Shown piece after piece: positions 1 to 64,000 of a DNA stretch of 64,000 nucleotides. The DNA is taken from the NCBI GenBank assembly GCA_043742785.1, contig JAYTXU010000063.1, positions 7,997 to 71,996 on the forward strand, given 5' to 3'. A model generated the notes under the pieces. The model worked only from the letters and a program-made list of their open reading frames with translations. It was not told the DNA's origin and did not search any database. Within the stretch, counting starts at the first letter, position 1; each line of letters starts with the position of its first letter. Source of the stretch: Candidatus Omnitrophota bacterium (GTDB lineage Bacteria > Omnitrophota > Gorgyraeia > Zapsychrales > Fredricksoniimonadaceae). The position numbers were made by a program, and so were the translations under genes.

Positions 1-465
1 ATGAAGGGTTCAGAAAGTCTTTTAGGTAAAGGAGATTTATTATTTATCAGGCCGGGTGATTCGAAGCCTGTCCGTGGTCAATGTTGTTATGTCTCCGATG
101 AAGAAATCAACCGTGTGATTGAACATATTAAAAAACAAGCAACTCCTGAATATAATGAAACTGTTCTTAAGCCTCAGGTAGTGACTGCTGCTGGTAATGG
201 AGCAGGTGAAGACGAAATGTATGATGAAGCAGTAAGAGTGGTTGTTGAAACTAATCAGGCTTCTGTTTCCGTCTTGCAGCGACGTTTAAGGCTTGGCTAT
301 TCGCGTGCCGCTAGACTTATTGATATTATGGAACAAAATGGTATAGTAGGACCTTATGCTGGAAGTAAAGCACGAGACATTCTTGTTGATCGTGAAAAAT
401 GGTTAATAGAAAATATGGGACAAGTAACAAATGACACAGACAAGCCCCAAGAACAGCCCCAATAG
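1..465 (+). CDS. ftsK: DNA translocase FtsK, C-terminal fragment (5' end outside window); the ORF-track Met at 1 is internal
   Basis: Translation ends with a motor-domain tail and a gamma winged-helix region (SVLQRRLRLGYSRAARLIDIMEQNGIVGP) typical of FtsK/SpoIIIE C-termini. Confidence 0.7.
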   Translation: MKGSESLLGKGDLLFIRPGDSKPVRGQCCYVSDEEINRVIEHIKKQATPEYNETVLKPQVVTAAGNGAGEDEMYDEAVRVVVETNQASVSVLQRRLRLGYSRAARLIDIMEQNGIVGPYAGSKARDILVDREKWLIENMGQVTNDTDKPQEQPQ

Positions 466-1300
466 TTCTTTATTAAAAGAGACAAGAATATCTAAAGGTT
501 TGACGTTAGATATTGTTCATGAAGCAACCAAGATCCCAATGGATGTTCTTAAAGCTATTGAAGAAGGTTATTCCATTCGTATTTTGACACCGTTTTATTA
601 TCGCGGATTTGTAAAAATCTATTCTGAATTTCTTGGACTTAAAGTAGCGGATGTTCTAAAAGAATATAATGTACAACCTTCTGAAGTTAAAATAGTTCCT
701 AAATATATCAAGTCAACTCCAAAAGCGGCTGTTCAAACACCCAATGTATTAATAGAACAAACTCAAGAGTTTTGGAGAATTTTATGGACGACAAAGACAA
801 GAAATAATTTATTGCGTATTGCAGCTGCAATAGTAGCTTTGATCGTTTTTGTTAAGGTTGTAGGTTGTGTAGCAGGGGCTATCAAATCAAGGCCAAAGAA
901 TTCAAAGACAGTTGTTTTGCTTAAGAATAATAAGAAGGTCTCTCAGGTTAAGAAGGAACAATTTAAAGAAGAAGCAAGAATAGAAGAGGAAGAACCTGTT
1001 AAGGAAGCTGCTAAAATTATTGTTGCCCAGGCGCAGAATCGTAAGGTGACTCTAGCTGTTCATGCGTCTAAGGATACTTCCATTCAAATTAAAGTAGATG
1101 GAAAGATTGTTTTTCAAATGACTATGAAAAAAGGTACGGTTGAAAATTGGGAAGCTAACAATGAAATTGAACTCTCTGGAAAGAATATAGGAAGTTTAGA
1201 TTTGGAAGTTAATGGTAAGGATATCAGTTCTCTGAGTTCTGCTAACAGGCGAGCAAAGAGTGTGGTAATTACAAAGGATGGACTGACCGTTAAGAAATGA
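431..1300 (+). CDS. rodZ: RodZ-like cytoskeleton protein (N-terminal XRE-type HTH, one TM helix, C-terminal domain); start uncertain, overlaps ftsK stop by 35 nt
   Basis: HTH-like N-terminus (ISKGLTLDIVHEATKIPMDVLKAIEEG), hydrophobic helix LLRIAAAIVALIVFVKVVGCVAGAI, charged K/E-rich linker, C-terminal beta-rich domain. Confidence 0.45.
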   Translation: MTQTSPKNSPNSSLLKETRISKGLTLDIVHEATKIPMDVLKAIEEGYSIRILTPFYYRGFVKIYSEFLGLKVADVLKEYNVQPSEVKIVPKYIKSTPKAAVQTPNVLIEQTQEFWRILWTTKTRNNLLRIAAAIVALIVFVKVVGCVAGAIKSRPKNSKTVVLLKNNKKVSQVKKEQFKEEARIEEEEPVKEAAKIIVAQAQNRKVTLAVHASKDTSIQIKVDGKIVFQMTMKKGTVENWEANNEIELSGKNIGSLDLEVNGKDISSLSSANRRAKSVVITKDGLTVKK

Positions 1301-2595
1301 AAACTACAAGTGATTTTCAAAGAGAGCGTTTAAACGCCGGCCAAAAGGTCGGCGTTATTAATTTAGGGTGTGCCCGTAATTTGGTCGATGCCCAGATGAT
1401 GTTGGGCCGTTTAAAGAAAAACGGTCATCGTATTGTGGATGTCAATCAGGCAGAAACGGTGATTGTGAATACTTGTTCTTTTATTGAAGAGGCTAGAAAA
1501 GAATCAGTTGATACTATTCTTGATTTACTGGAATTAAAGAAGCAGGGAAAGATTAAAAAAGTTATTGTCGCTGGTTGTTTAGCGCAAAGATACGGTAAGG
1601 ATTTAGCAGAAGAATTTAAAGAGGTTGATGCTTTTGTGGGAACGCCAACACTTAAGTCTGATGGCAATTCAGATCAGTTGCAGCTGACCCCTAAACATTT
1701 TGCCTATGTGAAGATTTGTGAAAGTTGTTTCAATGCCTGCTCTTTTTGTGCCATTCCAAAGATTAAGGGTAAATTTATTTCCCGTACGATTGAATCGATA
1801 GTAAAGGAAGTGGAAGCTTTAGATGCTAAGGGCGTTAAGGAAATTAATATTATCGGACAGGATATTACCGCCTATGGGATGGATCTTTATAGACAGAAAT
1901 CTTTAGCTAAACTTTTAAAAGAATTGGTTAAGGTAACTAAGAATGTACAGTGGATTCGTTTGTTGTATGCTTTCCCAGCCCATGTGACTGATGAGTTGAT
2001 TGAGGTGATCGCAAGTGAAGAAAAGATATGCAAGTATATTGATATGCCCCTTCAACATGTGAGTGATCATATTCTAAAAGAGCAAAATAGAAATATTACG
2101 ACTCGGCAAACCTATGATTTAATGAATAAGATTCGAATCAAAATTCCAAATGGATTTATACGCACCACCTATATTGTTGGTATGCCCGGTGAAACCAAGG
2201 AAGATTTTGGGCAGCTAAGAGAATTTAATCAAAAGATGCGTTTTGAAAGGGTGGGTGTTTTTATTTATTCTAAAGAAGAAGACACAAAAGCTGCTTTAAT
2301 GAGTAATCATGTTCCTGAGAGAATTAAGAAAGAACGTTTGGATATTCTCATGCGTGATCAGCAGGAGATTTCTAAAGAGATCCAGCAGTCCTTTGTGGGA
2401 CGTCATTTAAAGGTGCTGATTGAAGAAAAAGAAAAGAATAGTAAGGATACCTTTATTGGACGAAGCGAATGGGACGCTCCAGATGTGGATGGTTTGGTTT
2501 ATGTTCGATCCTCCAAGATATTAAAAGTGGGGGATTTTGTGGATGTGGAAATTACCGATGCCTATGAATATGATTTAGCGGGAGTGGTAATATGA
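1297..2595 (+). CDS. rimO: Radical-SAM methylthiotransferase, RimO/MiaB family (RimO-like)
   Basis: N-terminal MTTase motif INLGCARNLVD...NTCSF; radical SAM CxxxCxxC (CSFCAIPKIKG); C-terminal TRAM-like region; 432 aa; ATGA overlap with upstream gene. Confidence 0.5.
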   Translation: MKTTSDFQRERLNAGQKVGVINLGCARNLVDAQMMLGRLKKNGHRIVDVNQAETVIVNTCSFIEEARKESVDTILDLLELKKQGKIKKVIVAGCLAQRYGKDLAEEFKEVDAFVGTPTLKSDGNSDQLQLTPKHFAYVKICESCFNACSFCAIPKIKGKFISRTIESIVKEVEALDAKGVKEINIIGQDITAYGMDLYRQKSLAKLLKELVKVTKNVQWIRLLYAFPAHVTDELIEVIASEEKICKYIDMPLQHVSDHILKEQNRNITTRQTYDLMNKIRIKIPNGFIRTTYIVGMPGETKEDFGQLREFNQKMRFERVGVFIYSKEEDTKAALMSNHVPERIKKERLDILMRDQQEISKEIQQSFVGRHLKVLIEEKEKNSKDTFIGRSEWDAPDVDGLVYVRSSKILKVGDFVDVEITDAYEYDLAGVVI

Positions 2596-3164
2596 ACCTT
2601 CCTAATATATTGACTTTATCCCGTATTGGTTTTGCGGTTGTTTTAGTGTATTTACTTCTTCTTAATTCTTTAACGGGACATATTTGGGCAGCTATTTTCT
2701 TTGCCGTGGCATCGATCACAGATTTTTATGATGGCTATTTAGCAAAAAGAAATGGACTTATTAGTGATTTTGGAAAGATCATGGATCCCATTGCGGATAA
2801 GGTGCTTATTCTTTCGATCTTTTTTGTACTAGCTTATATGGGAATGTTAGTCTGGTGGATGGTGATTCTCATTGCTTTCCGTGAGATCTGGATCACGGTG
2901 GATCGTCTTTTATCGATGCGTAAAGGTCAGGTTTTGGCAGCCGAACGCGCAGGAAAAATTAAAACCGTTTTTCAAATTGCAACCATCTCAATTATCTTGC
3001 TTTATTTAATTTTAACCCAGGCGTCTATTGCCAGCAACTGGTTTAATCCTATTCAAAATTCTTATCTGCTTGTTATCAAGATCTTTATGATAATGACCGT
3101 TTTTTTGACCATTGGTTCGGGGCTTATTTATTTTCAAAATAAAATAAGGAATTCTTCTATATGA
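2592..3164 (+). CDS. pgsA: CDP-diacylglycerol--glycerol-3-phosphate 3-phosphatidyltransferase
   Basis: CDP-alcohol phosphatidyltransferase motif DGYLAKRNGLISDFGKIMDPIADKV; polytopic membrane protein; overlaps previous stop (ATGA). Confidence 0.8.
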   Translation: MNLPNILTLSRIGFAVVLVYLLLLNSLTGHIWAAIFFAVASITDFYDGYLAKRNGLISDFGKIMDPIADKVLILSIFFVLAYMGMLVWWMVILIAFREIWITVDRLLSMRKGQVLAAERAGKIKTVFQIATISIILLYLILTQASIASNWFNPIQNSYLLVIKIFMIMTVFLTIGSGLIYFQNKIRNSSI

Positions 3165-3613
3165 AGAAATTAGCCATAGCTTTTGGTACAGTTTTAGGGA
3201 TTGGTTTTTTTCCTTTTGCACCAGGGACGGCAGCAACAGCCGCTGGAATTGGTTTGGTGTTCTTACTTCAGCATTCATTGATGGTTTATGTCATTGTTAT
3301 GCTGATACTTTTAATAGTTGCTATTCCTGTTTGCACGTATTTAGAAAAAGAGTTAAATCGAAAAGATCCTGGTATCTTAGTCATCGATGAAGTAGTGGGA
3401 ATTCTGATTGCTTTAATAGGTTTGCCTTTGACATGGTCCGTTGCAATTGTTGGATTCTTCTTGTTTCGGGCCTTTGATATGTTTAAAATATACCCCATTA
3501 ATCGATTCGAAGCCTTGCCTGGTGGTTTAGGAATTATGTTGGATGATGTCATGGCTGGTCTATATACAAATATTATTCTGCATATTGCTGTGCGATATGC
3601 GGGTTTGATTTAA
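3161..3613 (+). CDS. pgpA: Phosphatidylglycerophosphatase A
   Basis: PgpA-like motifs GTVLGIGFFPFAPGTAATAAGI and ILVIDEVVG; 150 aa membrane protein immediately after pgsA (4-nt overlap). Confidence 0.8.
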   Translation: MKKLAIAFGTVLGIGFFPFAPGTAATAAGIGLVFLLQHSLMVYVIVMLILLIVAIPVCTYLEKELNRKDPGILVIDEVVGILIALIGLPLTWSVAIVGFFLFRAFDMFKIYPINRFEALPGGLGIMLDDVMAGLYTNIILHIAVRYAGLI

Positions 3614-3665
3614 TAATGTAGGGGTCCGAGCATACTCGGCCCGTACTCAAGAGAGGAAAAGTAAA

Positions 3666-4454
3666 ATGGAACAACAAAGTTCAAATCCAACACTTAATAG
3701 TGGAATTTTTGCCAAGGCAAGAGCTCAGGTAGGCTCTGGTCAAACCATGACTATTCAGGGAACCGTTAATAAAACGTTTATTCTTTTTGGGATACTCTTA
3801 TTAACAGCTACTTGGAGTTGGAGTTTTGCATCAGGTTCCAATCAGATGCTTGGTAGTAGAGGAGTTTCATCTATGATGGGTGCCAGTGCTGGCATTGCTA
3901 TGATGATCAGCGGTATTCTTGGCCTTATTTTAGCTTTGGCTACTAGTTTTAAGCCAAATTGGTCTCCAATTACGGCGCCCTTGTATGCCGCTTGCGAGGG
4001 AGTGCTTTTAGGAGCTGTTTCATTGGTGTTTGAACGTTCTTATCCAGGGATTGTTTTTCAAGCGGTGGGCTTAACCTTTGCCGCTTTGTTTGTGATGCTG
4101 GTTTCCTATCGTACGGGTTGGATTCAAGCGACCGAAGGTTTCCGTCGAGGATTGATGATAGCTATGATGGCATTAATGGCTTTTTATGCGGTTGTTTGGA
4201 TCGCTGGATTTTTTGGAGTTCATCCGCCAACTTTTATTAATGGAGGCGGCCTTATTGGTATCGGATTCAGTCTTTTTGTAGTGGGCATTGCTACATTAAA
4301 TTTAATTCTGGATTTTGACCTTATTGAACGTGGCTCTCAAGAAGGTTTAGAAAAGTATATGGAATGGTACGGCGGATTTGCTTTGATGGTCACGTTAATT
4401 TGGCTTTATTTTGAAATGTTAAGATTACTTTCTAAATTAAGTCGTCGTGATTAG
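3666..4454 (+). CDS. Bax-inhibitor-1/YccA family 7-TM membrane protein
   Basis: 262 aa with ~7 hydrophobic helices and an N-terminal hydrophilic segment; composition typical of the BI-1/YccA family. Confidence 0.5.
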   Translation: MEQQSSNPTLNSGIFAKARAQVGSGQTMTIQGTVNKTFILFGILLLTATWSWSFASGSNQMLGSRGVSSMMGASAGIAMMISGILGLILALATSFKPNWSPITAPLYAACEGVLLGAVSLVFERSYPGIVFQAVGLTFAALFVMLVSYRTGWIQATEGFRRGLMIAMMALMAFYAVVWIAGFFGVHPPTFINGGGLIGIGFSLFVVGIATLNLILDFDLIERGSQEGLEKYMEWYGGFALMVTLIWLYFEMLRLLSKLSRRD

Positions 4455-4485
4455 AATGAATAATTAGTGCCTGTCACTATTTATA

Positions 4486-4719
4486 TTAGATGGAGATTTT
4501 CTTATTGAGAAAATTAAGAACAGGACTTGTATTTAGCCATAAGTACATTGTTTTATTAACGCGATTGGCTAGATAGGTTTTAGAATAATTGTTAATCCAT
4601 TCCCTAGAAGCTCTTTCATAACCAATATCTTGACCTTCTTTTTCGCTTTGGCACCATTTGTAATTATTAATCTCTTTAATAATTTCTTGATCTTTGAGTA
4701 ATTCAGTAATCCCTGCCAT
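4486..4719 (-). CDS. Small hypothetical protein (77 aa)
   Basis: Strong SD (AAGGAGA) 7 nt upstream of ATG; starts 11 nt after the stop of the upstream minus-strand methyltransferase gene; no recognisable family. Confidence 0.4.
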   Translation of the reverse strand: MAGITELLKDQEIIKEINNYKWCQSEKEGQDIGYERASREWINNYSKTYLANRVNKTMYLWLNTSPVLNFLNKKISI

Positions 4720-4730
4720 TTTGGTCTCCT

Positions 4731-5423
4731 TTATTTCTTTTTCTTTTTGAGTATCTCGTAAACAACATCAATGATGATTAGTAAAGCAGCAAACAGAATT
4801 AAACCATATGTTCTTTCGTTCATAGGCTTATGTTCTAAGAGAATACGGGTTTTTAGATGAAAAGTAATAATAAGAATAGTAATCCAGAAGATGGTTTTAT
4901 ATTCTTTGCTAAAAATAAGTCTTTGTAAATCAAAATGCCATTGCTCTCCTTCAGTGTAGGGGATTAGGGAAGGGAATAAGGACGGAACCTTAGCGCAATA
5001 ATCTTGAAAAGTCTTACCAAATTTCTTTAGCAGCATTCCTTGTTCATCTTTGATGGTTTTTGAGTATATAAATCCTAAGGTGATGAGGAAAATAATTTTA
5101 ACTAGATTTCCAAAGTTATTATCCAGATGGATTAGATTCATATCAAGGTTCAGAATGAACATAAAACCAATGGCGATTAAAAATGTTCCTAGATAAAGGG
5201 GATTGCGTACAAAGGAATACGGGCCGGATGTTGTTAGTTTATCATTTTTGATGGCATATCCGTTGGACCACAGACGAATAAGAAGTCCTGCAATCACATA
5301 GCCGATGCCGGTGCGTAAGGATTGATCATTTACAGATCCAAAAAGTAAAAATAATAAACCAAAAGGATAGATGATAGCAAAACGTGGTTTAAATGATCGC
5401 TCGACACGGTGTTTTAAATTCAT
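4731..5423 (-). CDS. Isoprenylcysteine carboxyl methyltransferase / phospholipid methyltransferase family membrane protein
   Basis: ICMT/PEMT-type C-terminal signature (SGPYSFVRNPLYLGTFLIAIGF) and multiple TM helices. Confidence 0.55.
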   Translation of the reverse strand: MNLKHRVERSFKPRFAIIYPFGLLFLLFGSVNDQSLRTGIGYVIAGLLIRLWSNGYAIKNDKLTTSGPYSFVRNPLYLGTFLIAIGFMFILNLDMNLIHLDNNFGNLVKIIFLITLGFIYSKTIKDEQGMLLKKFGKTFQDYCAKVPSLFPSLIPYTEGEQWHFDLQRLIFSKEYKTIFWITILIITFHLKTRILLEHKPMNERTYGLILFAALLIIIDVVYEILKKKKK

Positions 5424-5481
5424 AGTTTGATATTATACTTTTTTTTAAATAAAAACAAACTAATAATCATTCATTTTTAGC

Positions 5482-5949
5482 TTAGGAGACGGCTTTGATA
5501 AGCATTTCGAGGGCTTTATTAACTGCTTGGGTTTTAATCGAGATTCTGGAACCTTTAAAATGACATTGGGACAGAATTGTTTTCTGTTTGTTGGCTAAGG
5601 CGATAAATACAAGTCCTACTGGTTTATTCTTTGAGCCGCCTGTTGGGCCTGCAATTCCGGTAATTCCAATTCCGAAGTCTGTGTTGAGGATTTTTCGGAC
5701 ATTTTGCGCCATTAATTTGGCGACAGGAAGGCTAACAGCTCCATGTTTCTTGATAATGTTAGGAGAAATTTTTAGCAGATTGACTTTAGCTTTATTATCG
5801 TAGGCAATAATCCCAAGCCAAAAGAAGAGGGAAGAGCCCGGAATGTTGGTGAAACGATTAGCCAATAGTCCTCCCGTACAGGATTCGGCTAAAGCGATTG
5901 TTTGCCCTTTATTTAGAAGAATTTTAGATAGTTTTTGTTCAGCACGCAT
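5482..5949 (-). CDS. pncC: CinA C-terminal domain protein (nicotinamide-nucleotide amidohydrolase PncC-like)
   Basis: CinA_C motif IALAESCTGGLLANRFTNIPGSS, 155 aa. Confidence 0.65.
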   Translation of the reverse strand: MRAEQKLSKILLNKGQTIALAESCTGGLLANRFTNIPGSSLFFWLGIIAYDNKAKVNLLKISPNIIKKHGAVSLPVAKLMAQNVRKILNTDFGIGITGIAGPTGGSKNKPVGLVFIALANKQKTILSQCHFKGSRISIKTQAVNKALEMLIKAVS

Positions 5950-6007
5950 GTTATTTGCTCTAGGTTAGTTATGAAAATTATGGTCATTATAGGTCGGGGG
6001 AAATGCG

Positions 6008-6036
6008 TTGACAAGGGCTATTTTCTGGCATATACT
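6008..6036 (+). promoter_or_regulatory. Sigma70-type promoter of the rib operon: TTGACA (6008-6013), 17-nt spacer, TATACT (6031-6036)
   Basis: Direct read; followed by GGAGGA SD at 6050-6055 and ribBA ATG at 6062. Confidence 0.6.
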
Positions 6037-6061
6037 TTGGTTTTTAATTGGAGGATAAAAC

Positions 6062-7264
6062 ATGTTTAATTCTATTCCCGAAGTTTTAGAAGAACTTAAA
6101 AATGGCCGCATGGTCATTGTTATGGATGATGAAGGTCGTGAAAATGAAGGGGATGTGCTTATTGCAGCAGAGCATATCAATGCAGATGCGATTAATTTTA
6201 TGGCTAAGTACGCTCGTGGCCTTGTTTGTGTGCCTATGGAAGATGCAAGGCTTGCCGAGCTTGATTTACATCCTATGAAGGAAGATGTAAATTCCAAGCA
6301 TCAAAAATGCAACACTGCTTGGACGGTGACCGTAGATTCCGCTTTTGGTGTGACAACCGGTATTTCTGCAGCAGATCGTGCAAAAACCGTTGAAGATTTG
6401 ATTAATCCAAAATCCAAGCCTTCGGATTTTGTGACTCCAGGACATTTATTTCCCTTAAGAGCTCGTCGTGGTGGTGTGTTAGTACGCGCTGGTCATACGG
6501 AAGCATCGGTCGATTTAATGAAATTAGCTGGCCTTTATCCAGCAGGGGTTATCTGTGAAATCATGAATGAAGACGGCACCATGGCTCGTACGAATGATTT
6601 GATTGCCTTTTCTCAAACACATAAAATAAAAATTTGTACAATCGATAGTTTGATTGAATATCGCCGTAAAACTGAGCAGTTAATAGAACGCGTGGCTGAG
6701 TCAGAATTGCCGACTGAGTTTGGTGATTTTCATATGGTGGTTTATGAATCTAAGATTGATGGGGCTGTTCATTTAGCTTTAGTAAAGGGTAAGATTGATG
6801 GGACAACTCCTATATTAGTTCGTGCGCAGTCCGAATGCTTAACAGGAGATGTTTTTGGTTCTCAGCGTTGTGATTGCAATGCTCAGTTAAAAGCCGCGAT
6901 GAAAGGTATTCAAGAGGCTGGTTCTGGTGTTTTGTTATATATTCGTCAGCAGGAAGGTCGTGGTATTGGCTTGGTCAATAAGATTAAAGCCTATGGATTA
7001 CAAGATGACGGCATGGATACCGTTGAAGCTAATCAGGCTTTAGGTTTTCCTGCTGATTTGCGCGATTATGGTTTAGGTGCCCAAATTTTAGTGGATTTAG
7101 GCGTGAAACAAATTCGATTATTGACTAATAATCCCCGTAAAATCGTGGGTCTTGAAGGTTATGGTCTTTCTGTCGTAGAACGTGTACCCATTAAAATAGC
7201 GCATAATCCTAAAAATGAGAAATACCTTAAGACTAAGAAAGAAAAGTTAGGACATCTTTTATAG
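6062..7264 (+). CDS. ribBA: Bifunctional 3,4-dihydroxy-2-butanone-4-phosphate synthase / GTP cyclohydrolase II
   Basis: DHBP synthase N-half ([20 protein letters not shown]) and GTP cyclohydrolase II C-half ([14 protein letters not shown]; [10 protein letters not shown]). Confidence 0.9.
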
Positions 7265-7286
7265 TCTTCCGGGCATAGGTATAAAC

Positions 7287-7757
7287 ATGGCTATTAAGAA
7301 AAAACCTAGAAAGACTTTAGTTCCCAAGGTTCATATTGCGATTATCGTTGCTCGATTTAATGATTTCATATCCAAAGCTCTTCTAAACGCATGTTTGATG
7401 GAACTTAAAACTAAAGGGTTAAGGGATAGTCAAATAACAACCCTTTGGGTTCCTGGTTCTTTTGAAATTCCTCTGACTGCTTTAAAATTAGCTCAAAAAA
7501 AGAATATTGATGCTGTTATTTGTTTAGGCGCAGTGATCCGCGGCGATACTTTTCACTTTGAAGTGGTGGCTAATGAAACTTCACGCGGCATCATGGAGGC
7601 ATCGTTACAGACAGGTAAGCCTATTGTGATGGGGGTTCTGACAACGGACACTATCGATCAAGCCAAAAAGAGAGCGCAAGAAAAGGGCGGGTCTAATAAA
7701 GGTCGTGATGCAGCGATTACAGCTTTAGAGATGGTTCATTTATTAAAGAAATTCTAA
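7287..7757 (+). CDS. ribH: 6,7-dimethyl-8-ribityllumazine synthase
   Basis: Lumazine synthase fold signature (VARFNDFI..., GAVIRGDTFHFEVVANE), 156 aa. Confidence 0.85.
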   Translation: MAIKKKPRKTLVPKVHIAIIVARFNDFISKALLNACLMELKTKGLRDSQITTLWVPGSFEIPLTALKLAQKKNIDAVICLGAVIRGDTFHFEVVANETSRGIMEASLQTGKPIVMGVLTTDTIDQAKKRAQEKGGSNKGRDAAITALEMVHLLKKF

Positions 7758-7781
7758 AATATTCTTCTTTGGAAAACTATT

Positions 7782-8204
7782 ATGCGACGTAGAACTTTAT
7801 CACGCGAACATGCATTGAAAATTTTGTATCAAGTAGAGATTACTCATCGAGAATTAGATTTGATTTTGTTAGATTATTGGAAAATGGAAGAGGTTAGTGA
7901 TCAGGAAGTGATGACCTACGCCAAAATAATTGCTCAGGGTGTGTTAAAAGAAATATCTATTCTTGATGAGAAGATTTCTAAATATGCTACCAACTGGCAG
8001 TTAAAACGCATGGCTGTGATTGATCGCAATGTTATGCGTATTGGTCTTTTTGAATTGCAGCATACAACCGATGTTCCTCCTAAGGTTGCTATCAACGAAG
8101 CTGTTGATTTGGCCAAAAAATATGGTGATTTAGAGTCCAGCAAATTCGTCAACGGAATTCTGGATAAGATTCATAAAAAAGAAATCGTTGAACCTCACAA
8201 TTAA
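7782..8204 (+). CDS. nusB: Transcription antitermination factor NusB
   Basis: NusB signature (REHALKILYQVE..., RNVMRIGLFEL..., AINEAVDLAKKYG), 140 aa; classic ribH-nusB adjacency. Confidence 0.85.
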   Translation: MRRRTLSREHALKILYQVEITHRELDLILLDYWKMEEVSDQEVMTYAKIIAQGVLKEISILDEKISKYATNWQLKRMAVIDRNVMRIGLFELQHTTDVPPKVAINEAVDLAKKYGDLESSKFVNGILDKIHKKEIVEPHN

Positions 8205-8207
8205 TTC

Positions 8208-9044
8208 ATGCCTTCTTTTGCTGATTTGCATATTCATACCTATTATTCGGACAGCACGTCTTCTCCTCAAGAGGTGGTTGATCAAGCTGTCAAGAATGGT
8301 TTATCCTGCATTGCTATTACCGATCATGATGTGACCGATGGCATAGCCCCTACTCAGGAAGCTGCCAAGGCTGTTAATCTGGAGGTTATACCGGGAATTG
8401 AATTGTCTTCTGAATTTGAAGGTAAGGATATTCATATTTTAGGGTATTTTATCGATTTTAAGAAAGGCCCCTTAGTTGAAAAGATAGAATCTTATTTAGA
8501 TGAACGCGTTAAGCGTATGAAGCAGATGATCTTCAATTTGCAGTCTTTTGGCATTAAAGATATTTTCTATGAAGAAATTGCAGCGATGACAAAGTCCAGA
8601 GCAGTGGGTCGTGCTCATTTGGCAACCTTGCTTATTCAAAAAGGTCATGTAAGTTCGTTTAAAAATGCTTTTGATAAATATCTGGCTTTGGGACGTCCTG
8701 GGTATGCGCCTAAGTTTAGTCAAACTCCATTTGAAGCGATTGATTTGATTCATCAAAGCGGAGGATTGGCCGTAATGGCTCATCCCATGCTTACCCAAAA
8801 AGATGAATTGATTTCTCGGATGGTTAAGGGCGGGTTGGATGGGCTTGAGGTGTATTATCCTAATTGCATGCCGGTGGTGACTTGTTTTTATGAGAAGATC
8901 GCTCGCAAGAATGGTCTCTTATTGACGGGTGGATCTGATGCGCACGGGGCGGCCAAGGTTTATACCTATGTGGGGAAGGAACAAATTTCTTATGAATTGG
9001 TTGAAAAAATGAAACAGAAATTATCTCATGAAACCATTGTCTAA
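8208..9044 (+). CDS. PHP-domain metal-dependent phosphoesterase (TrpH/YciV-like)
   Basis: N-terminal PHP motif ADLHIHTYYSDS plus later His/Asp motifs (ITDHD, MAHP, GGSDAHG); 3 nt after nusB and overlapping ribD by 17 nt. Confidence 0.7.
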   Translation: MPSFADLHIHTYYSDSTSSPQEVVDQAVKNGLSCIAITDHDVTDGIAPTQEAAKAVNLEVIPGIELSSEFEGKDIHILGYFIDFKKGPLVEKIESYLDERVKRMKQMIFNLQSFGIKDIFYEEIAAMTKSRAVGRAHLATLLIQKGHVSSFKNAFDKYLALGRPGYAPKFSQTPFEAIDLIHQSGGLAVMAHPMLTQKDELISRMVKGGLDGLEVYYPNCMPVVTCFYEKIARKNGLLLTGGSDAHGAAKVYTYVGKEQISYELVEKMKQKLSHETIV

Positions 9045-10137
9045 TTATATGCAACGCGCTTACCAACTAGCCCAAAAGGGTCGAGGGTTCACCTTGCCTA
9101 ATCCTATGGTGGGAGCTGTGATTGTTAAGCAGGGAAGGATTATCGCTGAAGGCTGGCATAAGCGTTGTGGTGGCGATCATGCGGAGATTGATGCCTTAAA
9201 GAAACTAGGTGACAAAGCCAAAGGGGCTACTCTTTATGTGACGCTGGAGCCTTGTTCTCATTTTGGTCGCACAGGTCCTTGTACCGAGGCTATTATTAAG
9301 GCGGGGATCAAGAAGGTTGTTATTGGTACCCTGGATCCTAATCCTATTAATCATGGACAATCGATTAACTTATTCAAGAAGGCAGGGGTTGATGTTGAGA
9401 CAGGATTTCTTCAAGACGAGTTAATTGCTATGAATGAAGTGTTTAATAAATATATCACTAAGAAATTGCCGTTTGTTGTGGCTAAATGCGCTCAAACCAT
9501 CGATGGTAAGATTGCTACAGTGACTGGCGAGTCGAAATGGATTACTTCAGAAGAAACACGAAGGTTTGCTCATGAGAAACGCAATGAATTTGACGCAATT
9601 ATGGTGGGGATTAATACTGTTTTAAAAGATGACCCGCAATTAAACGCCACTAGCAAGATTAAGCATTTAAAAAAGATTATTGTCGACTCCACCCTTCAGA
9701 TTTCTTTGAAGGCTAAATTATTTGTTGGCGCTAAACCTTCAGATATTTTCGTAGCAACCACCTCAAAAGCATCCAAGAAGAAAATTGAGATTCTTTCTAA
9801 AGGCGGCGTTCAAGTTTTGATTTCTCCGCTAAAGGGGAAGAATGGGCATGTTGATTTGAAATGGTTAATGAAAGAATTAGCTAAGAGAGAAATTTCTTAT
9901 GTATTAATCGAGGGGGGTGGGCGATTGATCGGTCGCGCTTTGAAAGATTCTTTGGTAGATCGTATGATGATCTATATAGCCCCTAAGATTGTTGGCGATC
10001 AAAATGCGATTAGTTCCGTCGCTGGATTAGGTGTTAAGAGTATTGATAAGGCTCTTGAATTAAAAGATCTGAAGATTAAACAAATAGGTCAGGACTTCTT
10101 GATAGAGGGAGACGTTCATGTTCACAGGAATCGTTGA
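9028..10137 (+). CDS. ribD: Bifunctional diaminohydroxyphosphoribosylaminopyrimidine deaminase / 5-amino-6-(5-phosphoribosylamino)uracil reductase
   Basis: CMP/dCMP-type deaminase zinc motifs HAEIDAL and PCSHFGRTGPC; C-terminal RibD reductase domain. Confidence 0.9.
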   Translation: MKPLSNYMQRAYQLAQKGRGFTLPNPMVGAVIVKQGRIIAEGWHKRCGGDHAEIDALKKLGDKAKGATLYVTLEPCSHFGRTGPCTEAIIKAGIKKVVIGTLDPNPINHGQSINLFKKAGVDVETGFLQDELIAMNEVFNKYITKKLPFVVAKCAQTIDGKIATVTGESKWITSEETRRFAHEKRNEFDAIMVGINTVLKDDPQLNATSKIKHLKKIIVDSTLQISLKAKLFVGAKPSDIFVATTSKASKKKIEILSKGGVQVLISPLKGKNGHVDLKWLMKELAKREISYVLIEGGGRLIGRALKDSLVDRMMIYIAPKIVGDQNAISSVAGLGVKSIDKALELKDLKIKQIGQDFLIEGDVHVHRNR

Positions 10138-10702
10138 ACAATTAGGCAAGATTAAGGCAATTGAGCAAAAGAGTAATTTAATTGTTCTGAAAGTCGATGC
10201 GTTTAAATTGGCTAAGAAAATTCATGTGGCTGATAGTGTAGCCATTAACGGTGTTTGCTTAACTGTTACCCAGAAAAAGGGGAGCATTGTTTCTTTTGAT
10301 TTGATGAAAGAGACGATTGAAAAAACGTCTTTGAAAGAGGTGGGTTTAGAAAGCGAAGTCAATTTGGAATTGGCTCTCTTGGTTGACAGTCGTTTCGGTG
10401 GACATTTTGTGAGCGGCCATGTGGATGAAAAAGGTGTGATCCAGAAAATAGAAAAATCTAAAAACTGGGTGAGTATGACGATTAGTATTTCTAAAGCGAA
10501 TGCCAAATATATTGTGCCTAAAGGATCGGTAACCTTAGATGGAATAAGTTTGACCGTTGGCCATGTGGGTAAAAATAGTTTCCAAGTCTATTTAATCCCT
10601 TATACCCTGCAAGCCACCAATCTAGGTTCTAAAAAAGCTGGCGACAGCGTTAATATTGAGACGGATATTCTGGCTAAGTACATCTTAGCTGGGAAGAAAT
10701 AA
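10118..10702 (+). CDS. ribE: Riboflavin synthase (alpha subunit)
   Basis: Starts MFTGIVEQLGKI; two lumazine-binding repeats (SVAINGVCLTV / SVTLDGISLTV). Confidence 0.9.
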   Translation: MFTGIVEQLGKIKAIEQKSNLIVLKVDAFKLAKKIHVADSVAINGVCLTVTQKKGSIVSFDLMKETIEKTSLKEVGLESEVNLELALLVDSRFGGHFVSGHVDEKGVIQKIEKSKNWVSMTISISKANAKYIVPKGSVTLDGISLTVGHVGKNSFQVYLIPYTLQATNLGSKKAGDSVNIETDILAKYILAGKK

Positions 10703-10963
10703 ATTTTTTTTATATCAGTTACATGTGAATCCTTCTAACTAATAAGAAAACCTTTTACTTTTAATCCCTTACGAAATAATCGAATTAGGTGTCTAGCCTG
10801 AGGGTCGGTAAAGAAGGAAGATTCAGCCCATTTCCACTTAATTTATTTTCTTGCTAAAAGAAAGAGTGAGTAGTAGTATTGTTTGTGCTTCAGAAAATTC
10901 TATAAATTATTGTTCAGACAACTCGCAAAGGTTGTTCTTTTTTATTTCTAGGGGGATTCAAAA

Positions 10964-11923
10964 ATGGTTTATAAGAAATTTTTAATATTTGGGTTTGTTG
11001 GTTTATTTGCTGGTTGCACCTCTGTTCCTAAACAAATGAAAGTTGTTGAGCCGCCTATTTCTCAAAAGCAACAAATTGAAGCTCAACAGCTTGTTCAGCT
11101 TCCGTTGATGAAGAAGTATAAAAGAAAGATTATTATTGGACGATTTTCGAATGAAACTACCTATGGGAAAGCTTTACTTGTTGATGATAATTATGATCCT
11201 ATTGGAAAACAAGCAAGCGATATGCTTGCAACTCGTTTAATAAAATCAAACCGTTTTTTGGTATTAGAACGTCCTGATTTAAAGAAAGTCGAAGCTGAGC
11301 AAACGATAACCAAAGAAAAGGATTTAATAGGGGCTGATACGATTATATTTGGCTCTGTTACAGAATTTGGACGTTCAGTTACTGGGAAAGCTGGTTTTTT
11401 ATCTAGTACAAAATTACAAACTGCTAAAGCTAAGGTTGAGATTCGTCTTGTTGATTCAAAAACTGGCTTAGCGTTCTTCTCAACAATCGGTGCGGGTGTT
11501 GCTACCACAGAATCTGGTGAAGTTGCAGGCTTTGGTAGCGCAGCAGATTATGATGGAACTCTAAATGATAAAGTAATTGCAGCTTCAATCTCAGATCTTA
11601 TTAATAATTTAATAGTTTCTTTAGAAAATCGCCCTTGGAAAACAGATATACTTCAAATTCTAGGTGACCAGGTTTTTATAAGCGGAGGGAAGAGTCAAGG
11701 TTTGAAAGAAGGAGATATTCTTCAAGTGATGAAGAAAACAGCTACTGTGAAAAGCCAACAAAGTGGTTTCATGATTGATTTGCCTCCTGAAAAGATTGCC
11801 ACCATTAAAGTGAGTAGTTTTTTTGGTGACACTGAAACAAGTGAAGGATCAATTGCTAAAATCATTAATGGCTCTATTGATGCTGGTATACTAGAAAAAT
11901 GTTTTGTAAAAGAGGTTGAATAA
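10964..11923 (+). CDS. CsgG-family lipoprotein (curli production assembly/transport component-like)
   Basis: Lipobox LFAGC; CsgG-like core (GRFSNETTYGK..., LATRLIKSNRFLVLERPDLKKVEAEQ); SD AGGGGGAT upstream. Confidence 0.5.
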   Translation: MVYKKFLIFGFVGLFAGCTSVPKQMKVVEPPISQKQQIEAQQLVQLPLMKKYKRKIIIGRFSNETTYGKALLVDDNYDPIGKQASDMLATRLIKSNRFLVLERPDLKKVEAEQTITKEKDLIGADTIIFGSVTEFGRSVTGKAGFLSSTKLQTAKAKVEIRLVDSKTGLAFFSTIGAGVATTESGEVAGFGSAADYDGTLNDKVIAASISDLINNLIVSLENRPWKTDILQILGDQVFISGGKSQGLKEGDILQVMKKTATVKSQQSGFMIDLPPEKIATIKVSSFFGDTETSEGSIAKIINGSIDAGILEKCFVKEVE

Positions 11924-12232
11924 ATGAGAAAAATATTATTATTTTCTACGGTTGTTTCTCTTTTTGTTATTGGGTGTGCTCCACGTTACCCAACAACAGC
12001 TGTAAGTACGATTGATTCACGACCAACTTTATCATTTATAAACGCTCCAGCAGGCTCTGTTGCTTTAGTTGATGGCATAAATATGGGTGATGCAACAAAG
12101 TTTAATGGTAAACCAAAAGTTTTAGCAGTTGAACCCGGTACGCATGAGGTAACAGTAATGCAGGGAAGCGTAGTGGTTTCTAAGCAAACTGTTTTTGTTG
12201 AGAGCGAACAGAAAGTTATTAACGTCCATTAA
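11924..12232 (+). CDS. Small lipoprotein, PEGA-like beta domain
   Basis: Lipobox VIGC; region VDGINMGDATKF...LAVEPGTHEVTV resembles PEGA; ATG directly abuts upstream stop (TAAATG). Confidence 0.4.
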   Translation: MRKILLFSTVVSLFVIGCAPRYPTTAVSTIDSRPTLSFINAPAGSVALVDGINMGDATKFNGKPKVLAVEPGTHEVTVMQGSVVVSKQTVFVESEQKVINVH

Positions 12233-12245
12233 CTAAGGTTCTAGT

Positions 12246-12608
12246 ATGAATAAAAGTGTATTAAAATTATTGCCATTATTATTTTTGGTTGGTTGTGCTA
12301 CTCAAAAGTATACATGGAATGGTTATGATGATAACCTTTATGCGTATTATAAGAACCCTGCTAGTAAAGAGAAGTTCGTAGAACACTTAAAAGAAACTAT
12401 TTTAAGAGGTGAACAAAATCATAATGTTCCACCTGGGGTATATGCTGAATATGGATATATGCTTTATGAAAATCAAGATTTTCCGGGCTCAATTACTTAT
12501 TTTCAAAAAGAACATGACTTGTGGTTGGAGTCTAGACCTTTTATGGAGAAAATGATTGATAATGCACAAAAGATGTTGTCCAAAAGTCAGCCTAAGGGAT
12601 CTGTTTAA
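12246..12608 (+). CDS. DUF4810-like lipoprotein
   Basis: Lipobox LVGC; ~120 aa; sits between a CsgG-like gene and a DUF799-like gene as in the conserved cluster. Confidence 0.45.
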   Translation: MNKSVLKLLPLLFLVGCATQKYTWNGYDDNLYAYYKNPASKEKFVEHLKETILRGEQNHNVPPGVYAEYGYMLYENQDFPGSITYFQKEHDLWLESRPFMEKMIDNAQKMLSKSQPKGSV

Positions 12609-13345
12609 TGAAAAAACTGATTTTAATTGTTGGATTGGTTGTTTTTGCTTCTGGTTGCGCAAGTATACCGAAGAAAGATTATACTAAATTTTACTCAGCC
12701 GCACCTCGTTCTATTCTGGTAGTCCCTGTTGTTAATCAAAGCGTTAATGTAGATGCTCCTGCTTATTTCTTGTCTAGTATTTCTATTCCTATTGCTGAGC
12801 AAGGATATTATGTTTTTCCAGTCAATATGATCAAACGTGTGCTTGAGGATAATGGCTTATCTGATGCAGATTTGGTTCACAATGCTCCTGTGGAGAAGCT
12901 ATCATCTTTATTTAGCGCAGATACAGTCTTGTACGTAAAAATTAAACGTTGGGATGCTCGATATTTATTCTTATCTACTACGGTCACTGTAGAACTTGAA
13001 TATATTATTAAAGAAGGAAAAACTGGAGAAACTCTATGGCAGGATGATCGCATAATCCAGTATACTCCACAGACGACTGATACAGGAAATCCTATAGCAA
13101 CTTTAGTAGTCATGGCTATTACAGCTGCAGTTGAGAAGGCGGCCCCCAATTATATGCCTTTAGCTAAGCAAGCAAATGCAGTTGCTTTTACTTTTCCAGG
13201 TCCAGGGATTCCTCCAGGACCTTATTCAGGCAAAGAAAACAAACAAGTAGCGACTAAAACTGTAGTAGTTAAACCTGTGGCAACTTCAACAAAAGATACA
13301 CCATCAAATATAGCAATTCCAGCAAAGAATAATTTTAAAGGTTAA
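12608..13345 (+). CDS. DUF799/GNA1162-like lipoprotein
   Basis: Lipobox ASGC; 245 aa; start overlaps previous stop (TAATG); P/T-rich C-terminal tail. Confidence 0.45.
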   Translation: MKKLILIVGLVVFASGCASIPKKDYTKFYSAAPRSILVVPVVNQSVNVDAPAYFLSSISIPIAEQGYYVFPVNMIKRVLEDNGLSDADLVHNAPVEKLSSLFSADTVLYVKIKRWDARYLFLSTTVTVELEYIIKEGKTGETLWQDDRIIQYTPQTTDTGNPIATLVVMAITAAVEKAAPNYMPLAKQANAVAFTFPGPGIPPGPYSGKENKQVATKTVVVKPVATSTKDTPSNIAIPAKNNFKG

Positions 13346-13621
13346 TCAATTCTTGATACCCAAGCGGTGCCCATCCAAGGTGAAAAAGTTGTAAAATCTT
13401 GTATAAAGTTGTATGACGTGTGGAAAGTTTTTGCTGTGTGGAATTTGGCTTAAAATGACCGTTTGTCGACGATAAGTACCAAAAATAGCCTAATGTATCC
13501 CAGCATCTCCACCAGCCAGATTGGCACAAATTAGGCACATAATTTTTCTATCTTCTATAAGTCAGGCTGGCTAAAGAGGTTATAAAGGTAGCCTGTGGGT
13601 TCTCTTACAGCAGACCTCCAG

Positions 13622-13710
13622 AATTAGATAGTGCTATTAAAGTGCCCCATAGTATGATCTTGGATATCTCCTTGACCGCAAATCACCACCTGTCAAAATA
13701 AGGTCTGTCT
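13622..13710 (+). repeat. Direct repeat copy A (~90 bp; perfect 26-nt core TAGATAGTGCTATTAAAGTGCCCCAT at 13625-13650)
   Basis: ~75% identical overall to copy B at 14668-14754; lies in a 625-bp non-coding gap. Confidence 0.7.
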
Positions 13711-13971
13711 TCATAAGTTCAGGCTCTCTTATCTGCTGTAGTTTTGGTAAAGTCAAGTCACTGACACCCCTTTTTAAATTATAAATAACAGGACTGTTAC
13801 AAAAGCCCCGTAATGTCTATTTTGGAAAGATTTATCTCTAAAGAGGGTAGTGACTATTAAAAGCTAAAAAAAATATGCTATACTCAAATTAAGGAACTTG
13901 ATTCATAGAATTATTTGAGTTTCTTGATTCTTTGAAAAAAGATGTTCTTGTAGCAAAAGTGGTGGCGCGCT

Positions 13972-14652
13972 ATGAACAAGATATTTTTGCCCTTGGTTCT
14001 GTGCCTATTCTTTCCGGCTTTGATCTGTAAGGCCGATATGTCGGCCTTTAATGAAACGCCTACTACTCATCTCCCGCCTGGAATCTTAAATAAACACAAT
14101 GTGCAGAATGTGCAAAATCTGGATGTCATTGAGCTGGAGAAGCTTACCATTGATCATATAGAAAAAAGAAGAATTTCGTTATCTATGGAGAGTATTACGG
14201 AAGATGCTGCTTTGAAGAGTCCTATTGCTGAGGATTTTAATTCGTTATCTGTTGGCAACAAACATGTTCATCGAAGATATGATGGTTTTCTCTCTTCAGT
14301 TTCTCCAGATTACAAGATTAATAGAAATTTTCTTTCACTCACCAAGGTTCCTAATGTTAACCATAAACAGGCGATCATGTTTGTATTTCTTATGAATAAT
14401 AACAGATATGAACGCAAGAGATCCAGTAGTGATATTAATACCATCTTGAAAGATAATCCACGCACCCGCATGCATGTGTTGTGGCCAGGATCTAAGAAAA
14501 TAAATTTGGAACAGAAGATTATTGCAGATGAATATCCTGTTGATATTTCTATCGCCAATAAAGAAGATGGATATGCGCAGGGAGAATGGAATCTTGTCCT
14601 ACCTAATAAGAAACCACGCGAAGTAAGAGTTTCTCTGTTGTGGTCATTTTAA
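13972..14652 (+). CDS. Hypothetical secreted protein (226 aa)
   Basis: N-terminal signal peptide MNKIFLPLVLCLFFPALICKA; no recognisable domain. Confidence 0.5.
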   Translation: MNKIFLPLVLCLFFPALICKADMSAFNETPTTHLPPGILNKHNVQNVQNLDVIELEKLTIDHIEKRRISLSMESITEDAALKSPIAEDFNSLSVGNKHVHRRYDGFLSSVSPDYKINRNFLSLTKVPNVNHKQAIMFVFLMNNNRYERKRSSSDINTILKDNPRTRMHVLWPGSKKINLEQKIIADEYPVDISIANKEDGYAQGEWNLVLPNKKPREVRVSLLWSF

Positions 14653-14667
14653 TTCGTCTTCAAAACA

Positions 14668-14754
14668 ATTTAGATAGTGCTATTAAAGTGCCCCATCATA
14701 TAATCTTAAATATATTCTTGTTCAGGAATCGGTGTCTGCTAGAATAAGGTCCAA
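14668..14754 (+). repeat. Direct repeat copy B (26-nt core at 14671-14696), forming the 5' leader of the 14757 gene
   Basis: See copy A; ends 2 nt before the ATG at 14757. Confidence 0.7.
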
Positions 14755-14756
14755 TC

Positions 14757-15308
14757 ATGGTTCAAACAGACTACACCGATAAAATCCTCCAATATATCCA
14801 AAAGAGCGGCCAAGCGCGGGTCGCATCGATGCTCCAAGATCTTAATATTCCACGTAGAAGGGTTTTCAAGATTCTCTCTCGGCAGATTAAATCAGGGATA
14901 ATTTTTAAGGAAGGGGTGCATCCGAATATTTATTATAAGGCAAGGGTGCTTCCATCTAAAGAGCCTGCAGTCATTTCTCGAACACCCATTTCGAAGAAGG
15001 CGAAGAGCGGTTCTTATGAAACAGAGTATTTGTGTCAAGAGCTGGAAGATGCCAGAAAAGCTCAAAGGGAAATGAAGGATGAAGTGACAAGGCTTTCTCA
15101 CGAACTTTATCTAAGTCATAATGAGCTTAGCTCTAAAGAAGTAGATATTAAATATAAAGAGGCTCAGATCCATTCCAAGGAAGAACAGATCAAGCGCATG
15201 ACTGACCGGGAAGATCAACGTTATGAAGAGAACAAAAGTCTGCGCAAAGATATTCAGGATTTGCAGATCAGATTAAGGGAAGAGCAGAGGCAGACAGGGA
15301 AGAAGTAA
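14757..15308 (+). CDS. Hypothetical protein, N-terminal winged-helix-like region plus C-terminal coiled coil
   Basis: N-terminus KILQYIQKSGQARVASMLQDLNIPRRRVFKILSRQIKSG resembles a wHTH; C-terminal 90 aa K/E/Q/R heptad-rich. Confidence 0.5.
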   Translation: MVQTDYTDKILQYIQKSGQARVASMLQDLNIPRRRVFKILSRQIKSGIIFKEGVHPNIYYKARVLPSKEPAVISRTPISKKAKSGSYETEYLCQELEDARKAQREMKDEVTRLSHELYLSHNELSSKEVDIKYKEAQIHSKEEQIKRMTDREDQRYEENKSLRKDIQDLQIRLREEQRQTGKK

Positions 15309-15333
15309 TTTTTATAAACTGAAAAGGAAACCT

Positions 15334-16185
15334 ATGAATACAAAGACTTTTTCTAAGAAAGAAGCTATTACCCGCGGAATACAGATGACTAAAAAGTATT
15401 TTGGGGTGATTTTAATTGTCATAGGTATTTATATTGCAATTGGGGTGAGCAATGGGCAATTACAAAGTGGGGCAGGATTAGATCGTATTAATAAAAGGGA
15501 TATTAAAACGCTTTATAAAGATTCTGCTGCTGTTGATGCGTTTAACCAATATCTTCAAACATCCGGATATATCAACAAATTCGGCAAAGTACAGGATAAG
15601 TTAGAGAAAATCGAAAAACCTTCTGATTTAGTTCTTCCATTGGAACTAGATGGGGATCGATATAAGATTTTTAGATTTCTACAAGCATATAAATACCATT
15701 TACCTTTTCCAAAAGCATTTTATTACGTATTACTTTTTGGTTTTGGTATTATTAATATGTTACTACAAATAGGTGCGACAAAAATGACCTTGATGGTCAA
15801 TCGTGATGAAGCACCGAATGTTTTTGAGATCTTTTCAAATGGTTCGCTTTTGATTACATATATTTTGTCGAGCATTTGTTATTCTTTAGCTGTTATAGGA
15901 GGAATGATTCTTTTGATTGTCCCTGGCATTATATTAAGTATTGCGCTTGGAATGAACATGTTCTTTATCGTTGATCAAAAGATGGGCCCCATTGAATCGC
16001 TGAAAGCGAGCCGTGCTCTCACAAAAGGTGTTCGGTGGCAATTGTTTTGTTTCGGAGGAGCTCTTCTTCTATTTAATTTGGCAGGTCTTTTATGTCTAGT
16101 GATAGGGTTACTTTTCACGATCCCTGTTTCTTGTGTTGCAACGGCATACGTCTATGATCATCTACGTAATCAAGTGGCTACTTAA
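15334..16185 (+). CDS. Hypothetical polytopic membrane protein (283 aa)
   Basis: SD AAAAGGAAA; about 6 hydrophobic helices. Confidence 0.5.
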   Translation: MNTKTFSKKEAITRGIQMTKKYFGVILIVIGIYIAIGVSNGQLQSGAGLDRINKRDIKTLYKDSAAVDAFNQYLQTSGYINKFGKVQDKLEKIEKPSDLVLPLELDGDRYKIFRFLQAYKYHLPFPKAFYYVLLFGFGIINMLLQIGATKMTLMVNRDEAPNVFEIFSNGSLLITYILSSICYSLAVIGGMILLIVPGIILSIALGMNMFFIVDQKMGPIESLKASRALTKGVRWQLFCFGGALLLFNLAGLLCLVIGLLFTIPVSCVATAYVYDHLRNQVAT

Positions 16186-16196
16186 TAGGAAAACAT

Positions 16197-16418
16197 ATGT
16201 CTAAACCACAACAATTGATTGAATGGAGTTATTTAGGGGCGAATTACAGTGTGTATATTAAGCATTTCACTGATGATGAGGGGAAGAGGGGAATGACCAT
16301 GATTTTTGAAGACACTACTAATGACAAAGTTACAGAAATGACTGTTCCTACTCGCAAGTTTCCCGAATTTCTAAGGGCTGTTAATGGGGGGGACGAACCT
16401 TATAGAGGATTATTTTAG
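16197..16418 (+). CDS. Small hypothetical protein (73 aa); an inactivated paralog lies at 19115-19261
   Basis: Soluble, ends ...VNGGDEPYRGLF; the degraded copy supports it as a genuine gene family. Confidence 0.5.
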   Translation: MSKPQQLIEWSYLGANYSVYIKHFTDDEGKRGMTMIFEDTTNDKVTEMTVPTRKFPEFLRAVNGGDEPYRGLF

Positions 16419-16464
16419 TTTGATTTTCAATTCATTCTTATTAAATTATGGTATAGTTTAGTTA

Positions 16465-16698
16465 ATGAGCGACCAAAACCAAAATAAAGAAGATAATTTT
16501 CTGCGAACCCTCCTCATATCGATTATTTGTATTCCTCTTATTATTTGGTTACTTTATAATGGTTATCAAAAAAGTCTGCAATCTTCTACTAAATCTATTG
16601 CTTGTGAAAAAAGATGTACTGATCAAGGCCATGCAGGTTATGAATTTAAATGGCCTATGTTCTCCGGTCCTAAATGCACCTGCATAGACATGAAATAA
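16465..16698 (+). CDS. Small membrane-anchored Cys-rich protein (77 aa)
   Basis: One TM helix (LLISIICIPLIIWLLY) then a 4-Cys tail CEKRC...GPKCTC. Confidence 0.4.
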   Translation: MSDQNQNKEDNFLRTLLISIICIPLIIWLLYNGYQKSLQSSTKSIACEKRCTDQGHAGYEFKWPMFSGPKCTCIDMK

Positions 16699-17867
16699 AT
16701 CTAAAAATTAAAGAAAAGTATAAAGTGAAGAAATCTATTTTTCTTATTCCGTTATTAATTCCTTTGCTTATTTTTGGTTTTAACAAAACTAACTTTAAGC
16801 CCTTATGGAATGATGAAATAAACACCCAAACAAAAACTTTAAATCAATCGTACAGTAATATTCTGCTTAGAAACCATGTCTTTGACGACAGTTTAGCTCC
16901 TCTTTTTTATATTCAGCAGAAGATTTTGTGTGATCTTTTTCGTTACCAAACACCTCAAGAATGGTTGAAGGGGGATTGGTCCTATAGAGATCGTTATTCC
17001 AATGTTTTCTTAAGGATTCTTCCTGTTTTTTGGATGTCGTTATCTTTTTTGTTGTTGTTTATTTATTTCTCTAATCGATTTAATCTCTTTATTGGATTCT
17101 TAAGTTTATTTATAGCTTTCTCCACTCACATTCTTCTAGCTTATTGGGCTGAGGCAAGGCCCTATGGCTTATGGGTGTTCTTTACGGTTGTTCAGCTGCT
17201 TCTTTTTATAGAATTAATTGAGGCTCCGGTTGTAGGGGCCAAGAAATGGGTTTGGCTTTCTATTATTCATATTGCTTTAAGCCTAACTTGCATCTTAAGT
17301 TTCTTTCAGATTACGATTGTTTCTATGATCCTTTTCTTATTTAAAGAACGTCGTTGGAATAGATATATATTTCTGTTAGCGGTTCCATTAATTTTTATTT
17401 ATTTCTACAAACCTTTTCTTCATAGTGTTACTTTTTTTTGTCAGGTTCGAGATATTTTTTATAGCATATTACCTAAAGAACGTATTAATATTTTTCAACT
17501 TTATCCTTTGTTGTTGGGATTGTATTTCTTGCAATCTAAGAAATTGATCTCTCCATTATTTCTGAATAGCACTCTGTTAAAGATTGCCCCTTTTTTTATA
17601 GCGTTATTTCTTATGGTATTTGCCGTTTTTATATTTTTAAGTTATTTATGGGGTCACGCTACAGGAGGAGTTCAGGTTGTTACGCCAAGGCATGTTATAT
17701 TTCTAGCGCCTCTTGAAGTTATTGCGGAGACTTATTTAATAGGCATTCTTTGGGAGAGTTTTAAACATCTTTTTTGGATGCGATTGTTGATTCTGGCTAT
17801 TATTACTTTTTTTTATTTTCCACCTTTTAATATATTTTCTTTTGGTTTTCTAGCTTTTGCCTCCTAA
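16674..17867 (+). CDS. Polytopic membrane protein, probable GT-C fold glycosyltransferase (PMT/ArnT-like); alternative GTG start at 16725
   Basis: ~11 TM helices; acidic DD motif in first extracytoplasmic loop (NHVFDDSLAPL); segment NVFLRILPVFWMSLSFLLLF resembles RIPALIFGMGGILFLW of the 56661 GT39-like protein. Confidence 0.4.
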   Translation: MHLHRHEINLKIKEKYKVKKSIFLIPLLIPLLIFGFNKTNFKPLWNDEINTQTKTLNQSYSNILLRNHVFDDSLAPLFYIQQKILCDLFRYQTPQEWLKGDWSYRDRYSNVFLRILPVFWMSLSFLLLFIYFSNRFNLFIGFLSLFIAFSTHILLAYWAEARPYGLWVFFTVVQLLLFIELIEAPVVGAKKWVWLSIIHIALSLTCILSFFQITIVSMILFLFKERRWNRYIFLLAVPLIFIYFYKPFLHSVTFFCQVRDIFYSILPKERINIFQLYPLLLGLYFLQSKKLISPLFLNSTLLKIAPFFIALFLMVFAVFIFLSYLWGHATGGVQVVTPRHVIFLAPLEVIAETYLIGILWESFKHLFWMRLLILAIITFFYFPPFNIFSFGFLAFAS

Positions 17868-17935
17868 TATAGAGGATAGGTGTTTTTATATTTCTGTTGA
17901 TGGTGCTGTGAGGTCTAGCCGCTTTAAAAGTGCGG

Positions 17936-17964
17936 TTGACAAACATCTTTTAAGTATATAAAGT
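17936..17964 (+). promoter_or_regulatory. Promoter-like element: TTGACA (17936-17941) then a TATAAA / TATATAAAGT -10-like region (17957-17966)
   Basis: Direct read; 35-60 nt upstream of the protease ATG (17999) with SD AAGGGGA. Confidence 0.45.
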
Positions 17965-17998
17965 ACAAATTTAGTTATTCAAGATAAGGGGACAATAT

Positions 17999-18937
17999 AT
18001 GAAGAAGGTAATCTTTTATTTCTTAGTTTTATTTATCAGTTTTCTTTCACCTTCTTTAGTAAAAGCAGTAGAAGAAGTTAAAACTATGAATGTAGCGAGT
18101 ACGGCCGAACAATTATTCTTTGTTACTGTAAGATTGGAATGCTCGCGTGTTGGTAAAGATGGGGCGATTGTAGGAGATGTTGGTACAGGTTTTATAGTAT
18201 CTTATAAGTGGCAGAATAAAGAAGGACTCTTTTTAGTTACAAATAAACATGTTTTAAAAGATGTAGAAAAAATTAAATTCTTTTTTATTCAAAGTGATGG
18301 AAAAAAGCCGATTTTAGGAAAGATACAACCTGTTGAAATGAATAATGTGAGATCTTTATGGTATGGACATCCTAACGACAAAGTAGACGTTGGAATAATC
18401 CCAATAAGTGAACTTCTCGATCAGGCTCAAAAAAAGAATTTGCAGTTATTTATCAGGTCTTTTAATAAAGATTTTTTACCAACGCCACAGCAAGCAGAAG
18501 ATTTAGATGCGGTTGAGGAGATTATGTTTGTAGGTTATCCAAGTGCAATTTACGATAAAGTGAATTATTTGCCAATACTTAGACGGGGGATTACTGCTAC
18601 ACCTCTGAATGTAGATTATGAAGGTTTGCCACAATTCTTAATTGATGCAACAGTATTTCCTGGTTCAAGTGGGAGCCCTGTCTTTTTGATGAACCGTGGT
18701 AGCTATTCTACTAAAGAAGGTGGTTTGGTTTCTGGTTCTCGCTTCTTTTTACTGGGATTAATTTCAGAGGTTTATGTGTTTAATCAAACTAATGTAGGGG
18801 GATTTACTGATATACCTTCAACTATCAAACCAGTTGTTGGAACATCTCAAATGATGGGACTCGGTAAAGTAATAAAATCATCAGCTATTTTTGAAACGAT
18901 AGAAACTTTCTTAAGGTTAAATGGTGAAATAAAATAA
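17999..18937 (+). CDS. Secreted trypsin-like (S1 family) serine peptidase
   Basis: Signal peptide; catalytic His context LVTNKHVL, Ser motif FPGSSGSPVFLM (GDSGGP-like), Asp in between. Confidence 0.7.
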   Translation: MKKVIFYFLVLFISFLSPSLVKAVEEVKTMNVASTAEQLFFVTVRLECSRVGKDGAIVGDVGTGFIVSYKWQNKEGLFLVTNKHVLKDVEKIKFFFIQSDGKKPILGKIQPVEMNNVRSLWYGHPNDKVDVGIIPISELLDQAQKKNLQLFIRSFNKDFLPTPQQAEDLDAVEEIMFVGYPSAIYDKVNYLPILRRGITATPLNVDYEGLPQFLIDATVFPGSSGSPVFLMNRGSYSTKEGGLVSGSRFFLLGLISEVYVFNQTNVGGFTDIPSTIKPVVGTSQMMGLGKVIKSSAIFETIETFLRLNGEIK

Positions 18938-18954
18938 TTTAGCAGGATTTTTTT

Positions 18955-18990
18955 GCCAGCTAGTGATTTGTTCATTGGCTGGTTTTTTTA
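18955..18990 (+). terminator. Possible rho-independent terminator (5-bp stem CCAGC/GCTGG, long loop, T7 tract)
   Basis: 18956-18960 pairs with 18978-18982, followed by TTTTTTT at 18983-18989; weak stem. Confidence 0.3.
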
Positions 18991-19028
18991 TCTTATGATT
19001 GATTGGTACTGGCAAATTGTCCTCTTAA

Positions 19029-19091
19029 ATTAAGAAGAAGATTGGTGAAAGTGTCAATATTGAAACTGATATTTTGGCGAAGCATATTTAA
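19029..19091 (+). pseudogene. Remnant of a second ribE 3' end (encodes ...KKIGESVNIETDILAKHI*)
   Basis: ~80% nt identity and near-identical translation to the ribE C-terminus at 10640-10702 (GDSVNIETDILAKYI); in-frame stop immediately upstream at 19026-19028. Confidence 0.55.
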
Positions 19092-19114
19092 AATAATTAA
19101 AAGTTAGAAACGTT

Positions 19115-19261
19115 ATGTCTAAACCACAATAACTCATTAAATGGAATTATTTAGGTTCGAACAATGAAAAAGTCACCGAAATGACTATTCCCTCCCGCAA
19201 ATTCTCCGAATTTATAAAGGTCGTCAATGGCGGCAGTGAAGCCTACCGCGGTTTATTTTAG
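19115..19261 (+). pseudogene. Inactivated paralog of the 16197-16418 small gene (CAA->TAA nonsense at codon 6 plus 75-nt in-frame internal deletion)
   Basis: MSKPQ*LIKWNYLGSNNEKVTEMTIPSRKFSEFIKVVNGGSEAYRGLF* vs MSKPQQLIEWSYLGANYS...KVTEMTVPTRKFPEFLRAVNGGDEPYRGLF*. Confidence 0.6.
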
Positions 19262-19438
19262 ATTTTCTTTCGTACTATATTTATAACCTATTGGTAAATA
19301 TTAATTTACAGCACATGAGAAAGCGCTTTCCAAAAATTCCTAAAATGCCCTTGTTTTTGAGTATATATAGTACATACTTTAAATAACAAGAAGATTTATG
19401 GTATTAAGTAGTTAACCCCAGTAAAGAAAGACTACTGT

Positions 19439-22400
19439 ATGACAAGAGGGAAGATATATAAAAAATCTATCGTTTGGTTAGTCTTAGTTGCATTCTTATT
19501 AAATACATTAATAGGAGCGCAGCCTGTACAAGCTGATGTTCCTTTCCTGCCTGCCCCTGGTCAATTAGTTCCATTAACAGCATCATTTTCTTCACCCATG
19601 ATTTGTGGCCTTAAATTCTTTAAGGACAATCCTTTTAAATTTAATTTTGTCATGACTCAAGGAGATCAAGCCTCTGGTGAAAACTCTTTTAATAGAAAAG
19701 TTTTCTTGAAAGAAGAAGCCAGTAGGCTTGTTAAATATTTCTTAGCTTCTTTAGCAATTCCTGAGAAAGACATGTGGGTTAACTTATCACCCTATGATTC
19801 TAATCGTATTATTCCACAAGAATTTGGAATTACGGAAATGGGAAAAGATATGTTAGCTCAAGATTATTTATTAAAGCAGGTAGCTTCTTCTGTGATGTAT
19901 CCGGAAGGAAGTGTGGGCAAGGAATTTTGGAGCAAGATTTACAGGGAAGCTTATAAACGTTTTGGAACAACTAATATTCCCGTTGCCGCCTTTAACAAGG
20001 TTTGGATTATTCCGGGTCAAGCAACTGTCTATGAGGATGCTATTGATAATACAGCGGTGATCACAGAGAGTAAGCTTAAGGTCATGCTTGAAGAAGACTA
20101 TCTGGCGCTTAGTAAATCAACCATTAAGGATCATATAGAAAAAAGCTCAGATGCTAATAGACAATTATCTAATGAATTAATTCGTGAGATAATTCTTCCT
20201 TTGATTGAGAAAGAGGTTAATGAGGGGAAGAATTTTGCAACATTGAGGCAAGTTTATAACTCGTTAATTTTGGCATTTTGGTTTAAAAATAAATTAAAGG
20301 AAGGGTTATTAGCAAAAGGATATTTTGGTCAGAAGAAAGTCAATGGCGTTGATGTAAATGATAAGAATATTGACCAGGAGATCTATAAGCAGTATTTAAA
20401 ATCTTATAAAAAAGGCGTTTATAACTATATCAAAGAGGAATTAACTCCTACCAATGAAGTGGTCCCAAGAAAATATTTTTCTGGAGGGGTTATCTTTGGA
20501 GATTATATCGAAAAAAGTTTTGCAATGATTTCTGGAAAAGAAGCTGCAAAGGCTGCTAGTGCCGTCTTACAGAATGGGGTTGTTACCTTTGAGGCGGGGG
20601 TTGAAGCAATTGTAGGAGATAAAACTAGATTAGAGTCATCAACTATTGGAGGGTTAAGAGAAAGTGGGCTAGTTCAAGATGGCGATACTGTTATAAGAAT
20701 TAAACTTAATGGAGTACAGAAATATAACGAAAAAGTAAGAAAATCTCTGATAGAAAGAATTATCGTTCTTAAGAAGGTATTTGGTTTGTATGTTAGACCA
20801 TTTAAAAGAATACTGCCTGCAATCACAGTGGGAGTTTTTCTTTTGGCGGCTGCTAATTCAGCTTCTGCTAAGGGCTCTGAAGATTTAATGCAGCACGGTT
20901 CTAAGAAAGCAGAAATCAAACAGGTGGTCGCAAGCTCTATCGATATTCAAATACAAAAGCTTAGTGAGAAAATAGGTGCTGATCAAAATGCAGTGGACAA
21001 TATGAGTGCTAAAGGCGGAACCTTAATGATGAATTTTGATAAGGTCCAAAAGCTCAAAGCACAAATCAAGATAGAAAAAGAACAATTGAAAGAGATTCAG
21101 GGAGCAAAGCCTAAGGGTTCTGTTGCTCCTCAAGAGATTTTACCAGTAAAAAATGTGCAGCCAGTTTCAGTAGATACTCATATGGGGTCTGTATCCATAG
21201 CTACCCCAAGCTCTGTAGATGTTCCTGGCTCGGTAGTTCCAACAGTAGTGGTTCCTGTGGATCATGATTCCAATTTAAATGTTCAACCTCAAAGAACTGC
21301 GCCAACAACTACAGTTGCAACGATTACACCGACTTCCACAGGCGATACTCCTGGACTTATTAAAGCACCTGGTAATCAAATTCAGCCCAAGGTTCTTTCA
21401 GGGGATGCTCTTGATCACAATAATCTTTTACCTGATCAGGGAGCGGCACCTACTATTGATACTCAGCACGGCGCAGCCGCAGGGCCTGGAGCGCCGCCAC
21501 CGGATCAACTAGATCAAGGGCTTAATTTAAATACTCAAGTTTCAGGAGCGCCGCCAGCAGCTGTTCAAGTCGCAACAGTTACATCGGGGATTTCAACAGG
21601 GAGTACTAATATGTATTCATCCCAATTGGATGAAGAAGCAGCGGTTAAGCAAGCTAATCTTTTAGAAGAACAAGTATTGTTAAGCCAGCTTCAGAAATCT
21701 TCTGCAGATCAGGATGCTTTAAAGTTAAAAATAGCTGAAGATATGCAGTTGATTCAAAATTATCATCTAGCACTTCCTAATTACAAACCAGTTCCTTTGC
21801 CATACCAAAAAGCGGGGATGACGCCGCCCATTGCTTCCTTTACTCCGGATAATGTCAGCATTGCCTTGCTGGATTATAAGATTAATCAGACATTAAGAAC
21901 AATCAAGAAGCCTATTAAGAATAATCCCTTTGCTCATGGTGCTTTATCGATGAATAATAATGCGCCTTTTGCAAGCGTGCCGGTTGTATCGGTTGGGGTT
22001 GGAACAAGTTTTAGCATTGTCCCTGATGTGCCTTTTGCTGGTTTGATTAATTTGACCCAAATAGTTGGAGGGCTTCCTCAACTTGGTCAGCAAGGCGTTA
22101 TGAGTCAGGTGTTGGGGCCTGCAGTGGCTGTTGATATTCTAGCTAATTTAAGAAATTATGTGGTAATGCATCCGACCAAGGGACAGGATGTTCGTTATGA
22201 TGCACGTATGACTCCATTTAAAGGGGTTGTTGAATCACTAACAGTGCATGTGACTCCAGCTGTTTCTTTTGACCAAGAAGGGCATCGAGTTGAAAAGAAT
22301 CTTTATCGTGTAGGGATTGTTAAAACCTTAGGTGCCGTAGCAGGAAAGGTGGATTCCCTTTTAGGAGATAAAGGACTCTTTGGGCATAGCAGCGATCACT

Positions 22401-25400
22401 TTATTTTCCAAAATCTTGGTTACCAGATAAAGGTGGATGATTATCACCAGGCGTTTACCTATCAGGCGGCTGTTAATCAGGATACCAATACAAGCTATAT
22501 CAATGCCTACAATATCGAAGATTCAACGACCCGCTACAGAGAAAATACTCATCACGGTTGGGATCTTGTTGATTCGTCTACTCCGTTAGATTCTCACTTG
22601 GATTATTATAGCGCCACTGTTCATGGTTTTATTCTACATGCCGATTCAACAACTGGAACAATGACAGGCCAGGGAGATGTTTTTACCTCTTCAACCTTTA
22701 TTACCGATGCTTTTGCTAAGCAAATAGCCCAGCAAGACGGGCAGACTATTGTCGGAAGATCTTATCTGAGTACTAATTCAGTTTTAGTAGAACCTATTTC
22801 TTCTTTGAAGGATCTTAATTTAGAAAAACAGTTATCAAAGGGTGTGGATAAGAATGGTCATCTTATTTGGGGAGTATTAAGAAATCATTTGGGACATATT
22901 GTTAAATTAATTATTGATCCGCGTGAACTTAACGATACAAGTTCTTTGACTGATGATAGCGGGAACTCAGTTAGATTTATTCCTGGCAAAGCTTATAAAG
23001 CCTCTTCAACCACGGGAGAGATTGGTAGTACTATTCGGGATTATACCATTGATGAGTTTAGGATTGTTGGTGAAGTTAAAGGGATGTTCAAGAAAAATAC
23101 GGTTGCAGATAAATACGGCCATTATGATCTATCTGAAAGACCGCAATTACCAGAATTACCTTCAGAGCTGAAATCTTTAGTTTCTGGAAACGGCTTGATT
23201 TTAGAATCCTCTGTGTCATTAAAAGCCATTTATCAGACAGCAAGGAATTATTATGGGGTTGTGTATTTTGCAGATGGAAGAGTGCCCGCTGTCCTTACAG
23301 GTTTAAAGAATGTTAAAACGATTGGATCCCTGGATGAAAAAAACGGGGTGACCCGATTGCCTAACGGATTATATACTCTTTCAAGATTTAAAAAGAATTT
23401 GGATGGCAATGCCCTTGTTCTTTTAGATGGTAAGAAGCAGGTTATAGCCGTTGTGGATGCATCTGATAAATTAAAACAGGAACGCATTAAAAATCTTCAT
23501 GGAGAAAATAAACGTATTGATGATCACAAGGTTACTTTAACAACTTTAAAGGATGGAGGGATTGAAGCAGAAGACCACAGAGTGCTTGATCCTGAGAGCG
23601 GCAAGCCTCAGTTTACAATTTTTACGAAAGGCAATACGTTTACACCAGAGCAGACAGCATTTAATGCAGCAAACCCTCAACAGATTCATTTAGAAAGAGA
23701 ATTAGCGGATTTGGCTATTAAAGGCCAGGCCATCACCATTCCTGTTGAAGGATCTAATAGACAAAGATGGATTATTCTAGAAAAAGCACCTACTTCTCAA
23801 TTAAAAAGATTAGAACAATCAAGTCAACAGGTGGCACCTGTTCGAAATATAAAGGTAGAAACCTTAACAGGGCCGGATGGAAAGGTTTTTCATGGGGTGA
23901 CCATTGATACGGAAATGTTTGGTGCTGATGATATTCAAAAGTTAAACAGTCTTGGCGCGACTGCCGTTCGTACTTATTATCCAATTTCTAAAAAACTTGC
24001 TGTTCTGCTTGCCACTCAAACTCAAGTCAAAACGATTATTGTAGGCATTCCCTTAAATTCAAAAGCTTATAATCCGGAGAATTTGTCCAATTTTTGGGGA
24101 GATACTGTGGGGGATCCAGATGAAAGAGTTTCTTTAGAAAATAGCAGCAAGTATATATCCTATCTTAAGCAGCTGGCAGCTACTCTTGATGGCAATGCAA
24201 AAATTGTTGTTGATTTAGGTAATGAACTGAATTTACATCCGGATTGGATTGGAGTTACGAATAATGGGTCAGACCTAGGCAGATTTTTTAGAAAGGTAGA
24301 CAAGCATGCTACGGATATAAAAGCAGTATTAGGAGATAGTGTTACAACGTCCTTCACCTTGGGAGATAATCCAATAGATTTTGTAACAGCATTGACAAAT
24401 GCACCTAATGTTCAATATTGGGGGGTTAACTCTTATCGGGGTATAGATGGTTTAGAAAATGATTGGATGAAGGCGACTAAAGAAGCAGGTGTTTTTAGGC
24501 CATTCTATGTGGCTGAAACAGGAAATAATTCTAATGCAGGAGAAGCAGTGCAGGCGGAAGCAGATGTTCACGCTTGGAAAACAGCGGAAGGCAAGATGGG
24601 TGTCAGTGTTCTATTAATGACTCTTCAAGATAATCCTAAAAAGATGGCCAATAATAAACAGGAAAACTTTGGTTTGTATGACCAATATGGGAAGCCAAAA
24701 GCAGGTGTCAGAAAGATTACCGAAGCTTGGGGAGAAGCAGCGACTTCGACTACAGCACCAATTTTGTTCGATGATACTCTAACCGGGGTTAATGAACACT
24801 ATGCCCTTGTGCGTCTTCGTTCAAATCATCCTGCCGGAACTACTGCAGAAGAGGTTGTTAAACAATTAAAAACTGAACGCGTTCGCGTTAGTGATCTAGA
24901 TCGATTAGCTCCAGCTCTTGGAAAATTAGGCGTTGAAATATTGAAGATTGATTCTCAAGGCAATACAGTTGGACGATATGTCAAGATGTTTGGGGATGGT
25001 TATCAGTTGTGGGAAAATGTTTCAATTGAAGCCAATATGAATAAATATTTTCAGATTAATCGCAATGATGGGAAAGGTTCTGAATATGTTTCATTAGATG
25101 ATTTAAAGTCTCCTTCAACTCAGGAAGCTATTCGTCAGGTTGCTGACGAAGTTACCATGATGGATATGAATCAGCATGTGATGGCACGGGTATTTTTAAA
25201 TAAAAATTTTAATGGCAGCCGTATTGAAGTCTTACAGGACAATCATACATCTTCCATTTTTGAATTGGCTTCATTTAGTCCAACAGATTTATCTGGTCCT
25301 GTTGCTAAAACAGTTTCTATTAATCCTAAAGATTCCAAGGATGGCTTCTTGCATGTCATCACCACTGATTTACGCCAAGTTAATCAAGGCGTGCAGGTGG

Positions 25401-28400
25401 AAGATGTTTACAAGCCGGTTACCGGGGGGAAACCAGTTTTGCTTTACAGTGACCGATTCTTACAAAACAATCGCATTTATTTTAAAGATGGCCATGAGTA
25501 TTATTCCGTTTTAATTGATGCTTCCCATAAGGATGGGCAAACCGTGACGATTGACGGACAGACGACAGAGAATGTGACAGGAATCTTTGATTTTAATAAG
25601 GACTCCAATAGCGGGTATCACGTCAATCTTCGTAATCTGGATAAGAATGGCGGTTTTGCTCCTATTCGTTTTACAAAATTCAAGGATGGACAGATTAATG
25701 TTGATCAAACAGGATTTGTTAAGATTCGACAAGGAATGGATCGCAAAGCTATTTTAGATAATGTTGTTAGATCGTCTGTTCTTAATATGACAGACGTATA
25801 CAGATATAGACCAGATGGACAAATTGATACAAGAGAAGTTAGTTTTTTAAATAATGGACAATGGCAATTAAATTGGACTTTAAAAGGAGCTGATATTGCT
25901 GTTCAACCTGTCCTGGTTAGTCAATTATCTAGCAATCAAGTGATTGCAGAGGCTTTTGCTAAATATAAGATTGATAAAGATACCATCTTAATTGAAACCA
26001 TCAAAACAGATACCGATGGTGTTGTCAGTAAGGATTATCGTATCTTAGGAGATATCTTAGAGAAGAAAATCATTTCTGTGATCGAGCAGGGTGGGGGAGT
26101 CATCAAGACTATTGTGGGGTTAAATTTTGACAACACCACAGGCGAGCAGATACTGTCCTATACCTTAAGTTCTGATGGGCAGGTTCAATCTTTAAGTAGA
26201 ACGGTTCCCAATGAATTATCCTATCAGCAGCTTCTTCCTCAAGGAGTCGAGACAACCTATGCACAGTTTATGGAGAAACATTTAAATGTTCAGGGAGCTA
26301 ATTATTGGAATGAGTTGGAACAAAGAGGTGTCTCAAGAAGTTTTGTACCAGTGGTGGTTGAAGAAATTCCTTTTCTGGTTCAAACAGATAAACCTGGTGC
26401 TAATAGTTTTAAATCTATTGAACCCAAGATACGTCCTCTCGTTGAAGCTTATACAAAGGCCAGTGCTCAAGACCGTCCTGCTCTATTAAAACAAATTTCA
26501 GATACCGTTCGCCAGTATCATCAAGAGAGTAATACTGCGCATTATACGCAAGAGCAAGGGCAGCCGACCTATCATTATTTATCACCTCCTAATGATAGTC
26601 GAGGACGTGATTATATTACCAAGACAAGCGATGGGGATATTTCGCTCAATATTTGGCCACTTGAAGGTAAGGGAAATTTTCCAGCTAATATTTTGCCGGC
26701 TAGTATTGTTGTTAATCAGTCGACTGGCGAATTGCAGAGAACAATGGTTTTTGATCATCATGAAAAGCTACAGTTTCAGAATTTCCAAAATGAGCCCTAT
26801 GAACTGGGCGTGAATGTTTATAAGGTTTCGGATGATTTAAGTTTAAAGGAGGCTACATTTACGAGTTTAGGAGATCCCATTTCTAAAACCACTCTTTATC
26901 AGCGTAATCGTGTTGCTAATGGAATATTTGGTGTACAGACAAGAGGGGAAGAAACAATTGCTTTTGATCCGTTATTCCCGTACTCGCTTCCTTTGGCTGG
27001 GACCTTAGATGAAGATGGTCGTTTGACTAAGGCAACTTTGCATTTGGAATTTAGTGTTGAGAATGGGCATCAGAAAATTGTGGAAACATCCTTGGTCAAT
27101 GAGCCAACAGCTCCAGGGGATTTTAGAGTTAAAACGCAGACCATTGTGGATGGTAAGCCAATTTCTGGGACTCTGCATGAAGAAGGAACACTTTTGGGTT
27201 ATAGGAAAAGCATGGAGGCTAATTGGAAAGTATTTGCCGTTTATCCTGCTTTAATCTTAGGGTTAATTATCAGCGGAGATTTACTTAAGAAAATTAGGTT
27301 TAATAGAATTAAAAAGGCATTGGCTGAGGAGGCTACTAATGCAGCCTTAGAAGAAACATCAGAGCCTCCTAAAGAAAGAGAAATTGTTTATCCTTCTTGG
27401 CAGGAGTATGGATTTAGTAAAGGTGCTTTGGCCGTTGCTGCTAGAAGATACGAAGGAACAATTGTTCCCATGTTAAAGAAAGAATCAATAGAGGATGTTT
27501 TAAAAGAATATTTCCGTGGTTATCAAATATGGCGTAAACAGGTCATGGGTATTGAAGAGCCATTTATCCCCACTATTGAAGATTTATGGGTGATGTTTTT
27601 AAGAGATGCGGATAATGATATTTTGAATGCAGATGTGCCAGACGGCCTTAATTATTTGATGCATAAAGCTGTGGAAGCTAGAAAGATTAACCCAGTGGCT
27701 GCAGATATAGGGGGTTTTATAAGAAAGGAATACACGCGCTGGCATAATATTATTGAAATTCAGCAAACAACCTTTCAGGGTTTATCAGGGGGGAAGATGA
27801 AAAACGTGGTCCCCTATGATTATTATTTTACCGTCGAAGATCTTAATGAAATGTTTCGTACTAGGAAGAATGTTGAATGGTACGATGATTTAGGGTATTC
27901 CTTGGATCGTAAAGCAGATAGAAGAAGCTCTATCTACAATGATTTTATAGCCAGTTTGAGGGAAAAGGTTAAGGCTGCTAAAGCAGGAATTGAAGCCATG
28001 GCTGATAGTGTGGGTGGCAATGTATTTAGAATGAAGAGAAAGGTGGCAGATGTTGCAGAGTATCAGGAGTATGTTCAATTTTTTACTAGAGTTCAAAAAG
28101 GTGAGTATACCGTATCAGATAATTTTACCTCCACAGAAATATCTGCAGAACAAGCTAATCTTTTAATTAATAACAAACCATTTATTAGAAAAACATTTGC
28201 GGAATCAGGATCATGGGTTGGGAAAATGCCTTTGCCGTTGCGTATGATCAAACCATTAGCCCAGTTTATCCGAAATAGTTATAACCAGTTAACCTATCCA
28301 ATTATATTAACTTCGACCGTGGGAGCTTATGTGGCAGCTTATGACGGCATCATAGGCTGGGGGACTGCTACCCTTGCGGCAGCTATTAGTCTTGTTGTTA

Positions 28401-31400
28401 TTAAAGGAATTTATTATCCATTAAGTTATTTATTAGACCGCAAGGTTAATGTTAAAAGTTTTGGAAAGCCAACTGATTTCGGGGCTGGTTATAAGAAAGA
28501 AAAATTAACGAGTGCTCAGAAATGGTATCGAACAGGTTTTTGGGCATCCGTGATATCGGCTAAGGTAGCCTGGGATATTTTCCTTATTCATCATTTTCTT
28601 ATTCCTCATCAGGAAACAATCGGCGCAAGTTATTATCCGGTCATTTTTGGTCATGAAATCCCCGTTAATATGAATTTATTATTGATGGGAATGCAGTGGT
28701 CAACGAGCGCTCTATTTCTTTATGTCAGTAATTTTGCGGCTAATTATTTGGTTAAACCATTTTTTACTTATATTCATGGTTCCTTAAGAGGATTAGGAAC
28801 AATTAAAGAATCTAAGCAAATTCTCGCCCTTCAAAAAGAAGGTATTTTGGATCGTTTGATTGAACAGAAGCTTCTTGTCAAAGGAGGAGCTGGATTAACG
28901 GATGAACAGCGCCTTGCTGCCAGAAGAGCTATTATCAAGTTAGCCTTTGATCAGCATCGTTATGTCAGAGACGAAGTCAGCGATGAGGAATACAAAATAG
29001 CGATTGAGGAAGGACGATTAGACCATATTAAGATTGAAGATGTTCAAAAAAGTGTCACTCAATCGGTGAATGCCTTACTGATGGAAATGCCGCGTATGCC
29101 TCATCCGGAAGACAATACACCAATCACAGTCTTGAGCCCTGTGTTTGGGGAAGATATTATTTATGCCTATAACAACAGTGTTCTTCCAACAACCTTGGAT
29201 ATGATGCTTAACACCGGCTATACAAATCTTAATTTTATTATTTCAAAAGCCCCGCAGCGTTGGAAGAATCTTATTGAACGTGTCAGAAGAGATAAGATAG
29301 GGACAGAAGAAGAATGGCTACGCATGGAAGCTTTATTGGATCAAAATGGATTGCTGGGAGAAATCAGTGAAGATTTAAAAATGCAGATTCGTCTTTGGGC
29401 TTCCTATGAAGGGCAGCCCTTTGCACGCACATTAGATGGACTTATGAATATTGTCAGATGGCATAAGCTTTATTTAAAGCTTTCTTTTCCAACCTGGAGT
29501 GAAGAACAGATTCGAGAGAGGACCAATTATGATGTCCAAATCCTTTGGGCTTATCAGATTTGGGGAGATGTTTTAAATGCAACTGATGCAAAACCAGAGC
29601 TGCAGTTAAAGAAAAAAGACACCCTTTATTTATTAAAGAAATACTACGATGAATTAGGGTATTTAGTTGAGATTGCCTCTTTACAGATTAGAAACGGAGT
29701 CAGTGTCAAGGTCTTGTCTCGATATAATCCAACAACAGAGCAAATTGAGGATATTGCAGATATTCCCAACACTGAGAATAAAGCTATCACACTTGAAGGA
29801 AAACCATCCAATCAAATGCACGCCCAAACCTTTGCTAGAAACAAGTTTCGATTTACTATTGATATGAATCAGGATTTAGACCCGCTTGAAGCGATGAAAA
29901 TTCCTATTATCATTCAAGAGTTTAAAAATAAGAATGTGGCTCTTGTGAATACTCCAGAAATGATTTTTACAGGCAGTTTTACGAAGACCGGTATGTTCCA
30001 TGCAATTTCTGATCGTACCTTTGTTACTTCTGATAAAAGACATATGGGGATTAACACTTCAGCTTCTCATCATGGCCATCCAGATGTGGGGACAGATGTC
30101 TATGATATGGAAGATGGCGGTCTTTCCTCGACTGTTGCTGTTTCTGAGGATTACAAGCGCGGTATTCGATATATGTTAAGAGGAAGAACTATTTTAAACA
30201 GAGAATATATGCAGTGGAAAAAAGCAAGAGAGCTTTCCTGGACAGGAACAGATGGTATTTGGCGCAAATTTTCTATGGGGGCAGCCCAGCTTCTGCTTGG
30301 TCGTTATGCCCACTGGATGAATAAATCCTTTGGACCGGTGGCTGGAGCTGGAGAATTTTATTCGGGGCCTCATTTTTATACTTTAAATACGATTGCAGCT
30401 CTTGGATTTTTTGTGTATACCCTTAATGTCATGATTGGAGGAATTAGTCCATTTACAGCATTTCCAGCGCCCGCTGTAACGACAATTACGAGTGTTTTTT
30501 GGATAGGGCAGGCGCTTACGGTTATTGGATTCACGCAGATGGCCTTGGAATCTGGATTTAAGAAAGCTTTTACTACATTTGCTAAAATAATGCCTTTTAT
30601 GGCGCCTTTTTATATTGCTCATATTTTCACCTATCAGGCAGGGCTTCTCTCTGGGCTGGCTGGTCTGGCTGCTTATGTTGTAACCGGACGCGGATTTAAT
30701 AGAGAGAATTTTGAAGTGGATAAATTATTAAAAGTATATTCTAAATCTCACGTTGCTATTGGGGTGATTGGTCTTACTCTTTCAGGCCTTGCTTATTCTA
30801 TATGGAGAAATGAAACATTTTTATTATCTTCGGTGACTGTGCTTTCCTTTCTTTTTCCTGCGGTGATACCTTTTATTATGAATCCAGGAAATTATCCCAT
30901 TTATGGGGTCACGGTTAGAAGATCCGCAGAACTCTTTAAAAAGAATTCCAGCAGCAGTGTAAAATCTTTAAAGAAAACTATTTGGGATGAAGGATTGGCT
31001 CAAGGAAATATTCGAAAGGCTTTAGTAGATGGTATTCCGGAAGCTGTTTCATTTGGAGTTTGGTTTGGTATCACAGCTCCTGTGGCTCTTCCTGGCTTAG
31101 TAATCAATAAGATTAAAGGTGCGCCAGAATATCCTGGACAAGTTCAAGCAGTTGTTGAAACAAAAGAGGAAGATAAAGCCATGCTGACAGCGCAGCCTAA
31201 AGAAGAGGCTACTTCTGGTGGTATTGATCTTTCTAAGACAACTGTCAATGTTGTTTCTCTCAGAGGGTCTATTCAAATAGCCTTTGATGATTCCGATATG
31301 TTGCATTTGTTGTTGAACGCGGATGGTCTTGCCCCTATAATTTATGATATTAAAATGATGACACCAGCCATGGCTGATCATTTCGTAGGTCTGGATTATT

Positions 31401-31402
31401 GA
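19439..31402 (+). CDS. Giant multidomain protein (3,987 aa): signal peptide, long extracytoplasmic region with clan GH-A glycosidase domain, C-terminal FKS1/callose-synthase-like (GT48) glucan synthase module
   Basis: Uninterrupted 11,964-nt ORF; N-terminal signal-like MTRGKIYKKSIVWLVLVAFLLNTLIGAQPVQA; GH motifs GNELN (E at 24224-26) and VAETG (E at 24515-17); GT48 motif block HHGHPD...GG...SED.......LRG.....EY.Q..K.R.L (30068-30232) and TGRGF (30683-30697); TM clusters at ~aa 2600, 2950-3100, 3620-3870. Confidence 0.85.
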   Translation: MTRGKIYKKSIVWLVLVAFLLNTLIGAQPVQADVPFLPAPGQLVPLTASFSSPMICGLKFFKDNPFKFNFVMTQGDQASGENSFNRKVFLKEEASRLVKYFLASLAIPEKDMWVNLSPYDSNRIIPQEFGITEMGKDMLAQDYLLKQVASSVMYPEGSVGKEFWSKIYREAYKRFGTTNIPVAAFNKVWIIPGQATVYEDAIDNTAVITESKLKVMLEEDYLALSKSTIKDHIEKSSDANRQLSNELIREIILPLIEKEVNEGKNFATLRQVYNSLILAFWFKNKLKEGLLAKGYFGQKKVNGVDVNDKNIDQEIYKQYLKSYKKGVYNYIKEELTPTNEVVPRKYFSGGVIFGDYIEKSFAMISGKEAAKAASAVLQNGVVTFEAGVEAIVGDKTRLESSTIGGLRESGLVQDGDTVIRIKLNGVQKYNEKVRKSLIERIIVLKKVFGLYVRPFKRILPAITVGVFLLAAANSASAKGSEDLMQHGSKKAEIKQVVASSIDIQIQKLSEKIGADQNAVDNMSAKGGTLMMNFDKVQKLKAQIKIEKEQLKEIQGAKPKGSVAPQEILPVKNVQPVSVDTHMGSVSIATPSSVDVPGSVVPTVVVPVDHDSNLNVQPQRTAPTTTVATITPTSTGDTPGLIKAPGNQIQPKVLSGDALDHNNLLPDQGAAPTIDTQHGAAAGPGAPPPDQLDQGLNLNTQVSGAPPAAVQVATVTSGISTGSTNMYSSQLDEEAAVKQANLLEEQVLLSQLQKSSADQDALKLKIAEDMQLIQNYHLALPNYKPVPLPYQKAGMTPPIASFTPDNVSIALLDYKINQTLRTIKKPIKNNPFAHGALSMNNNAPFASVPVVSVGVGTSFSIVPDVPFAGLINLTQIVGGLPQLGQQGVMSQVLGPAVAVDILANLRNYVVMHPTKGQDVRYDARMTPFKGVVESLTVHVTPAVSFDQEGHRVEKNLYRVGIVKTLGAVAGKVDSLLGDKGLFGHSSDHFIFQNLGYQIKVDDYHQAFTYQAAVNQDTNTSYINAYNIEDSTTRYRENTHHGWDLVDSSTPLDSHLDYYSATVHGFILHADSTTGTMTGQGDVFTSSTFITDAFAKQIAQQDGQTIVGRSYLSTNSVLVEPISSLKDLNLEKQLSKGVDKNGHLIWGVLRNHLGHIVKLIIDPRELNDTSSLTDDSGNSVRFIPGKAYKASSTTGEIGSTIRDYTIDEFRIVGEVKGMFKKNTVADKYGHYDLSERPQLPELPSELKSLVSGNGLILESSVSLKAIYQTARNYYGVVYFADGRVPAVLTGLKNVKTIGSLDEKNGVTRLPNGLYTLSRFKKNLDGNALVLLDGKKQVIAVVDASDKLKQERIKNLHGENKRIDDHKVTLTTLKDGGIEAEDHRVLDPESGKPQFTIFTKGNTFTPEQTAFNAANPQQIHLERELADLAIKGQAITIPVEGSNRQRWIILEKAPTSQLKRLEQSSQQVAPVRNIKVETLTGPDGKVFHGVTIDTEMFGADDIQKLNSLGATAVRTYYPISKKLAVLLATQTQVKTIIVGIPLNSKAYNPENLSNFWGDTVGDPDERVSLENSSKYISYLKQLAATLDGNAKIVVDLGNELNLHPDWIGVTNNGSDLGRFFRKVDKHATDIKAVLGDSVTTSFTLGDNPIDFVTALTNAPNVQYWGVNSYRGIDGLENDWMKATKEAGVFRPFYVAETGNNSNAGEAVQAEADVHAWKTAEGKMGVSVLLMTLQDNPKKMANNKQENFGLYDQYGKPKAGVRKITEAWGEAATSTTAPILFDDTLTGVNEHYALVRLRSNHPAGTTAEEVVKQLKTERVRVSDLDRLAPALGKLGVEILKIDSQGNTVGRYVKMFGDGYQLWENVSIEANMNKYFQINRNDGKGSEYVSLDDLKSPSTQEAIRQVADEVTMMDMNQHVMARVFLNKNFNGSRIEVLQDNHTSSIFELASFSPTDLSGPVAKTVSINPKDSKDGFLHVITTDLRQVNQGVQVEDVYKPVTGGKPVLLYSDRFLQNNRIYFKDGHEYYSVLIDASHKDGQTVTIDGQTTENVTGIFDFNKDSNSGYHVNLRNLDKNGGFAPIRFTKFKDGQINVDQTGFVKIRQGMDRKAILDNVVRSSVLNMTDVYRYRPDGQIDTREVSFLNNGQWQLNWTLKGADIAVQPVLVSQLSSNQVIAEAFAKYKIDKDTILIETIKTDTDGVVSKDYRILGDILEKKIISVIEQGGGVIKTIVGLNFDNTTGEQILSYTLSSDGQVQSLSRTVPNELSYQQLLPQGVETTYAQFMEKHLNVQGANYWNELEQRGVSRSFVPVVVEEIPFLVQTDKPGANSFKSIEPKIRPLVEAYTKASAQDRPALLKQISDTVRQYHQESNTAHYTQEQGQPTYHYLSPPNDSRGRDYITKTSDGDISLNIWPLEGKGNFPANILPASIVVNQSTGELQRTMVFDHHEKLQFQNFQNEPYELGVNVYKVSDDLSLKEATFTSLGDPISKTTLYQRNRVANGIFGVQTRGEETIAFDPLFPYSLPLAGTLDEDGRLTKATLHLEFSVENGHQKIVETSLVNEPTAPGDFRVKTQTIVDGKPISGTLHEEGTLLGYRKSMEANWKVFAVYPALILGLIISGDLLKKIRFNRIKKALAEEATNAALEETSEPPKEREIVYPSWQEYGFSKGALAVAARRYEGTIVPMLKKESIEDVLKEYFRGYQIWRKQVMGIEEPFIPTIEDLWVMFLRDADNDILNADVPDGLNYLMHKAVEARKINPVAADIGGFIRKEYTRWHNIIEIQQTTFQGLSGGKMKNVVPYDYYFTVEDLNEMFRTRKNVEWYDDLGYSLDRKADRRSSIYNDFIASLREKVKAAKAGIEAMADSVGGNVFRMKRKVADVAEYQEYVQFFTRVQKGEYTVSDNFTSTEISAEQANLLINNKPFIRKTFAESGSWVGKMPLPLRMIKPLAQFIRNSYNQLTYPIILTSTVGAYVAAYDGIIGWGTATLAAAISLVVIKGIYYPLSYLLDRKVNVKSFGKPTDFGAGYKKEKLTSAQKWYRTGFWASVISAKVAWDIFLIHHFLIPHQETIGASYYPVIFGHEIPVNMNLLLMGMQWSTSALFLYVSNFAANYLVKPFFTYIHGSLRGLGTIKESKQILALQKEGILDRLIEQKLLVKGGAGLTDEQRLAARRAIIKLAFDQHRYVRDEVSDEEYKIAIEEGRLDHIKIEDVQKSVTQSVNALLMEMPRMPHPEDNTPITVLSPVFGEDIIYAYNNSVLPTTLDMMLNTGYTNLNFIISKAPQRWKNLIERVRRDKIGTEEEWLRMEALLDQNGLLGEISEDLKMQIRLWASYEGQPFARTLDGLMNIVRWHKLYLKLSFPTWSEEQIRERTNYDVQILWAYQIWGDVLNATDAKPELQLKKKDTLYLLKKYYDELGYLVEIASLQIRNGVSVKVLSRYNPTTEQIEDIADIPNTENKAITLEGKPSNQMHAQTFARNKFRFTIDMNQDLDPLEAMKIPIIIQEFKNKNVALVNTPEMIFTGSFTKTGMFHAISDRTFVTSDKRHMGINTSASHHGHPDVGTDVYDMEDGGLSSTVAVSEDYKRGIRYMLRGRTILNREYMQWKKARELSWTGTDGIWRKFSMGAAQLLLGRYAHWMNKSFGPVAGAGEFYSGPHFYTLNTIAALGFFVYTLNVMIGGISPFTAFPAPAVTTITSVFWIGQALTVIGFTQMALESGFKKAFTTFAKIMPFMAPFYIAHIFTYQAGLLSGLAGLAAYVVTGRGFNRENFEVDKLLKVYSKSHVAIGVIGLTLSGLAYSIWRNETFLLSSVTVLSFLFPAVIPFIMNPGNYPIYGVTVRRSAELFKKNSSSSVKSLKKTIWDEGLAQGNIRKALVDGIPEAVSFGVWFGITAPVALPGLVINKIKGAPEYPGQVQAVVETKEEDKAMLTAQPKEEATSGGIDLSKTTVNVVSLRGSIQIAFDDSDMLHLLLNADGLAPIIYDIKMMTPAMADHFVGLDY
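23843..24745 (+). other. Domain within giant protein: clan GH-A (beta/alpha)8 retaining glycoside hydrolase-like (GH5/GH17/GH72/GH128-type motifs)
   Basis: beta1 HGVTID; GATAVRTYY; acid/base-like VVDLGNELNLH; nucleophile-like FYVAETGNN ~97 residues later. Confidence 0.55.
27230..31399 (+). other. Module within giant protein: FKS1-like (GT48) beta-1,3-glucan synthase (TM1, cytoplasmic N-domain, ~5 TMs, catalytic domain, C-terminal TM bundle)
   Basis: Motif-by-motif match to fungal Fks1 with identical spacings for HPD-9-GG, ED-8-LRG, LRG-5-EY and EY.Q..K.R.L, with TGRGF ~170 aa downstream; NP-containing helix in the C-terminal TM bundle. Confidence 0.7.
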
Positions 31403-31423
31403 TTTTAAACGACGGAGGATTAC

Positions 31424-31705
31424 ATGAAAATAAAATTAAGAAAAATATCTACAAAATCGTTTATTCTAATTTTTTCCAGCATAAATGTCATTGCTGGTTT
31501 TATTTTAGGTGCTGTCGTAACGATAGGTTCATTAATCGTTCCTTCTGAACCAGGTTCTGGGCCTGGAGCATGGTCTATTTTAGTTTTTCCTATTCTCAAT
31601 GGTATTTTAGGCTTAGCAGGGGCTTTATTTCTTTCTGGAATGTATAATGTACTTGCTAAATATTTAGGTGGGATTGAATTAGAGTTTGAGACTTTAGAAG
31701 GTTAG
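31424..31705 (+). CDS. Small 2-TM membrane protein (93 aa) immediately downstream of the giant gene
   Basis: Starts 22 nt after the giant-gene stop; two hydrophobic helices separated by PSEPGSGPGA; followed by a terminator. Confidence 0.5.
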   Translation: MKIKLRKISTKSFILIFSSINVIAGFILGAVVTIGSLIVPSEPGSGPGAWSILVFPILNGILGLAGALFLSGMYNVLAKYLGGIELEFETLEG

Positions 31706-31733
31706 AATATTCATATCTAGATATTGAGTTTAT

Positions 31734-31768
31734 AAATAGCCGCATAAGGGATAAGCGGCTATTTTATT
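31734..31768 (+). terminator. Rho-independent terminator (8-bp stem ATAGCCGC/GCGGCTAT, 11-nt loop, TTTATTTA tail)
   Basis: Perfect inverted repeat 31734-31741 / 31753-31760 followed by a T-rich run. Confidence 0.65.
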
Positions 31769-31922
31769 TAGTGGATCTTTTAGGGACTCATTGACGGATA
31801 TTAGGGCTGATGTTAGAATACGCGATTCAATTGACACAATTTGGACACACAGCACAAATTGTAGAGTTATAAGAAGATTAAAAATGTTGGAAGTTGTTTT
31901 AAATGTATTATTTATTAATTTA

Positions 31923-31996
31923 CGGGGCGTAGCGCAGTTGGCTAGCGCGCAACGTTCGGGACGTTGAGGTCGACGGTTCAAGCCCGTCCGCCCCGA
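31923..31996 (+). tRNA. tRNA-Pro (anticodon CGG)
   Basis: Cloverleaf by eye: acceptor CGGGGCG/CGCCCCG, D-arm GCGCAGTTGGCTAGCGC, anticodon stem CAACG/CGTTG with loop TTCGGGA, T-arm GACGG-TTCAAGC-CCGTC, discriminator A; no encoded CCA. Confidence 0.85.
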
Positions 31997-32014
31997 TTTT
32001 ATTTCTACAAACTT

Positions 32015-32284
32015 ATGGTTCGAATCCATGTCATATTTTCCGGCACCGTGCAAGGTGTCGGTTTTCGTTACACCGCCCAACGCTTTGCTGAGGGATTAAA
32101 AATCACAGGATGGGTTAAGAATTTGTCAGATGGCTCTGTCGAGCTTGTCGCTGAAGCTTCACGCGAGCAGCTGGAGAATTTGCTTTATAAACTAGATAAG
32201 CAATTTGAGGCAAGGATTGGCCATAAGGATATTGACTGGCTGGAAGCTAGAAAAACATTTTCAGGGTTTGATATTGCTTATTGA
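32015..32284 (+). CDS. acyP: Acylphosphatase
   Basis: MVRIHVIFSGTVQGVGFRYTAQRFA... matches acylphosphatase signature VxGxVQGVxFR; the ORF-track start at 31964 would overlap tRNA-Pro, so the ATG at 32015 is preferred. Confidence 0.8.
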   Translation: MVRIHVIFSGTVQGVGFRYTAQRFAEGLKITGWVKNLSDGSVELVAEASREQLENLLYKLDKQFEARIGHKDIDWLEARKTFSGFDIAY

Positions 32285-32287
32285 TCT

Positions 32288-34282
32288 ATGATACTCGCTC
32301 AAGCTAAAAAAGAAATTCAAGATCTTTGCTTCAAGATAGAAGGGCATAATCATCGCTATTATGTGATTAATCAGCCATCTATTTCAGATGCGGAATATGA
32401 TAGTCTTTTAAAGAGGCTGATTGATTTAGAGGAGAAATATCCTCAGTACAAATCTTCAGTTTCTCCTAGTCAAAGGGTAGGAGCTAAGGTGGAAGGTAAT
32501 TTGCCTACAGTTACACATCCTCTTAAAATGCTTTCTTTGGATAACACCTATTCTGTTGAGGAAATTAAATCATGGTATGAACGGGTGATCAAAGGATTGG
32601 CAGGAGTTAAACCGGCGTTGAGTTTAGAACCAAAAATTGATGGTGTCAGTCTTGCTTTGACCTACCGAGATGGGGATTTAGTTTTAGGAGCAACCCGGGG
32701 GGATGGAAGTGTGGGGGAAAATGTTACACATAATGTAAGAACGATTCGATCGATTCCTTTAAAACTTAAAGGTAAGGTTCCCTCTCTCTTGGAAGTAAGA
32801 GGCGAGGTGTATATGGACAAGGAAGATTTTACCAAGCTTAATTATCAGCGTAAGGAAAATGAAGAAGAACTTTTTGTTAATCCCCGCAATGCAGCCAGCG
32901 GTGCGTTAAAGCTTCTGGATGCAAGGTTAACCAAGGAACGTCATTTAAAGTTTTTTGTTCATTCATTTGGGGTTTTAGAAGGCTCTAAACAGCTTAAAAC
33001 TCAGGTGGAGTTTTTAAAAGAATGTAAGGATTATGGATTTGTTGTTAATTCTCACAGTAAGATCTGCAATTCTTTAGAGGAAATAATTGAATTTTGTCGC
33101 CAGATGCAGAATAAAAGACAGGAGCTCGCCTACGACGTGGATGGTATTGTCATTAAGGTAGATGATTTAAAGAATCAAGCTAAGCTTGGCAGTACGAATA
33201 AGAGTCCAAGATGGGCGGTGGCTTTTAAGTTTCCTGCGTATCAAGCTAGTACGGTTGTTCGTGAAATTTCAGTCCAGGTTGGTCGCTCCGGTGTGATTAC
33301 ACCAGTCGCAGAGCTTGATCCTGTTTTTTGCGGCGGGGTAACTATTTCTAGAGCTACTTTACATAATTTTGATGAAGTTGGTCGCTTAGGGGTTAATGTT
33401 GGGGATAAGGTTTTAATTGAGCGGGCTGGAGATGTTATTCCAAAAATTGTTAAAGTTACTGAGAAACATTCTAAAGGAATATTTTCTACTCCTAAGAAAT
33501 GTCCATCTTGTGGATCAAATATTATTAAGGAAGATTTAAAACAGGTTGATTATCGTTGTGCGAATCTTTCCTGTCCTAAACAATTAGAGATGGGGCTCTT
33601 GCATTTTGCATCCCGTGGAGCGATGGATATTGAAGGTTTAGGTGAGGCAGTGGTGGGGCAGGTTTTAAATCAGGGATTAGTGAAGAAATTCTCTGATGTT
33701 TATCGTCTTCAAAGAGAAGATTTGCTTAAGTTAGATTTGGTTGCTGAGAAAAAGGCAGAAAATCTTTTAAAAGCGATTGAAGGAAGTAAAAAACAATCTT
33801 TATCGCGATTGATTTATGGGTTGGGTATTGCTAATATCGGAGAGAAGACTGCTTCTGTTTTGGCTGAATCCTTTGGTTCTATCGATTCTTTGCGAAAGGC
33901 TACGGAGGAGCAATTAACAGCTATTCGTGAAGTGGGTCCAGTCACAGCAGTTTCTATTGTTAATTATTTTGTTCAGCCTCAGGTACGTGTTTTAATTGAT
34001 GATTTTCAAAGTCTGGGATTAAACATGACAGAGGCAAAGAGACAGAAATCCAATAAGTTTTTGGGTAAGAAATTTGTCTTTACTGGCGAATTAAAAGGTT
34101 TAAGCCGTGATGAGGCAGGAGAAATGGCTAAAAAAGAAGGAGCGGAAGTCGTTTCTTCAGTCAGTTCTGCAACTGATTATGTTGTGGTGGGTGAAAAGCC
34201 GGGTTCTAAACATACAAAGGCGTTACAATTGGGTGTTACAATATTAAATCAAAAACAATTTGAGGAGTTAATCCATGGTTAA
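32288..34282 (+). CDS. ligA: NAD-dependent DNA ligase
   Basis: Adenylation motif KIDGVSLAL (KxDG), OB fold, Zn-finger Cys cluster (CPSCGS...C), HhH and C-terminal BRCT; 664 aa. Confidence 0.9.
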   Translation: MILAQAKKEIQDLCFKIEGHNHRYYVINQPSISDAEYDSLLKRLIDLEEKYPQYKSSVSPSQRVGAKVEGNLPTVTHPLKMLSLDNTYSVEEIKSWYERVIKGLAGVKPALSLEPKIDGVSLALTYRDGDLVLGATRGDGSVGENVTHNVRTIRSIPLKLKGKVPSLLEVRGEVYMDKEDFTKLNYQRKENEEELFVNPRNAASGALKLLDARLTKERHLKFFVHSFGVLEGSKQLKTQVEFLKECKDYGFVVNSHSKICNSLEEIIEFCRQMQNKRQELAYDVDGIVIKVDDLKNQAKLGSTNKSPRWAVAFKFPAYQASTVVREISVQVGRSGVITPVAELDPVFCGGVTISRATLHNFDEVGRLGVNVGDKVLIERAGDVIPKIVKVTEKHSKGIFSTPKKCPSCGSNIIKEDLKQVDYRCANLSCPKQLEMGLLHFASRGAMDIEGLGEAVVGQVLNQGLVKKFSDVYRLQREDLLKLDLVAEKKAENLLKAIEGSKKQSLSRLIYGLGIANIGEKTASVLAESFGSIDSLRKATEEQLTAIREVGPVTAVSIVNYFVQPQVRVLIDDFQSLGLNMTEAKRQKSNKFLGKKFVFTGELKGLSRDEAGEMAKKEGAEVVSSVSSATDYVVVGEKPGSKHTKALQLGVTILNQKQFEELIHG

Positions 34283-34799
34283 ATGCTTTTTAAATCGAAG
34301 AATGTTAATAACTGTTGCAACCATGCTTATTTTTACAATAAGTTTGTCCTCCTGCGAACCTTTACGTAAGAAATTTACACGTAAGAAGAAGCAAGATCAA
34401 AATCAAAGCATTGATTTTCAACCTGTACTTGAACCTCAAGATTATCCAGCACCAGATAAGGATCCTAAACAGATTTATATGCAGCATTACGCGCTTATTA
34501 AAGTTTGGTATAAGGATCTGTGGTCTGGAATTAGCGAGCGTAGTTCCGATGGTGCGGTTAATTACAGTTTAAAGCAGATTTTTGGTCATATTGATCAAGT
34601 AAAGCTTCTTTTGAAAGCAGATAAGGCTCAAGAACTCAATCAATTAGTGGAGTTATTGAAGTTTTATAGAGATTCTTTGGATCAGCCTCGACCTGTGCGT
34701 AATTATTCGCGCATTCAAAGCGATTTACGCGCTTTTGACCGCATGTTGAGGGGGAAATTTCGATATGATGTGATTAAGGATAATTTAATTACTCAATGA
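34275..34799 (+). CDS. Hypothetical lipoprotein (174 aa)
   Basis: Lipobox ISLSSC; 8-nt overlap with ligA end. Confidence 0.5.
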   Translation: MVKCFLNRRMLITVATMLIFTISLSSCEPLRKKFTRKKKQDQNQSIDFQPVLEPQDYPAPDKDPKQIYMQHYALIKVWYKDLWSGISERSSDGAVNYSLKQIFGHIDQVKLLLKADKAQELNQLVELLKFYRDSLDQPRPVRNYSRIQSDLRAFDRMLRGKFRYDVIKDNLITQ

Positions 34800-35692
34800 A
34801 AGAAATAATTAGTGAGTTCATTAATTATTTAGCCGTTGAACGTGGATTGGCTAAAAACACTTTGTCAGCCTATACGAGAGACTTAGAGAAATATATTAAA
34901 TTTTTATCAGGCAAGAAGATCATAAATCCCAATAGCGTCAGTCGCGAGCAAGTGACTAGTTTTATGATGGATATGAAAAAGAATGGCAGATTATCCGCCA
35001 CTTCTATTTGCAGGCATTTAGCTGCAATTAAAATGTTTCACCGATTCATGGTTCGAGAGAATTTTTCTAAGGAAGATCCAACAACCTTGATTGATACTCC
35101 TAAAACCTTTAAAAGAGTGCCCGAGGTATTAACTCAAAAAGAAATTGAGAATATTCTGCAGGTGGCACAGGATAATGCGAAGGATAAAAGGCACAAAAGA
35201 GATTATGTCATTATAGAGCTTTTTTATGCGTCGGGTATGCGTGTTTCAGAGTTGGTGGATTTAAAGGTGAATAGTGTTAATTTAGATGTTGGTTTTGTTC
35301 GTGCTATGGGTAAGGGTAGTAAGGAAAGAATTATCCCCATTGGCAGAAAAGCTAGAGAAGCTTTGGCATATTATTGTGAGAAAGTAAGGCCAAAGCTATT
35401 AAAAACAGCATCGACGGATAGCTTATTCTTAAGTCAACAAAAGAAAAGAATGAGTCGGCAATGTGTATGGAAAATCATTAAGGATTGTGCGCGCTTAGCT
35501 GGGATTAAAAAAAATATTAAACCACACACGTTAAGACATACTTTTGCCACCCATCTTCTAGAGCATGGGGCGGATTTAAGATCGGTGCAGGAAATGTTGG
35601 GTCATGTAGATATTTCCACGACGCAGATTTATACACATGTGGATCGCGAGCGTTTAAAGAGTGTACATAAAGAATTTCATCCTCGCGGATAG
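34796..35692 (+). CDS. xerD: Tyrosine site-specific recombinase XerC/XerD family
   Basis: C-terminal catalytic motifs HTLRHTFATHLLEHGADLRSVQEMLGHVDISTTQIYTHV (R..HxxR..Y); 298 aa; ATGA overlap with upstream gene. Confidence 0.8.
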   Translation: MKEIISEFINYLAVERGLAKNTLSAYTRDLEKYIKFLSGKKIINPNSVSREQVTSFMMDMKKNGRLSATSICRHLAAIKMFHRFMVRENFSKEDPTTLIDTPKTFKRVPEVLTQKEIENILQVAQDNAKDKRHKRDYVIIELFYASGMRVSELVDLKVNSVNLDVGFVRAMGKGSKERIIPIGRKAREALAYYCEKVRPKLLKTASTDSLFLSQQKKRMSRQCVWKIIKDCARLAGIKKNIKPHTLRHTFATHLLEHGADLRSVQEMLGHVDISTTQIYTHVDRERLKSVHKEFHPRG

Positions 35693-35698
35693 GTTTTT

Positions 35699-36421
35699 AT
35701 GAAAGATATATTATCCAGGTTAAATAAGAAGTTGTTAAAAATTGTTTCTGACAGCGGAATATTATCCAGTCAGATGGGTTTTCGCGCCTATTTGGTGGGT
35801 GGGCCGGTGAGAGATTTATTATTGAAGCGTCCTAATCTGGATATCGATATTACGGTGGAAGGAAACGCTATGCGTTTGGCTGAAGAGTTTGCAGCAAAGC
35901 ATGAGGGGGCGAAGATTGTCAAATACCCAGCGTTTAAAACAGCAACGGTAACCTTATCCGATGGGCAGATGGTTGATTTTACGACCGCCCGCAAAGAAAC
36001 TTACAGTCGAGGTGGGGTTTTCCCGGCAGTTGTGCCATCAATACTTAAAGACGATCTTTACCGTAGGGACTTTACAATCAACGCGATGGCTGTGGGTATT
36101 AATCCAGAGTCCTGGGGCAAGATCATCGATCCTTTTGGTGGGGAAAAAGATTTAAAAGCAAAGCGGATTCGTATTCTGCATGAGAAGAGTTTTCAGGATG
36201 ATCCTACTCGTATTGTGCGGGCAGCCCGTTTTAAAGCACGATTTGGTTTTAATGTTGATAGAAAGACTATGAAGATTTTAAAAGACGCCGTTGATACTAA
36301 GGCTTTAGAGACAATCAAACCGCAAAGATATATGAAAGAGTTTAATAAGATATTAAAAGAACAAACATCTAGCCAAGCGATTCAATGTTTAAAATTATGG
36401 GAAGCGTATAATCCTCGTTAA
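35699..36421 (+). CDS. PolyA_pol-type nucleotidyltransferase head domain protein (CCA-adding enzyme / poly(A) polymerase family), unusually short (240 aa)
   Basis: Class-II NTase head motifs YLVGGPVRDLLL and NLDIDITVEG; RxxRF-like neck region (RIVRAARFKARFGF); no body/tail region. Confidence 0.65.
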   Translation: MKDILSRLNKKLLKIVSDSGILSSQMGFRAYLVGGPVRDLLLKRPNLDIDITVEGNAMRLAEEFAAKHEGAKIVKYPAFKTATVTLSDGQMVDFTTARKETYSRGGVFPAVVPSILKDDLYRRDFTINAMAVGINPESWGKIIDPFGGEKDLKAKRIRILHEKSFQDDPTRIVRAARFKARFGFNVDRKTMKILKDAVDTKALETIKPQRYMKEFNKILKEQTSSQAIQCLKLWEAYNPR

Positions 36422-36444
36422 TCAAAAGCGAGGGTAAAGGGAGG

Positions 36445-36804
36445 GTGTTCATTATGCGTATGGATAAGGTTAATGAATTAATTAAGCGTGAACTTGGTAA
36501 TATGATTCTTTTTGGGGATATTAATGACCCAAGAGTCAGTCTTGTTAGCATTATGAGTGTGGATGTTAGTAAGGATCTGCGTTATGCGCGTGTTAAGTTT
36601 AGTGTTTTAAAAGATGATCCTCAAATGATTAAGAATGCCACCGAAGGCCTAGAGAGCTGTCGGGGTTTTATCCGCAAATTAATAGGGCCGCGTTTGAAAT
36701 TACGATATACACCGGAAATTCATTTTTATTTTGATAAGGGTGTTCAATATGCCGCTCAAATTGATATGACATTGGCGGAAATAAAGAAAAATATTCAACA
36801 ATAA
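36445..36804 (+). CDS. rbfA: Ribosome-binding factor A
   Basis: RbfA-like N-terminus RMDKVNELIKRELGNMI and KH-like fold length; alternative start at 36454. Confidence 0.75.
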   Translation: MFIMRMDKVNELIKRELGNMILFGDINDPRVSLVSIMSVDVSKDLRYARVKFSVLKDDPQMIKNATEGLESCRGFIRKLIGPRLKLRYTPEIHFYFDKGVQYAAQIDMTLAEIKKNIQQ

Positions 36805-36814
36805 GGAAAAACTT

Positions 36815-37774
36815 ATGAGTTCTATAAAAGCGGTTTTAGCAGAGATCAAAAAATATAAAAGTTTTTTAGTAACTACTCATCACACTCCGGATGCCGATGC
36901 CGCTTGTTCAGCCTTGGCCATGGCCTTGGTGTTGAAAAAGATGGGAAAGAAGGCTGTTGTCGTTAATGAAGATGTTTTACCAGTTTGGTTCTATTTCTTA
37001 CCTGGGGCTAAGAATTTTCATAAGAAGGCTAATATTGCTCAAACTTCTTTTGATGCAGTGATTGCTTTAGACTGCGGAGATCTAGAACGCGTTGGTGGAG
37101 TCAGTAAATGGTTTAGTGGACAAAGGGTGATCAATATCGACCATCATATTACCAACGATGCTTTTGGGGATGTGAATTTAGTCTTGGCTCAATCTTCCTC
37201 AACTTGTGAGATTCTTTTTGATTTGTTTAAAGCTGCTCAAGTTAAATTAAATAAGGATTTAGCTGTGCTTTTGTACTCGGGGATTATGACAGATACAGGT
37301 TCCTTCCGTTATGATAATACTACTTCTAAAACTCATGAAATTGTTGCAGAGCTTATGAAATTTGGTTTATCAGCGTCAGATTTGTATCAGCGTCATTATG
37401 TGGGGATTCCATCTAAAGATATTAGAGGGTTTGTGGATGTTATTCATAGTGCTGAGCTTTTATTAAAGAATAAGGTTTATTGTGTACTTTTATCTAAGAA
37501 GATAATGGAAAGTTTTTCTAAAGGTTTTGATTTAAAAGAGAAGATATTTGGATTTTTACGCTCTGTGGAGGGAATTGAAGTTGTTGTAATTTTAAGTGAA
37601 ATGAATTCTAAACAGACACGAATTAATTTACGTAGTCAGAATAGCTTTGATGTAGCTAAGTTAGCTTCTCAATTTAACGGCGGGGGACACAAGAAGGCTG
37701 CAGGAGCAAAAGTAGAAAAAGGGTTGGAAGAATCTAAAAAGAAAATATTAGCCGCTATTAAGAGGAGTATATGA
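36815..37774 (+). CDS. nrnA: DHH/DHHA1 family phosphoesterase (NrnA-like bifunctional oligoribonuclease / pAp phosphatase)
   Basis: DHH motifs (HHTPDADA, NIDHH) and DHHA1 GGGH motif (FNGGGHKKAAGAKV). Confidence 0.75.
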   Translation: MSSIKAVLAEIKKYKSFLVTTHHTPDADAACSALAMALVLKKMGKKAVVVNEDVLPVWFYFLPGAKNFHKKANIAQTSFDAVIALDCGDLERVGGVSKWFSGQRVINIDHHITNDAFGDVNLVLAQSSSTCEILFDLFKAAQVKLNKDLAVLLYSGIMTDTGSFRYDNTTSKTHEIVAELMKFGLSASDLYQRHYVGIPSKDIRGFVDVIHSAELLLKNKVYCVLLSKKIMESFSKGFDLKEKIFGFLRSVEGIEVVVILSEMNSKQTRINLRSQNSFDVAKLASQFNGGGHKKAAGAKVEKGLEESKKKILAAIKRSI

Positions 37775-38463
37775 ATCTCGCAACAAAGAATCCTAGGCAG
37801 TTAGAAGGAATTTTAAATATTAATAAACCAGGAGGAATTACTTCACATGATGTTGTTTCCTTTGTGCGTCGAAAGTTTAATATGAAGCAGGTTGGTCATG
37901 CTGGCACCTTGGATCCTTTGGCCACAGGAGTTCTAATTATTTTATTAGGGAAGTCGACGAAGCTTTTTGATCAATTTGTTGCTTTTGATAAGGCCTATCG
38001 GGCAACTTTAAAGCTTGGTTTAAAAACGACAACGGCTGATATTATGGGAAAAACTCTTGAAGAGAAATCTTCAGAGGGTATTGATCAACAAAAAGTAGAA
38101 AATGTTTTTAAGACATTTACCGGCGATATTGAACAAGTACCACCCATGGTTTCTGCTGTTAAACATAAGGGAGAGCGTTTGTATAAAATTGCCTGGAAGG
38201 GAATAGAAGTTGAACGTGTGGCACGCAAGGTACGCATTAATGATTTGCATGTTCTTAAATTTGACTCTCCTTTGGTAGAATTTTTTATGGATTGTTCTAA
38301 GGGTACCTATGTGCGTCAATTAGCAGAAGATGTTGGTGATGTTTTAGGATGTGGGGCTTGTATTTCCCAGATTGAACGTACTCGTGTTGGATATTTTGAT
38401 ATTAAAGATTCAGTTTCCTTAGAGGATCTTAATGAAGGTCATATACGGTCTTGGACCAATTAA
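37771..38463 (+). CDS. truB: tRNA pseudouridine(55) synthase
   Basis: Catalytic motif GHAGTLDPLATGVLIILLGKSTK; 230 aa; ATGA overlap with nrnA. Confidence 0.85.
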   Translation: MNLATKNPRQLEGILNINKPGGITSHDVVSFVRRKFNMKQVGHAGTLDPLATGVLIILLGKSTKLFDQFVAFDKAYRATLKLGLKTTTADIMGKTLEEKSSEGIDQQKVENVFKTFTGDIEQVPPMVSAVKHKGERLYKIAWKGIEVERVARKVRINDLHVLKFDSPLVEFFMDCSKGTYVRQLAEDVGDVLGCGACISQIERTRVGYFDIKDSVSLEDLNEGHIRSWTN

Positions 38464-39358
38464 TTTAAAGAAGACAGCTGTTGCGATTGGCATCTTTGAT
38501 GGAGTTCATCGTGGGCATCAGCTTTTGATTAAAAGCATGGTGGCTCAAGCGCGTCGATTGAAGGCCAAGGCTGTTGTCGTCACTTTCTTCCCTCACCCGG
38601 CTCATGTTCTTCGTCCCGACATATCTTTGCCCTATTTGATATCATTAGAACATCGACTCAAACTTCTGGAAGATTTGGGAGTGGATCTTGTATTTGTAAT
38701 TCGTTTTAACAAAAGTTTTGCTAGAATTAATCCGCTTCATTTTATTGAAAAAGTTTTAGTGGCCCAAATGGGAGTTAAATCTGTTTATGTAGGGGGAAAT
38801 TTTCGTTTTGGCAAAGATCGCAGCGGTGATATCAACCTGTTTAAAAAGTTGTCTCAAAAGTATGATTATCACATGCATGCGGTGAAGATCTTGAAACAAT
38901 CTGGTGAGGTGATCAGTAGCGGCCGCTTAAGGCAGCTGATTCCGCAAGGAAGATTAAAAGAATCGTCCCAATTACTTGGACGGCCGGTGTCTATCTTAGG
39001 GAAGGTTATTCGTGGCTCATCTAGAGGTAAATCTTTAGGGTATCCTACAGCAAATGTGCAGTATGCCTGTGATGTCCTGCCGCCTTGCGGAGTTTACGCG
39101 GTTAAAGTTGTTTTAGGTAAGAAGGTTTTGTATGGAATGGCGAATTTAGGGATACGTCCTTCCTTTAAAGAGAAAGATCCTAAGCTGAATTTAGAGGTTC
39201 ATATTTTTGATTTTAACCGTAATTTGTATGGTCAGATAATTTTAGTTGAATTCCTTAAGAAAATCCGTAATGAAATAAAATTCTTCTCTAAAGAAGATCT
39301 TATTTCTCAAATCAATAAAGATGAGTCTATCATCCGCTGCTTGCTCCACGTGAAGTAA
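38432..39358 (+). CDS. ribF: Bifunctional riboflavin kinase / FMN adenylyltransferase
   Basis: N-terminal FAD synthetase (AIGIFDGVHRGHQ) and C-terminal riboflavin kinase (PTANV..., GxY) regions; 308 aa. Confidence 0.85.
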   Translation: MKVIYGLGPINLKKTAVAIGIFDGVHRGHQLLIKSMVAQARRLKAKAVVVTFFPHPAHVLRPDISLPYLISLEHRLKLLEDLGVDLVFVIRFNKSFARINPLHFIEKVLVAQMGVKSVYVGGNFRFGKDRSGDINLFKKLSQKYDYHMHAVKILKQSGEVISSGRLRQLIPQGRLKESSQLLGRPVSILGKVIRGSSRGKSLGYPTANVQYACDVLPPCGVYAVKVVLGKKVLYGMANLGIRPSFKEKDPKLNLEVHIFDFNRNLYGQIILVEFLKKIRNEIKFFSKEDLISQINKDESIIRCLLHVK

Positions 39359-39446
39359 ATTCCTCTCTGAATCTTCTTATACTTTTTATTCAAAATTAAT
39401 ATGATTTCGGTCTAGCTAGCCCTTAAAGATTTAAATATTTTGTTTA

Positions 39447-39475
39447 TTGACAGGGGAAGAGAGTGTGTTTATACT
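39447..39475 (+). promoter_or_regulatory. Sigma70-type promoter of the dcw cluster (Pmra): TTGACA (39447-52), 17-nt spacer, TATACT (39470-75)
   Basis: Same hexamers and spacing as the rib promoter; 70 nt upstream of mraZ ATG. Confidence 0.6.
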
Positions 39476-39484
39476 TTCAATTAA

Positions 39485-39510
39485 GTGGAGTAGGGTGGAG
39501 TGAAGTGGTG
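39485..39510 (+). promoter_or_regulatory. Candidate MraZ operator: three direct repeats GTGGAG / GTGGAG / GTGGTG at exact 10-bp phasing
   Basis: Repeats at 39485-90, 39495-500, 39505-10, starting ~10 nt downstream of the -10; MraZ operators in other bacteria are 3+ direct GTGG-type repeats with 10-nt periodicity near the mraZ TSS. Confidence 0.55.
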
Positions 39511-39545
39511 AAGCCAAAGGTCTACCTGTTTCTGGAGGTTTTAGT

Positions 39546-39992
39546 ATGTTTTATGGGGAATACAATCACGGTATTGATAATAAAGGCCGTTTGATCTTGC
39601 CTTCGCGTTTTCGCGAAGTGTCCAAAGAAAATGGTGTTGAGAAGTTTTTTGTTACTCGTGGATTAGATCGTTGTATTTTTATGTTCGCTGATCAACAGTG
39701 GCGCTTAGAAGAGCAGAAATTTAAAAATTTATCTTTTACTAAGCAGGAAGCTCGAAACTTTAATCGTATGTTTTTTTCTGGAGCTGTTGAAGTTTCCCCC
39801 GACAAACAAGGAAGATTTGTTCTTCCTCAATATTTGAAAGATTTTGCTGGCATTAAAAAGGATGCGGTGGTTATCGGAGTTTCTAATCGAATAGAAATTT
39901 GGCAGACTCATGCTTGGACCGAGTTTTATGCCAGAACAAGTGTCGATTTTGAAAAGACCGCTGAGAACATGATGGATTTAGGCGGCGGGTAG
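39546..39992 (+). CDS. mraZ: Transcriptional regulator MraZ
   Basis: Duplicated MraZ/SpoVT-AbrB-like halves with DxxGR motifs (IDNKGRLILP, PDKQGRFVLP); 148 aa; SD GGAGG. Confidence 0.85.
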   Translation: MFYGEYNHGIDNKGRLILPSRFREVSKENGVEKFFVTRGLDRCIFMFADQQWRLEEQKFKNLSFTKQEARNFNRMFFSGAVEVSPDKQGRFVLPQYLKDFAGIKKDAVVIGVSNRIEIWQTHAWTEFYARTSVDFEKTAENMMDLGGG

Positions 39993-40000
39993 GTGTTTCT

Positions 40001-40897
40001 TTGAATCAAAATGTGCATATTTCAGTCATGCCAGAAGAAGTCATGCATTGGCTGAATGTTAAGCCAGGTACTGTTATTGTTGATGGTACCGTAGGGTTAG
40101 CCGGACACTCATTGTTAATAGCTCAAGCGTTAGGTAAAAGCGGGCAGTTGATTGGTATTGATCGTGACCATTGTTCTTTAACTGAAGCTAAGAGGCGTTT
40201 GGCGTCTTGTTGTACAAGGGTTGATTTGTTGCAGGGGCCGTTTGGGGATGTTAAGCGCCTTTTAGCTGAAGTTAAGGTTGAGTTTGTTGATGGTGTGTTG
40301 TTGGATCTTGGAATATCCAGTTTTCAGTTAGATGATGAAAAACGCGGGTTTAGTTTTTTAAGAGATGGACCGCTGGATATGCGCATGGATCAAACACAAG
40401 GACCTACAGCAGCAGATTTAGTTAATTCTCTTAAAGAAGAAGAACTTGCAAAGATTATTGAAGACTTTGGTGAAGACCGATTTGCTAGGCGTATTGCTAA
40501 ATCCATTGTTTGGCGGCGCGCTCAAGACAAAATACTTACAACCAGTCAATTAGCGAACGTTGTTCTGAAGGCATTGCCAGCGAGTTATCAGCGTGGACGG
40601 ATTCATCCAGCAACGCGTACGTTTCAAGCTTTGCGTATTTTTCTTAATAAAGAGTTAGATACTCTAAAAGAGTCGCTCATTAATTGTTTTGAGGTGTTAA
40701 ATCCTCAAGCGAGATTATGTGTTATTTCATTCCATTCGCTAGAGGATCGTATTGCTAAGAATACGTTTAAGAGTTTGGCACAGGAAGGTCGGGGACAGAT
40801 TTTGACAAAAAAACCGTTTGAACCGACGCATGTAGAGTGTCAGGCAAACTCTCGTTCAAGGAGTGCAAAGTTAAGAGTTATTGAAAGGACTTCATGA
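40001..40897 (+). CDS. rsmH: 16S rRNA (cytosine1402-N4)-methyltransferase
   Basis: HISVM..., SAM-binding VDGTVGLAGHS, DLGISS motif. Confidence 0.85.
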   Translation: MNQNVHISVMPEEVMHWLNVKPGTVIVDGTVGLAGHSLLIAQALGKSGQLIGIDRDHCSLTEAKRRLASCCTRVDLLQGPFGDVKRLLAEVKVEFVDGVLLDLGISSFQLDDEKRGFSFLRDGPLDMRMDQTQGPTAADLVNSLKEEELAKIIEDFGEDRFARRIAKSIVWRRAQDKILTTSQLANVVLKALPASYQRGRIHPATRTFQALRIFLNKELDTLKESLINCFEVLNPQARLCVISFHSLEDRIAKNTFKSLAQEGRGQILTKKPFEPTHVECQANSRSRSAKLRVIERTS

Positions 40898-41277
40898 ATT
40901 TAAAGTTCTGGGTTAAATTAATGTCTTTTATGACTATCATGGCCTTGATTTACATTCATATGCAGATGCAAATCTTTGATTTGGCGTATCAAGGCAGTGA
41001 CAAAGAAAAACATATGCATGAATTAAGAGATCGTAATGGTCTTTTGACCCACCAAGTTCTCACCCTTAAATCTGCTAATCATTTAGGTAATCAGCTTCTA
41101 GAGAAAGACGGTAATTTACAGTTTATGGCTAATGATCATGTGTTAACTTTAAAAGGGCCTGCAGTGTTGATCAGTCAGGTATCACCGCTTTCTATGAAAG
41201 GTAAAGGTGAGAATTCGTTATGGAATTTCTTGTCATTTTTGACTCCTCAAGAAGCCAAGGCTTGGGATCGTGAATAA
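40894..41277 (+). CDS. ftsL: FtsL-like cell division protein (single TM plus coiled coil)
   Basis: Position between rsmH and ftsI; N-terminal TM helix (MSFMTIMALIYIHM) followed by coiled-coil-like region. Confidence 0.5.
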   Translation: MNLKFWVKLMSFMTIMALIYIHMQMQIFDLAYQGSDKEKHMHELRDRNGLLTHQVLTLKSANHLGNQLLEKDGNLQFMANDHVLTLKGPAVLISQVSPLSMKGKGENSLWNFLSFLTPQEAKAWDRE

Positions 41278-41293
41278 ATAGATAGAGGAAGAA

Positions 41294-43003
41294 TTGTTTC
41301 TTAGAAAATACCCTTTTCGTCTTGCAATTGTTTTTCTGGTTTTATTAATGGGGTTTCTGTATTCTGCAGCATTTCTCTTTTATATTCAGATATTTCATTC
41401 TTCATTTTTAGCTCACCTCGCTCAGAAACAGCATGAACATCTAATTACCATAGACCCTAAACGAGGGACTATTTATGATCGTAATTTAAGGCCGATGGCT
41501 ATTAATCTTCCTGTTTATTCTGTTTATGTAAATGCTCGATCTATTAATATCCATCATAGCAAGGAAGAAATTGTATCGAAATTGTCTGAAATTCTACTTA
41601 TCCCAGCAAATCAAATTTCTACTAAGATTGCTAAGAATAAATACTTCGTTTGGGTTCAAAGAAAGATTTCTCAAGATGTTTATCAAAGATTAAAAGATTT
41701 GAAGTTGCCTGGGGTAGCATTTGTTAAAGAAAGTAAAAGATTTTATCCTAATCAAAGTTTAGCTGCTCATTTGATTGGTTTTGCAGGTATAGATAATAAT
41801 GGATTAGATGGATTGGAGAGAGACTACGACAAATATTTGAAAGGTCAGGAAGGACATTCTGTTATTTTGCGTGATGCCCGTCAGAGAGAATTGTTATTGG
41901 AGAAGAATTATATTGCTCCAGTTGAAGGATTAGATGTGGTTCTGACGATCGATGAGACAATTCAGTTTATCGCCGAACGGGCGTTGGATCGGATGTATCA
42001 AAAATATAATGCTAAGGGAGCTAGTATTATCGTGATGGATCCTTCAACAGGAGAGATTTTAGCTTTTGCTAATCGCCCCACCTATGATTTAGAGAATGTA
42101 TCTAAGAGTTCTCCAGAATCGAGAACTAATAGGGCGATTGTTTTTACTTACGAACCAGGTTCAGTCTTTAAAATTGTGACCGCTTCCGCAGCTTTGCAGG
42201 AAGGTGTTATCAAAGAAACCGATATGGTTAATTGTGAGCATGGGGCATACAAGGTTGGTAATCATATTTTACATGATCATGAAAAGTTGGGAACTATTAC
42301 CTTTAAAGAAGTAATCGAACAGTCGAGCAATATTGGAACAACGAAGGTGGCGCAACGGTTAGGTCCTCAGAGGGTTTATAATTATGCCCATCATTTTCGT
42401 TTTGGTATGCGGACAGGAATAGATCTTCCTGGAGAAGCTTTAGGTAATCTTAAATCAGTGCGTAAATGGTCGAAAACTTCTATTGGAGCGATTCCTATTG
42501 GTCAAGAAGTAACAGTAACTGCGGTTCAGTTGTTAGGAGCGATATCAGCAATCGCTAATAATGGGGTATATATGCGTCCATTTGTTGTTAAGTATGTAAA
42601 AGATATTCATGATCAAATCATAAAGGAAACTAAACCTCAAATTCTAGATCGAGTAATCTCTGTTAAAACAGCTTTACGTGTTAAAGCTATTTTGCAGGGA
42701 GTTGTTGAAAAAGGAACTGGTGTTAAAGCTCAAATTAATGGAATAACGGTGGCAGGAAAAACTGGAACAGCTCAAAAGGTTGTTGGGGGGACGTATTCTC
42801 ACGGGCAGTTTTATGCAACGTTTGTGGGATTTGCTCCTGTAGATAAACCGAGATTAGCGGCAGTGGTTGTTTTTGATGAACCTCATCCTGCTTATTATGG
42901 TGGGACGGTTGCTGCTCCTGTTTTTAGTGAGGTTATTGGGGATTCATTAAAGTATCTTGATGCTAAACAAATGACTGGAATATTATCAGGAGACCAAGGT
43001 TAG
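41294..43003 (+). CDS. ftsI: Peptidoglycan D,D-transpeptidase FtsI (class B PBP); TTG start
   Basis: N-terminal TM anchor; PBP dimerisation region; transpeptidase motifs (SVFK-type STFK, SSN, KTGT). Confidence 0.8.
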   Translation: MFLRKYPFRLAIVFLVLLMGFLYSAAFLFYIQIFHSSFLAHLAQKQHEHLITIDPKRGTIYDRNLRPMAINLPVYSVYVNARSINIHHSKEEIVSKLSEILLIPANQISTKIAKNKYFVWVQRKISQDVYQRLKDLKLPGVAFVKESKRFYPNQSLAAHLIGFAGIDNNGLDGLERDYDKYLKGQEGHSVILRDARQRELLLEKNYIAPVEGLDVVLTIDETIQFIAERALDRMYQKYNAKGASIIVMDPSTGEILAFANRPTYDLENVSKSSPESRTNRAIVFTYEPGSVFKIVTASAALQEGVIKETDMVNCEHGAYKVGNHILHDHEKLGTITFKEVIEQSSNIGTTKVAQRLGPQRVYNYAHHFRFGMRTGIDLPGEALGNLKSVRKWSKTSIGAIPIGQEVTVTAVQLLGAISAIANNGVYMRPFVVKYVKDIHDQIIKETKPQILDRVISVKTALRVKAILQGVVEKGTGVKAQINGITVAGKTGTAQKVVGGTYSHGQFYATFVGFAPVDKPRLAAVVVFDEPHPAYYGGTVAAPVFSEVIGDSLKYLDAKQMTGILSGDQG

Positions 43004-43004
43004 G

Positions 43005-44474
43005 ATGATTCTCAAAGAGTTATTAAAAGATGTTTATTCAAAACCTTTATCTGAGGCTTTTCAGGAAAGTGTTATTGAAAGAATCAGCTGTGATTCTCGT
43101 CAACAGCAGGATCAAGGATTATTTGTTGCTTTAAGTGGTTTTGAAGTGAATGGGGAAGATTTTATTCAAGATGCGGTTTGTCAGGGAGCCGTAGCTGTTG
43201 CCAAAAAAGGAAGTAACAGAAGATTATCCAATTACATCATTCCAGATTCGGTTTGTGTTTTAGATGTGGATGATCCGAAACTCTTTCTACGTCAGATTGC
43301 CTTGCGTTTTTTTGACAACCCTTCTCATAAGGTTAGAACCATAGGAGTGACTGGGACCAATGGCAAAACAACGATTACTTATTTGCTAGAAAGTATTCTT
43401 AAATGGAATAATCAAGCGAGTGCTGTTATTGGTACAATTAATTATCGGATTGCAGGTAAGGTTTTACCATCAAAGCTTACGACTCCTGGGTTTCTAGAGA
43501 TTCAAGGGTATTTAAGTTCTTTGGTGGTTTCCCAAATCCCTTATTGTGTTATGGAGGTTTCTGCTCATGCTCTTGAGCAAGGCCGAGTGGACGGTATTAA
43601 TTTTGCCAGTGCTGTTTTTACGAATTTGACTCAGGATCATTTAGATTATTTTAAAAATATGGAATCTTATTTTAGAGCTAAGTCCATCTTGTTTGAGAAT
43701 TTAGAGAGCAATGTAGCAGCGATTATTAATGCTGATGATAGTTATGCTCGTCGTTTATTCAGTTTATCTAAGGGGAAGAATTTAACCTATGCCATTAAAG
43801 CGGATGCAGATGTAAGGGCTGTTAATATTCATTATTCTTTAAAGGGAACACAGATGGGGGTGGTGCTCCCCCAAGGAAGAATGACGATTGAGACGAAATT
43901 TATTGGAGAGCATAATGTTTATAATATCTTGGCTGCTTGTGCGTGCGCTTTTAAAGAAGGAATTGCTTTAGACAAGATACGCCAGGGTATAGAGGATTTA
44001 ATTTGTGTACCAGGTAGGCTAGAACCTGTGGATGTTGGCCAGAATTTTCATGTGTTTATCGATTATGCACATACTCCAGATGGTTTGATTAATGTTTTAA
44101 AAGCATTAAGAGTAGTTAGTCAAAATAAGATAATCTTAGTTTTTGGCTGCGGTGGAGACCGTGATAAAACTAAGAGGCCTTTAATGGGCAAAGCAGCTTG
44201 CGAATTGGCAAATTATTCTATTGTGACTAGTGATAATCCTCGCAGCGAGAATCCTGAGACTATTATTGAGGAAATTAAAACAGGGTTTACAAAATCTAAT
44301 TATGAAATCATTCTTGATCGCAAGGAAGCAATTGCCCGAGCCATTAAGATGGCTATGCCTAGTGACATTGTTCTAGTTGCTGGTAAGGGACATGAAGATT
44401 ATCAAATTTTGAAAGACCACACTATTGAGTTTGATGAACGTAAAATTATACAAGAGTTGTTAGAGAGGAATTAA
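43005..44474 (+). CDS. murE: UDP-N-acetylmuramoyl-L-alanyl-D-glutamate--2,6-diaminopimelate ligase
   Basis: Mur ligase P-loop GVTGTNGKTT; C-terminal DNPR motif (meso-DAP type). Confidence 0.85.
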   Translation: MILKELLKDVYSKPLSEAFQESVIERISCDSRQQQDQGLFVALSGFEVNGEDFIQDAVCQGAVAVAKKGSNRRLSNYIIPDSVCVLDVDDPKLFLRQIALRFFDNPSHKVRTIGVTGTNGKTTITYLLESILKWNNQASAVIGTINYRIAGKVLPSKLTTPGFLEIQGYLSSLVVSQIPYCVMEVSAHALEQGRVDGINFASAVFTNLTQDHLDYFKNMESYFRAKSILFENLESNVAAIINADDSYARRLFSLSKGKNLTYAIKADADVRAVNIHYSLKGTQMGVVLPQGRMTIETKFIGEHNVYNILAACACAFKEGIALDKIRQGIEDLICVPGRLEPVDVGQNFHVFIDYAHTPDGLINVLKALRVVSQNKIILVFGCGGDRDKTKRPLMGKAACELANYSIVTSDNPRSENPETIIEEIKTGFTKSNYEIILDRKEAIARAIKMAMPSDIVLVAGKGHEDYQILKDHTIEFDERKIIQELLERN

Positions 44475-45850
44475 TGTTTACGATTAAGGAAATTGCAGAA
44501 GCTGCAGAAGGAAGGTTAATTCAAGGAGAAGATACGGCTATTGTTAAATCTGTGTCTATCGATTCTCGTTTAGTTGAAAAAGGACAGTTATTTATTGCCG
44601 TTAAGGGTGATATTTTCGACGGACATGATTTTATTACGGATGTTATTGCTAGAGGTGTTCGAGTTGTTGTGGTGCATAGGCCAGTTAAAATAGACAATCC
44701 GAATGTTAGTATCATTATGGTTAAGGATACTACTCGAGCTTTAGGGCATATTGCTCGTTTTCATCGTCTTCGTTTTAAGATTCCTATTATTGCTTTAACG
44801 GGTTCTGCAGGAAAAACGACAACTAAGGAAATGATCGCTGTTGTTTTAAGTAAGAAATATAGAGTGCTTAAAAATGAAGGAACTGAGAATAATCATATTG
44901 GGGTGCCATTGACCTTGTTGAAATTAAAGTCTTCGCATCAGATGGTTGTTCTTGAATGCGGTACTAATCAACCTGGAGATATTCCATGGCTTTCGGATGT
45001 GGTTCGTCCTAATGTAGCTGTTTTTACAAATATTGGTGAGTCTCATTTGGAGAAACTTAAAACACCTAAAGGTGTTCTAAAAGAAAAATGGACGCTGACT
45101 TCTTGGATGGGGCGTCAAAGCACGGTTATTATTAACGCAGATGATACTCTTTTATCTAGCATAGTTAAGGTTAAGAAAAGCTTTCGTATAATGACTTATA
45201 GCTCAAAGAATCCTAGTCGTTTTCAAGCAAAAGATATTCGAGTTGAAGATGGTCATCACTTGTTTTTCAACATTGATAGAAAAACCATTGAATTGAACAC
45301 GTGCGGAATTAATAATATGTATAATGCTTTGGCAAGTTATGCTTGTGGAGTTTTGATGGGAGTTCCTACTCATCGTATTGTATCTGCGTTAAAAAGCTTC
45401 GAATTTCCAAAAGGTCGGGGACAAATAGTTAAGTTAGGACGCGGTTGGTTGATCAACGACTCTTATAATGCTAATCCTGTTTCTATGCGTAGTGCGGCTT
45501 CGACATTGCAGAATTTTAGAACTCAAGGGAAGAGAATTATGGTTGCGGCTGATATGCTTGAACTTGGAATAAAGGCTAAAGAATTGCATGGACAGATAGG
45601 AAAAGTCATTGCTCAGGCAGGTGTAGATGTATTGATTACGGTTGGTGCTTTGTCTCGACATATGGCAGCTCAAGCTAGAGCTAATAATAAGAATCTGGAA
45701 GTTTTTGCTTGCGCTGATATTGATTCAGCTCAGAAGAATCTAGCTAAAGTTTTTAATAATGGAGATGTTGTTTTAGTTAAAGGTTCTAGGCGTATGGCTA
45801 TGGAGAGAGTTGTTGAGTTCTTATTAAGGTCACCACAAGCAGTAATATAG
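44474..45850 (+). CDS. murF: UDP-N-acetylmuramoyl-tripeptide--D-alanyl-D-alanine ligase
   Basis: Mur ligase P-loop ALTGSAGKTTTKEM; position after murE. Confidence 0.85.
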   Translation: MFTIKEIAEAAEGRLIQGEDTAIVKSVSIDSRLVEKGQLFIAVKGDIFDGHDFITDVIARGVRVVVVHRPVKIDNPNVSIIMVKDTTRALGHIARFHRLRFKIPIIALTGSAGKTTTKEMIAVVLSKKYRVLKNEGTENNHIGVPLTLLKLKSSHQMVVLECGTNQPGDIPWLSDVVRPNVAVFTNIGESHLEKLKTPKGVLKEKWTLTSWMGRQSTVIINADDTLLSSIVKVKKSFRIMTYSSKNPSRFQAKDIRVEDGHHLFFNIDRKTIELNTCGINNMYNALASYACGVLMGVPTHRIVSALKSFEFPKGRGQIVKLGRGWLINDSYNANPVSMRSAASTLQNFRTQGKRIMVAADMLELGIKAKELHGQIGKVIAQAGVDVLITVGALSRHMAAQARANNKNLEVFACADIDSAQKNLAKVFNNGDVVLVKGSRRMAMERVVEFLLRSPQAVI

Positions 45851-45864
45851 ATAAAGGGTAAAAT

Positions 45865-46953
45865 ATGTTTTATTTTCTTTCAGATTTCTCTTACATTTGG
45901 CCCTCGTTAAATATCTTTCGTTATATTACTTTTCGTGCAGGTTTAGCTGCCTTTACTTCTTTTATACTTTGTATTATTTTTGGTCCTATTTTTATTCGTC
46001 TTTTTAAAGAAAATCAGATCCGTGAAGTGGCCAAACGTCAAGATGCTCCTGGGTTGGATAAGTTTCAAGTGAAAAAAGAAGGAACCCCAACGATGGGAGG
46101 GGTATTTATTGTCGGTAGTATTTTGGTATCAGTTTTACTTTGGGGAAATTTGACTAACTCGCTTCTTTTAATGACGATCTTTATTTGTTTGTGTTTAGCT
46201 ATCCTAGGCGGAGCAGATGATTATGTAAAACTTAAAGGCATTGGTAAACATCGAGGGCTTAGAAGTAGAGTGAAAGCCCTTTGGCAGATTCTCATTGCTT
46301 TGTTGGTTGCTATATTTGCTTTTATGCATCCTGATATTACGACTGCTTTGGATATTCCTTTTTTAAAGAATCTAGTGGTAGATTTAGGGGCATTTTTTGT
46401 TTTCTGGGTGGTGCTAGTTGTTGTTGGTTCATCGAATGCGGTAAATTTAACTGATGGTCTTGATGGATTAGCGATTGGTTCTGTTTTGATGGTTGCTTTT
46501 ACCTTAGGGGCGTTGAGTTATGTTACGGGTAACGTAGCTATTAGCGATTATCTTCTTGTTCCGCATGTTCCAGGAGCAGGAGAGTTAGCCGTTTTTTGCG
46601 CGGCGATGGTTGGGGCAAGTTTAGGATTTTTATGGTTTAATTGTCATCCGGCAACAGTATTTATGGGGGATGTTGGTTCATTGGCCTTAGGTGGAAGCAT
46701 TGGAATGATTGCTATTCTTATTAAAAAAGAACTTTGGTTAGTTGTTCTGGGGGGAGTTTTTGTTGTTGAGGCAGGTTCTGTAATTATGCAGGTTCTATCT
46801 TTTAAGACGACAGGAAAACGTATATTAAAAATGTCACCTTTTCATCATCATTTACAACTATCTGGATGGAATGAGAATAAGATTATTGTTCGGTTTTGGA
46901 TTGTGGCTATTATTTTGGCGATGTTAACCTTAACAACTTTGAAAATTCGTTAG
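45865..46953 (+). CDS. mraY: Phospho-N-acetylmuramoyl-pentapeptide transferase
   Basis: MraY motifs (NAVNLTDGLDGLA, ~10 TM). Confidence 0.9.
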   Translation: MFYFLSDFSYIWPSLNIFRYITFRAGLAAFTSFILCIIFGPIFIRLFKENQIREVAKRQDAPGLDKFQVKKEGTPTMGGVFIVGSILVSVLLWGNLTNSLLLMTIFICLCLAILGGADDYVKLKGIGKHRGLRSRVKALWQILIALLVAIFAFMHPDITTALDIPFLKNLVVDLGAFFVFWVVLVVVGSSNAVNLTDGLDGLAIGSVLMVAFTLGALSYVTGNVAISDYLLVPHVPGAGELAVFCAAMVGASLGFLWFNCHPATVFMGDVGSLALGGSIGMIAILIKKELWLVVLGGVFVVEAGSVIMQVLSFKTTGKRILKMSPFHHHLQLSGWNENKIIVRFWIVAIILAMLTLTTLKIR

Positions 46954-46954
46954 C

Positions 46955-48190
46955 ATGATCGATTTAAAGAATAAGAAAGTTACGGTGATTGGTGCAGCTA
47001 GAAGTGGCATAGCTGCCGCAGATTTAGTTCTACGGTTAGGAGGGATTCCTAAGATATCTGATTCCAAAAAGCAAATCTCTGTTTCTCCTGGGATTAGGAT
47101 TGAAGTAGGTGGCCATACCAAGGAATTTATTCAAGATAGTGATTACGTTATTTTAAGTCCTGGCGTTAGACTTGATAGTCAGCCTGTTCAATGGGCCCGA
47201 GAAAAAGGTATTGAAGTGATGGGGGAGGTTGAGTTAGCTTTTAGGTGTTGTCCCTGCCCAATCGTCGCTGTAACCGGTAGTAATGGCAAGACGACCACAG
47301 TAACCTTGGTTGCAGAAATATTAAAGAAGGCGAACCGAATTGTGCGTTTGTGTGGAAACATTGGCAGCCCTTTTTCTTCTCATGTTTTGAATCTTAAGCA
47401 GACAGATATAGTTGTATTAGAAATTAGTTCTTTTCAATTGGAGTCAACCATTCATTTCAAACCGCATGTAGCGGTATGGCTTAATTTTAGTCGGAATCAT
47501 TTGGATCGTCATAAGGATTTAGCTGAATATTTTGAAGCTAAGAGAAAAATCTTGAAGAATCAAGATCAAGAGGATTTTATCATTTTTAATTTTGATCAAG
47601 AGGAATTCCAAGAGTTAGCCAAAGGGTTAAGATCTAAAGTTTTGTTTTTTAATGGACCTCAAAGTCCTTTGGATATTACTAATCCAAATTATCGAGCAGC
47701 TATGGTGGTGGCAAAGGCGTTAGGGATATCCGAAGATATTAGTCGACAGGTTTTCTCAGAATTTAAAGGGGTGGAGCATCGTTTAGAGTTGGTAAGAACT
47801 TTACACGGTGTGGATTATATTAATGATTCGAAATCAACTACAGATCAATCAGGACAATGGGCTCTTGAACGTATGACAAAACCGGCCATTATGATTTGTG
47901 GAGGATCAGAGAAGAATATTGACTATAAAGGTTTGAAGTTGTTAGTAGGAGAAAAAGTGAAGCATATGATTGCTATTGGACAGATTAGAGGTCAGATCAA
48001 AGATACATTTGCTGATGTTGTCCCTCTTGAGGTTGTCGATTCTTTGGACTCTGCTGTAAGAATAGCACAGGAAAAAGCGTCGTTGGGGGATTGTGTACTT
48101 TTTTCGCCTATGACGGCTAGTTTTGATATGTTTAAGGATTACGAACATCGAGGGAAGGTGTTTAAAGAGATTGTGGAACAACTTTTATGA
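46955..48190 (+). CDS. murD: UDP-N-acetylmuramoylalanine--D-glutamate ligase
   Basis: N-terminal Rossmann-like VTVIGAARSG; Mur ligase P-loop VTGSNGKTTT. Confidence 0.85.
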   Translation: MIDLKNKKVTVIGAARSGIAAADLVLRLGGIPKISDSKKQISVSPGIRIEVGGHTKEFIQDSDYVILSPGVRLDSQPVQWAREKGIEVMGEVELAFRCCPCPIVAVTGSNGKTTTVTLVAEILKKANRIVRLCGNIGSPFSSHVLNLKQTDIVVLEISSFQLESTIHFKPHVAVWLNFSRNHLDRHKDLAEYFEAKRKILKNQDQEDFIIFNFDQEEFQELAKGLRSKVLFFNGPQSPLDITNPNYRAAMVVAKALGISEDISRQVFSEFKGVEHRLELVRTLHGVDYINDSKSTTDQSGQWALERMTKPAIMICGGSEKNIDYKGLKLLVGEKVKHMIAIGQIRGQIKDTFADVVPLEVVDSLDSAVRIAQEKASLGDCVLFSPMTASFDMFKDYEHRGKVFKEIVEQLL

Positions 48191-49281
48191 AAGAAACTCG
48201 GGTTCAGTTAACAGTTATTGTTTTCGCTCTTATTTGTATTGGGATTATTATGATTTATTCTGCTAGCGGTATTAATGCACTAGAGAACTTTCATGATAGT
48301 TTTTATTATCTTAAACGTCATTTTCTTTTTTTAGCTATGGGACTTATTGCTTGCTTGGCGGTGATGAGTTTTGATTATCGAAAAATTCAACCGTATGTCA
48401 AGATTTTGTTGGGCGTTAGTCTTTTTCTTCTAGTTTTAGTTCTCATCCCACATTTTGGTAAGGAAACTTATGGAGCTCGTCGATGGTTTAAATTGGGTGT
48501 TTTCCATTTTCAGCCTTCTGAGTTAGCAAAGTTGGCAGTCATCATATATACGGCTGATTTTTTAAGCCGTAAACAACAGGTGATCAGAGATTTCAAAAAA
48601 GGATTTCTACCCCCTATTCTCGTTGTGGGTGTTGCTTGTATGTTGACAGTTAAGCAGCCTGATTTGGGAACAACTGTTGAGATGGCTGTTGTTGTTCTTG
48701 GGTTGATGTTTATTGCGGGTGCTAGGTTTATACATTTAGCAGCTATTGCAGGGACTGCTATACCTGTTGTCATTTATTTAGTTATTAAAGAGCCTTATCG
48801 TATGGCACGTATTATTGCTTTCTTGGATCCTTGGCAAGATAGCCAGGGAATAGGTTTTCAGTTAACTCAGTCGCAGATTGCTTTAGGTTCTGGTGGTCTT
48901 TTTGGTGTTGGTTTGGGGCATAGTCAGCAGAAATTGTTTTATTTACCAGCGGCACATACAGATTTTATTCTTTCTATTGTTGGAGAAGAATTTGGATTAG
49001 TTGGGGCATTAGTTGTTGTAACTTTGTTTATCCTTTTTATATGGACAGGGATTCGTTTAATTCGTCAAACGCATGAAGGATTCGGCTATTTTTTAAGTAT
49101 TGGTATTATTATGATGTTAGGGTTACAGGCGATGGTTAATGTGGGAGTTTCTATTGGAGCTTTTCCAACAAAAGGTTTGCCGTTGCCGTTTATCAGTTAT
49201 GGTGGTTCCGCATTAATTTTTCATTTGGTGGCGATTGCTTTGATTTTAAATGTTTCTAAAACCAATGATCAGAAATTCTGA
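48187..49281 (+). CDS. ftsW: Lipid II flippase / peptidoglycan glycosyltransferase FtsW (SEDS family)
   Basis: SEDS motifs (PSELAKL, PDLGT, ~10 TM). Confidence 0.85.
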   Translation: MKETRVQLTVIVFALICIGIIMIYSASGINALENFHDSFYYLKRHFLFLAMGLIACLAVMSFDYRKIQPYVKILLGVSLFLLVLVLIPHFGKETYGARRWFKLGVFHFQPSELAKLAVIIYTADFLSRKQQVIRDFKKGFLPPILVVGVACMLTVKQPDLGTTVEMAVVVLGLMFIAGARFIHLAAIAGTAIPVVIYLVIKEPYRMARIIAFLDPWQDSQGIGFQLTQSQIALGSGGLFGVGLGHSQQKLFYLPAAHTDFILSIVGEEFGLVGALVVVTLFILFIWTGIRLIRQTHEGFGYFLSIGIIMMLGLQAMVNVGVSIGAFPTKGLPLPFISYGGSALIFHLVAIALILNVSKTNDQKF

Positions 49282-49329
49282 GTGACAGGGAATCCTCGTT
49301 AAGAAGGAATTGCCAAAGGGAATGTTAAT

Positions 49330-50448
49330 ATGAGAATTGTTATTGCCACTGGAGGTACAGGCGGACATATTTTTCCTGCACTTCAGACAGCGTGCATTTT
49401 AAGAGATCGTGGTCATGAAATATTTTTTATAGGATCTTTGGGATTAGGGGAAGAAAGAGTTAGAGCCGAAGGCTTTAAAGCAACAGTTATTCGTGCTCAA
49501 GGGGTAACCAATCGATCCTTGGTAGGTTTGATAAAGTTTGGTTGGTCAATGTTTAAAGCCATTGTTCAATCGATAAAGGCGGTAAGGCAGGTTAAGCCTG
49601 ATAAGGTTATTGGATTTGGTGGATATGGATCCTTTGCTGTTGTTTTGTCAGCAAAGCTTTTTAGTATTCCTTCTATGATTCATGAACAGAACGTTGTTCC
49701 TGGTAAAGCCAATCGTTTGTTAGCTAAGTTGGTTAAAAAAATAGCTATAAGTTTCCCTGGAACACGAAATCATTTTAATCACAATAAAACAGTATGGACG
49801 GGTTGCCCCTGTCATCAAAATCGTCCTTTAGACAGCAGGGAAGTTTTGTTAAAGAAGTTTTCATTAGATCCTAAGCGTAAAACAATTTTAGTATTAGGAG
49901 GAAGTCAGGGAAGTCAGAAATTAAATGAAGTATTTTTTGAAATGATTTCCGACCAACAGGGAGTCCCCGATAAGAGGGGAGACCATCAGGGAATCTGCAG
50001 TGTAAGTAGATTACCGCCAATACAGGCTATCCATATGACGGGTAAGAAAGAGTATTCTTTATATGAGAATAAATATCGAGATAATTCTTTACCTGTAAGA
50101 GTTTTTGAATTTATCAGCCCTATTGAAGAAGCGTATGCTTTAGCAGATGTGGTGATTGCACGTGCGGGGGCAGCAACAGTCAGTGAAGTAGGTTTTTTTG
50201 CCATTCCTTCAATTTTTATTCCGTATCCTTTAGCTGATGGTCATCAGAAATATAATGCTCAAGTTCTTTCTCAATTAGGTTTAGCGTCTATTATAGATCA
50301 AAAGGATTTAACAAAGGATGTCTTAGAAGATTCTTTAAAGGATTTGTTATTAGTTAATTTTGATAGAATATCTTGGCAAAAGAAAACAGAACAATCATTT
50401 AAAAGTTTTCCAGCTCAAGAACTAGCTCAAGCAGTGGAAGATTTATGA
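49330..50448 (+). CDS. murG: UDP-N-acetylglucosamine--N-acetylmuramyl-(pentapeptide) pyrophosphoryl-undecaprenol GlcNAc transferase
   Basis: N-terminal ATGGTGGHIFPAL; GT28 C-terminal domain; contains a ~40-aa insertion. Confidence 0.8.
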   Translation: MRIVIATGGTGGHIFPALQTACILRDRGHEIFFIGSLGLGEERVRAEGFKATVIRAQGVTNRSLVGLIKFGWSMFKAIVQSIKAVRQVKPDKVIGFGGYGSFAVVLSAKLFSIPSMIHEQNVVPGKANRLLAKLVKKIAISFPGTRNHFNHNKTVWTGCPCHQNRPLDSREVLLKKFSLDPKRKTILVLGGSQGSQKLNEVFFEMISDQQGVPDKRGDHQGICSVSRLPPIQAIHMTGKKEYSLYENKYRDNSLPVRVFEFISPIEEAYALADVVIARAGAATVSEVGFFAIPSIFIPYPLADGHQKYNAQVLSQLGLASIIDQKDLTKDVLEDSLKDLLLVNFDRISWQKKTEQSFKSFPAQELAQAVEDL

Positions 50449-51233
50449 ATTATATCTTAAGAGTTTTAATCTTTGTTTTTGCGATTTATATGACACAAGT
50501 TACTTGTGTCAGTGCCAAAGATTGGGAAGTTCTTAAAGGGAATAATTTTATTGTTTATTATCGAATGAATGTTCCTGAAGAGTTTATTAAAACTGTGTTG
50601 GACTCTGCAGAAGATGAACACAGTCGTGTTCTTGGGAATTTGGGGGTTTCACGTTATCAAAGTTGGGCTAATGAAAAACGCGCATCAATTTATATTTATT
50701 CAGATGAGAAGGATTATGTGAGCAATGGAAATCAGCCTGGTTGGTCGCATGGGTGGGCGTTAGCATCAAGTAAGATCATTAAAACATATCCTTCGGATCA
50801 AGGATTTTTTGATGCATTATTGCCTCATGAATTAGGACATATTATTTTTTATGAATTAGTGGGGCCTTATGCAGATGTTCCTTTATGGTTAAATGAGGGA
50901 ATTGCAATGTATCAGGAAAAGGCGAAGCATATAGGAGCTGCAAAGATTGTCCAAGAGGCCTTAGAAAAAGGTCAATTTATTCCTTTAACACAATTAACAG
51001 TTATGCGATTATATAACAATTCAAGCCAAGAAACTGTTGATCTTTTTTATGCAGAATCTGCGAGTATAGTTAATTTCTTGATTACTCAGCTTGGAGAAGG
51101 ACTTTTTTTTAAATTATGTCGAGAGCTAAAAGAGAAAAAAAGTCTTGTGGAGGCGCTATCTATAACATATAGACACATTGAAAATTTAGAAGATTTGAAT
51201 AAGAGATGGATTGAATATTTGAAAGGTCGTTGA
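50445..51233 (+). CDS. Secreted HEXXH zinc-metallopeptidase-like protein (gluzincin-type) embedded in the dcw cluster
   Basis: Signal peptide MNYILRVLIFVFAIYMTQVTCVSA; HELGH (HExxH) with downstream NEGIAMYQE glutamate; ATGA overlaps with both murG and murC. Confidence 0.5.
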   Translation: MNYILRVLIFVFAIYMTQVTCVSAKDWEVLKGNNFIVYYRMNVPEEFIKTVLDSAEDEHSRVLGNLGVSRYQSWANEKRASIYIYSDEKDYVSNGNQPGWSHGWALASSKIIKTYPSDQGFFDALLPHELGHIIFYELVGPYADVPLWLNEGIAMYQEKAKHIGAAKIVQEALEKGQFIPLTQLTVMRLYNNSSQETVDLFYAESASIVNFLITQLGEGLFFKLCRELKEKKSLVEALSITYRHIENLEDLNKRWIEYLKGR

Positions 51234-52609
51234 TGAAAAAGAAACATTATCATTTTATTGGTATTGGTGGCGTTGGGATGGGGACCTTAGCTTCGTTATT
51301 ATTAGCCAAAGGACATAAGATCAGTGGATCAGATCTTAAGGATAGTGAATTAACAACTCAGTTACGTAAAAATGGAGCAGTGATTTCTATTGGGCATCAC
51401 GCTAGCAATGTTCAAGAACCTGATCATGTTGTTTATTCGTCAGCGATTCCTATGACCAATCCTGAAATGATGGAGTCGATTATTCGTAATTTGCCTTTGC
51501 TTAAACGTGCGGAAGTTTTGGCTCAGTTGGTGAATGAGGAGATAGGAATTACGATTGCGGGAGCTCATGGTAAAACAACGACTACTTCGATGATATCTTG
51601 TCTTTTACTTAATGCTGGAGTTAAACCAACTACGGCGGTAGGAGGGATCATCAATGGGAATGCTTATAATGCTCATTTAGGAGAAGGAAAATATTTTGTT
51701 GCTGAAGTGGACGAAAGTGACGGGACATTTTTATATTTTCGTCCTATGTATTCTATTATTACAAATATTGATTTTGAGCATGTTGATTTTTATAAAGATT
51801 GGAAGGGTATTTTAGAAGCTTATCGAAAGTTTATTAATTACACGAGTGATCAGGGAGTTTTAATTGCCTGTGCTCAAGATCAAAAATTAAAAGAATTGAT
51901 TAAAGAAACAAATAAGAAGGTTGTTTTTTATGGGCTTGATGAGTCTTGCGATGTGTGGGCTAAAAATATTATTACGGAGGGTTTTCATTCACGGTTTGAT
52001 TGTTTTACTAAGGAAGGTCAATTAGCTAGCTTTGAGTTAATTGTTCCAGGCAATCACAATATTCTTAATGCGTTAGCATGTATTTCTTTAGGGTTACAGT
52101 TAGGAGTTTCTTGTGAAATTATACAAAAAACTCTTAAAGAATTTGGTGGTGTGAAGCGTCGTTTTCAATTAAGAGGTAAGGTAGATGATGTTATGGTTGT
52201 CGATGATTACGGACATCATCCAACTGAAATTGAGGCTACACTTAAAGCGGCTCGACTTTTTAATAAAAAGCGCTTGGTAACAGTCTTTCAGCCTCATCGG
52301 TATTCGAGAACAAAATTCCTACTAAATGAATTTGTCGAAAGTTTGTTGTTAACAGATCAACTAATTATTACTGATATTTATGCGGCTAGCGAGAAACCTT
52401 CAGCAGGTGTTGGAATTAAAGAATTGTTGGAGCCTCTGCAAAGCAAGTTAGGGAGTCGAGTGGTTTATTGTAAGAAAGAAGATATTTTAAATCATTTGAC
52501 GGATTTTGTACAAAATGGGGATTTGGTATTATTTCTAGGAGCAGGGGATGTTAATCATTGTTGTGATGATTTATTGGGCAATCTTTCGAAAAAGAAGGTT
52601 ATGGCATGA
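51230..52609 (+). CDS. murC: UDP-N-acetylmuramate--L-alanine ligase
   Basis: HFIGIGGVGMGTLA N-terminus; P-loop GAHGKTTTT. Confidence 0.85.
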   Translation: MMKKKHYHFIGIGGVGMGTLASLLLAKGHKISGSDLKDSELTTQLRKNGAVISIGHHASNVQEPDHVVYSSAIPMTNPEMMESIIRNLPLLKRAEVLAQLVNEEIGITIAGAHGKTTTTSMISCLLLNAGVKPTTAVGGIINGNAYNAHLGEGKYFVAEVDESDGTFLYFRPMYSIITNIDFEHVDFYKDWKGILEAYRKFINYTSDQGVLIACAQDQKLKELIKETNKKVVFYGLDESCDVWAKNIITEGFHSRFDCFTKEGQLASFELIVPGNHNILNALACISLGLQLGVSCEIIQKTLKEFGGVKRRFQLRGKVDDVMVVDDYGHHPTEIEATLKAARLFNKKRLVTVFQPHRYSRTKFLLNEFVESLLLTDQLIITDIYAASEKPSAGVGIKELLEPLQSKLGSRVVYCKKEDILNHLTDFVQNGDLVLFLGAGDVNHCCDDLLGNLSKKKVMA

Positions 52610-53556
52610 GTCAGTCTCAGTTTGGAATGATTGGTGTTTTAATGGGAGGGTATTCTTCAGAAAGAACTATTTCATTACGTTCTGGTTCTGCGGTGGCATC
52701 TGCTTTAAGTGCCGCAGGGCATTTAGTTAAAAGCATTGATATTGAAACCAGTGATCGATCTAAAATTATTGAGATAATCAAAAAAGCTAATCTTGATGTA
52801 GCCTTTATTGCCTTACATGGTCGTTTAGGAGAAGATGGTCAGATACAATCTATTTTAGAAGAATTAGGGATTTCTTATACAGGTTCAGGAGTGCTCGCCA
52901 GTCAAAAAGCATTTAATAAAATTACGGCTCAAAGTGCTTTTGAAGATGCGGGGTTGTCTATTCCAGAAAATTTTTATATTACCAAGGGAGAGTTTGTTCA
53001 TTTTAGGGATGTTTTTGGAGTTTTGAAAAAATTACCATTTGTTGTTAAGGCGGCTTGTGAAGGATCGAGTCTTGGTGTATATATGGTGAGGCATCCTTCT
53101 GGTTGGGAATCCGCCTTAAAAGATGCATTAACATTTGGTCCTTTTGTTATTGTAGAAAAGTTTATTAAAGGGCGTGAAGTAACGGTGGGTATATTTGATC
53201 GTCAGCCCTTGCCTTTGGTAGAAATTGTTACTCAAAGTTCTTTATTTGATTATCAGTCTAAATATCAAAGAGGTTTAACGAATTATGTGGTGCCGGCCCA
53301 GTTGTCAGAAGATTTAACTAAGAAAATTCAGGCGATGGCGCTTTTAGCTTATGATGTCTTAGGTTGTGAGGGTTTTGCTAGAGTGGATATTCGTATTAAT
53401 GAAGTAAATCATCCTTATATTTTAGAGATCAACACTATTCCTGGATTTACAGAAACCAGTCTTTTTCCTAAGGCTGCAGCTAAGGTAGGGTTTAGCTTTT
53501 TACAGGTCTGTGAGAAATTATTAGATTTAGCTTATGCCAAAAAAGTCCAACGTTAA
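52606..53556 (+). CDS. ddl: D-alanine--D-alanine ligase
   Basis: ATP-grasp; Ddl C-terminal motifs (GFARVD..., LEINTIPGFTETSLFP). Confidence 0.85.
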   Translation: MSQSQFGMIGVLMGGYSSERTISLRSGSAVASALSAAGHLVKSIDIETSDRSKIIEIIKKANLDVAFIALHGRLGEDGQIQSILEELGISYTGSGVLASQKAFNKITAQSAFEDAGLSIPENFYITKGEFVHFRDVFGVLKKLPFVVKAACEGSSLGVYMVRHPSGWESALKDALTFGPFVIVEKFIKGREVTVGIFDRQPLPLVEIVTQSSLFDYQSKYQRGLTNYVVPAQLSEDLTKKIQAMALLAYDVLGCEGFARVDIRINEVNHPYILEINTIPGFTETSLFPKAAAKVGFSFLQVCEKLLDLAYAKKVQR

Positions 53557-54301
53557 AATCCCAACTATTGTTGTTATTCGACTCATTGTATTTCTCTTTA
53601 TAGGAGTTATTATTTTTGGGATTTATAGCAGGACTGCGAAGTTTTTAATGACTGCTCCTATGTTTGATATTAAAGATGTCTTGGTGGATCAATCCATCAG
53701 TTTTATTGATCATAGACCGTTAAGAGGGTTAAAAGGTCAAAATATTTTTAGTATTGATTTAGTGAAGCTTCATTGGCAGATTGCTAATCAATATTCTCAG
53801 ATTTCTCAGCTACGTGTGGTACGTGAATTGCCCGATACGATTAAGATATTGGCAAAAAAGAGAGATATTCTTTTACAAGTTGCGGCACATAATAAGTTCT
53901 TAATTGTTGATACGGAAGGCGTAACTATGTTTTATACGCCATCCCCGGTGACTTTCCCATTAGTTAAAGGGATTTCTTTAGAGAGAAGTAAAATTATTTT
54001 AGGTTCTCCTTCTACAAGCAAAGAGTTGAATCTGGTTGTAGAACTTTTGCAGGAACTAAAATCTCATCCTAATACAAGTCGACTTAAAGTCATCAGCATA
54101 GATGCTGGTAATTTATCAAAAATTCAACTGTTGGTAATGCCTAATATTCAGATTATTATTGATCAAGATGCCCTAACCGCTAAAGTAGCCATGTTAGAGA
54201 TTCTTTTTCAAAATGGTAAAATTAATTGGAGTTTGGTTAAATATATTGATATTCGTTTTAAAGAACCTATTATTAATGAAAATACTCCTCAAGAGAAATA
54301 A
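53534..54301 (+). CDS. ftsQ: Cell division protein FtsQ/DivIB-like (TM plus POTRA)
   Basis: Single N-terminal TM helix, POTRA-like region, position between ddl and ftsA. Confidence 0.6.
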   Translation: MPKKSNVKIPTIVVIRLIVFLFIGVIIFGIYSRTAKFLMTAPMFDIKDVLVDQSISFIDHRPLRGLKGQNIFSIDLVKLHWQIANQYSQISQLRVVRELPDTIKILAKKRDILLQVAAHNKFLIVDTEGVTMFYTPSPVTFPLVKGISLERSKIILGSPSTSKELNLVVELLQELKSHPNTSRLKVISIDAGNLSKIQLLVMPNIQIIIDQDALTAKVAMLEILFQNGKINWSLVKYIDIRFKEPIINENTPQEK

Positions 54302-54309
54302 GGTTAATT

Positions 54310-55542
54310 ATGTTAAAGAATATTAAGCGTAGTAAATATTTTTGTGGATTGGATTTAGGTTCTCAAACCATTAAAGCTGCTTTAGTAAGAGTACAGGATG
54401 AAAATAATTTAGAGTTATTAGGTGTTTATGAATTGCCATCGGCGGGTTTAAAAGAAGCTTCCATTACTGATTTAACGGAGTTGTCTCAAACAGTTTTGCG
54501 GGCTATTGAGGGGCTTTGCCAGAGAATTGCGATTCGTCCCACTGCAGTTCATCTAGGCATCAGTGCTGATTTATTATCTTTTCGTCGTTCTTCTGCTGTT
54601 ATTCCTTTAGTCGATGCGGGAACTAAGGTAGTTGCACCTTCAGATGTGGCTAAGGTTAATCATCAAGCGCGTCTTCTGGGGGCGGGTATTGATGAGGAGA
54701 TTATTCATAGTTTTGAGCAATTTTATAAAGTGGATGATGTGAATGTCTCATTGAATCCTAGTGGTTTATATGGCCGTAAATTGGAAACTAATCTTTTGTT
54801 ATTAACAGCTAATGCTGGTCGTTTGCGTAATATGAACAAGGCTGTTCATCAAGCAGGATTTGATGTACAGAAAGTTTCTCTTTCAACCTATGCGGCAAGT
54901 CAGGTTGCTTTAGATGAATCCTTTAAAAAAGAAGGATGTGCGCTTATTGATATTGGTGCGCATATGACGAGTGTTTTGTTTTTTAAGAATGGCATTTTAG
55001 GGGATGTTCAATTTATTCGCTGGGGGGGAGATTTTATTACTCAAAGTATTGCTGATCGATTAAGTCTAACAAGTGATCTTGCAGAAGAAATCAAGAAGAC
55101 GCATGCAGTGGCCGCTAAATTAGACCCTCAAGAAGCTTCCGGTGATATTTTAGTTAAACGAGATAAAGGTTACGTTCCTATAAGACGTCAAAGTGTATGT
55201 GAAGCTGTCGAATGGGAAATAGAAAATTTATTGACCCATTTAGAGACAGTATTAAAAGGTTCTGCTCTTTATCATCAATTAAATAAGGGGGCTGTGATTG
55301 TAGGGGGCACTGCTTTGTTGCCAGGACTTATTGAACGTATAGAACAGAGGTCAAACTTGACAGTTAGTTTAGGAATTGCTACCAAGGGTTTACAAAATCC
55401 TTCGATCTTTGCTGGAGCGATTGGTTTAGCTCAAATGGACTATTTCCAAAGAAAAGGAAAACTGGTTAGTTTAAAAATGACCAAGAGTTGGGTTAAGAAT
55501 ATTTTTATTAAATTTGAAGAGTTGTGTCAGGAGTATTTTTAA
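54310..55542 (+). CDS. ftsA: Cell division protein FtsA (actin-like ATPase)
   Basis: N-terminus FCGLDLGSQTIKAALV and actin-fold motifs (DIGAHMTSV, GGTALLPGL). Confidence 0.8.
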   Translation: MLKNIKRSKYFCGLDLGSQTIKAALVRVQDENNLELLGVYELPSAGLKEASITDLTELSQTVLRAIEGLCQRIAIRPTAVHLGISADLLSFRRSSAVIPLVDAGTKVVAPSDVAKVNHQARLLGAGIDEEIIHSFEQFYKVDDVNVSLNPSGLYGRKLETNLLLLTANAGRLRNMNKAVHQAGFDVQKVSLSTYAASQVALDESFKKEGCALIDIGAHMTSVLFFKNGILGDVQFIRWGGDFITQSIADRLSLTSDLAEEIKKTHAVAAKLDPQEASGDILVKRDKGYVPIRRQSVCEAVEWEIENLLTHLETVLKGSALYHQLNKGAVIVGGTALLPGLIERIEQRSNLTVSLGIATKGLQNPSIFAGAIGLAQMDYFQRKGKLVSLKMTKSWVKNIFIKFEELCQEYF

Positions 55543-55593
55543 ATGAGCACATGACTTGCGGAGAGTGTTGACGTAAGTCATTGGTGCGAATTT

Positions 55594-55614
55594 ATCCCTG
55601 AAAGGGATTGTTTT
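55594..55614 (+). terminator. Rho-independent terminator after ftsA (stem ATCCC/GGGAT, loop TGAAA, TGTTTT tail), preceded by a 10-bp hairpin at 55572-55603
   Basis: Direct read; overlaps the stop codon of the convergent minus-strand gene. Confidence 0.45.
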
Positions 55615-55972
55615 AAGTGTCTTTATTACGTTGATCGTTACGTCTGTGGCTTAGGTTGAAGTCAATATTCTTTAGAACGCTTCTAAGTCTAAGAAGGCTA
55701 TTGAAGATATAGAGAATCCAAAAAGAATTAAATAACAGAAGGATAACAATCAGCAAAGTGTTAACTGATTGAGCCATTAGAAGTTTTTCTAGGACGCTGC
55801 TTTTCTGGACATCAATACTGACATCAATGATTTTTAATGAATTGATAAACGTTGCAACGAAGATAACAACCAGGATAATTTCAAAGAATAGAATGTAGAA
55901 ATGACGGACAATGAATTGAGCGGAACGATTGTCCCACTGGCGAATTTTGTTCATGAAATTATTGAATCCCAT
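55613..55972 (-). CDS. Hypothetical small membrane protein (119 aa)
   Basis: SD TAAGGAGA upstream on minus strand; 2 hydrophobic helices. Confidence 0.45.
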   Translation of the reverse strand: MGFNNFMNKIRQWDNRSAQFIVRHFYILFFEIILVVIFVATFINSLKIIDVSIDVQKSSVLEKLLMAQSVNTLLIVILLLFNSFWILYIFNSLLRLRSVLKNIDFNLSHRRNDQRNKDT

Positions 55973-56047
55973 AGCGCAATCTCCTTATAATTAATCATTG
56001 TATTATTCTTTATTGGCGGAGCAACAGAAATCTTAAAGAAATCTTTT

Positions 56048-56548
56048 ATGAAATTATTAGGTTTAATAGTGCTGCTGACAGTACTCTTATCTAGCTGTGT
56101 TATTTCTCCACCAGTTGCTAGGGGTAGTCTAGGATACGAGGATTCTCGCCGAGTTGTTGTAGTGGGGGAGAATGTGGATTCTGCGCTCGCTGGATATTAT
56201 CAAAATAAGTATGATGCTCTCGTATGGTTTACTCCTTATCAAGGCCAATTTGCCAATAAGGCTAGTAATTTTCTGCAGAGCGGTTTCAGATCTAGTGTTG
56301 CCATGCGTAGTCTGATTGCAGAATTAAAGAGTATTAATTATACTGTAGGTCAATGGGAAATCATTGTTCCTGGTATTGCGGAAAAGTATTTCTTAGCTGT
56401 CCTTAAGGAGATGGAAGATCATTTTCTGTCTAAAGCTAGAGGGTCAGTTGTATTGATCGATTCAACAAGCAACAAAGATATTGAAATACAGTTAAAGCGT
56501 GTGACGGATGGATTTTTCTTTGTTTCTTATGAATTCCATAAGAAATAA
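56048..56548 (+). CDS. Hypothetical lipoprotein (166 aa)
   Basis: Lipobox LLSSC after signal-like N-terminus. Confidence 0.45.
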   Translation: MKLLGLIVLLTVLLSSCVISPPVARGSLGYEDSRRVVVVGENVDSALAGYYQNKYDALVWFTPYQGQFANKASNFLQSGFRSSVAMRSLIAELKSINYTVGQWEIIVPGIAEKYFLAVLKEMEDHFLSKARGSVVLIDSTSNKDIEIQLKRVTDGFFFVSYEFHKK

Positions 56549-56622
56549 CGCGCCTGGCAGGGGTCGAACCTGCAACCCTCAGTTCCGAAGACTGATGCTC
56601 TATCCAGTTGAGCTACAGGCGC
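56549..56622 (-). tRNA. tRNA-Arg (anticodon UCG)
   Basis: Reverse complement folds as acceptor GCGCCTG/CAGGCGC, D-arm GCTC-AACTGGATA-GAGC, anticodon stem TCAGT/ACTGA with loop CTTCGGA, T-arm GCAGG-TTCGACC-CCTGC; no encoded CCA. Confidence 0.8.
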
Positions 56623-56660
56623 AAGGTTATAAAATTTTTTCTACATACTATATGATATTA

Positions 56661-58097
56661 TTAGGTTTTTGGGAAAAAAATGAATGTACTTAGAAAATTT
56701 TTGTAGGAATAGTATTTTAATAGAATATAAAGAATTTTCTTCTGTTCTTCGTTTAATGGTTCACTTGTTGATATAAAGCAAATAAAATCTCTTGATTTCT
56801 CACCCCATGATTGAAAACTTTCCACTGTATTCAATAATTCAATAGGACGGGATGAATAATATTGAAAGTATTTGGCTGTGTAGTCTCCGATAGCACAAAA
56901 ATGTGTTTGTGGTGAGGAAGCTATGCTTTCAGCAAACATAACAGATTCTTTATAGACTCCTGCATGATAATCTTTTGTAAAATATTCGAAATCTGAGTGC
57001 CAGGACCAGATAGTGAGGGCTAGTATAAGACTTAGTAAGAGTATAGAAAAAATTCTTTTAAATTTGGACTGATTTCTTTTAATTATAAATACAATCCCGA
57101 TAGATAATAAAAGAAAAAGGAAAGGTAAAAGATAGGCAAAGAAACGGGTAAAAAGGTAATAAGGCTGAGATAGCCATACAATTAATGGGGATAGGTATAA
57201 GAGGATTAGGTATGTATGCCAGTTTTGTAAGTCTTTATTTTGAGAATTTTTAAAACCAATAAAAATAAGGATAGGCATTAAGAAGCCAAATGGCAGAACG
57301 TAAAGGGCTAGGAGATCAGACAGTAGTTTTATAGGGAAAGAATTAACTAAGTGATGATTATGGTGGTCAGTAATAAGAAAACTTAGTGTGTGAAAGGTAA
57401 TGGGTAGATAAATAAGAGATGATAATAATATTACCAGAGCAATAGATTTCCAGACGTTTTGTAAGTTTATTTTATTGATGGAAGTTTTGTTAAATTGTTT
57501 ACAGGATATCCATAGTAGATGAATTATTTGAATAAGAATGATAGCGAGAAAGAAAACATGGAAGGAGAGGCCGATAACGTTGGTTAAGGTAAGTTTCCAA
57601 TTGATTCTTTTAGAAGGGATATTAAGAGAGTTGAAATAATAACATGTTGATAGAAGGGCAAAGAAAGCAAAAGCAGAATAACCTCTCGCTGAAACACTCC
57701 ACATGATATGGGTTGGAGAAAGCGCAAGAAAGAAAGAGCTAAGCAAAGCAATGGATTTTCCAAAATATTGTCGTGTCCAATACCATAAGAAGAGAATTCC
57801 TCCCATTCCAAAAATCAGAGCTGGAATACGAAGAATCCATTCTGCAACTCCTAAATAGTGATAGAGAGTGTATTCAATGATGGTGTAACCTAAATGATTT
57901 GTTAACCAAAAATTTTTAAAAACATCAAGAAAACTACAGTGATGAATATAGGAGATAACAATAAACATCTCATCAAAGCTTAATCCGCGGCTCATCAGAG
58001 GAATACGTAGGACAAGTCCAATAAGCAAGATCAATAATAGGGAGGTATTATTTATTTGGTTTTTGAAAGACAATAAAAGAGAAGATGTGGTTTTCAA
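56661..58097 (-). CDS. GT-C fold glycosyltransferase, family 39/83-like (ArnT / PMT_2 dolichyl-phosphate-mannose-protein mannosyltransferase-like)
   Basis: First-loop acidic motif SFDEMFIV; PMT_2-like segment RIPALIFGMGGILFLWYWTRQYFGKSIALLSSFFLALSPTHIMWSVSARGYS; ~12 TM, 478 aa. Confidence 0.6.
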   Translation of the reverse strand: MKTTSSLLLSFKNQINNTSLLLILLIGLVLRIPLMSRGLSFDEMFIVISYIHHCSFLDVFKNFWLTNHLGYTIIEYTLYHYLGVAEWILRIPALIFGMGGILFLWYWTRQYFGKSIALLSSFFLALSPTHIMWSVSARGYSAFAFFALLSTCYYFNSLNIPSKRINWKLTLTNVIGLSFHVFFLAIILIQIIHLLWISCKQFNKTSINKINLQNVWKSIALVILLSSLIYLPITFHTLSFLITDHHNHHLVNSFPIKLLSDLLALYVLPFGFLMPILIFIGFKNSQNKDLQNWHTYLILLYLSPLIVWLSQPYYLFTRFFAYLLPFLFLLLSIGIVFIIKRNQSKFKRIFSILLLSLILALTIWSWHSDFEYFTKDYHAGVYKESVMFAESIASSPQTHFCAIGDYTAKYFQYYSSRPIELLNTVESFQSWGEKSRDFICFISTSEPLNEEQKKILYILLKYYSYKNFLSTFIFFPKT

Positions 58098-58236
58098 GAT
58101 TAAACGTTTAATAGAGTTATTTCTTAAAGAATTTAGTAGTTCAATAATTTCAAAATTAGAGTATATTTAGATGCAAAATAATTTTTTAATCTAACACATC
58201 TACTATTAACCTAAAAGAGAAAAGTTTTTCTTCAAT

Positions 58237-60264
58237 ATGGCTTTTAATTATTCTTTTTTTCATTCAAATTCTCGTTGGTATTATCCCATACGCTGGTCAA
58301 TACTTGTTTTATTAGGTTTAGCCATTTATTATCAGACATTTAGATTTGATTTTGTGTTTGATGATGATTGGTTCATAGTAGATAATCCCTACATTAGACA
58401 ATTTAATCAAATTAACAACTCTTTCATTAGTCTTCCGTTGACTCGAATGTTAGGAGTATATTCTTTTGGATTAAATTATCTGATCAACGGTTTAAATCCA
58501 ATGGGGTATCACATATTCAATGTGATTGTTCATTTCATTGCTACTGGCCTCGTCTGGGGATTAAGCAATTTGCTTTTTAAAATTGTAGGGTGGATGCCTT
58601 TTAGGTTAATCGTAGGTTCTTATCCAAAAAAGAAGGCTAAAGAAGTTTTTGCTTATAAGTTAGAAGGGGCTTCCCGAGAAATACCCTATTTAATAGCTTT
58701 ATTATTTCTAGCTCATCCTTGTCAAACCCAGGCAGTTTCTTATATTACCCAACGATTTGAATCTATAGCTACGGTTTTATATCTAGCAACAGTGTATTGT
58801 TATCTTCTGGCTAGAGTTTCAAATACTGATTTTCGAAAAGTAATATTCTTTATTTTAGCTTTAATATGTGCGGTTTTAGGTGTTTTGACCAAGGAAGTCG
58901 TAGCCACTATACCTGTCACTCTTATAGCTGCTGAATGGATACTTTTTTCAAGAAATAAACAGGGAATTCTATCCAAAGGGAAAGAAGCTTTTAAGAAAGC
59001 CAATCAGGTGTTGATATACATTCTTTTGATCGCAGGAGGTTTTCTTTTTAGCATCTTATTTATGAAATTGGTTCGTACAGGATTGAATATTTTTTTAAGT
59101 ACTGTTGAGTCTGATTCTCATGATGGAGATTTTCTTACACCAGTTAGTTATTTCTTAACACAGATGAGGGTGTTTCTGACCTTTATCCGTTTGCTCATTT
59201 TTCCTGTTCATCAGAATTTAGACTATGACTATCCTATGTCAATAGGTATTTTACAACCGCCATTGACCTTGGTTGGTTTGTTATCGATAGGGTTTATTAT
59301 TTATTTAATTTTTAGGTTTCGTCAAAATTTACCTTTAGTATCCTTTGGTTTAGCTTGGGTATTGATCACTTTCTCAATAAATCTTGCACCTCGCGCCAAT
59401 GTGATATTCGAACATAAATTGTATTTGATCTCATTTGGTTTCTTTTTAGCAATTGTTTCAGCTCTATTTGTTTATATTCGGTCTCGAATGATATTGTTGT
59501 GTTTTATGGCATGCCTTGTTGCAGTATTATCATTGCTTAGTTTTCAGCGTAATCATGTTTGGAGAAATAATGTTACTCTTTGGGAGGATATTATTCAAGA
59601 ATCACCTCATAAGAAGCGTTCTAATATTAATTTAGGTTTAGCCTATATGAGGGTAGGTCGCTATGGTGAGGCTCTTACTGTATTTAATAAGGTTATGAAA
59701 CCAAAGGATTTAAAAAGTTATTCTGCTAGGGGAGAAATTTATTATGAGTTGGGTAAGGATGATCAAGCTTTGGGGGATTTTAATTATGTGCTATCGATGG
59801 ATAGAGATGATTTTGAAGTCTATATTAGAAGAGCTAAGGTTTATAAAAGACAAATGAAATATGAAGTTGCCCTATTAGATTTAGATAGAGCTATTCTTCT
59901 TCAACCTAAGAATGAACGGGCTTATATTGATCGAGGGATATTGTGGATGGCCCAAGGCAGGGAAACAGATGCGATCAAGGATTTTGAAGAAGCGTTAAGA
60001 TTAGATCCAAGTAATTATGGAGCTTTAGTAGATTTGGCTGGGGTTTATATTTTTAAGAAAGAATATGAACGGGCTTTAGAAATCTTGAATAAAGCTCAAG
60101 GGATTAAACCTAATGATTTCAGGGTTTATAAGAATAGGGCTTTTTGTTTTCTTACTATGGGTCAAGTGAAAGAAGCTTTAAAAGATATGGAGACTTCGTT
60201 GCGTTTAAATCCTAACGATGTTCAGATGATGACAAAACATCAGGAGGTTTTACTTTTGAAGTAA
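58237..60264 (+). CDS. TMTC-like protein: N-terminal DUF1736/PMT-type GT-C membrane domain plus C-terminal TPR repeats
   Basis: FVFDDDWFIVDNPYIR and LNPMGYHIFNVIVHFIATGLVWGL motifs in membrane domain; ~7 TPR-like 34-aa repeats (aa ~440-675). Confidence 0.6.
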   Translation: MAFNYSFFHSNSRWYYPIRWSILVLLGLAIYYQTFRFDFVFDDDWFIVDNPYIRQFNQINNSFISLPLTRMLGVYSFGLNYLINGLNPMGYHIFNVIVHFIATGLVWGLSNLLFKIVGWMPFRLIVGSYPKKKAKEVFAYKLEGASREIPYLIALLFLAHPCQTQAVSYITQRFESIATVLYLATVYCYLLARVSNTDFRKVIFFILALICAVLGVLTKEVVATIPVTLIAAEWILFSRNKQGILSKGKEAFKKANQVLIYILLIAGGFLFSILFMKLVRTGLNIFLSTVESDSHDGDFLTPVSYFLTQMRVFLTFIRLLIFPVHQNLDYDYPMSIGILQPPLTLVGLLSIGFIIYLIFRFRQNLPLVSFGLAWVLITFSINLAPRANVIFEHKLYLISFGFFLAIVSALFVYIRSRMILLCFMACLVAVLSLLSFQRNHVWRNNVTLWEDIIQESPHKKRSNINLGLAYMRVGRYGEALTVFNKVMKPKDLKSYSARGEIYYELGKDDQALGDFNYVLSMDRDDFEVYIRRAKVYKRQMKYEVALLDLDRAILLQPKNERAYIDRGILWMAQGRETDAIKDFEEALRLDPSNYGALVDLAGVYIFKKEYERALEILNKAQGIKPNDFRVYKNRAFCFLTMGQVKEALKDMETSLRLNPNDVQMMTKHQEVLLLK

Positions 60265-60324
60265 ATTTATATTTTTTAAGTCCCTTTCTTGCCTTAAAGC
60301 AAAAACTTTGTTATAGTTTGCAAC

Positions 60325-61419
60325 ATGTCTTTAGAAATTACCCTACATAATACTCCATTGGAACAAGAACATATCGCCCTTGGCGCCAAGATGGTTGGTT
60401 TTGGCGGATGGAACATGCCCTTACAGTATGAGGGAATTATCGCTGAATGGAGCTATAATCGTAAAACTTGTTCTATTTTTGATTGTTCTCATATGGGGGA
60501 ATTTATCATTCAGGGAGATGCGCGTGAGAGTGGTTTAGATCGAATTGTCACCCAGCGTATTAGTGATATGCCTCTTAAAACTTGCCGCTATGGAGCAATG
60601 CTTAATAAACAAGGCGGTGTTATTGATGATTTGATTGTTTATCGCAAATCTTCTCAAGAATGGATGATCGTGGTTAACGCCTCTAACATAGAGAAGAATG
60701 CAAAACATTTTAGAGAGCAGTTAACAGTCAAAGCTATTTTTAAAGACATTTCATTTGAAACAGCCAAGCTGGATCTACAAGGGCCTCTGTCTCGTGATAT
60801 TCTTAAAACGTTAGTTCCTGATAGCGGTAAGTTAGAGTATTATGCCTTTGATGAATTTATGTTGTTAGGGCAAAAATGTTTGATTAGTCGCACTGGTTAT
60901 ACCGGCGAGTTGGGTTATGAAATTTACTACCCTTGGGAAAAAGCAAAAGAATTGTGGCAGATGATTTTAAAAAATGATAAAGTCAAACCCACTGGGTTGG
61001 GAGTGCGTGATGTTTTGCGCATTGAGATGTGTTATAGCCTCTATGGCCACGAATTAAGTGAAGACATTCATCCTCTGGAAGCTGGTTTAGATCATTTTAT
61101 TGATTTTGAAAAAGAGTTTATCGGTAAAGAAGTTCTTTTAAAACAAAAAGTTCAAGGCATTACTCGTAGAATCAGTTGTTTTATCTCTGATTCCAGGCGT
61201 TCTCCTCGTGCAGGTCATAAAATTATTGATGAAGCAGGACAAATGATAGGTGAGGTTACAAGCGGAACGTTTTCACCGGGTCTGCAGGTGGGAATAGGTC
61301 TTGGATTTTTAAAAACTTTAAGTGTTGGTAAGAATATTTTCTTTGGGGATGAAAAGAATAAAGCAACAGCCAGTATTGTTAAAAGGCCTTTTTATAAAAA
61401 TGGATCTTTAAAGTATTAA
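60325..61419 (+). CDS. gcvT: Glycine cleavage system aminomethyltransferase (T protein)
   Basis: TPLEQEHIALGAKMVGFGGWNMPLQYEG N-terminus and overall GcvT length. Confidence 0.85.
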   Translation: MSLEITLHNTPLEQEHIALGAKMVGFGGWNMPLQYEGIIAEWSYNRKTCSIFDCSHMGEFIIQGDARESGLDRIVTQRISDMPLKTCRYGAMLNKQGGVIDDLIVYRKSSQEWMIVVNASNIEKNAKHFREQLTVKAIFKDISFETAKLDLQGPLSRDILKTLVPDSGKLEYYAFDEFMLLGQKCLISRTGYTGELGYEIYYPWEKAKELWQMILKNDKVKPTGLGVRDVLRIEMCYSLYGHELSEDIHPLEAGLDHFIDFEKEFIGKEVLLKQKVQGITRRISCFISDSRRSPRAGHKIIDEAGQMIGEVTSGTFSPGLQVGIGLGFLKTLSVGKNIFFGDEKNKATASIVKRPFYKNGSLKY

Positions 61420-61438
61420 TTAAGGGAGTTTACATTTT

Positions 61439-61828
61439 ATGGAAATCATGGATCATTATTTTTACACCAAGGAACATGAATGGATTAATGTGGAAGACAA
61501 TATCGGTACAATGGGTATTACCGAATATGCTCAAAGTGCTTTAGGGGATATTACCTACGTGGAATTGCCTCAAGAGGATCAGGAAGTTGATCAATTTGAA
61601 CAATTTGTTTCGGTCGAGTCAGTGAAGGCAGCTTCGGATATATTTTCTCCTATGTCAGGCAGAGTCATTGAAGTTAATGATAAGCTTGAAGATGATCCAG
61701 CATTAGTTAATAAGCATTGTTACGATAAGGGTTGGATTGCCAAGATTGAGCTTAAAGACATGGAAGAAACAGGCAATTTAATGTCCGCTGATGAGTACCG
61801 CAGTTATTTAGATACCCTTGATCATTAA
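61439..61828 (+). CDS. gcvH: Glycine cleavage system H protein
   Basis: Lipoyl-lysine motif ESVKAAS; 129 aa. Confidence 0.85.
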   Translation: MEIMDHYFYTKEHEWINVEDNIGTMGITEYAQSALGDITYVELPQEDQEVDQFEQFVSVESVKAASDIFSPMSGRVIEVNDKLEDDPALVNKHCYDKGWIAKIELKDMEETGNLMSADEYRSYLDTLDH

Positions 61829-61840
61829 GTAGGAACTAAT

Positions 61841-63181
61841 TTGAATCCCTATATTACTAATACTGAATCAGAAATCAAAGAGATGCTTTCTGTGATGGGT
61901 TTGAAGTCTATCGATGAGCTCTTTGCTGATATTAAGCCCCAACATCGTCCTAAATCTTTTGATTTTCCTGAAGGTCTTTCTGAATTTGATTGCATGCATC
62001 GCCTCACGCAGTTGTCCTTAAAAAATAATGTGCATTTAAAGCCTTTTATAGGTGGCGGTTATTACGATCATTATGTTCCTACTGCTGTTAGCGCTCTTAT
62101 TTCTCGAGGGGAATTTTATACGGCTTACACGCCTTATCAGCCTGAATGTGCACAAGGTACATTACAGACTTTATTTGAGTATCAGAGTCATATGTGTGCT
62201 TTGACAGGGATGGAAGTGTCTAATGCTTCTTTGTATGACGGGGGTACAGCCTTGTATGAAGCGATGATGATGGCTATTCGTATTACAGGTAGGGATAAAA
62301 TTATTATTGACGGTGGCGTTAGTCCTATTTACCGCAAGATATTAAGAACTTATACCCATCATTTACATTATCAATTTGAAAAAACTCCTGTTATTCATGG
62401 TCAATCGAGTCGCGAAGAAATATTTAAGCGTTTAAATAAGAACACAGCTGCTGTTATTCTACAAAATCCTAATTTCTTTGGAGCTATTGATGATTTTACG
62501 GACATCATTAAAAAAGCGCATGAGGTAGGAGCGTTGGTGATTATGAGCGTATATCCAATTTCTTTGGGACTTCTTAAAACTCCTGGAGAAATGGGAGCGG
62601 ATATTGTCACCGGTGAAGGGCAGTCATTAGGGTTGTCTTTAAATTTCGGAGGCCCGTATTTAGGTTTTATATGTGCTAAAAAACAATACATACGTAAAAT
62701 GCCAGGTCGTATTGTTGGTCAAACGGTGGATTCAAAAGGCAGGCGTTGTTTTGTGAATACATTGCAAGCTCGTGAACAGCATATCCGTCGAGAGAAGGCT
62801 ACATCAAATATTTGTACTAATGTGTCTTTGTGTGCTTTACAGGCTGCAATTTTTATGTCGATGATTGGTAAGGGAGGTTTGAAGGAAATGGCGCAGTTAA
62901 ACTTAGATAAAGCGGAGTATGCTAAATCTTGTTTAGAAAAGATTAAAGGTGTTGAGGTGAAGCGTTCTTCGCCGACATTTAATGAGTTTACAGTAGTTTT
63001 GCCTAAAGATGCATCAGAAGTTGTAGGGCGAATGATTGAAAAAGGTTTTGCAGCTGGATTTCCTTTAGGGCGTTACTATAAAGGCATGGAGAAATATTTA
63101 TTGGTAGCTGTTACAGAAAAACGTACAAAAGAAGAAATTGATAGTTATTCCAAGTCATTATCTGAGGTTTTATGGAATTAA
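61841..63181 (+). CDS. gcvPA: Glycine dehydrogenase (decarboxylating) subunit 1
   Basis: P-protein N-terminal half (FIGGGYYDHYVP, TPYQPE...). Confidence 0.85.
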   Translation: MNPYITNTESEIKEMLSVMGLKSIDELFADIKPQHRPKSFDFPEGLSEFDCMHRLTQLSLKNNVHLKPFIGGGYYDHYVPTAVSALISRGEFYTAYTPYQPECAQGTLQTLFEYQSHMCALTGMEVSNASLYDGGTALYEAMMMAIRITGRDKIIIDGGVSPIYRKILRTYTHHLHYQFEKTPVIHGQSSREEIFKRLNKNTAAVILQNPNFFGAIDDFTDIIKKAHEVGALVIMSVYPISLGLLKTPGEMGADIVTGEGQSLGLSLNFGGPYLGFICAKKQYIRKMPGRIVGQTVDSKGRRCFVNTLQAREQHIRREKATSNICTNVSLCALQAAIFMSMIGKGGLKEMAQLNLDKAEYAKSCLEKIKGVEVKRSSPTFNEFTVVLPKDASEVVGRMIEKGFAAGFPLGRYYKGMEKYLLVAVTEKRTKEEIDSYSKSLSEVLWN

Positions 63182-64000
63182 TCTTCGAAAAATCAGTTAA
63201 AGGTCGCCGGGGTTTTCGTTTTGGAAATTCTGATGTACCAATTAAATCTCAAGTATCTCTTAAGTATGCACGTAAAGAGGAGGCTCTTTTGCCAGAGGTA
63301 TCTGAGTTAGATACAGTGCGTCATTACACCCATTTATCGCAGCAGAATTTCTCCATCGACACTCATTTTTATCCTCTAGGCTCTTGCACGATGAAGTATA
63401 ATCCGAAATTTACGGAAAGCATTGCTCGTTTAGCTGGTTTTGCAGATTTACATCCTCTTTTACCTCAATTAGAAGGAGGGGAAAGTTTAACTCAAGGATC
63501 TTTAGAAGTTCTTTATGAAATTGAACAGTGGATGTGTGAGATGACTGGGTTTAGCGCATTTACATTACAACCCTTAGCAGGCGCGCATGGTGAGTTAACA
63601 GGAATTATGCTTATGGCGGCCTATCATAAATCTAAAGGGAATACCAAAAAGAAATACGTGATTATTCCTGATTCTGCGCATGGAACCAATCCAGCGAGCG
63701 CTGCTGTAGCTGGCTATGAAACAATTTCAATTCCCTCCAATAAAGATGGTGGGATGGATTTAGATGCGCTTAAAGCGGCTATTAATGATGAAGTGGCCGG
63801 TCTTATGATGACTGTTCCTTCAACTTATGGAGTTTTTGAAGCTAATATTGAAGAAATTTCTAAACTGATTCATTCTGTTGATGGAATTATGTATTATGAC
63901 GGGGCTAATCTTAATGCAGTTTTAGGTCGTTGCCGTCCAGGTGACGTGGGTTTTGATGTGATGCATATCAATACACATAAAACTTTTACAACTCCTCATG
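63172..64000 (+). CDS. gcvPB: Glycine dehydrogenase (decarboxylating) subunit 2, 3' end outside window
   Basis: Starts MELIFEKSVKGRRGF; overlaps gcvPA stop by 10 nt; runs to window edge. Confidence 0.8.
   Translation, partial: MELIFEKSVKGRRGFRFGNSDVPIKSQVSLKYARKEEALLPEVSELDTVRHYTHLSQQNFSIDTHFYPLGSCTMKYNPKFTESIARLAGFADLHPLLPQLEGGESLTQGSLEVLYEIEQWMCEMTGFSAFTLQPLAGAHGELTGIMLMAAYHKSKGNTKKKYVIIPDSAHGTNPASAAVAGYETISIPSNKDGGMDLDALKAAINDEVAGLMMTVPSTYGVFEANIEEISKLIHSVDGIMYYDGANLNAVLGRCRPGDVGFDVMHINTHKTFTTPH

Follow-up and report, generated by a model that had tools for sequence, protein, structure and literature searches.

A variable ribE to tRNA-Pro interval in an Omnitrophota genome and the giant glucan synthase-like protein encoded in it

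Glycosyltransferase family GT48 is otherwise known from eukaryotic cell walls, as fungal FKS and plant callose synthase. The NdvB-type cyclic beta-1,3-glucan synthases of Bradyrhizobium and Pseudomonas are fusions of a GT2 synthase to a GH17 transglycosylase. Clan GH-A domains have a (beta/alpha)8 fold, with the acid/base Glu in an NE motif and the nucleophile Glu about 100 residues later. Among membrane glycosyltransferases, PMT and ArnT carry an acidic catalytic motif in the first extracytoplasmic loop.

The locus described here lies in a 64,000-nucleotide stretch of Omnitrophota DNA (the window) and encodes a giant protein. Like the giants described earlier from the phylum (West-Roberts et al., bioRxiv 10.1101/2023.11.21.568195; bioRxiv 10.64898/2026.06.07.730766), it has a long ORF, a signal peptide, TM helices, mostly extracellular carbohydrate-related domains and an N-terminal region without database match. 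Unlike them, it has 3,987 aa, far short of the >30,000-aa class, and it is without SecA_DEAD, dockerin and C39/S8 domains. A term search of the two reports brought up no glucan synthase. An initial annotation of the window had presented positions 13346 to 31920 (the block) as a candidate accessory island built around the giant; the main interest of the locus is the giant itself, not the island claim.

The giant protein

19439 to 31402, + strand: giant gene, 3987 aa
31424 to 31705, + strand: tm93, 93 aa with two hydrophobic segments, 21 nt downstream of the giant gene

The N-terminal part of the giant consisted of a signal peptide (aa 10-28), an N-domain (aa ~33-352) and a hydrophobic segment (aa 454-476), and was followed by a P/T/Q-rich linker, beta-rich regions and a clan GH-A domain (aa ~1470-1800). 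The C-terminal part comprised a TM (aa 2594-2616), FKS-like cytosolic and TM regions, a GT48 domain (aa ~3200-3640), C-terminal TMs and a conserved tail. In all six giants compared, a single TM whose C-flank carried a charge of +3 to +6 preceded the FKS-like part, and the N-terminal ~2,590 aa of the giant are predicted to be exported or extracytoplasmic.

The GT48 region matched PF02364 (Glucan_synthase; E 1e-39, 136.7 bits with a cut-off of 37.2; aa 3203-3820) and FKS1/GSC2 PDB chains (E 9e-16 to 2e-13). Fifteen active-site residues of FKS1 have been named (E851, D1080, K1082, D1102, N1104, E1155, K1172, E1173, H1195, N1220, E1221, D1222, K1246, R1248 and K1261; PMC10499315). The giant was identical to FKS1 at 11 of the 15 in the HMMER alignment, conservatively substituted at two (D1080E, E1173D) and different at two (K1172S, N1220S). 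The C-terminus is, as judged from these matches, a GT48 (FKS1-like) synthase that keeps most of the catalytic residues.

The glycoside hydrolase (GH) domain assigned by the initial annotation was backed by a profile match of the GH158/GH17-like, clan GH-A type. A profile built from an alignment of homologues matched GH158 structures (9oro, E 3.5e-7; 6pal, E 7e-6), a GH17 structure (6fcg, E 4e-4) and GH2 TIM domains, each match covering only part of the domain. No GH model of Pfam passed on this region, the only match being DUF5722 (E 0.002). The clan GH-A residues N1595-E1596 (NE) and E1693 were invariant in six homologues. The segment at aa 454-476 resembled an internal signal peptide; if it spanned the membrane, the GH domain would be cytoplasmic.

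The N-terminal module of ~320 aa was common to many large Omnitrophota proteins with unrelated C-terminal parts, and is uncharacterised, a putative export, anchoring or sensing domain. Its structural model was poor (pLDDT 56, from a six-sequence alignment), and a Foldseek search with that model gave no match (best E 0.41).

Homologues of the giant were 31-51% identical over up to ~2,600 aa. They numbered a few dozen among 1.84 billion cluster representatives, and a word-indexed search of 5.8 billion proteins with the C-terminal 1,288 aa returned only two. The named bacterial (MAG) members looked up were all 'hypothetical protein' except one 'FAD-dependent oxidoreductase'. In a crude NJ tree of GT48, the labelled bacterial sequences fell outside the clade holding the labelled eukaryotes. 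The giant belongs to a rare, unnamed and mostly Omnitrophota lineage of bacterial GT48 proteins.

Homologues of tm93 were present in L001 (62% identical) and in L082/L083 (47%), and a 92-aa ORF followed the giant P0001; tm93 follows the giants P0001, P0002 and P0004. From sequence, the GT48 module would use UDP-glucose on the cytoplasmic side to polymerise a beta-1,3-glucan, which would be threaded through the transmembrane channel of the giant itself. The GH158/GH17-like retaining domain may act on the growing chain in the periplasm or at the cell surface, by trimming, branching or transfer, and the 2-TM tm93 may be an accessory subunit. The topology and product of the giant are predicted, as would be any role in attachment.

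The interval between ribE and tRNA-Pro

10118 to 10702, + strand: ribE, last gene of the rib operon and left anchor (NCBIfam riboflavin synthase, E 5e-67)
10964 to 13345, + strand: lipoprotein operon of four genes (CsgG-family 319 aa, 102 aa, DUF4810 120 aa, GNA1162-like 245 aa)
13346 to 13971, no strand: non-coding gap of 626 bp with an orphan leader copy, between the 245-aa lipoprotein gene and the 226-aa gene
13972 to 14652, + strand: 226-aa protein with an N-terminal signal peptide
14670 to 14754, + strand: leader element, second repeat copy, directly upstream of the 183-aa gene
14757 to 15308, + strand: 183-aa protein, weak winged-helix N-terminus and charged coiled-coil C-terminus
15334 to 16185, + strand: 283-aa DUF975/UPF0259-like integral membrane protein
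16197 to 16418, + strand: p73, 73-aa protein
16465 to 16698, + strand: 77-aa single-TM peptide with 5 Cys, four of them C-terminal
16674 to 17867, + strand: predicted GT-C-fold membrane glycosyltransferase, 397 aa
17999 to 18937, + strand: trypsin-like serine protease of the PDC-S45 family, 312 aa, with an N-terminal hydrophobic signal or anchor
31923 to 31996, + strand: tRNA-Pro(CGG), right anchor, where homology to L003 restarts exactly
32015 to 32284, + strand: acylphosphatase gene acyP (NCBIfam, E 5e-19), followed by ligA; conserved right flank

In one relative (L003), ribE led directly to tRNA-Pro, 469 nt further on, and then to acyP and ligA, and six rib-operon and eight right-flank genes were collinear with the window (62-84% aa identity). 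The rib operon was syntenic in L002-L006, L092 and L093, and the acyP-ligA arrangement was the same in L003 and L006. The lipoprotein operon was equally missing from L003, and the variable interval is therefore 10703-31922, this operon included; a discrete island with its edge at 13346, as first drawn, was not upheld.

Six other relatives (L002, L004, L005, L006 and L093 among those named) had six different contents after ribE. L006 had fabF/G/Z between the two anchors; the gene closely following ribE in L002 and L005 carried the N-domain of the giant, which fits a ribE-giant arrangement in the clade. Altogether, the interval was absent or replaced in seven relatives sharing 54-76% RibE identity with the window, and was identical in three samples of the same strain. 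Since the relatives are this distant, the variability is one between genera or families, not between strains. A metagenome scan with RibE gave no relative closer than 73%, the only closer sequences being 100% identical. The interval was not conserved in synteny across the lineage, as the initial annotation had expected of an accessory region.

All genes of the block lay on the same strand. The nine ORFs, the gap, the gene remnants, the terminator and the tRNA-Pro at the right edge were all located where they had been reported. The block also proved to be free of housekeeping assignments, NCBIfam giving no name to any of its genes; Pfam returned a weak TrmB, a near-threshold DUF975, Trypsin_2 and Glucan_synthase, and nothing else. 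An Rfam scan of 10.6-32.4 kb matched the tRNA alone, the leader repeat described below matching no known RNA family. A promoter scan of the region was at chance level (33 found, 32.7 expected) and was not used. The lipoprotein operon was recognised by Pfam (CsgG 3e-28, DUF4810 6e-21, GNA1162-like 6e-41), and an orthologous CsgG-type operon (55-71% aa) was present in L089, 5 kb upstream of the p73 orthologue.

The gap, described initially as 625 bp with duplicated leader repeats, measured 626 bp. An element of ~85 nt at 13621-13708 recurred (51-nt core 86% identical, blastn E 2e-11; ~80% over ~85 nt in the alignment); the duplication is thus real, but the second copy is outside the gap, touching the start codon of the 183-aa gene. 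The gap's other repeat was no more than an imperfect match of ~20 nt. L087 and L088, assembled independently from the same strain, each broke at 13626, as expected at a repeat.

The 226-aa protein had no family match, and no homologue in the fetched loci except in the identical strain. The 183-aa protein matched TrmB below threshold (Pfam E 0.002) and an ATG16-like coiled coil (E 0.004). The 283-aa protein matched DUF975 (Pfam 2e-7, 31.5 bits with a cut-off of 34.8), and an identical protein has a precomputed DUF975 match. p73 was strongly conserved in the Omnitrophota clade, with 21 clusters at 70-88% identity (two of the 21 with an organism name, both Omnitrophota), and the contexts of its orthologues differed in L082 and L089. 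The 77-aa gene overlapped the GT-C gene by 25 nt; no homologue of the peptide was found beside the GT-C orthologues of L172 or L173.

The GT-C-like call made initially on the 397-aa protein was borne out by its fold. With an AlphaFold model (pLDDT 85, pTM 0.87), the best 30 Foldseek matches in PDB were all GT-C enzymes (AglB/STT3, Pmt4, AftA, ArnT, ALG9), with probabilities of 0.6-1.0 (0.99-1.00 for most of the top 20) and a best TMq of 0.63, to Pmt4. One homologue matched PF11028. Residues D47-E48, directly after TM1, were near-invariant in an alignment of 13 homologues, and by analogy with PMT and ArnT may be the acidic catalytic motif of the first extracytoplasmic loop.

The 312-aa protease matched PADLOC PDC-S45 (E 1.8e-90, 300.9 bits; profile positions 7-284 of 293, 278 covered), phrog_7688 (4.5e-67) and Pfam Trypsin_2 (8e-8), and differed from the PDC-S45 profile in an extra N-terminal hydrophobic segment not covered by it. 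PDC-S45 is only a candidate single-gene phage defence family, with members in defence loci and prophages (PMC12429752). The search for phage association of the window protease gave only a 28%-identical partial match in Shigella phage SfII, and none in viral contigs.

Recombination scar and origin of the block

18955 to 18993, + strand: strong intrinsic-terminator-like hairpin (12-bp stem and T-run) that closes the small-gene unit
19026 to 19261, + strand: scar made of a ribE 3' end (ending in KKIGESVNIETDILAKHI and the stop), a 36-nt spacer and a p73 pseudogene
31738 to 31770, + strand: hairpin (AATAGCCGC...GCGGCTATT) then TTTATTT, after the 93-aa gene, read from the sequence

Gene remnants had been noted initially at 19029-19261, and they are a ribE 3' end and a p73 pseudogene. 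Positions 19026-19082 were a degenerate copy of the last ~18 ribE codons including the stop, and positions 19117-19261 a p73 copy that has lost 72 nt and is interrupted by a stop at codon 6. The pseudogene retained the family-consensus IPS and GGSEAY, which are missing from the resident p73. A recent copy of the resident p73 was rejected as its source, because it has consensus residues that the resident gene lacks. A trace similar to the scar would also be expected if an old local duplication had decayed. Intergenic gaps were of -25 to 131 nt from the winged-helix gene to the protease gene and of 501 nt before the giant gene. The hairpin at 31738-31770, with its T-run, agrees with the terminator initially placed before tRNA-Pro and is likely to be that of the giant-tm93 unit; its 11-nt loop kept it from being flagged by the terminator scan.

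With moderate confidence, the block is regarded as a composite that fills a break in synteny, with the rib operon on one side and tRNA-Pro/acyP/ligA on the other; it would contain a giant-tm93 glucan module and would not be the delivery of a mobile element. At least two rearrangement or recombination events would have assembled it, most of the genes being probably native to the Omnitrophota clade. Unit A (10964-18993) would consist of the CsgG-type lipoprotein operon and seven small genes, among them the clade-conserved p73, the GT-C glycosyltransferase and the PDC-S45-type protease, and would be ended by the strong terminator. Unit B (19026-31770) would begin with the scar (the ribE 3' end and the dead p73 copy) and continue with the giant and tm93. 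As the scar suggests, these two genes may come from, or may once have lain within, a ribE-p73-giant-tm93-tRNA-Pro arrangement, and would have been joined behind unit A by homologous recombination on the tRNA-Pro/ligA side and illegitimate recombination on the left. The proposed order and mechanism of these events are drawn from this single scar.

It is unlikely that the block is a core, vertically inherited region that looks odd only because it is unannotated and that relatives have lost. Its host-like composition, its identity in three samples of the strain and the clade-wide homologues of p73, the GT-C gene, the CsgG operon and the giant would agree with a core region, but seven relatives, all differing in what they carry there, would have to have lost or replaced it independently at this one junction. 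The ribE'-p73' scar also points to DNA gained or re-joined, not only lost.

A dedicated, co-regulated surface-glycan or attachment system, in which the winged-helix regulator, the GT-C enzyme, the protease and the CsgG-like lipoproteins would serve together with the giant GT48/GH protein, is improbable. In its favour are the shared strand of all the genes, three products assigned as glycan enzymes (GT-C, clan GH-A, GT48), an adjacent CsgG-type outer-membrane lipoprotein operon and the position of p73 in L082, ~7 kb from the giant homologue P0004. Nevertheless, five homologues of the giant occurred in five unrelated contexts, in which the sole conserved neighbour was the ~93-aa gene beside the closest ones; no small gene of the block other than tm93 stood beside the giants in L001, L082-L086 and the P0001 contig. 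The PMT_2, trypsin-PDZ and 307-aa genes of L082 were tested as orthologues of the GT-C, protease and DUF975 genes of the window, and none was orthologous. Orthologues of the GT-C gene (50% and 44%) were found in MAGs of L002 and L004, both in a shared nuo-sucCD-HAMP/HD context elsewhere. The protease belongs to a defence-candidate family, and the strong terminator, the 501-nt gap and the dead gene fragments part the units. The glycosyltransferase, protease and giant do not, on this evidence, make up the single system built around the giant that had been proposed; the giant and tm93 are the only part that behaves as a functional module.

Island-like composition and mobility were not supported. 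GC was 0.33-0.41 inside the interval and 0.32-0.41 outside, and the tetranucleotide distance was 0.0152 inside and 0.0124 outside (sd 0.0017), with Pearson r at least 0.93 throughout; the composition is host-like. GC skew was lower inside the interval and, together with the slightly higher tetranucleotide distance, makes some foreign input possible. Mobile defence loci are also the usual setting of the protease family. No integrase, transposase, relaxase or phage gene was found by Pfam, NCBIfam or PHROG in the ORFs of 10703-31922, no att-like repeat at the edges of the interval (longest shared repeat 11 nt), and no partial tRNA-Pro copy in the window. The xerD gene at 34796 was rejected as an island integrase, being a housekeeping copy conserved in place in L003. 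In L006, a 59-nt duplicate of the 3' part of tRNA-Pro flanked a GIY-YIG ORF, and this tRNA-Pro can therefore be an insertion site.

The block resembles tRNA-associated genomic islands in its tRNA adjacency, absence from a relative (L003), unannotated cargo, gene fragments and duplicated leader sequences, and the occurrence of the PDC-S45-type family in prophages and the L006 duplicate point the same way. It differs from them in lying on the 5' (upstream) side of the tRNA, without integrase, direct repeats or compositional contrast, and its genes have orthologues scattered over the chromosomes of relatives. A true mobile island integrated at tRNA-Pro, with the giant and accessory genes as cargo and its mobility genes since lost, is the least likely of the explanations considered.

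Comparison with known glucan synthases

As an island, the locus is ordinary: gene order in the phylum is poorly conserved, and this junction is one more that varies. Neither 'mobile element' nor 'glycan operon' is a suitable annotation for the block. Under the composite reading, the ribE'-p73' scar is a clean record of a 12-kb gene re-joined into the chromosome without mobile-element machinery.

It is possible, and is put forward tentatively, that Omnitrophota have an old and diverse GT48 lineage of their own, in giant exported proteins with GH158/GH17-like and N-terminal modules, which if active would make surface beta-1,3-glucan. If so, these ultra-small, host-dependent bacteria would tailor a surface beta-1,3-glucan as sheath, tether or periplasmic glucan. 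Such a lineage would also bear on the origin of eukaryotic GT48, which may lie in bacteria, unless an ancient transfer ran in the opposite direction.

Among the CAZy GT48 beta-1,3-glucan synthases, to which fungal FKS1/GSC2 and the callose synthases of plants belong, FKS1 could be aligned with the last ~1,390 aa of the giant, from the N-terminal cytosolic region of FKS1 through the TM bundle and the GT-A catalytic domain to the C-terminal TMs. The giant kept E851, K1082, the DAN-type motif (here DMN), E1155, H1195, the ED motif, K1246, R1248, K1261 and TGRGF. It differs from FKS1 in being bacterial, in having ~2,590 aa of predicted exported sequence with a glycoside hydrolase domain ahead of the synthase, and in its conserved 2-TM partner gene; the match is of low identity (E 1e-15), neither K1172 nor N1220 is retained, and no Rho1-type regulator is evident.

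Compared with NdvB, the giant has GT48 instead of GT2, its GH domain is nearest to GH158 with GH17 second, and it is several times larger; a cyclic product cannot be inferred for it. Both would, for the giant as predicted from sequence, unite in one membrane polypeptide a processive beta-glucan synthase and a clan GH-A, beta-1,3-glucan-active remodelling domain, and this union of glucan synthase and glucan-active hydrolase offers a testable idea for some large Omnitrophota surface proteins.

Synteny and gene content 3' of ribE

The nine ORF listed in the initial annotation for 13346-31920 (the block) were all found, with the same coordinates. Their description as genes without a housekeeping assignment was accurate: NCBIfam gave no name for any block gene, and Pfam gave a weak TrmB match, a near-threshold DUF975 match, Trypsin_2, Glucan_synthase for the giant gene, and nothing else. 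GC skew was positive across the whole window and nearly every gene was on the + strand, as in a strand-biased stretch of chromosome.

Features of the window
6062-10702: left flank, ribBA-ribH-nusB-PHP-ribD-ribE
10964-13345: lipoprotein operon 3' of ribE, four genes (CsgG family, PEGA-like of 102 aa, DUF4810, GNA1162-like)
16197-16418: p73, 73-aa gene
18955-18993: terminator, 12-bp stem plus T-run, just 5' of the scar
19026-19261: scar
19439-31402: giant gene, 3987 aa
19439-20500: N-domain, ~320 aa (giant aa 1-352)
20798-20866: second hydrophobic segment, directly after the N-domain (giant aa 454-476)
31424-31705: tm93, 93-aa gene with two TM
31738-31770: hairpin plus T-run, 3' of tm93
31923-31996: tRNA-Pro(CGG), followed in the right flank by acylphosphatase, ligA, a 174-aa gene, xerD, cca, rbfA, nrnA, truB, ribF, mraZ, rsmH and the dcw cluster

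The best relatives by RibE were Candidatus Omnitrophota MAGs, distant ones (54-76% identity). A metagenome scan returned no relative closer than these, the only closer contigs being 100% identical to the window. In the relative L003, six rib-operon and eight right-flank genes were collinear with the window (62-84% aa identity), and tRNA-Pro(CGG), acyP and ligA began 469 nt after ribE; compared with L003, the window had 21.2 kb extra (10703-31922), lipoprotein operon included. xerD, considered as an island integrase, was rejected, being the housekeeping copy, present at the same place in L003.

After ribE, L006 had fabF-fabG-fabZ and then tRNA-Pro, L002 a different giant gene of 3,275 aa or more (AAA_5, WD40), L005 a FabA-like gene and then a 946-aa receiver-domain protein, L093 the same FabA-like gene and then an SMC-like gene, and L004 aaRS, PPDK, sigma-70 and others. 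Because these contents differed among relatives, the ribE 3' junction is a clade-wide synteny breakpoint, and the block was not conserved in synteny across the lineage; conservation would have spoken for a core region. The lipoprotein operon was kept as a unit in another locus, L089 (55-71% aa identity), but none of the seven relatives compared had it 3' of ribE.

Composition, repeats and the scar 5' of the giant gene

Of the initial reading as a whole, a variable interval bearing rearrangement scars was upheld, and a discrete mobile island and a dedicated system were not. No ORF in 10703-31922 matched integrase, transposase or phage families. The block was 5' of tRNA-Pro, the window contained no partial copy of tRNA-Pro, and repeats shared by the interval edges reached 11 nt at most. 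Interval GC was not distinguishable from that of the flanks, and tetranucleotide distance to the flanks was only slightly raised inside the interval (0.0152 vs. 0.0124; sd 0.0017). In L006, by contrast, the 3' part of tRNA-Pro(CGG) had a second, identical copy of 59 nt located 370 nt downstream, the copies (13168-13243 and 13612-13676 of that locus) flanking a 101-aa GIY-YIG ORF; this arrangement is the att-like mark left when a small element inserts at the 3' end of a tRNA, and it was absent from the window.

The gap between the GNA1162-like gene and the 226-aa gene (626 bp) contained an ~85-nt element at 13621-13708, with a second copy at 14670-14754 abutting the start codon of the 183-aa gene (core of 51 nt, 86% identical; E 2e-11). 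The 13621-13708 element is an orphan copy of the leader of the 183-aa gene. Contigs of this strain from two independent assemblies both stopped at 13626, a break that a repeat would be expected to cause.

The gene remnants annotated at 19029-19261 were real, and were readable as a ribE 3' end plus a p73 copy. The last ~18 codons and the stop codon of ribE (KKIGESVNIETDILAKHI*; resident, KKAGDSVNIETDILAKYI...) were followed by a 36-nt spacer and by the p73 copy, inactivated by a premature stop (codon 6) and the loss of 72 nt. A recent copy of resident p73 was ruled out, because only the scar copy retained the family-consensus residues IPS and GGSEAY, the resident having derived VPT and GGDEPY. 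One alternative is that the scar is the trace of an old local duplication. In the simplest reading, it would preserve a former ribE-p73 junction directly 5' of the giant gene: giant and tm93 would formerly have stood in the order ribE-p73-giant-tm93-tRNA-Pro, an arrangement that L002 and L005, with an N-domain gene close behind ribE, would exemplify. Both would then have recombined in behind the lipoprotein/small-gene unit, anchored on the tRNA-Pro/ligA side, after which the ribE fragment and the p73 copy, now redundant, would have decayed.

Neighbours of the giant gene and of the small genes

Giant homologues were placed on contigs in five cases (P0002/L001, P0004/L082-83, P0005/L084, P0006/L085 and P0007/L086), a sixth being on the short P0001 contig. 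Their neighbours were unrelated among themselves and to those in the window, except that each of the three closest homologues was followed directly by a 91-95-aa 2-TM gene (62% and 47% identity to tm93 where DNA was available). On the L001 contig, many housekeeping genes were broken up (polA, rho, glgA, prfA). The contig resembles a long-read assembly rich in frameshifts, and the length of P0002 (1,365 aa) would therefore be artefactual, the giant ORF having been broken.

From the 183-aa gene through the protease, gaps were -25 to 131 nt; the terminator, the scar and 501 nt separated this run from the giant gene. The structural model of the 397-aa product (pLDDT 85) was confidently predicted to have a GT-C fold (GT-C enzymes in 30/30 top Foldseek matches), with D47-E48 after TM1. 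Its orthologues (50% and 44% identity) were in the same MAGs as L002 and L004 but elsewhere, both in the context nuo-ParA-sucCD-DLH-VTT-HAMP/HD. These neighbourhoods, and the separation from the giant gene, argue against the dedicated surface polysaccharide/attachment system proposed initially; the object of interest is the giant-tm93 module itself, not an island.

The protease (312 aa, 17999-18937) was a full-length member of the PADLOC PDC-S45 candidate family (E 1.8e-90), also phrog_7688, with an N-terminal hydrophobic stretch of 25 aa, a signal or anchor, that is missing from the PDC-S45 profile. p73 was conserved clade-wide (21 clusters, 70-88% identity), with orthologues 7 kb from P0004 in L082 and, in L089, adjoining CbiM and hydrogenase genes 5 kb 3' of the orthologous CsgG operon. 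In L082 (5917-7565), p73 and the giant homologue were separated by an S24-peptidase plus IMS (UmuD/UmuC-like) pair, which in L089 (5020-6711) stood between p73 and the CsgG operon. The pair was absent from the window's interval; it hints at a shared ancestral neighbourhood, since reshuffled.

Architecture of the giant protein

The giant protein belongs to a rare family. An exhaustive homologue search gave 632 matches, the top ~33 being large proteins; those with organism names were mostly from Omnitrophota MAGs, plus two Patescibacteria-group bins, and members looked up were named 'hypothetical protein' and once 'FAD-dependent oxidoreductase'. Labelled eukaryotic GT48s first appeared at E ~1e-58, and in a crude NJ tree labelled bacterial sequences were outside the clade containing labelled eukaryotes. 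Two preprints on giant genes of Omnitrophota (bioRxiv 10.1101/2023.11.21.568195, 10.64898/2026.06.07.730766), searched by term, gave no mention of glucan synthase.

The C-terminal ~1,390 aa were FKS1-like (Pfam Glucan_synthase well above threshold; FKS1/GSC2 chains, E ~1e-15). In the HMMER alignment, read against the residue list of PMC10499315, FKS1 residues E851, K1082, D1102, N1104, E1155, H1195, E1221, D1222, K1246, R1248 and K1261 were identical, two were changed conservatively (D1080E, E1173D) and two differed (K1172S, N1220S). In P0004, P0005, P0006, P0017 and P0028 a domain at aa ~1470-1800 was conserved, with N1595-E1596 and E1693 invariant. Because its profile matches were best to GH158 endo-beta-1,3-glucanases (3.5e-7, 7e-6), followed by GH2 TIM barrels and GH17 (4e-4), it is assigned by sequence to clan GH-A, the nearest families acting on beta-1,3-glucan. 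All six full-length giants had a single TM preceding the FKS-like part; its strongly positive C-flank (+3 to +6) would therefore put the first ~2,590 aa on the extracytoplasmic side.

The N-domain opened many large Omnitrophota proteins with a signal-peptide-like start (L002, 10749-; L003, 15458-; L005, 8182-; L084, three genes; L086, two genes). Its motifs were WVNLSPYEKDRIIP, LAQDYLLKQ, FNKVWI, EKEVNEG.NFA.LRQ and PRKYFSGG; there was no Pfam match and no reliable structure model or fold match. The remainders of these proteins were unrelated (GT48, SNF2-related, RelA/SpoT (faint), REC, AAA_5+WD40), and SNF2, RelA/SpoT (faint), REC and AAA_5 are cytoplasmic-type domains. The segment at aa 454-476 (positive N-flank RPFKR, h-region, ANSASA followed by KG, with ASA at the end) looks like a second, internal signal peptide, and is at odds with a simple alternating-TM topology; such a segment occurred in four of six giants (present in P0004, P0005 and P0006, absent from P0007 and P0017).

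The 93-aa partner ends ...YLGGIELEFETLEG and the conserved giant tail (aa ~3920-3987) starts ...SGGIDLSKTTVNV...; the GGI(D/E)L motif common to both might indicate that the two proteins interact or share a short domain.

The GT48 module would synthesise and export beta-1,3-glucan, which the tethered GH domain would trim or transfer. NdvB is a GT2-GH17 fusion, and the putative design of the giant, a synthase with a tethered GH, would be analogous to that of NdvB.

Follow-up and report, generated by a model that had tools for sequence, protein, structure and literature searches.

A ribE remnant and a small-gene pseudogene upstream of a giant gene as a probable scar of recombination between Omnitrophota lineages

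Gene content between the rib operon and tRNA-Pro

The window (the 64,000-nt stretch of DNA analyzed here) belongs to an AT-rich Omnitrophota genome (~37% GC), and all relatives retrieved for comparison were Omnitrophota MAGs. The closest of these are ~78-80% identical at the nucleotide level and lie on short contigs; no parental or near-identical sister genome was found among the relatives retrieved. All genes described here lie on the forward strand. The resident riboflavin synthase gene ribE (10118-10702; 194 aa), identified from the open reading frame list, its translation and PF00677 homologues, is intact and forms the 3' end of a conserved rib operon (ribBA, ribH, nusB, PHP, ribD, ribE; 6062-10702), which is collinear through ribE with three relatives (L012, L129 and L132). 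It is followed by a group of genes assigned by Pfam (block X; 10964-16185). The left part of this block comprises csgG, a 102-aa gene, a DUF4810 gene and a GNA1162-like gene (10964-13345), and the right part, which begins after a 626-nt gap, comprises g13972, g14757 (HTH/coiled coil) and a gene for a DUF975 membrane protein (15334-16185). Block X was present downstream of ribE in none of the seven relatives sampled.

Two features of block X were recorded in their own right. A direct repeat of 82 nt (76% identity; 13624-13705 and 14670-14751) has an identical 27-nt core (TTAGATAGTGCTATTAAAGTGCCCCAT), with one copy in the 626-nt non-coding gap (13346-13971) and the other just upstream of g14757, and may represent either a small repeat element or a regulatory region that was duplicated. 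The csgG/DUF4810/GNA1162-like lipoprotein operon (10964-13345) has the lowest GC3 in the window (0.22-0.26). The same operon is found in L007 (2697-4965; 55-71% aa identity), ~5 kb upstream of the L007 small gene, a proximity that may represent residual linkage or coincidence.

Between block X and a second gene block lies a small intact gene (16197-16418; 73 aa), the product of which belongs to a family confined to Omnitrophota and without a Pfam match. Homologues fall into 21 clusters at 70-88% identity (P0001-P0021; loci L003-L128), and 115 loci were collected in total, 49 from species-representative genomes and 66 from metagenomes. Identity among the proteins of more than 110 Omnitrophota loci is 60-88%, yet the gene occurs in almost every possible gene neighborhood. 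An AlphaFold 2 model (pLDDT 83) has four strands and a helix (beta-beta-beta-beta-alpha), for which a structure search against the PDB returned no significant match; the best hit was a Pur-alpha-like unit, so that the predicted fold resembles Pur-alpha/PC4-like nucleic-acid binders weakly (TM 0.5, not significant). The second block (block Y; 16465-18990, defined by Pfam and a terminator scan) consists of g16465 (77 aa), g16674 (a 397-aa multi-pass membrane protein) and a trypsin-like peptidase gene (17999-18937) with its intrinsic terminator (18955-18990).

The far end of the region is occupied by a giant gene (19439-31402; 3987 aa) with an N-terminal domain of ~330 aa and a C-terminal FKS-like glucan-synthase domain, residues 3203-3820 matching eukaryote-type 1,3-beta-glucan synthase (FKS; PF02364, E = 1e-39). 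The first ~330 residues form a domain without a Pfam match that is common to thousands of Omnitrophota proteins (2907 matches at E ≤ 1e-20), which are 450-1400 aa long and vary widely in their C-terminal enzyme domains. Upstream of the giant gene, alignment defined a conserved leader (19318-19438; 79% identity to L063 and 66.5% to L061/L062) with a perfect palindrome, GAAAGCGCTTTC, at 19319-19330 and a TATATATA..TACTTTAAATAA box. Leaders of this N-domain family were located in the window (19319-19385), L063 (947-1010), L061/L062 (9868-9930), L132 (~10660-10730) and L059 (~350-415). The palindrome varies among them (GAAAACGTTTTC in L132 and an imperfect, GAAAACGTTTC-like form in L059) and is followed after ~40 nt by TATATATA..TACTTTA(A/G). 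The leader is probably the operator and promoter of a family-wide regulator. An additional palindrome match in L010 was unrelated to the small gene and was discarded.

To the right of the giant gene, a boundary shared with L019 (31790-31996) comprises a promoter-like element, ATTGACGGATATTAGGGCTGATGTTAGAATA, at 31790-31820 and tRNA-Pro(cgg) at 31923-31996. The element is sigma-70-like (TTGACG, 17 nt, TAGAAT) and lies ~100 nt upstream of the tRNA. An Rfam scan of the window returned only two tRNAs. Overall, the window presents the order ribE, block X, small gene, block Y and terminator, and then a truncated ribE tail (ribE'), a pseudogene of the small gene (Ψsmall), the leader, the giant gene and tRNA-Pro.

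The truncated ribE tail and the small-gene pseudogene

The first-pass annotation had described a second copy of the ribE C-terminus and of the small gene in front of the giant gene, and both copies were found above chance in tblastn searches of the window. RibE matched ribE' with 83% identity over 18 aa (E = 3.7e-4), and the small protein matched Ψsmall with E = 2e-17. Delimited by tblastn, blastn and codon alignment, ribE' (19032-19091) is a 5'-truncated tail of 19 codons plus a stop. Its frame opens at ATT 19029, immediately after an in-frame TAA (19026-19028), and reads stop, Ile, KKKIGESVNIETDILAKHI, stop, with KKKIGESVNIETDILAKHI encoded by 19032-19088 and the terminal TAA at 19089-19091. 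The in-register partner within resident ribE is 10628-10687 (SKKAGDSVNIETDILAKYI plus L) and not 10640-10702, as had been proposed from inspection of the sequence, and ribE' ends in TAA at a position where relatives have Leu. The previously reported nucleotide identity of ~80% applies to a 40-nt core (19043-19082; 80% by blastn, E = 5e-5); over the full register, identity to resident ribE is 39/57 nt (68%). Similarly, the protein conservation described as near-perfect is good (15/19 aa for ribE and about 34/48 for the small gene) but falls short of that description.

Only the 19 C-terminal codons of ribE are recognizable in ribE', and these constitute the ribE evidence considered below. They retain the C-terminal RibE motif KK.GD.VNIETDILAKY(I/L), which reads KKIGESVNIETDILAKHI in ribE', with D to E and Y to H replacements at positions that are constant in the 45 related RibE C-termini inspected. 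Full-length RibE proteins have ~190-200 aa and both lumazine-binding repeats (PF00677, two Lum_binding domains), neither of which applies to ribE'. By its alignment, ribE' is a fragment of a RibE family member and not a gene. Local alignment detected no ribE similarity upstream of 19030 better than that of shuffled sequence, and the same was true of the 41-nt junction sequence that separates the terminator from the ribE-homologous stretch (18991-19031).

After a spacer of 23 nt, one less than previously counted, Ψsmall (19115-19261; tblastn and codon alignment) begins with an ATG at 19115 instead of 19116. It is identical to the intact gene (16197-16418) at 113/147 nt (76.9%). The two lesions that had been read from the sequence were both confirmed, as codon 6 is TAA (19130-19132) where the intact gene has CAA, and codons 17-41 (75 nt) have been lost in frame at junction 19161/19162, which removes the invariant core. 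In addition, E9K and A61V affect positions that are invariant in 16 intact homologues. Intact genes of the family have an uninterrupted open reading frame of 70-73 codons with the invariant core YSVYIKHF.D..G.RGMTMIFED, which Ψsmall lacks, and its remaining N- and C-terminal parts have 70-80% nucleotide identity to more than 80 family members. Taken together, these alignments identify Ψsmall as a pseudogene of the Omnitrophota 73-aa small-protein family. Beyond the coding sequence of both pieces, neither the region upstream of 19030, nor the spacer, nor the sequence past the stop showed homology above that of shuffled sequence. The 56 nt between Ψsmall and the leader (19262-19317), compared by alignment and blastn, had no counterpart in L063 or L059, whose leaders begin right after the small-gene stop.

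An artificial origin of this arrangement was considered since the window derives from a MAG contig and similar samples contain related lineages side by side, so that two co-occurring strains could have been merged during assembly. The ribE copies are, however, 68-80% identical and offer no long exact match at which an assembler could jump, and Ψsmall has both a nonsense codon and a deletion. Furthermore, a separate Logan assembly (L001; SRR22198267, 10,048 nt) spans the peptidase, ribE', Ψsmall and the start of the giant gene at 100% identity. With the junction recovered independently and no long exact repeat available, a chimeric assembly is extremely unlikely.

The mode of divergence was informative about the history of both pieces. 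Between ribE' and resident ribE (NG86), 11.5 synonymous differences were counted over 11.5 sites and 6.5 non-synonymous differences over 45.5 sites (pS 1.0, pN 0.14). For the 47 codons shared by the small gene and Ψsmall, pS was 0.61 and pN 0.134 (dN/dS about 0.12), and both pieces combined gave pS 0.72 and pN 0.137. Local duplication of the ribE end and small gene, whether tandem or segmental, followed by decay of both pieces and later insertion of blocks X and Y, would produce exactly the topology seen here, namely a full gene, its downstream gene, a 5'-truncated copy and the downstream gene again. However, a ribE tail is non-functional once duplicated, so neutral divergence would be expected of it, in conflict with a pN of 0.14 at a pS of 0.72-1.0. 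Local duplicates with one copy neutral from the start were simulated at four divergence levels (400 runs each), and at every level 0/400 runs were as low in pN as observed, the simulated minimum being 0.15-0.45. Both pieces were therefore part of working genes for most of their divergence. In addition, the non-coding flanks are unalignable while the coding parts are conserved, as is the case for old orthologues, and a local duplication is accordingly highly improbable. The earlier proposal that divergence is mostly synonymous, as left by a functional orthologue and not by a local duplicate, was thus borne out.

The best reading of these comparisons is that ribE' and Ψsmall would have originated as working genes in another lineage. 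Ψsmall keeps family-consensus states (IPSRKF, SEAYRGLF) where the resident small gene is derived, and its nucleotide identity to orthologues (79.6% for L063, 76.2% for L019) is comparable to the 76.9% shared with the resident copy; L063 is marginally its nearest relative, with differences that are within noise. For ribE', all clade members score 39-46/57 identical nucleotides, which gives no discriminating signal as to the closest allele. The pN of Ψsmall against relatives is 0.11-0.15, compared with about 0.09 among the intact genes themselves, and the replacements at residues otherwise invariant in the families point to neutral decay of ~5% after inactivation. The recombination event considered below would therefore not be very recent.

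Gene order in related Omnitrophota

Several relatives preserve parts of the region. L012 is collinear with window positions 6062-10702 and continues with a response-regulator gene and then the small gene. In L019, the small gene is followed by tRNA-Pro(cgg), acylphosphatase (acyP) and ligA onward, collinear with window positions 31923-43003, and no counterpart of the giant cassette (19262-31789) separates the small gene from tRNA-Pro. The promoter-like element is shared between both sequences (window/L019 consensus ATTGACGGATATTAGGGCyGATGyTAGAATA) and starts 23 nt past the small-gene stop in L019 (10246-10276); by this alignment, the element at 31790-31820 marks the exact right end of the giant-gene cassette relative to L019. 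The 514-nt contig L059 contains a ribE end (DILAKYILAQKGK followed by the stop), 1 nt, an intact small gene (88% aa identity to the resident), a leader of the same type and then an open reading frame with a signal peptide of the large-protein family. In L063, an unrelated membrane protein precedes an intact small gene (88% aa identity), which is followed by an orthologous giant-gene leader (79% nucleotide identity over 163 nt to window positions 19318-19478) and start, MAKIKVLKNSIVW. From L012, L019, L059 and L063 we infer a backbone order of rib operon, small gene, (giant cassette), tRNA-Pro, acyP and ligA. The ribE'-Ψsmall pair, as aligned here, reproduces the compact order seen in L059, and the window thus holds an intact ribE and, downstream of it, a 5'-truncated and diverged ribE 3' end followed by the gene that follows ribE in L059.

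The interval from the rib operon to tRNA-Pro (10703-31789) is hypervariable when compared with L012, L019, L059, L060, L129, L130, L131 and L132. The sequence downstream of ribE differs in every genome sampled, and both flanks are collinear over 5-10 kb. ribE is followed by a response regulator in L012, a secreted protein in L060, a TPM protein and then a gene of at least 2636 aa in L129, a TPR protein in L131, a gene of at least 3589 aa directly in L132, and the small gene in L059. Such variation fits repeated exchange anchored in the conserved rib operon.

An ancient paralogy within this genome would likewise give a low dN/dS if a second complete ribE and small gene had long been functional and were truncated and inactivated only recently. 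At least one Omnitrophota MAG (HK-STAS-OMNI-2) does have two small-gene copies (L046 and L048). Against this, two ribE genes at the rib locus were found in no relative examined, the fragment pair matches the single-copy arrangement of L059, and long-term retention of two riboflavin synthases is unsupported here, which makes paralogy improbable.

The first-pass annotation had instead proposed that the giant-gene locus entered the genome with donor flanks (the ribE tail and small gene) and that the small protein is a functional partner of the giant protein. This horizontal acquisition would account for fragments directly upstream of the giant gene and for the absence of cassette 19262-31789 between the small gene and tRNA-Pro in L019. 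The order ribE, small gene and giant gene that it predicted does occur elsewhere, with a giant-type gene in L059, and L063 has the small gene followed by an orthologous giant gene. Composition gave no foreign signal in the giant gene when the proposed GC comparison was made, as its GC3 of 0.304 (0.29-0.34 along its whole length) equals that of backbone genes (0.313 ± 0.047). GC3 in blocks X and Y is heterogeneous (low in the csgG operon and peptidase gene, high in g14757) and within the range of some backbone genes, and GC3 composition is not decisive as to the polarity of recombination.

The position of the giant gene also argues against its recent arrival. L059, L129 and L132 each have, no more than 1.5 kb from ribE, a large gene that shares the N-terminal domain and leader type of the giant gene, compared with a background density of three large N-domain genes in 1.18 Mb of small-gene loci. 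The proximity of such genes to the rib operon is therefore conserved synteny and not chance, and the position of the giant gene is old in this clade and looks ancestral. A partnership with the small protein was not upheld either. About 120 small-gene loci have other neighbors and no giant gene, and the giant orthologues of L061 and L062 (the two best matches) follow gltBD and a TPR gene, with neither ribE nor the small gene upstream. ribE itself lies upstream of the small gene in only L012 and L059 among the 115 loci scanned. Adjacency of the small and giant genes was limited to L059 and L063 plus the dead copy here, and is thus not a conserved co-occurrence. Moreover, the giant gene has its own conserved leader, and the small-gene copy that stands beside it in the window is the inactivated one. 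Acquisition of the giant gene together with these flanks is consequently unlikely.

Probable one-sided recombination and the origin of the remnants

The ribE'-Ψsmall pair is probably a non-functional scar left where two related Omnitrophota lineages recombined. This reading draws on the homology of both pieces, their signature of purifying selection, the synteny of relatives and the absence of mobile-element genes. A Pfam scan detected no integrase or transposase domain in the nine proteins of blocks X and Y, the giant protein or g31424, and covered all of blocks X and Y but the ribE-side non-coding gaps. Likewise, a search of the window for a tRNA-derived direct or att-like repeat gave no significant match to tRNA-Pro. 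An integrase- or transposase-mediated island at the tRNA gene was not supported by these scans (no recombinase, no tRNA 3'-end repeat). Separately, an exact 15-nt match, TTTATTTCTACAAAC, occurs at 17398-17412 (inside g16674) and 31998-32012 (just after tRNA-Pro); as a candidate att repeat it was rejected, being AT-rich with E = 0.006 for a short query, and was judged a chance match.

The mechanism, as read from the anatomy of the locus, would involve two parental lineages that differ in gene order downstream of the rib operon. Parent 1 would have carried ribE, small gene, leader, giant gene and tRNA-Pro in the compact order that is still seen in relatives, and parent 2 the order ribE, block X, small gene and block Y. 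In a one-sided event (homology-facilitated illegitimate recombination), one end would cross over in homologous sequence and the other would be joined illegitimately, just past the peptidase terminator and inside the last ~20 codons (~60 nt) of a ribE. This joint would lie within 18991-19031 or at about 19029-19032. The product would contain a complete ribE along with a truncated ribE tail, and two copies of the small gene. The copy beside the giant gene would be redundant and would then decay, acquiring a nonsense codon, a slippage-type deletion of 75 nt and a small number of replacements.

The structure is symmetrical, and opposite polarities of this event fit it equally well. There is an approximately even chance that a short donor fragment entered (ribE tail, small gene and leader, perhaps with the giant-gene 5' end), anchored in the leader/giant-gene region of a recipient that already had blocks X and Y, which would have added ~0.3 kb of non-homologous DNA. 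Conversely, it is a plausible, if lesser, possibility that the 8.4-kb left block (10.6-19.0 kb; donor ribE end, block X, small gene and block Y) came in, anchored in the rib operon of a compact-order recipient, and shifted the recipient's own ribE tail and small gene to a downstream position. In that case, the 8.4-kb non-homologous insert would be larger than the inserts known from transformation experiments. Both polarities require the order ribE, block X, small gene and block Y, which was not seen among the sampled relatives.

Homology-facilitated illegitimate recombination is described, in the accounts drawn on here, for Acinetobacter, Pseudomonas stutzeri and Streptococcus pneumoniae (PMC5361080; PMC3240628). 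The present locus resembles it in having a seamless functional gene on the anchored side and an abrupt in-gene joint on the other, in incoming DNA that would stem from a related but diverged genome, and in having no recombinase genes or att sites. It differs in that the event would be reconstructed from the resulting sequence. One-sided recombination was also proposed by Kirchberger et al. (2017) for displaced 3' ends and orphan downstream genes at T6SS/Rhs loci (PMC5361080). As in the C-terminal displacement of Rhs/CDI/T6SS effector-immunity modules described there, a complete conserved gene has a 5'-truncated copy of its own 3' end some way downstream, and, as in their orphan arrays, this copy is followed by its usual small gene and both copies have diverged as strain orthologues do. 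Unlike those systems, ribE encodes a housekeeping enzyme instead of a polymorphic toxin, the displaced small gene is inactivated and has not been kept as an immunity gene, and there is one scar and no array. No toxin or immunity signature was found, and the small protein has no significant structural match. The scar also shares features with ordinary pseudogenes and remnants at genomic islands (lack of function, decay by a nonsense codon and a short-repeat deletion, and a border of variable content). In contrast to ordinary island-flank remnants, its pieces would be xenologous or allelic copies and not decayed residents, and they preserve the gene order of another lineage.

In a broader and rather doubtful extension, giant-gene cassettes would be exchanged repeatedly in this Omnitrophota clade at the interval between the rib operon and tRNA-Pro. 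The palindromic leader and ~330-aa N-terminal domain, or the rib operon, could then serve as the homologous anchor, and giant-gene bodies would be swapped between lineages much like Rhs/CDI C-termini. If this were the case, ribE'-Ψsmall would provide the first direct trace of this process.

For annotation, 19029-19261 is a gene remnant plus a pseudogene and should not be called as genes. The scar is of a known kind, with no present function and no new mechanism, in a phylum where such evidence is rare. It would set the ancestral order around one giant gene as rib operon, small gene, giant gene and tRNA-Pro. Overall, the probable scar would be sequence-level evidence that uncultivated Omnitrophota swap chromosomal DNA between diverged lineages, here with a synonymous divergence above 1, without the involvement of mobile-element genes.

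What the first reader, a model, noticed from the sequence alone, without database searches (positions are those of the whole stretch)
23843..24745. Clan GH-A retaining glycosidase-like TIM barrel inside the giant protein (candidate beta-glucanase/transglycosylase)
A ~300-aa segment shows the GH-A pattern. It has a beta1 strand HGVTID, then GATAVRTYY. It has an acid/base-type NE in VVDLGNELNLH (E ~aa 1596). A nucleophile-type E in FYVAETGNN lies ~97 residues later (E ~aa 1693). The spacing and context resemble GH5/GH17/GH72/GH128 enzymes. The motifs are closest in flavour to GH72 (GNEV ... SEYGCN), the fungal beta-1,3-glucanosyltransferases that partner Fks1.
Basis: inference. Interest (0 to 1): 0.6.

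Follow-up and report, generated by a model that had tools for sequence, protein, structure and literature searches.

The report
Glycosidase barrel in giant glucan synthase
A 312-residue cassette inside a 3,987-residue bacterial membrane protein is a real sugar-cutting (clan GH-A) barrel with its catalytic residues intact; it is probably outside the membrane, on the same chain as a fungal-type beta-1,3-glucan synthase, so it may trim or remodel the glucan that chain makes.

Summary
Window 23804-24739 (aa 1456-1767 of the ORF 19439-31402) is a discrete cassette.

- **Fold:** AlphaFold2 models it as a (beta/alpha)8 barrel (pLDDT 92.6, pTM 0.90).
- **Catalytic residues:** N1595-E1596 follow beta4 and E1693 ends beta7. 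N, E, Y1666 and E are 4 of only 6 invariant columns in 35 homologues.
- **Closest relatives:** profile and fold searches hit only clan GH-A. The order is GH158 endo-beta-1,3-glucanases (E 3e-15; Foldseek 2e-12), then GH2, GH17 and GH5, with GH72 far behind (E 0.02-0.04). No Pfam or NCBIfam model reaches its threshold on the window copy, so I treat it as an unclassified GH-A lineage near GH158/GH2.
- **Rarity:** 38 clusters among 1.84 billion representatives, mostly in giant proteins.
- **Link to GT48:** the domain recurs with GT48 synthases in at least two architectures. It is cleanly absent from three orthologues, so it is accessory.
- **Location:** positive-inside charge patterns in three architectures place it outside the cytoplasm.

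Best reading (about 0.45): a tethered retaining glycanase or transglycosylase that processes the extruded beta-1,3-glucan, comparable to NdvB (GH17-GT2). Substrate and activity are untested.

The parts
19439..31402 (+). Giant ORF (3987 aa) that hosts the domain. It is identical to database protein P0001.
   Evidence: Orthologues P0002-P0009 are collinear over most of its length.
23804..24739 (+). GH-A (beta/alpha)8 cassette, aa 1456-1767. This is the feature under review.
   Evidence: The limits come from a clean indel. In P0004, query aa 1455 and aa 1768 abut at subject 1921/1922, and P0005 and P0008 are similar. AF2 pLDDT 92.6, pTM 0.90. Foldseek top hits are all GH-A. PDB profile hit to GH158 at E 2.9e-15.
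24221..24226 (+). N1595-E1596, the predicted Asn plus general acid/base Glu at the C-terminal end of beta4.
   Evidence: Invariant in 35 homologues. Lies immediately after strand 133-140 of the model. Aligns with the 'GNE' of GH158(Pro), whose Glu143 is the assigned acid/base.
24434..24436 (+). Y1666, the conserved Tyr after beta6 (GxNxY motif).
   Evidence: Invariant. Follows strand 205-210. Aligns with VGVNAY of GH158(Pro).
24515..24517 (+). E1693, the predicted catalytic nucleophile on beta7.
   Evidence: Invariant. Lies inside strand 234-239. Aligns with the 'TEFG' Glu of GH158(Pro), chain index 221 = Glu229, the nucleophile.
27230..27316 (+). Transmembrane helix 'TM-a' (aa 2598-2616) plus the following basic cluster KKIRFNRIKK (aa 2617-2626). 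This is the topology marker that puts everything upstream, including the GH cassette, on the non-cytoplasmic side.
   Evidence: Kyte-Doolittle peak of 2.07. Both the helix and the basic cluster directly after it are conserved in all eight orthologues. The orientation follows from the positive-inside rule and is an inference.
27287..28288 (+). All-helical soluble region (aa 2617-2950) between TM-a and the next TM bundle. It occupies the position of the Fks1 cytosolic accessory domain.
   Evidence: AF2 on alignment A3 is only moderate (pLDDT 63.5). Its best Foldseek hit is Fks1 8wla_B, but weakly (E 0.12, TMq 0.27). The sequence profile finds nothing in the PDB. The Fks1 domain order is taken from PMC12715860.
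29045..30898 (+). GT48 (Fks1/callose-synthase type) 1,3-beta-glucan synthase domain with its downstream TM helices, aa 3203-3820.
   Evidence: Pfam PF02364, E 1.2e-39, 136.7 bits against a cut-off of 37.2. phmmer to Fks1 7xe4 at E 1.1e-14, with GKxxNQxHA, DxNQD and (N/S)ED motifs aligned.
19439..20866 (+). N-terminal module shared by Omnitrophota-type giant proteins. It has two signal-peptide-like hydrophobic segments (aa 10-32 and aa 454-476, the latter ending in ...NSASA|KG).
   Evidence: 1926 proteins reached E <= 1e-3 with the aa 1-2600 query. Most of the 120 listed match only about 13% of the query at 42-60% identity, and for the few proteins mapped that stretch is the N-terminal ~390 aa. 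Hydropathy.

Best explanation
The segment is a catalytically competent, retaining clan GH-A glycoside hydrolase or transglycosylase domain. It consists of the TIM barrel alone, with no accessory Ig or CBM domain. It is built as a removable cassette into the large extracytoplasmic region of a bacterial (Omnitrophota-type) giant membrane protein whose C-terminal part is a GT48 (Fks1-type) beta-1,3-glucan synthase.

Proposed mechanism:
1. The cytoplasmic GT48 domain polymerises UDP-glucose and threads the beta-1,3-glucan through its TM channel.
2. The tethered barrel, held near the outer face of the same membrane, binds the emerging or deposited chain.
3. E1693 attacks the anomeric carbon to give a glycosyl-enzyme intermediate, while E1596 acts as acid/base.
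4. The intermediate is resolved either by water or by another glucan hydroxyl. Water gives endo-cleavage: chain release, length control or clearing of stalled chains. A glucan hydroxyl gives transglycosylation: branching, cross-linking or cyclisation.

Shown: the fold, the conserved catalytic signature, the cassette nature, and the recurrent fusion with GT48.
Inferred: the outside location, beta-1,3-glucan as substrate, action on the cis product, and the balance between hydrolysis and transfer.
For: Fold and catalytic machinery:
- AF2 pLDDT 92.6, with the eight strands in order.
- N1595, E1596, Y1666 and E1693 are invariant in 35 homologues.
- They align with the assigned catalytic residues of GH158(Pro). 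The homologous residues of BuGH158 (N136, E137, E220) abolish activity when mutated.
- All strong sequence and fold hits are GH-A.

Substrate hint:
- The nearest solved relatives are GH158 endo-beta-1,3-glucanases.
- GH17 beta-1,3-glucanases are also hit (6fcg, 3ur7, 1ghs).

Link to the synthase:
- The same chain carries GT48.
- The GH family is fused to GT48 in a second architecture, C-terminal to the synthase, in P0130 and in metagenome locus L004.
- It also occurs in fragment P0138, whose end matches TM-a and the start of the following region of these giants.

Location:
- TM-a is followed by a conserved basic cluster in all orthologues.
- In P0121/L001 and in L004 the barrel is a loop between two TM helices, with the basic clusters on the distal sides.
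- Small family members carry signal peptides, a lipoprotein-like start or a T9SS tail.

Precedent: the pseudomonad NdvB/'Orphan' protein, a periplasmic GH17 fused to a cytoplasmic GT2 beta-1,3-glucan synthase (PMC10237404).
Against: - No biochemical data exist.
- The cassette is cleanly missing from three orthologues (P0004, P0005, P0008) nested among carriers. The synthase evidently works without it.
- The same GH family occurs in giants with no detectable GT48: P0121, P0122 (with S8 peptidase and HEAT repeats), P0128, P0134 and P0135. It also occurs in small secreted proteins.
- Only 2 of 5 GH158(Pro) sugar-binding residues have aromatic counterparts (Trp77 to Tyr, Tyr291 to Phe/Trp). Trp236 and Glu285 have none, and Phe278 is Met (my mapping of the alignment onto).
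- The GH158 Ig-like domain that shapes the cleft is absent.
- Distant relatives look GH2-like, and GH2 is an exo-glycosidase family.
- The topology rests on hydropathy and the positive-inside rule. The two N-terminal signal-like segments are hard to reconcile with a simple model.
Confidence: 0.45

Rival explanations
1. The barrel is an active extracellular GH-A glycosidase, but its target is a foreign glycan (prey/host envelope or environmental polysaccharide). On this view it is one of the many effector-type domains strung on Omnitrophota giant proteins, and its co-occurrence with GT48 is incidental domain shuffling.
For: - The family occurs in giants without detectable GT48 and alongside unrelated domains: S8 peptidase, HEAT, PRTase, HAD and Hint.
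- It also occurs in small secreted or T9SS proteins.
- It was lost repeatedly from GT48 orthologues.
- The literature proposes that Omnitrophota giant proteins and flanking 'GH2 catalytic-domain' enzymes degrade prey cell walls.
Against: - GT48 and this rare GH family (38 clusters in 1.84e9 representatives) are fused in at least two different domain orders and in several lineages.
- The nearest characterised relatives cut beta-1,3-glucan, which is the only known GT48 product.
- In L004 the barrel is a TM-flanked loop about 200 residues after the aligned GT48 core, separated from it by further predicted TM helices, so it is tethered at the membrane rather than on a long extended stalk.
Confidence: 0.3
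2. The barrel is cytoplasmic and acts on the inside, for example on a primer, on UDP-sugar-derived oligosaccharides or on intracellular glucan. The N-terminal signal anchor and the second hydrophobic segment (aa 454-476) would return the chain to the cytoplasm.
For: - A simple reading gives: segment 10-32 N-in/C-out, segment 454-476 out-to-in, leaving aa 477-2593 inside.
- Many domains carried by sister giants are typically cytoplasmic enzymes such as kinases, radical SAM enzymes and methyltransferases.
Against: - This reading would put the conserved KKIRFNRIKK-type cluster after TM-a outside the cell, against the positive-inside rule, in all eight orthologues.
- It would also leave the region at the position of the Fks1 cytosolic accessory domain outside.
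- Segment 454-476 itself looks like an in-to-out signal peptide (RPFKR, then a hydrophobic core, then SASA).
- In two other architectures the barrel is flanked by TM helices with the basic residues on the far sides.
- Small homologues have secretion signals.
Confidence: 0.1
3. The barrel is a catalytically dead carbohydrate-binding or purely structural module.
For: - The window copy is too divergent for any Pfam or NCBIfam model.
- Several GH158 substrate-binding residues are not conserved.
- The cassette is dispensable in orthologues.
Against: The only invariant positions across 35 divergent copies are precisely the catalytic Asn-Glu, Tyr and Glu, plus G and Q next to the nucleophile. Selection on exactly these residues is the signature of an active enzyme.
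Confidence: 0.07
4. It is a bona fide GH72 (Gas/Gel/Phr-type) beta-1,3-glucanosyltransferase, a bacterial counterpart of the fungal partner of Fks1.
For: - 8 of 35 family members give weak Pfam Glyco_hydro_72 matches (best E 1.1e-6). The one member inspected individually, P0154, scored 25.4 bits against a cut-off of 25.9.
- Gas-type structures appear at E 0.016-0.04 in the profile search.
Against: - GH158, GH2, GH17 and GH5 all score better, by 2 to 13 orders of magnitude.
- No GH72 structure is among the 50 best Foldseek hits.
- The window copy has no PF03198 hit even at E <= 10.
- There is no Cys-rich or CBM43 appendage.
Confidence: 0.03

Closest known systems
GH158 endo-beta-1,3-glucanases (BuGH158, PDB 6PAL; GH158(Pro), PDB 9ORO/9P25)
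   Same: - Best sequence-profile hit (E 2.9e-15 and 1.1e-13) and best Foldseek hit (E 2.4e-12, TMq 0.60).
- Clan GH-A barrel.
- The GNE acid/base, GxNxY and xEFG/xETG nucleophile motifs align.
- Retaining mechanism shown for GH158.
- An aromatic residue is kept at the -2 subsite position (Trp77 to Tyr1513) and at the -1 position (Tyr291 to Phe/Trp).
   Different: - Only about 16% identity in the Foldseek alignment.
- The window sequence alone hits no PDB chain significantly.
- It lacks the C-terminal Ig-like domain that helps shape the GH158 cleft. The cassette is the barrel only.
- Trp236 (+1 subsite) and Glu285 (O4/O6 of the -1 sugar) have no counterpart.
- It is embedded in a giant membrane protein rather than being a soluble PUL-encoded enzyme.
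GH2-type catalytic TIM barrel (Pfam PF02836 Glyco_hydro_2_C; beta-glucuronidases and beta-galactosidases; PDB 9FZ9 'GH2 catalytic domain-containing protein')
   Same: - 14 of 35 family members match PF02836, some above its gathering score (38.4 and 34.4 bits against 21).
- GH2 structures fill most of the Foldseek list.
- 9FZ9 scores E 1.3e-12.
   Different: - The window copy itself does not match PF02836.
- The N-terminal sugar-binding and Ig-like domains that define GH2 architecture are absent.
- Characterised GH2 enzymes are mostly exo-acting on galactosides, glucuronides or mannosides.
NdvB / pseudomonad 'Orphan' cyclic beta-1,3-glucan synthase (periplasmic GH17 domain fused through TM helices to a cytoplasmic GT2 synthase)
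   Same: The logic is the same: one polypeptide combines a cytoplasmic processive beta-glucan synthase with an extracytoplasmic clan GH-A barrel that is proposed to cut and transglycosylate the emerging beta-1,3-glucan (PMC10237404). A proteobacterial GH17 structure (6fcg) is also hit by the family profile (E 3e-7).
   Different: - The synthase here is GT48 (Fks1 type), not GT2.
- The barrel is not GH17; the matches to GH17 cover only beta6-beta8.
- The barrel lies roughly 830 residues from the nearest TM helix, inside a ~2100-aa ectodomain, rather than directly on the TM bundle. In L004 and P0121 it is TM-flanked.
- The cassette is optional among orthologues.
Fungal Fks1 (GT48) working with wall-remodelling GH-A transglycosylases (Gas/Gel GH72, Bgl2 GH17)
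   Same: A GT48 synthase is paired with an extracellular retaining GH-A enzyme. The GT48 core motifs are shared with Fks1.
   Different: - In fungi the partners are separate, GPI-anchored or secreted proteins of families GH72 and GH17. Here the partner is fused and belongs to a different GH-A lineage.
- The bacterial protein has no detectable FKS1_dom1, and the region upstream of the GT core is not alignable with Fks1.
Accessory glycanases of bacterial exopolysaccharide synthases (BcsZ GH8 with BcsA; PslG with Psl). Stated from general knowledge.
   Same: These are periplasmic hydrolases specific for the polymer made by the co-encoded synthase. They are non-essential but modulate chain release and quality. 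PslG (4zn2) is among the Foldseek hits (rank 49).
   Different: They are separate polypeptides encoded in an operon, not a cassette in the synthase chain. No glucan-related genes flank the giant gene here.

Membership tests
Clan GH-A | (beta/alpha)8 TIM-barrel fold | tested here: met
   AF2 pLDDT 92.6, pTM 0.90, with eight beta strands alternating with helices. All 50 listed Foldseek hits are GH-A families: GH158, GH2, GH17, GH113 and PslG.
Clan GH-A | Asn-Glu (general acid/base) at the C-terminal end of strand beta4 | tested here: met
   N1595-E1596 lie directly after strand 133-140 of the model. Invariant in 35 sequences. Aligned with the GNE of GH158(Pro), Glu143.
Clan GH-A | Nucleophile Glu at the C-terminal end of strand beta7 | tested here: met
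   E1693 lies within strand 234-239. Invariant. Aligned with Glu229 of GH158(Pro).
Clan GH-A | Carboxylate separation of about 5-5.5 A and a retaining mechanism | not testable with these tools
GH158(Pro) shows 5.0-5.5 A.
GH158 | Significant sequence similarity to the founding members (the CAZy criterion) | tested here: inconclusive
   The family profile hits 9ORO at 2.9e-15 and 6PAL at 1.1e-13. The window sequence alone gives no significant PDB hit. GH2-type chains score nearly as well (1.3e-12). The dbCAN GH158 HMM is not available here.
GH158 | TIM barrel plus a C-terminal eight-stranded Ig-like domain that contributes to the cleft | tested here: not met
   The cassette limits set by the orthologue indel (aa 1456-1767) contain the barrel only. 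The flanks are shared with orthologues that lack the barrel. The GH158 architecture is described.
GH158 | Substrate-binding residues for curved beta-1,3-glucan (Trp77, Phe278, Tyr291, Trp236, Glu285 in GH158(Pro)) | tested here: inconclusive
   From the alignment: Trp77 to Tyr (RTYY), Tyr291 to Phe (window) or Trp (most members), Phe278 to Met, Trp236 in a GH158-specific insertion, Glu285 to Lys/Arg. The alignment is at low identity and therefore uncertain.
GH158 | [quoted passage not shown] | not testable with these tools
   Requires an enzyme assay.
GH72 (Gas/Gel/Phr glucanosyltransferases) | Match to Pfam PF03198 Glyco_hydro_72 above its gathering score | tested here: not met
   No hit for the window copy even at E <= 10. 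The one relative inspected individually, P0154, scored 25.4 bits against a cut-off of 25.9. Eight of 35 members give weak hits.
GH72 (Gas/Gel/Phr glucanosyltransferases) | GH72 structures are the closest solved relatives | tested here: not met
   Gas-type chains score E 0.016-0.04, against 2.9e-15 for GH158. None is in the top 50 Foldseek hits.
GH2 | Match to PF02836 Glyco_hydro_2_C | tested here: inconclusive
   Not matched by the window copy. Matched by 14 of 35 family members, several above the cut-off.
GH2 | N-terminal sugar-binding (jelly-roll) and Ig-like domains preceding the barrel | tested here: not met
   No PF02837 or PF00703 hits anywhere in the 3987-aa protein. The cassette is the barrel only.
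GH17 | Full-length similarity to GH17 glucanases or glucanosyltransferases | tested here: not met
   PDB GH17 hits (6fcg, 3ur7, 4wtp) cover only profile positions ~156-296, i.e. beta6-beta8, at E 3e-7 to 2e-3. There is no Pfam Glyco_hydro_17 hit.
Synthase-glycanase fusion (NdvB-like logic) | Processive beta-glucan synthase and a GH-A barrel on one polypeptide, on opposite sides of the membrane | tested here: inconclusive
   The fusion itself is shown and recurs in P0130, L004 and P0138. The opposite-side topology is inferred only from hydropathy and the positive-inside rule. The structural check of the intervening region was weak.

The most novel reading that the evidence does not exclude
Omnitrophota-type bacteria carry a single-polypeptide 'glucan wall factory': an Fks1-type GT48 beta-1,3-glucan synthase with a built-in extracellular GH-A transglycosylase of a so far unclassified GH family. 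The barrel would branch, cross-link or cyclise the nascent glucan. This would be a prokaryotic functional counterpart, and possibly an evolutionary relative, of the fungal Fks1 plus Gas/Bgl2 wall-building pair. The same cassette may be reused with a second, unrecognised family of membrane synthase-like giants (P0134, P0135, P0010).
Probability: 0.15. Interest if true: 0.8.

Novelty: new variant of a known kind. Interest (0 to 1): 0.55.

Why it matters
GT48 enzymes (fungal Fks1, plant callose synthases) are studied almost entirely in eukaryotes. The Fks1 reviews and structure papers I consulted do not discuss bacterial GT48, and the Omnitrophota papers I read do not mention it.

This domain gives a handle on the product of a bacterial GT48 giant. 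It is a small, soluble barrel that should be expressible, and its specificity can be assayed directly. Natural cassette-minus orthologues provide ready-made controls.

If the barrel acts on the cis product, it adds a second, independent example (after GH17-GT2 NdvB) of bacteria fusing a GH-A transglycosylase to a beta-1,3-glucan synthase. It probably also defines a new CAZy family between GH158 and GH2. It would further give a concrete biochemical function to part of the poorly understood Omnitrophota giant proteins.

If instead it attacks foreign glycans, it is an ordinary, though divergent, secreted glycosidase module.

Tried and rejected
1. Single-sequence searches of the segment. Pfam gave only DUF5722 at E 0.0017, below its cut-off. 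NCBIfam gave nothing. PDB phmmer gave only a spurious cytidine deaminase at E 0.21.
2. The search for homologous proteins with the segment and with alignment A1 returned nothing, although true homologues exist. The word index failed, and two of three searches were lost. Homologues came from the long N-terminal query and the exhaustive HMMER search.
4. Genome-collection scans. A1 was too diverse. A2 found one locus, the 'Elusimicrobia bacterium' MAG that encodes P0121. The window's own genome was not found in that collection, and P0001 is not in the contig index.
5. Topology by homology. A profile of aa 2585-3250 found nothing in the PDB. Its AF2 model was only moderate (pLDDT 63.5), and its best hit, Fks1, was weak (E 0.12). 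The topology therefore rests on charge bias.
6. A possible divergent synthase core in P0134, P0135 and P0010 (GEDSA...RYG motifs). There were no Pfam hits. hhalign against the GT48 region gave Prob 3.7%. The PDB profile search gave nothing. This remains unproven.
7. Cassette mobility. There are no flanking direct or inverted repeats of note and no compositional break at the borders, so there is no sign of recent insertion.
8. Gene neighbourhood. The flanking genes are housekeeping genes or have no Pfam match (ligA, xerC/D-like, CCA/poly(A) polymerase, DHH phosphoesterase, trypsin-like peptidase). There is no glucan operon.
9. GH72 membership was rejected (see the membership table).
Full report
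**1. What is at the coordinates**

The window encodes one uninterrupted ORF at 19439..31402 on the + strand, 3987 aa long. N1595-E1596 lie at nt 24221-24226 and E1693 at nt 24515-24517.

**2. It is a discrete, optional cassette**

A search with the first 2600 aa found the identical database protein (P0001) and eight collinear orthologues, P0002-P0009, all with a C-terminal GT48 domain.

BLAST mapping shows that P0002, P0003, P0006, P0007 and P0009 contain the segment at 30-45% identity. P0004, P0005 and P0008 lack exactly this piece. In P0004, query residues 1455 and 1768 are adjacent (subject 1921/1922). The domain therefore spans aa 1456-1767 (nt 23804-24739).

A neighbour-joining tree of the GT48-containing C-terminal 1300 aa nests the three cassette-minus proteins among carriers. 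That fits repeated clean loss, although the tree has no support values. There are no flanking repeats and no compositional break at the borders.

**3. It is a rare family with a catalytic signature**

An exhaustive phmmer search of 1.84 billion cluster representatives returned only 38 proteins at E <= 1e-3, most of them 1-7 kaa long. I aligned 35 domain copies at 23-45% identity to the window copy (alignment A1).

Only six columns are invariant: N1595, E1596, Y1666, E1693, G1695 and Q1705. R1511 and a few others are at least 90% conserved. Four of the six are the Asn-Glu (beta4), Tyr (beta6) and Glu (beta7) hallmark of clan GH-A. This is strong evidence for an active enzyme and against a decayed or purely structural barrel.

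**4. Fold**

AlphaFold2 on A1 gave mean pLDDT 92.6 and pTM 0.90. In segment numbering the strands are:

| Strand | Residues |
|---|---|
| beta1 | 30-33 |
| beta2 | 54-56 |
| beta3 | 77-81 |
| beta4 | 133-140 |
| beta5 | 181-187 |
| beta6 | 205-210 |
| beta7 | 234-239 |
| beta8 | 269-271 |

These alternate with helices. E141 (= E1596) immediately follows beta4, Y211 follows beta6, and E238 (= E1693) is at the end of beta7.

**5. Which family?**

The window copy alone is invisible to Pfam (only DUF5722 at E 0.0017, below cut-off), to NCBIfam and to PDB phmmer. The family profile ranks PDB chains as follows:

| Family / chain | E-value |
|---|---|
| GH158 9ORO | 2.9e-15 |
| GH158 6PAL | 1.1e-13 |
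| 'GH2 catalytic domain' protein 9FZ9 | 1.3e-12 |
| GH2 glucuronidases | 5e-10 and weaker |
| GH17 6FCG | 3e-7 (beta6-beta8 only) |
| GH5 mannanases | about 5e-4 |
| GH72 Gas-type enzymes | 0.016-0.04 |

In the 9ORO alignment, the family 'GNE' pairs with LGNESE and 'xSEaG' pairs with VTEFG. [quoted passage not shown] In BuGH158 the homologous N136, E137 and E220 are essential.

Among family members, 14 of 35 hit Pfam Glyco_hydro_2_C, several above its gathering score. Eight of 35 touch Glyco_hydro_72, and the one inspected individually (P0154) was just below threshold.

My conclusion is an unclassified GH-A lineage lying between GH158 and GH2-type barrels, and not GH72. It fails two architectural criteria. 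It has neither the Ig-like domain of GH158 nor the N-terminal domains of GH2.

I mapped the five GH158(Pro) sugar-contact residues through the alignment:
- Two aromatic equivalents are present: Trp77 to Tyr1513, and Tyr291 to Phe (window) or Trp (most members).
- One is a hydrophobic substitution: Phe278 to Met.
- Two have no counterpart: Trp236 and Glu285.

Beta-1,3-glucan specificity is therefore plausible but not established.

**6. Context in the protein**

Pfam finds one significant domain in the whole protein, Glucan_synthase/GT48 at aa 3203-3820 (E 1.2e-39). phmmer aligns aa ~3217-3820 with Fks1 residues 830-1493, including the GKxxNQxHA, DxNQD and (N/S)ED motifs.

The first ~390 aa form a module that appears widespread among giant proteins. 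The aa 1-2600 query returned 1926 proteins at E <= 1e-3, and most of those listed match only about 13% of it. Several are named Candidatus Omnitrophica/Omnitrophota, which is my basis for the taxonomic guess.

The flanking genes are housekeeping genes or have no Pfam match.

**7. Which side of the membrane?**

Hydropathy gives strong helices at aa 10-32, 454-476 and 2598-2616 (TM-a). A bundle follows at 2950-3110, then helices after the GT core at 3646-3893.

TM-a is followed directly by KKIRFNRIKK. Every orthologue keeps a similar basic cluster there, such as KRKRLARIK, GKRRLDNVKKK or KERRFKAVQKK. By the positive-inside rule the C-terminal side of TM-a is cytoplasmic. The ~2100 aa before it, including the barrel, are then outside.

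The soluble all-helical region after TM-a (aa 2617-2950) sits where Fks1 has its cytosolic accessory domain, before the TM segments that precede the GT domain. Direct support is weak:
- The sequence profile found no PDB hit.
- The AF2 model reached only pLDDT 63.5.
- The best Foldseek hit was Fks1, but at E 0.12.

Independent support comes from other architectures:
- In P0121 (= locus L001, an 'Elusimicrobia bacterium' MAG) and in metagenome locus L004, the barrel is a loop between two TM helices whose basic clusters lie on the distal sides.
- Small family members start with signal peptides or lipoprotein-like sequences, and one carries a T9SS sorting tail.

One unresolved point remains. The two signal-like segments at the N-terminus cannot both follow the positive-inside rule in a simple model. 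I rate an outside location at about 0.7.

**8. Is it linked to the synthase?**

For a link, the rare GH family is fused to GT48 in at least two domain orders:
- (a) Inside the N-terminal ectodomain, in P0001, P0002, P0003, P0006, P0007 and P0009.
- (b) C-terminal to the GT48 TM region, in P0130 (GH at 4350-4652; GT48 at 1592-2904) and in L004. In L004 the GT48 core maps to 2385-3134 and the GH domain to 3334-3636, with predicted TM helices in between.
- (c) In fragment P0138, a GH copy from the distant, GH2-like branch of the family lies upstream of a segment that matches TM-a and the start of the following region.

Against a link:
- The cassette has been lost in three orthologues.
- Other carriers show no GT48 and have unrelated domains: P0122 with S8 peptidase and HEAT repeats, P0128 with PRTase, P0133 with HAD, and P0150 with Hint.
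- P0134 and P0135 share with P0010 a conserved C-terminal membrane core with GEDSA...RYG motifs that is collinear with the GT48 core. The similarity is not significant.

**9. Mechanism proposed**

- Shown: a GH-A barrel with a conserved catalytic triad of motifs, on the same chain as a GT48 synthase.
- Inferred: the barrel lies outside and acts by the standard double-displacement mechanism, with E1693 as nucleophile and E1596 as acid/base. It acts on the beta-1,3-glucan extruded by the synthase, and either hydrolyses it (release, length control) or transfers it (branching, cross-linking, cyclisation).

The nearest bacterial precedent is NdvB/'Orphan', a periplasmic GH17 barrel fused to a GT2 beta-1,3-glucan synthase. 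The eukaryotic analogy is Fks1 with GH72 and GH17 remodelling enzymes. From general knowledge, non-essential cognate glycanases also accompany many bacterial exopolysaccharide synthases (BcsZ, PslG). That fits the optional nature of the cassette.

The main rival is a prey- or host-directed glycosidase, in line with current ideas about Omnitrophota giant proteins.

**10. Verdict**

- The GH-A interpretation is supported, but the GH72 preference is wrong, because GH158 and GH2 are closest.
- Novelty: a new variant of a known kind. It is an unclassified GH-A lineage used as an optional cassette in bacterial GT48 giants.
- Interest is moderate to good (0.55). The fold itself is ordinary. The pairing with a bacterial Fks1-type synthase is unusual and can be tested directly.

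Noticed in passing
window 29045-30898 (aa 3203-3820 of the giant ORF): A bacterial GT48 (Fks1/callose-synthase type) domain: Pfam PF02364 at E 1.2e-39, and phmmer to Fks1 at E 1e-14 with core motifs aligned. None of the Omnitrophota or Fks1 papers I opened mentions bacterial GT48.
   Followed up: partly
window 19439-20866 (aa 1-476): The N-terminal ~390-aa module appears widespread among giant proteins. The aa 1-2600 query returned 1926 proteins at E <= 1e-3, and most of the 120 listed match only ~13% of it at 42-60% identity, with very different downstream domains. It starts with a signal-peptide-like segment and ends with a second one (RPFKR-ILPAITVGVFLLAAANSASA|KG). Its role (anchoring or export?) and its topology are unclear.
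   Followed up: partly
window 31217-31396 (aa 3927-3986): A C-terminal ~60-aa tail (GGIDLS...LLLNADGLAPIIYDIKMMTP...HFVGLDY) is 58-63% identical to the tails of otherwise unrelated giants P0010 and P0134. It may be a sorting or assembly signal.
   Followed up: no
window 25049-27220 (aa ~1871-2594): The ectodomain stretch downstream of the cassette is about as conserved among orthologues as the GT48 part (it belongs to a single ~60%-identity alignment block with P0002), yet it has no Pfam match. It probably matters for handling the polymer.
   Followed up: no
P0134 aa ~5550-6100; P0135 aa ~5530-6080; P0010 aa ~3600-4150: A second family of giants, two of which carry this GH-A domain, shares a conserved membrane-embedded core. 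Its motifs are NKNG..N, GRNPEI..NP..RIW.S.ND.FP, GEDSA, WGR and E.RYG.NVT. It is collinear with the GT48 core, but the similarity is not significant (hhalign Prob 3.7%; no Pfam or PDB hits). It may be a very divergent synthase.
   Followed up: partly
L004 (Ga0265338_10000469), + frame of nt 10001: An ORF of at least 6869 aa (it runs off the locus start) combines the conserved ectodomain, GT48, and the GH-A barrel as a TM-flanked loop after the synthase, followed by more than 3000 further residues.
   Followed up: partly
L001 (JAAYZZ010000014.1, 'Elusimicrobia bacterium' MAG) = P0121 aa 1689-5596: A 5596-aa protein from a 59% GC MAG labelled Elusimicrobia carries the barrel (38% identity) between two TM helices. 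It has no Pfam hit at all across 3908 aa.
   Followed up: partly
window 20900-21600 (aa ~490-720): A coiled-coil-like stretch is followed by a long Pro/Thr/Val/Gln/Ala-rich low-complexity linker directly after the second hydrophobic segment.
   Followed up: no
window 41294-55542: A run of about twelve same-strand, tightly packed ORFs of 255-569 aa looks like a cell-wall/division (dcw-type) cluster. This was not checked.
   Followed up: no
tool behaviour: The word-indexed protein search returned no hit for the segment or for its 35-sequence alignment. It did not even return the identical protein P0001, which it did find with a longer query.
   Followed up: yes
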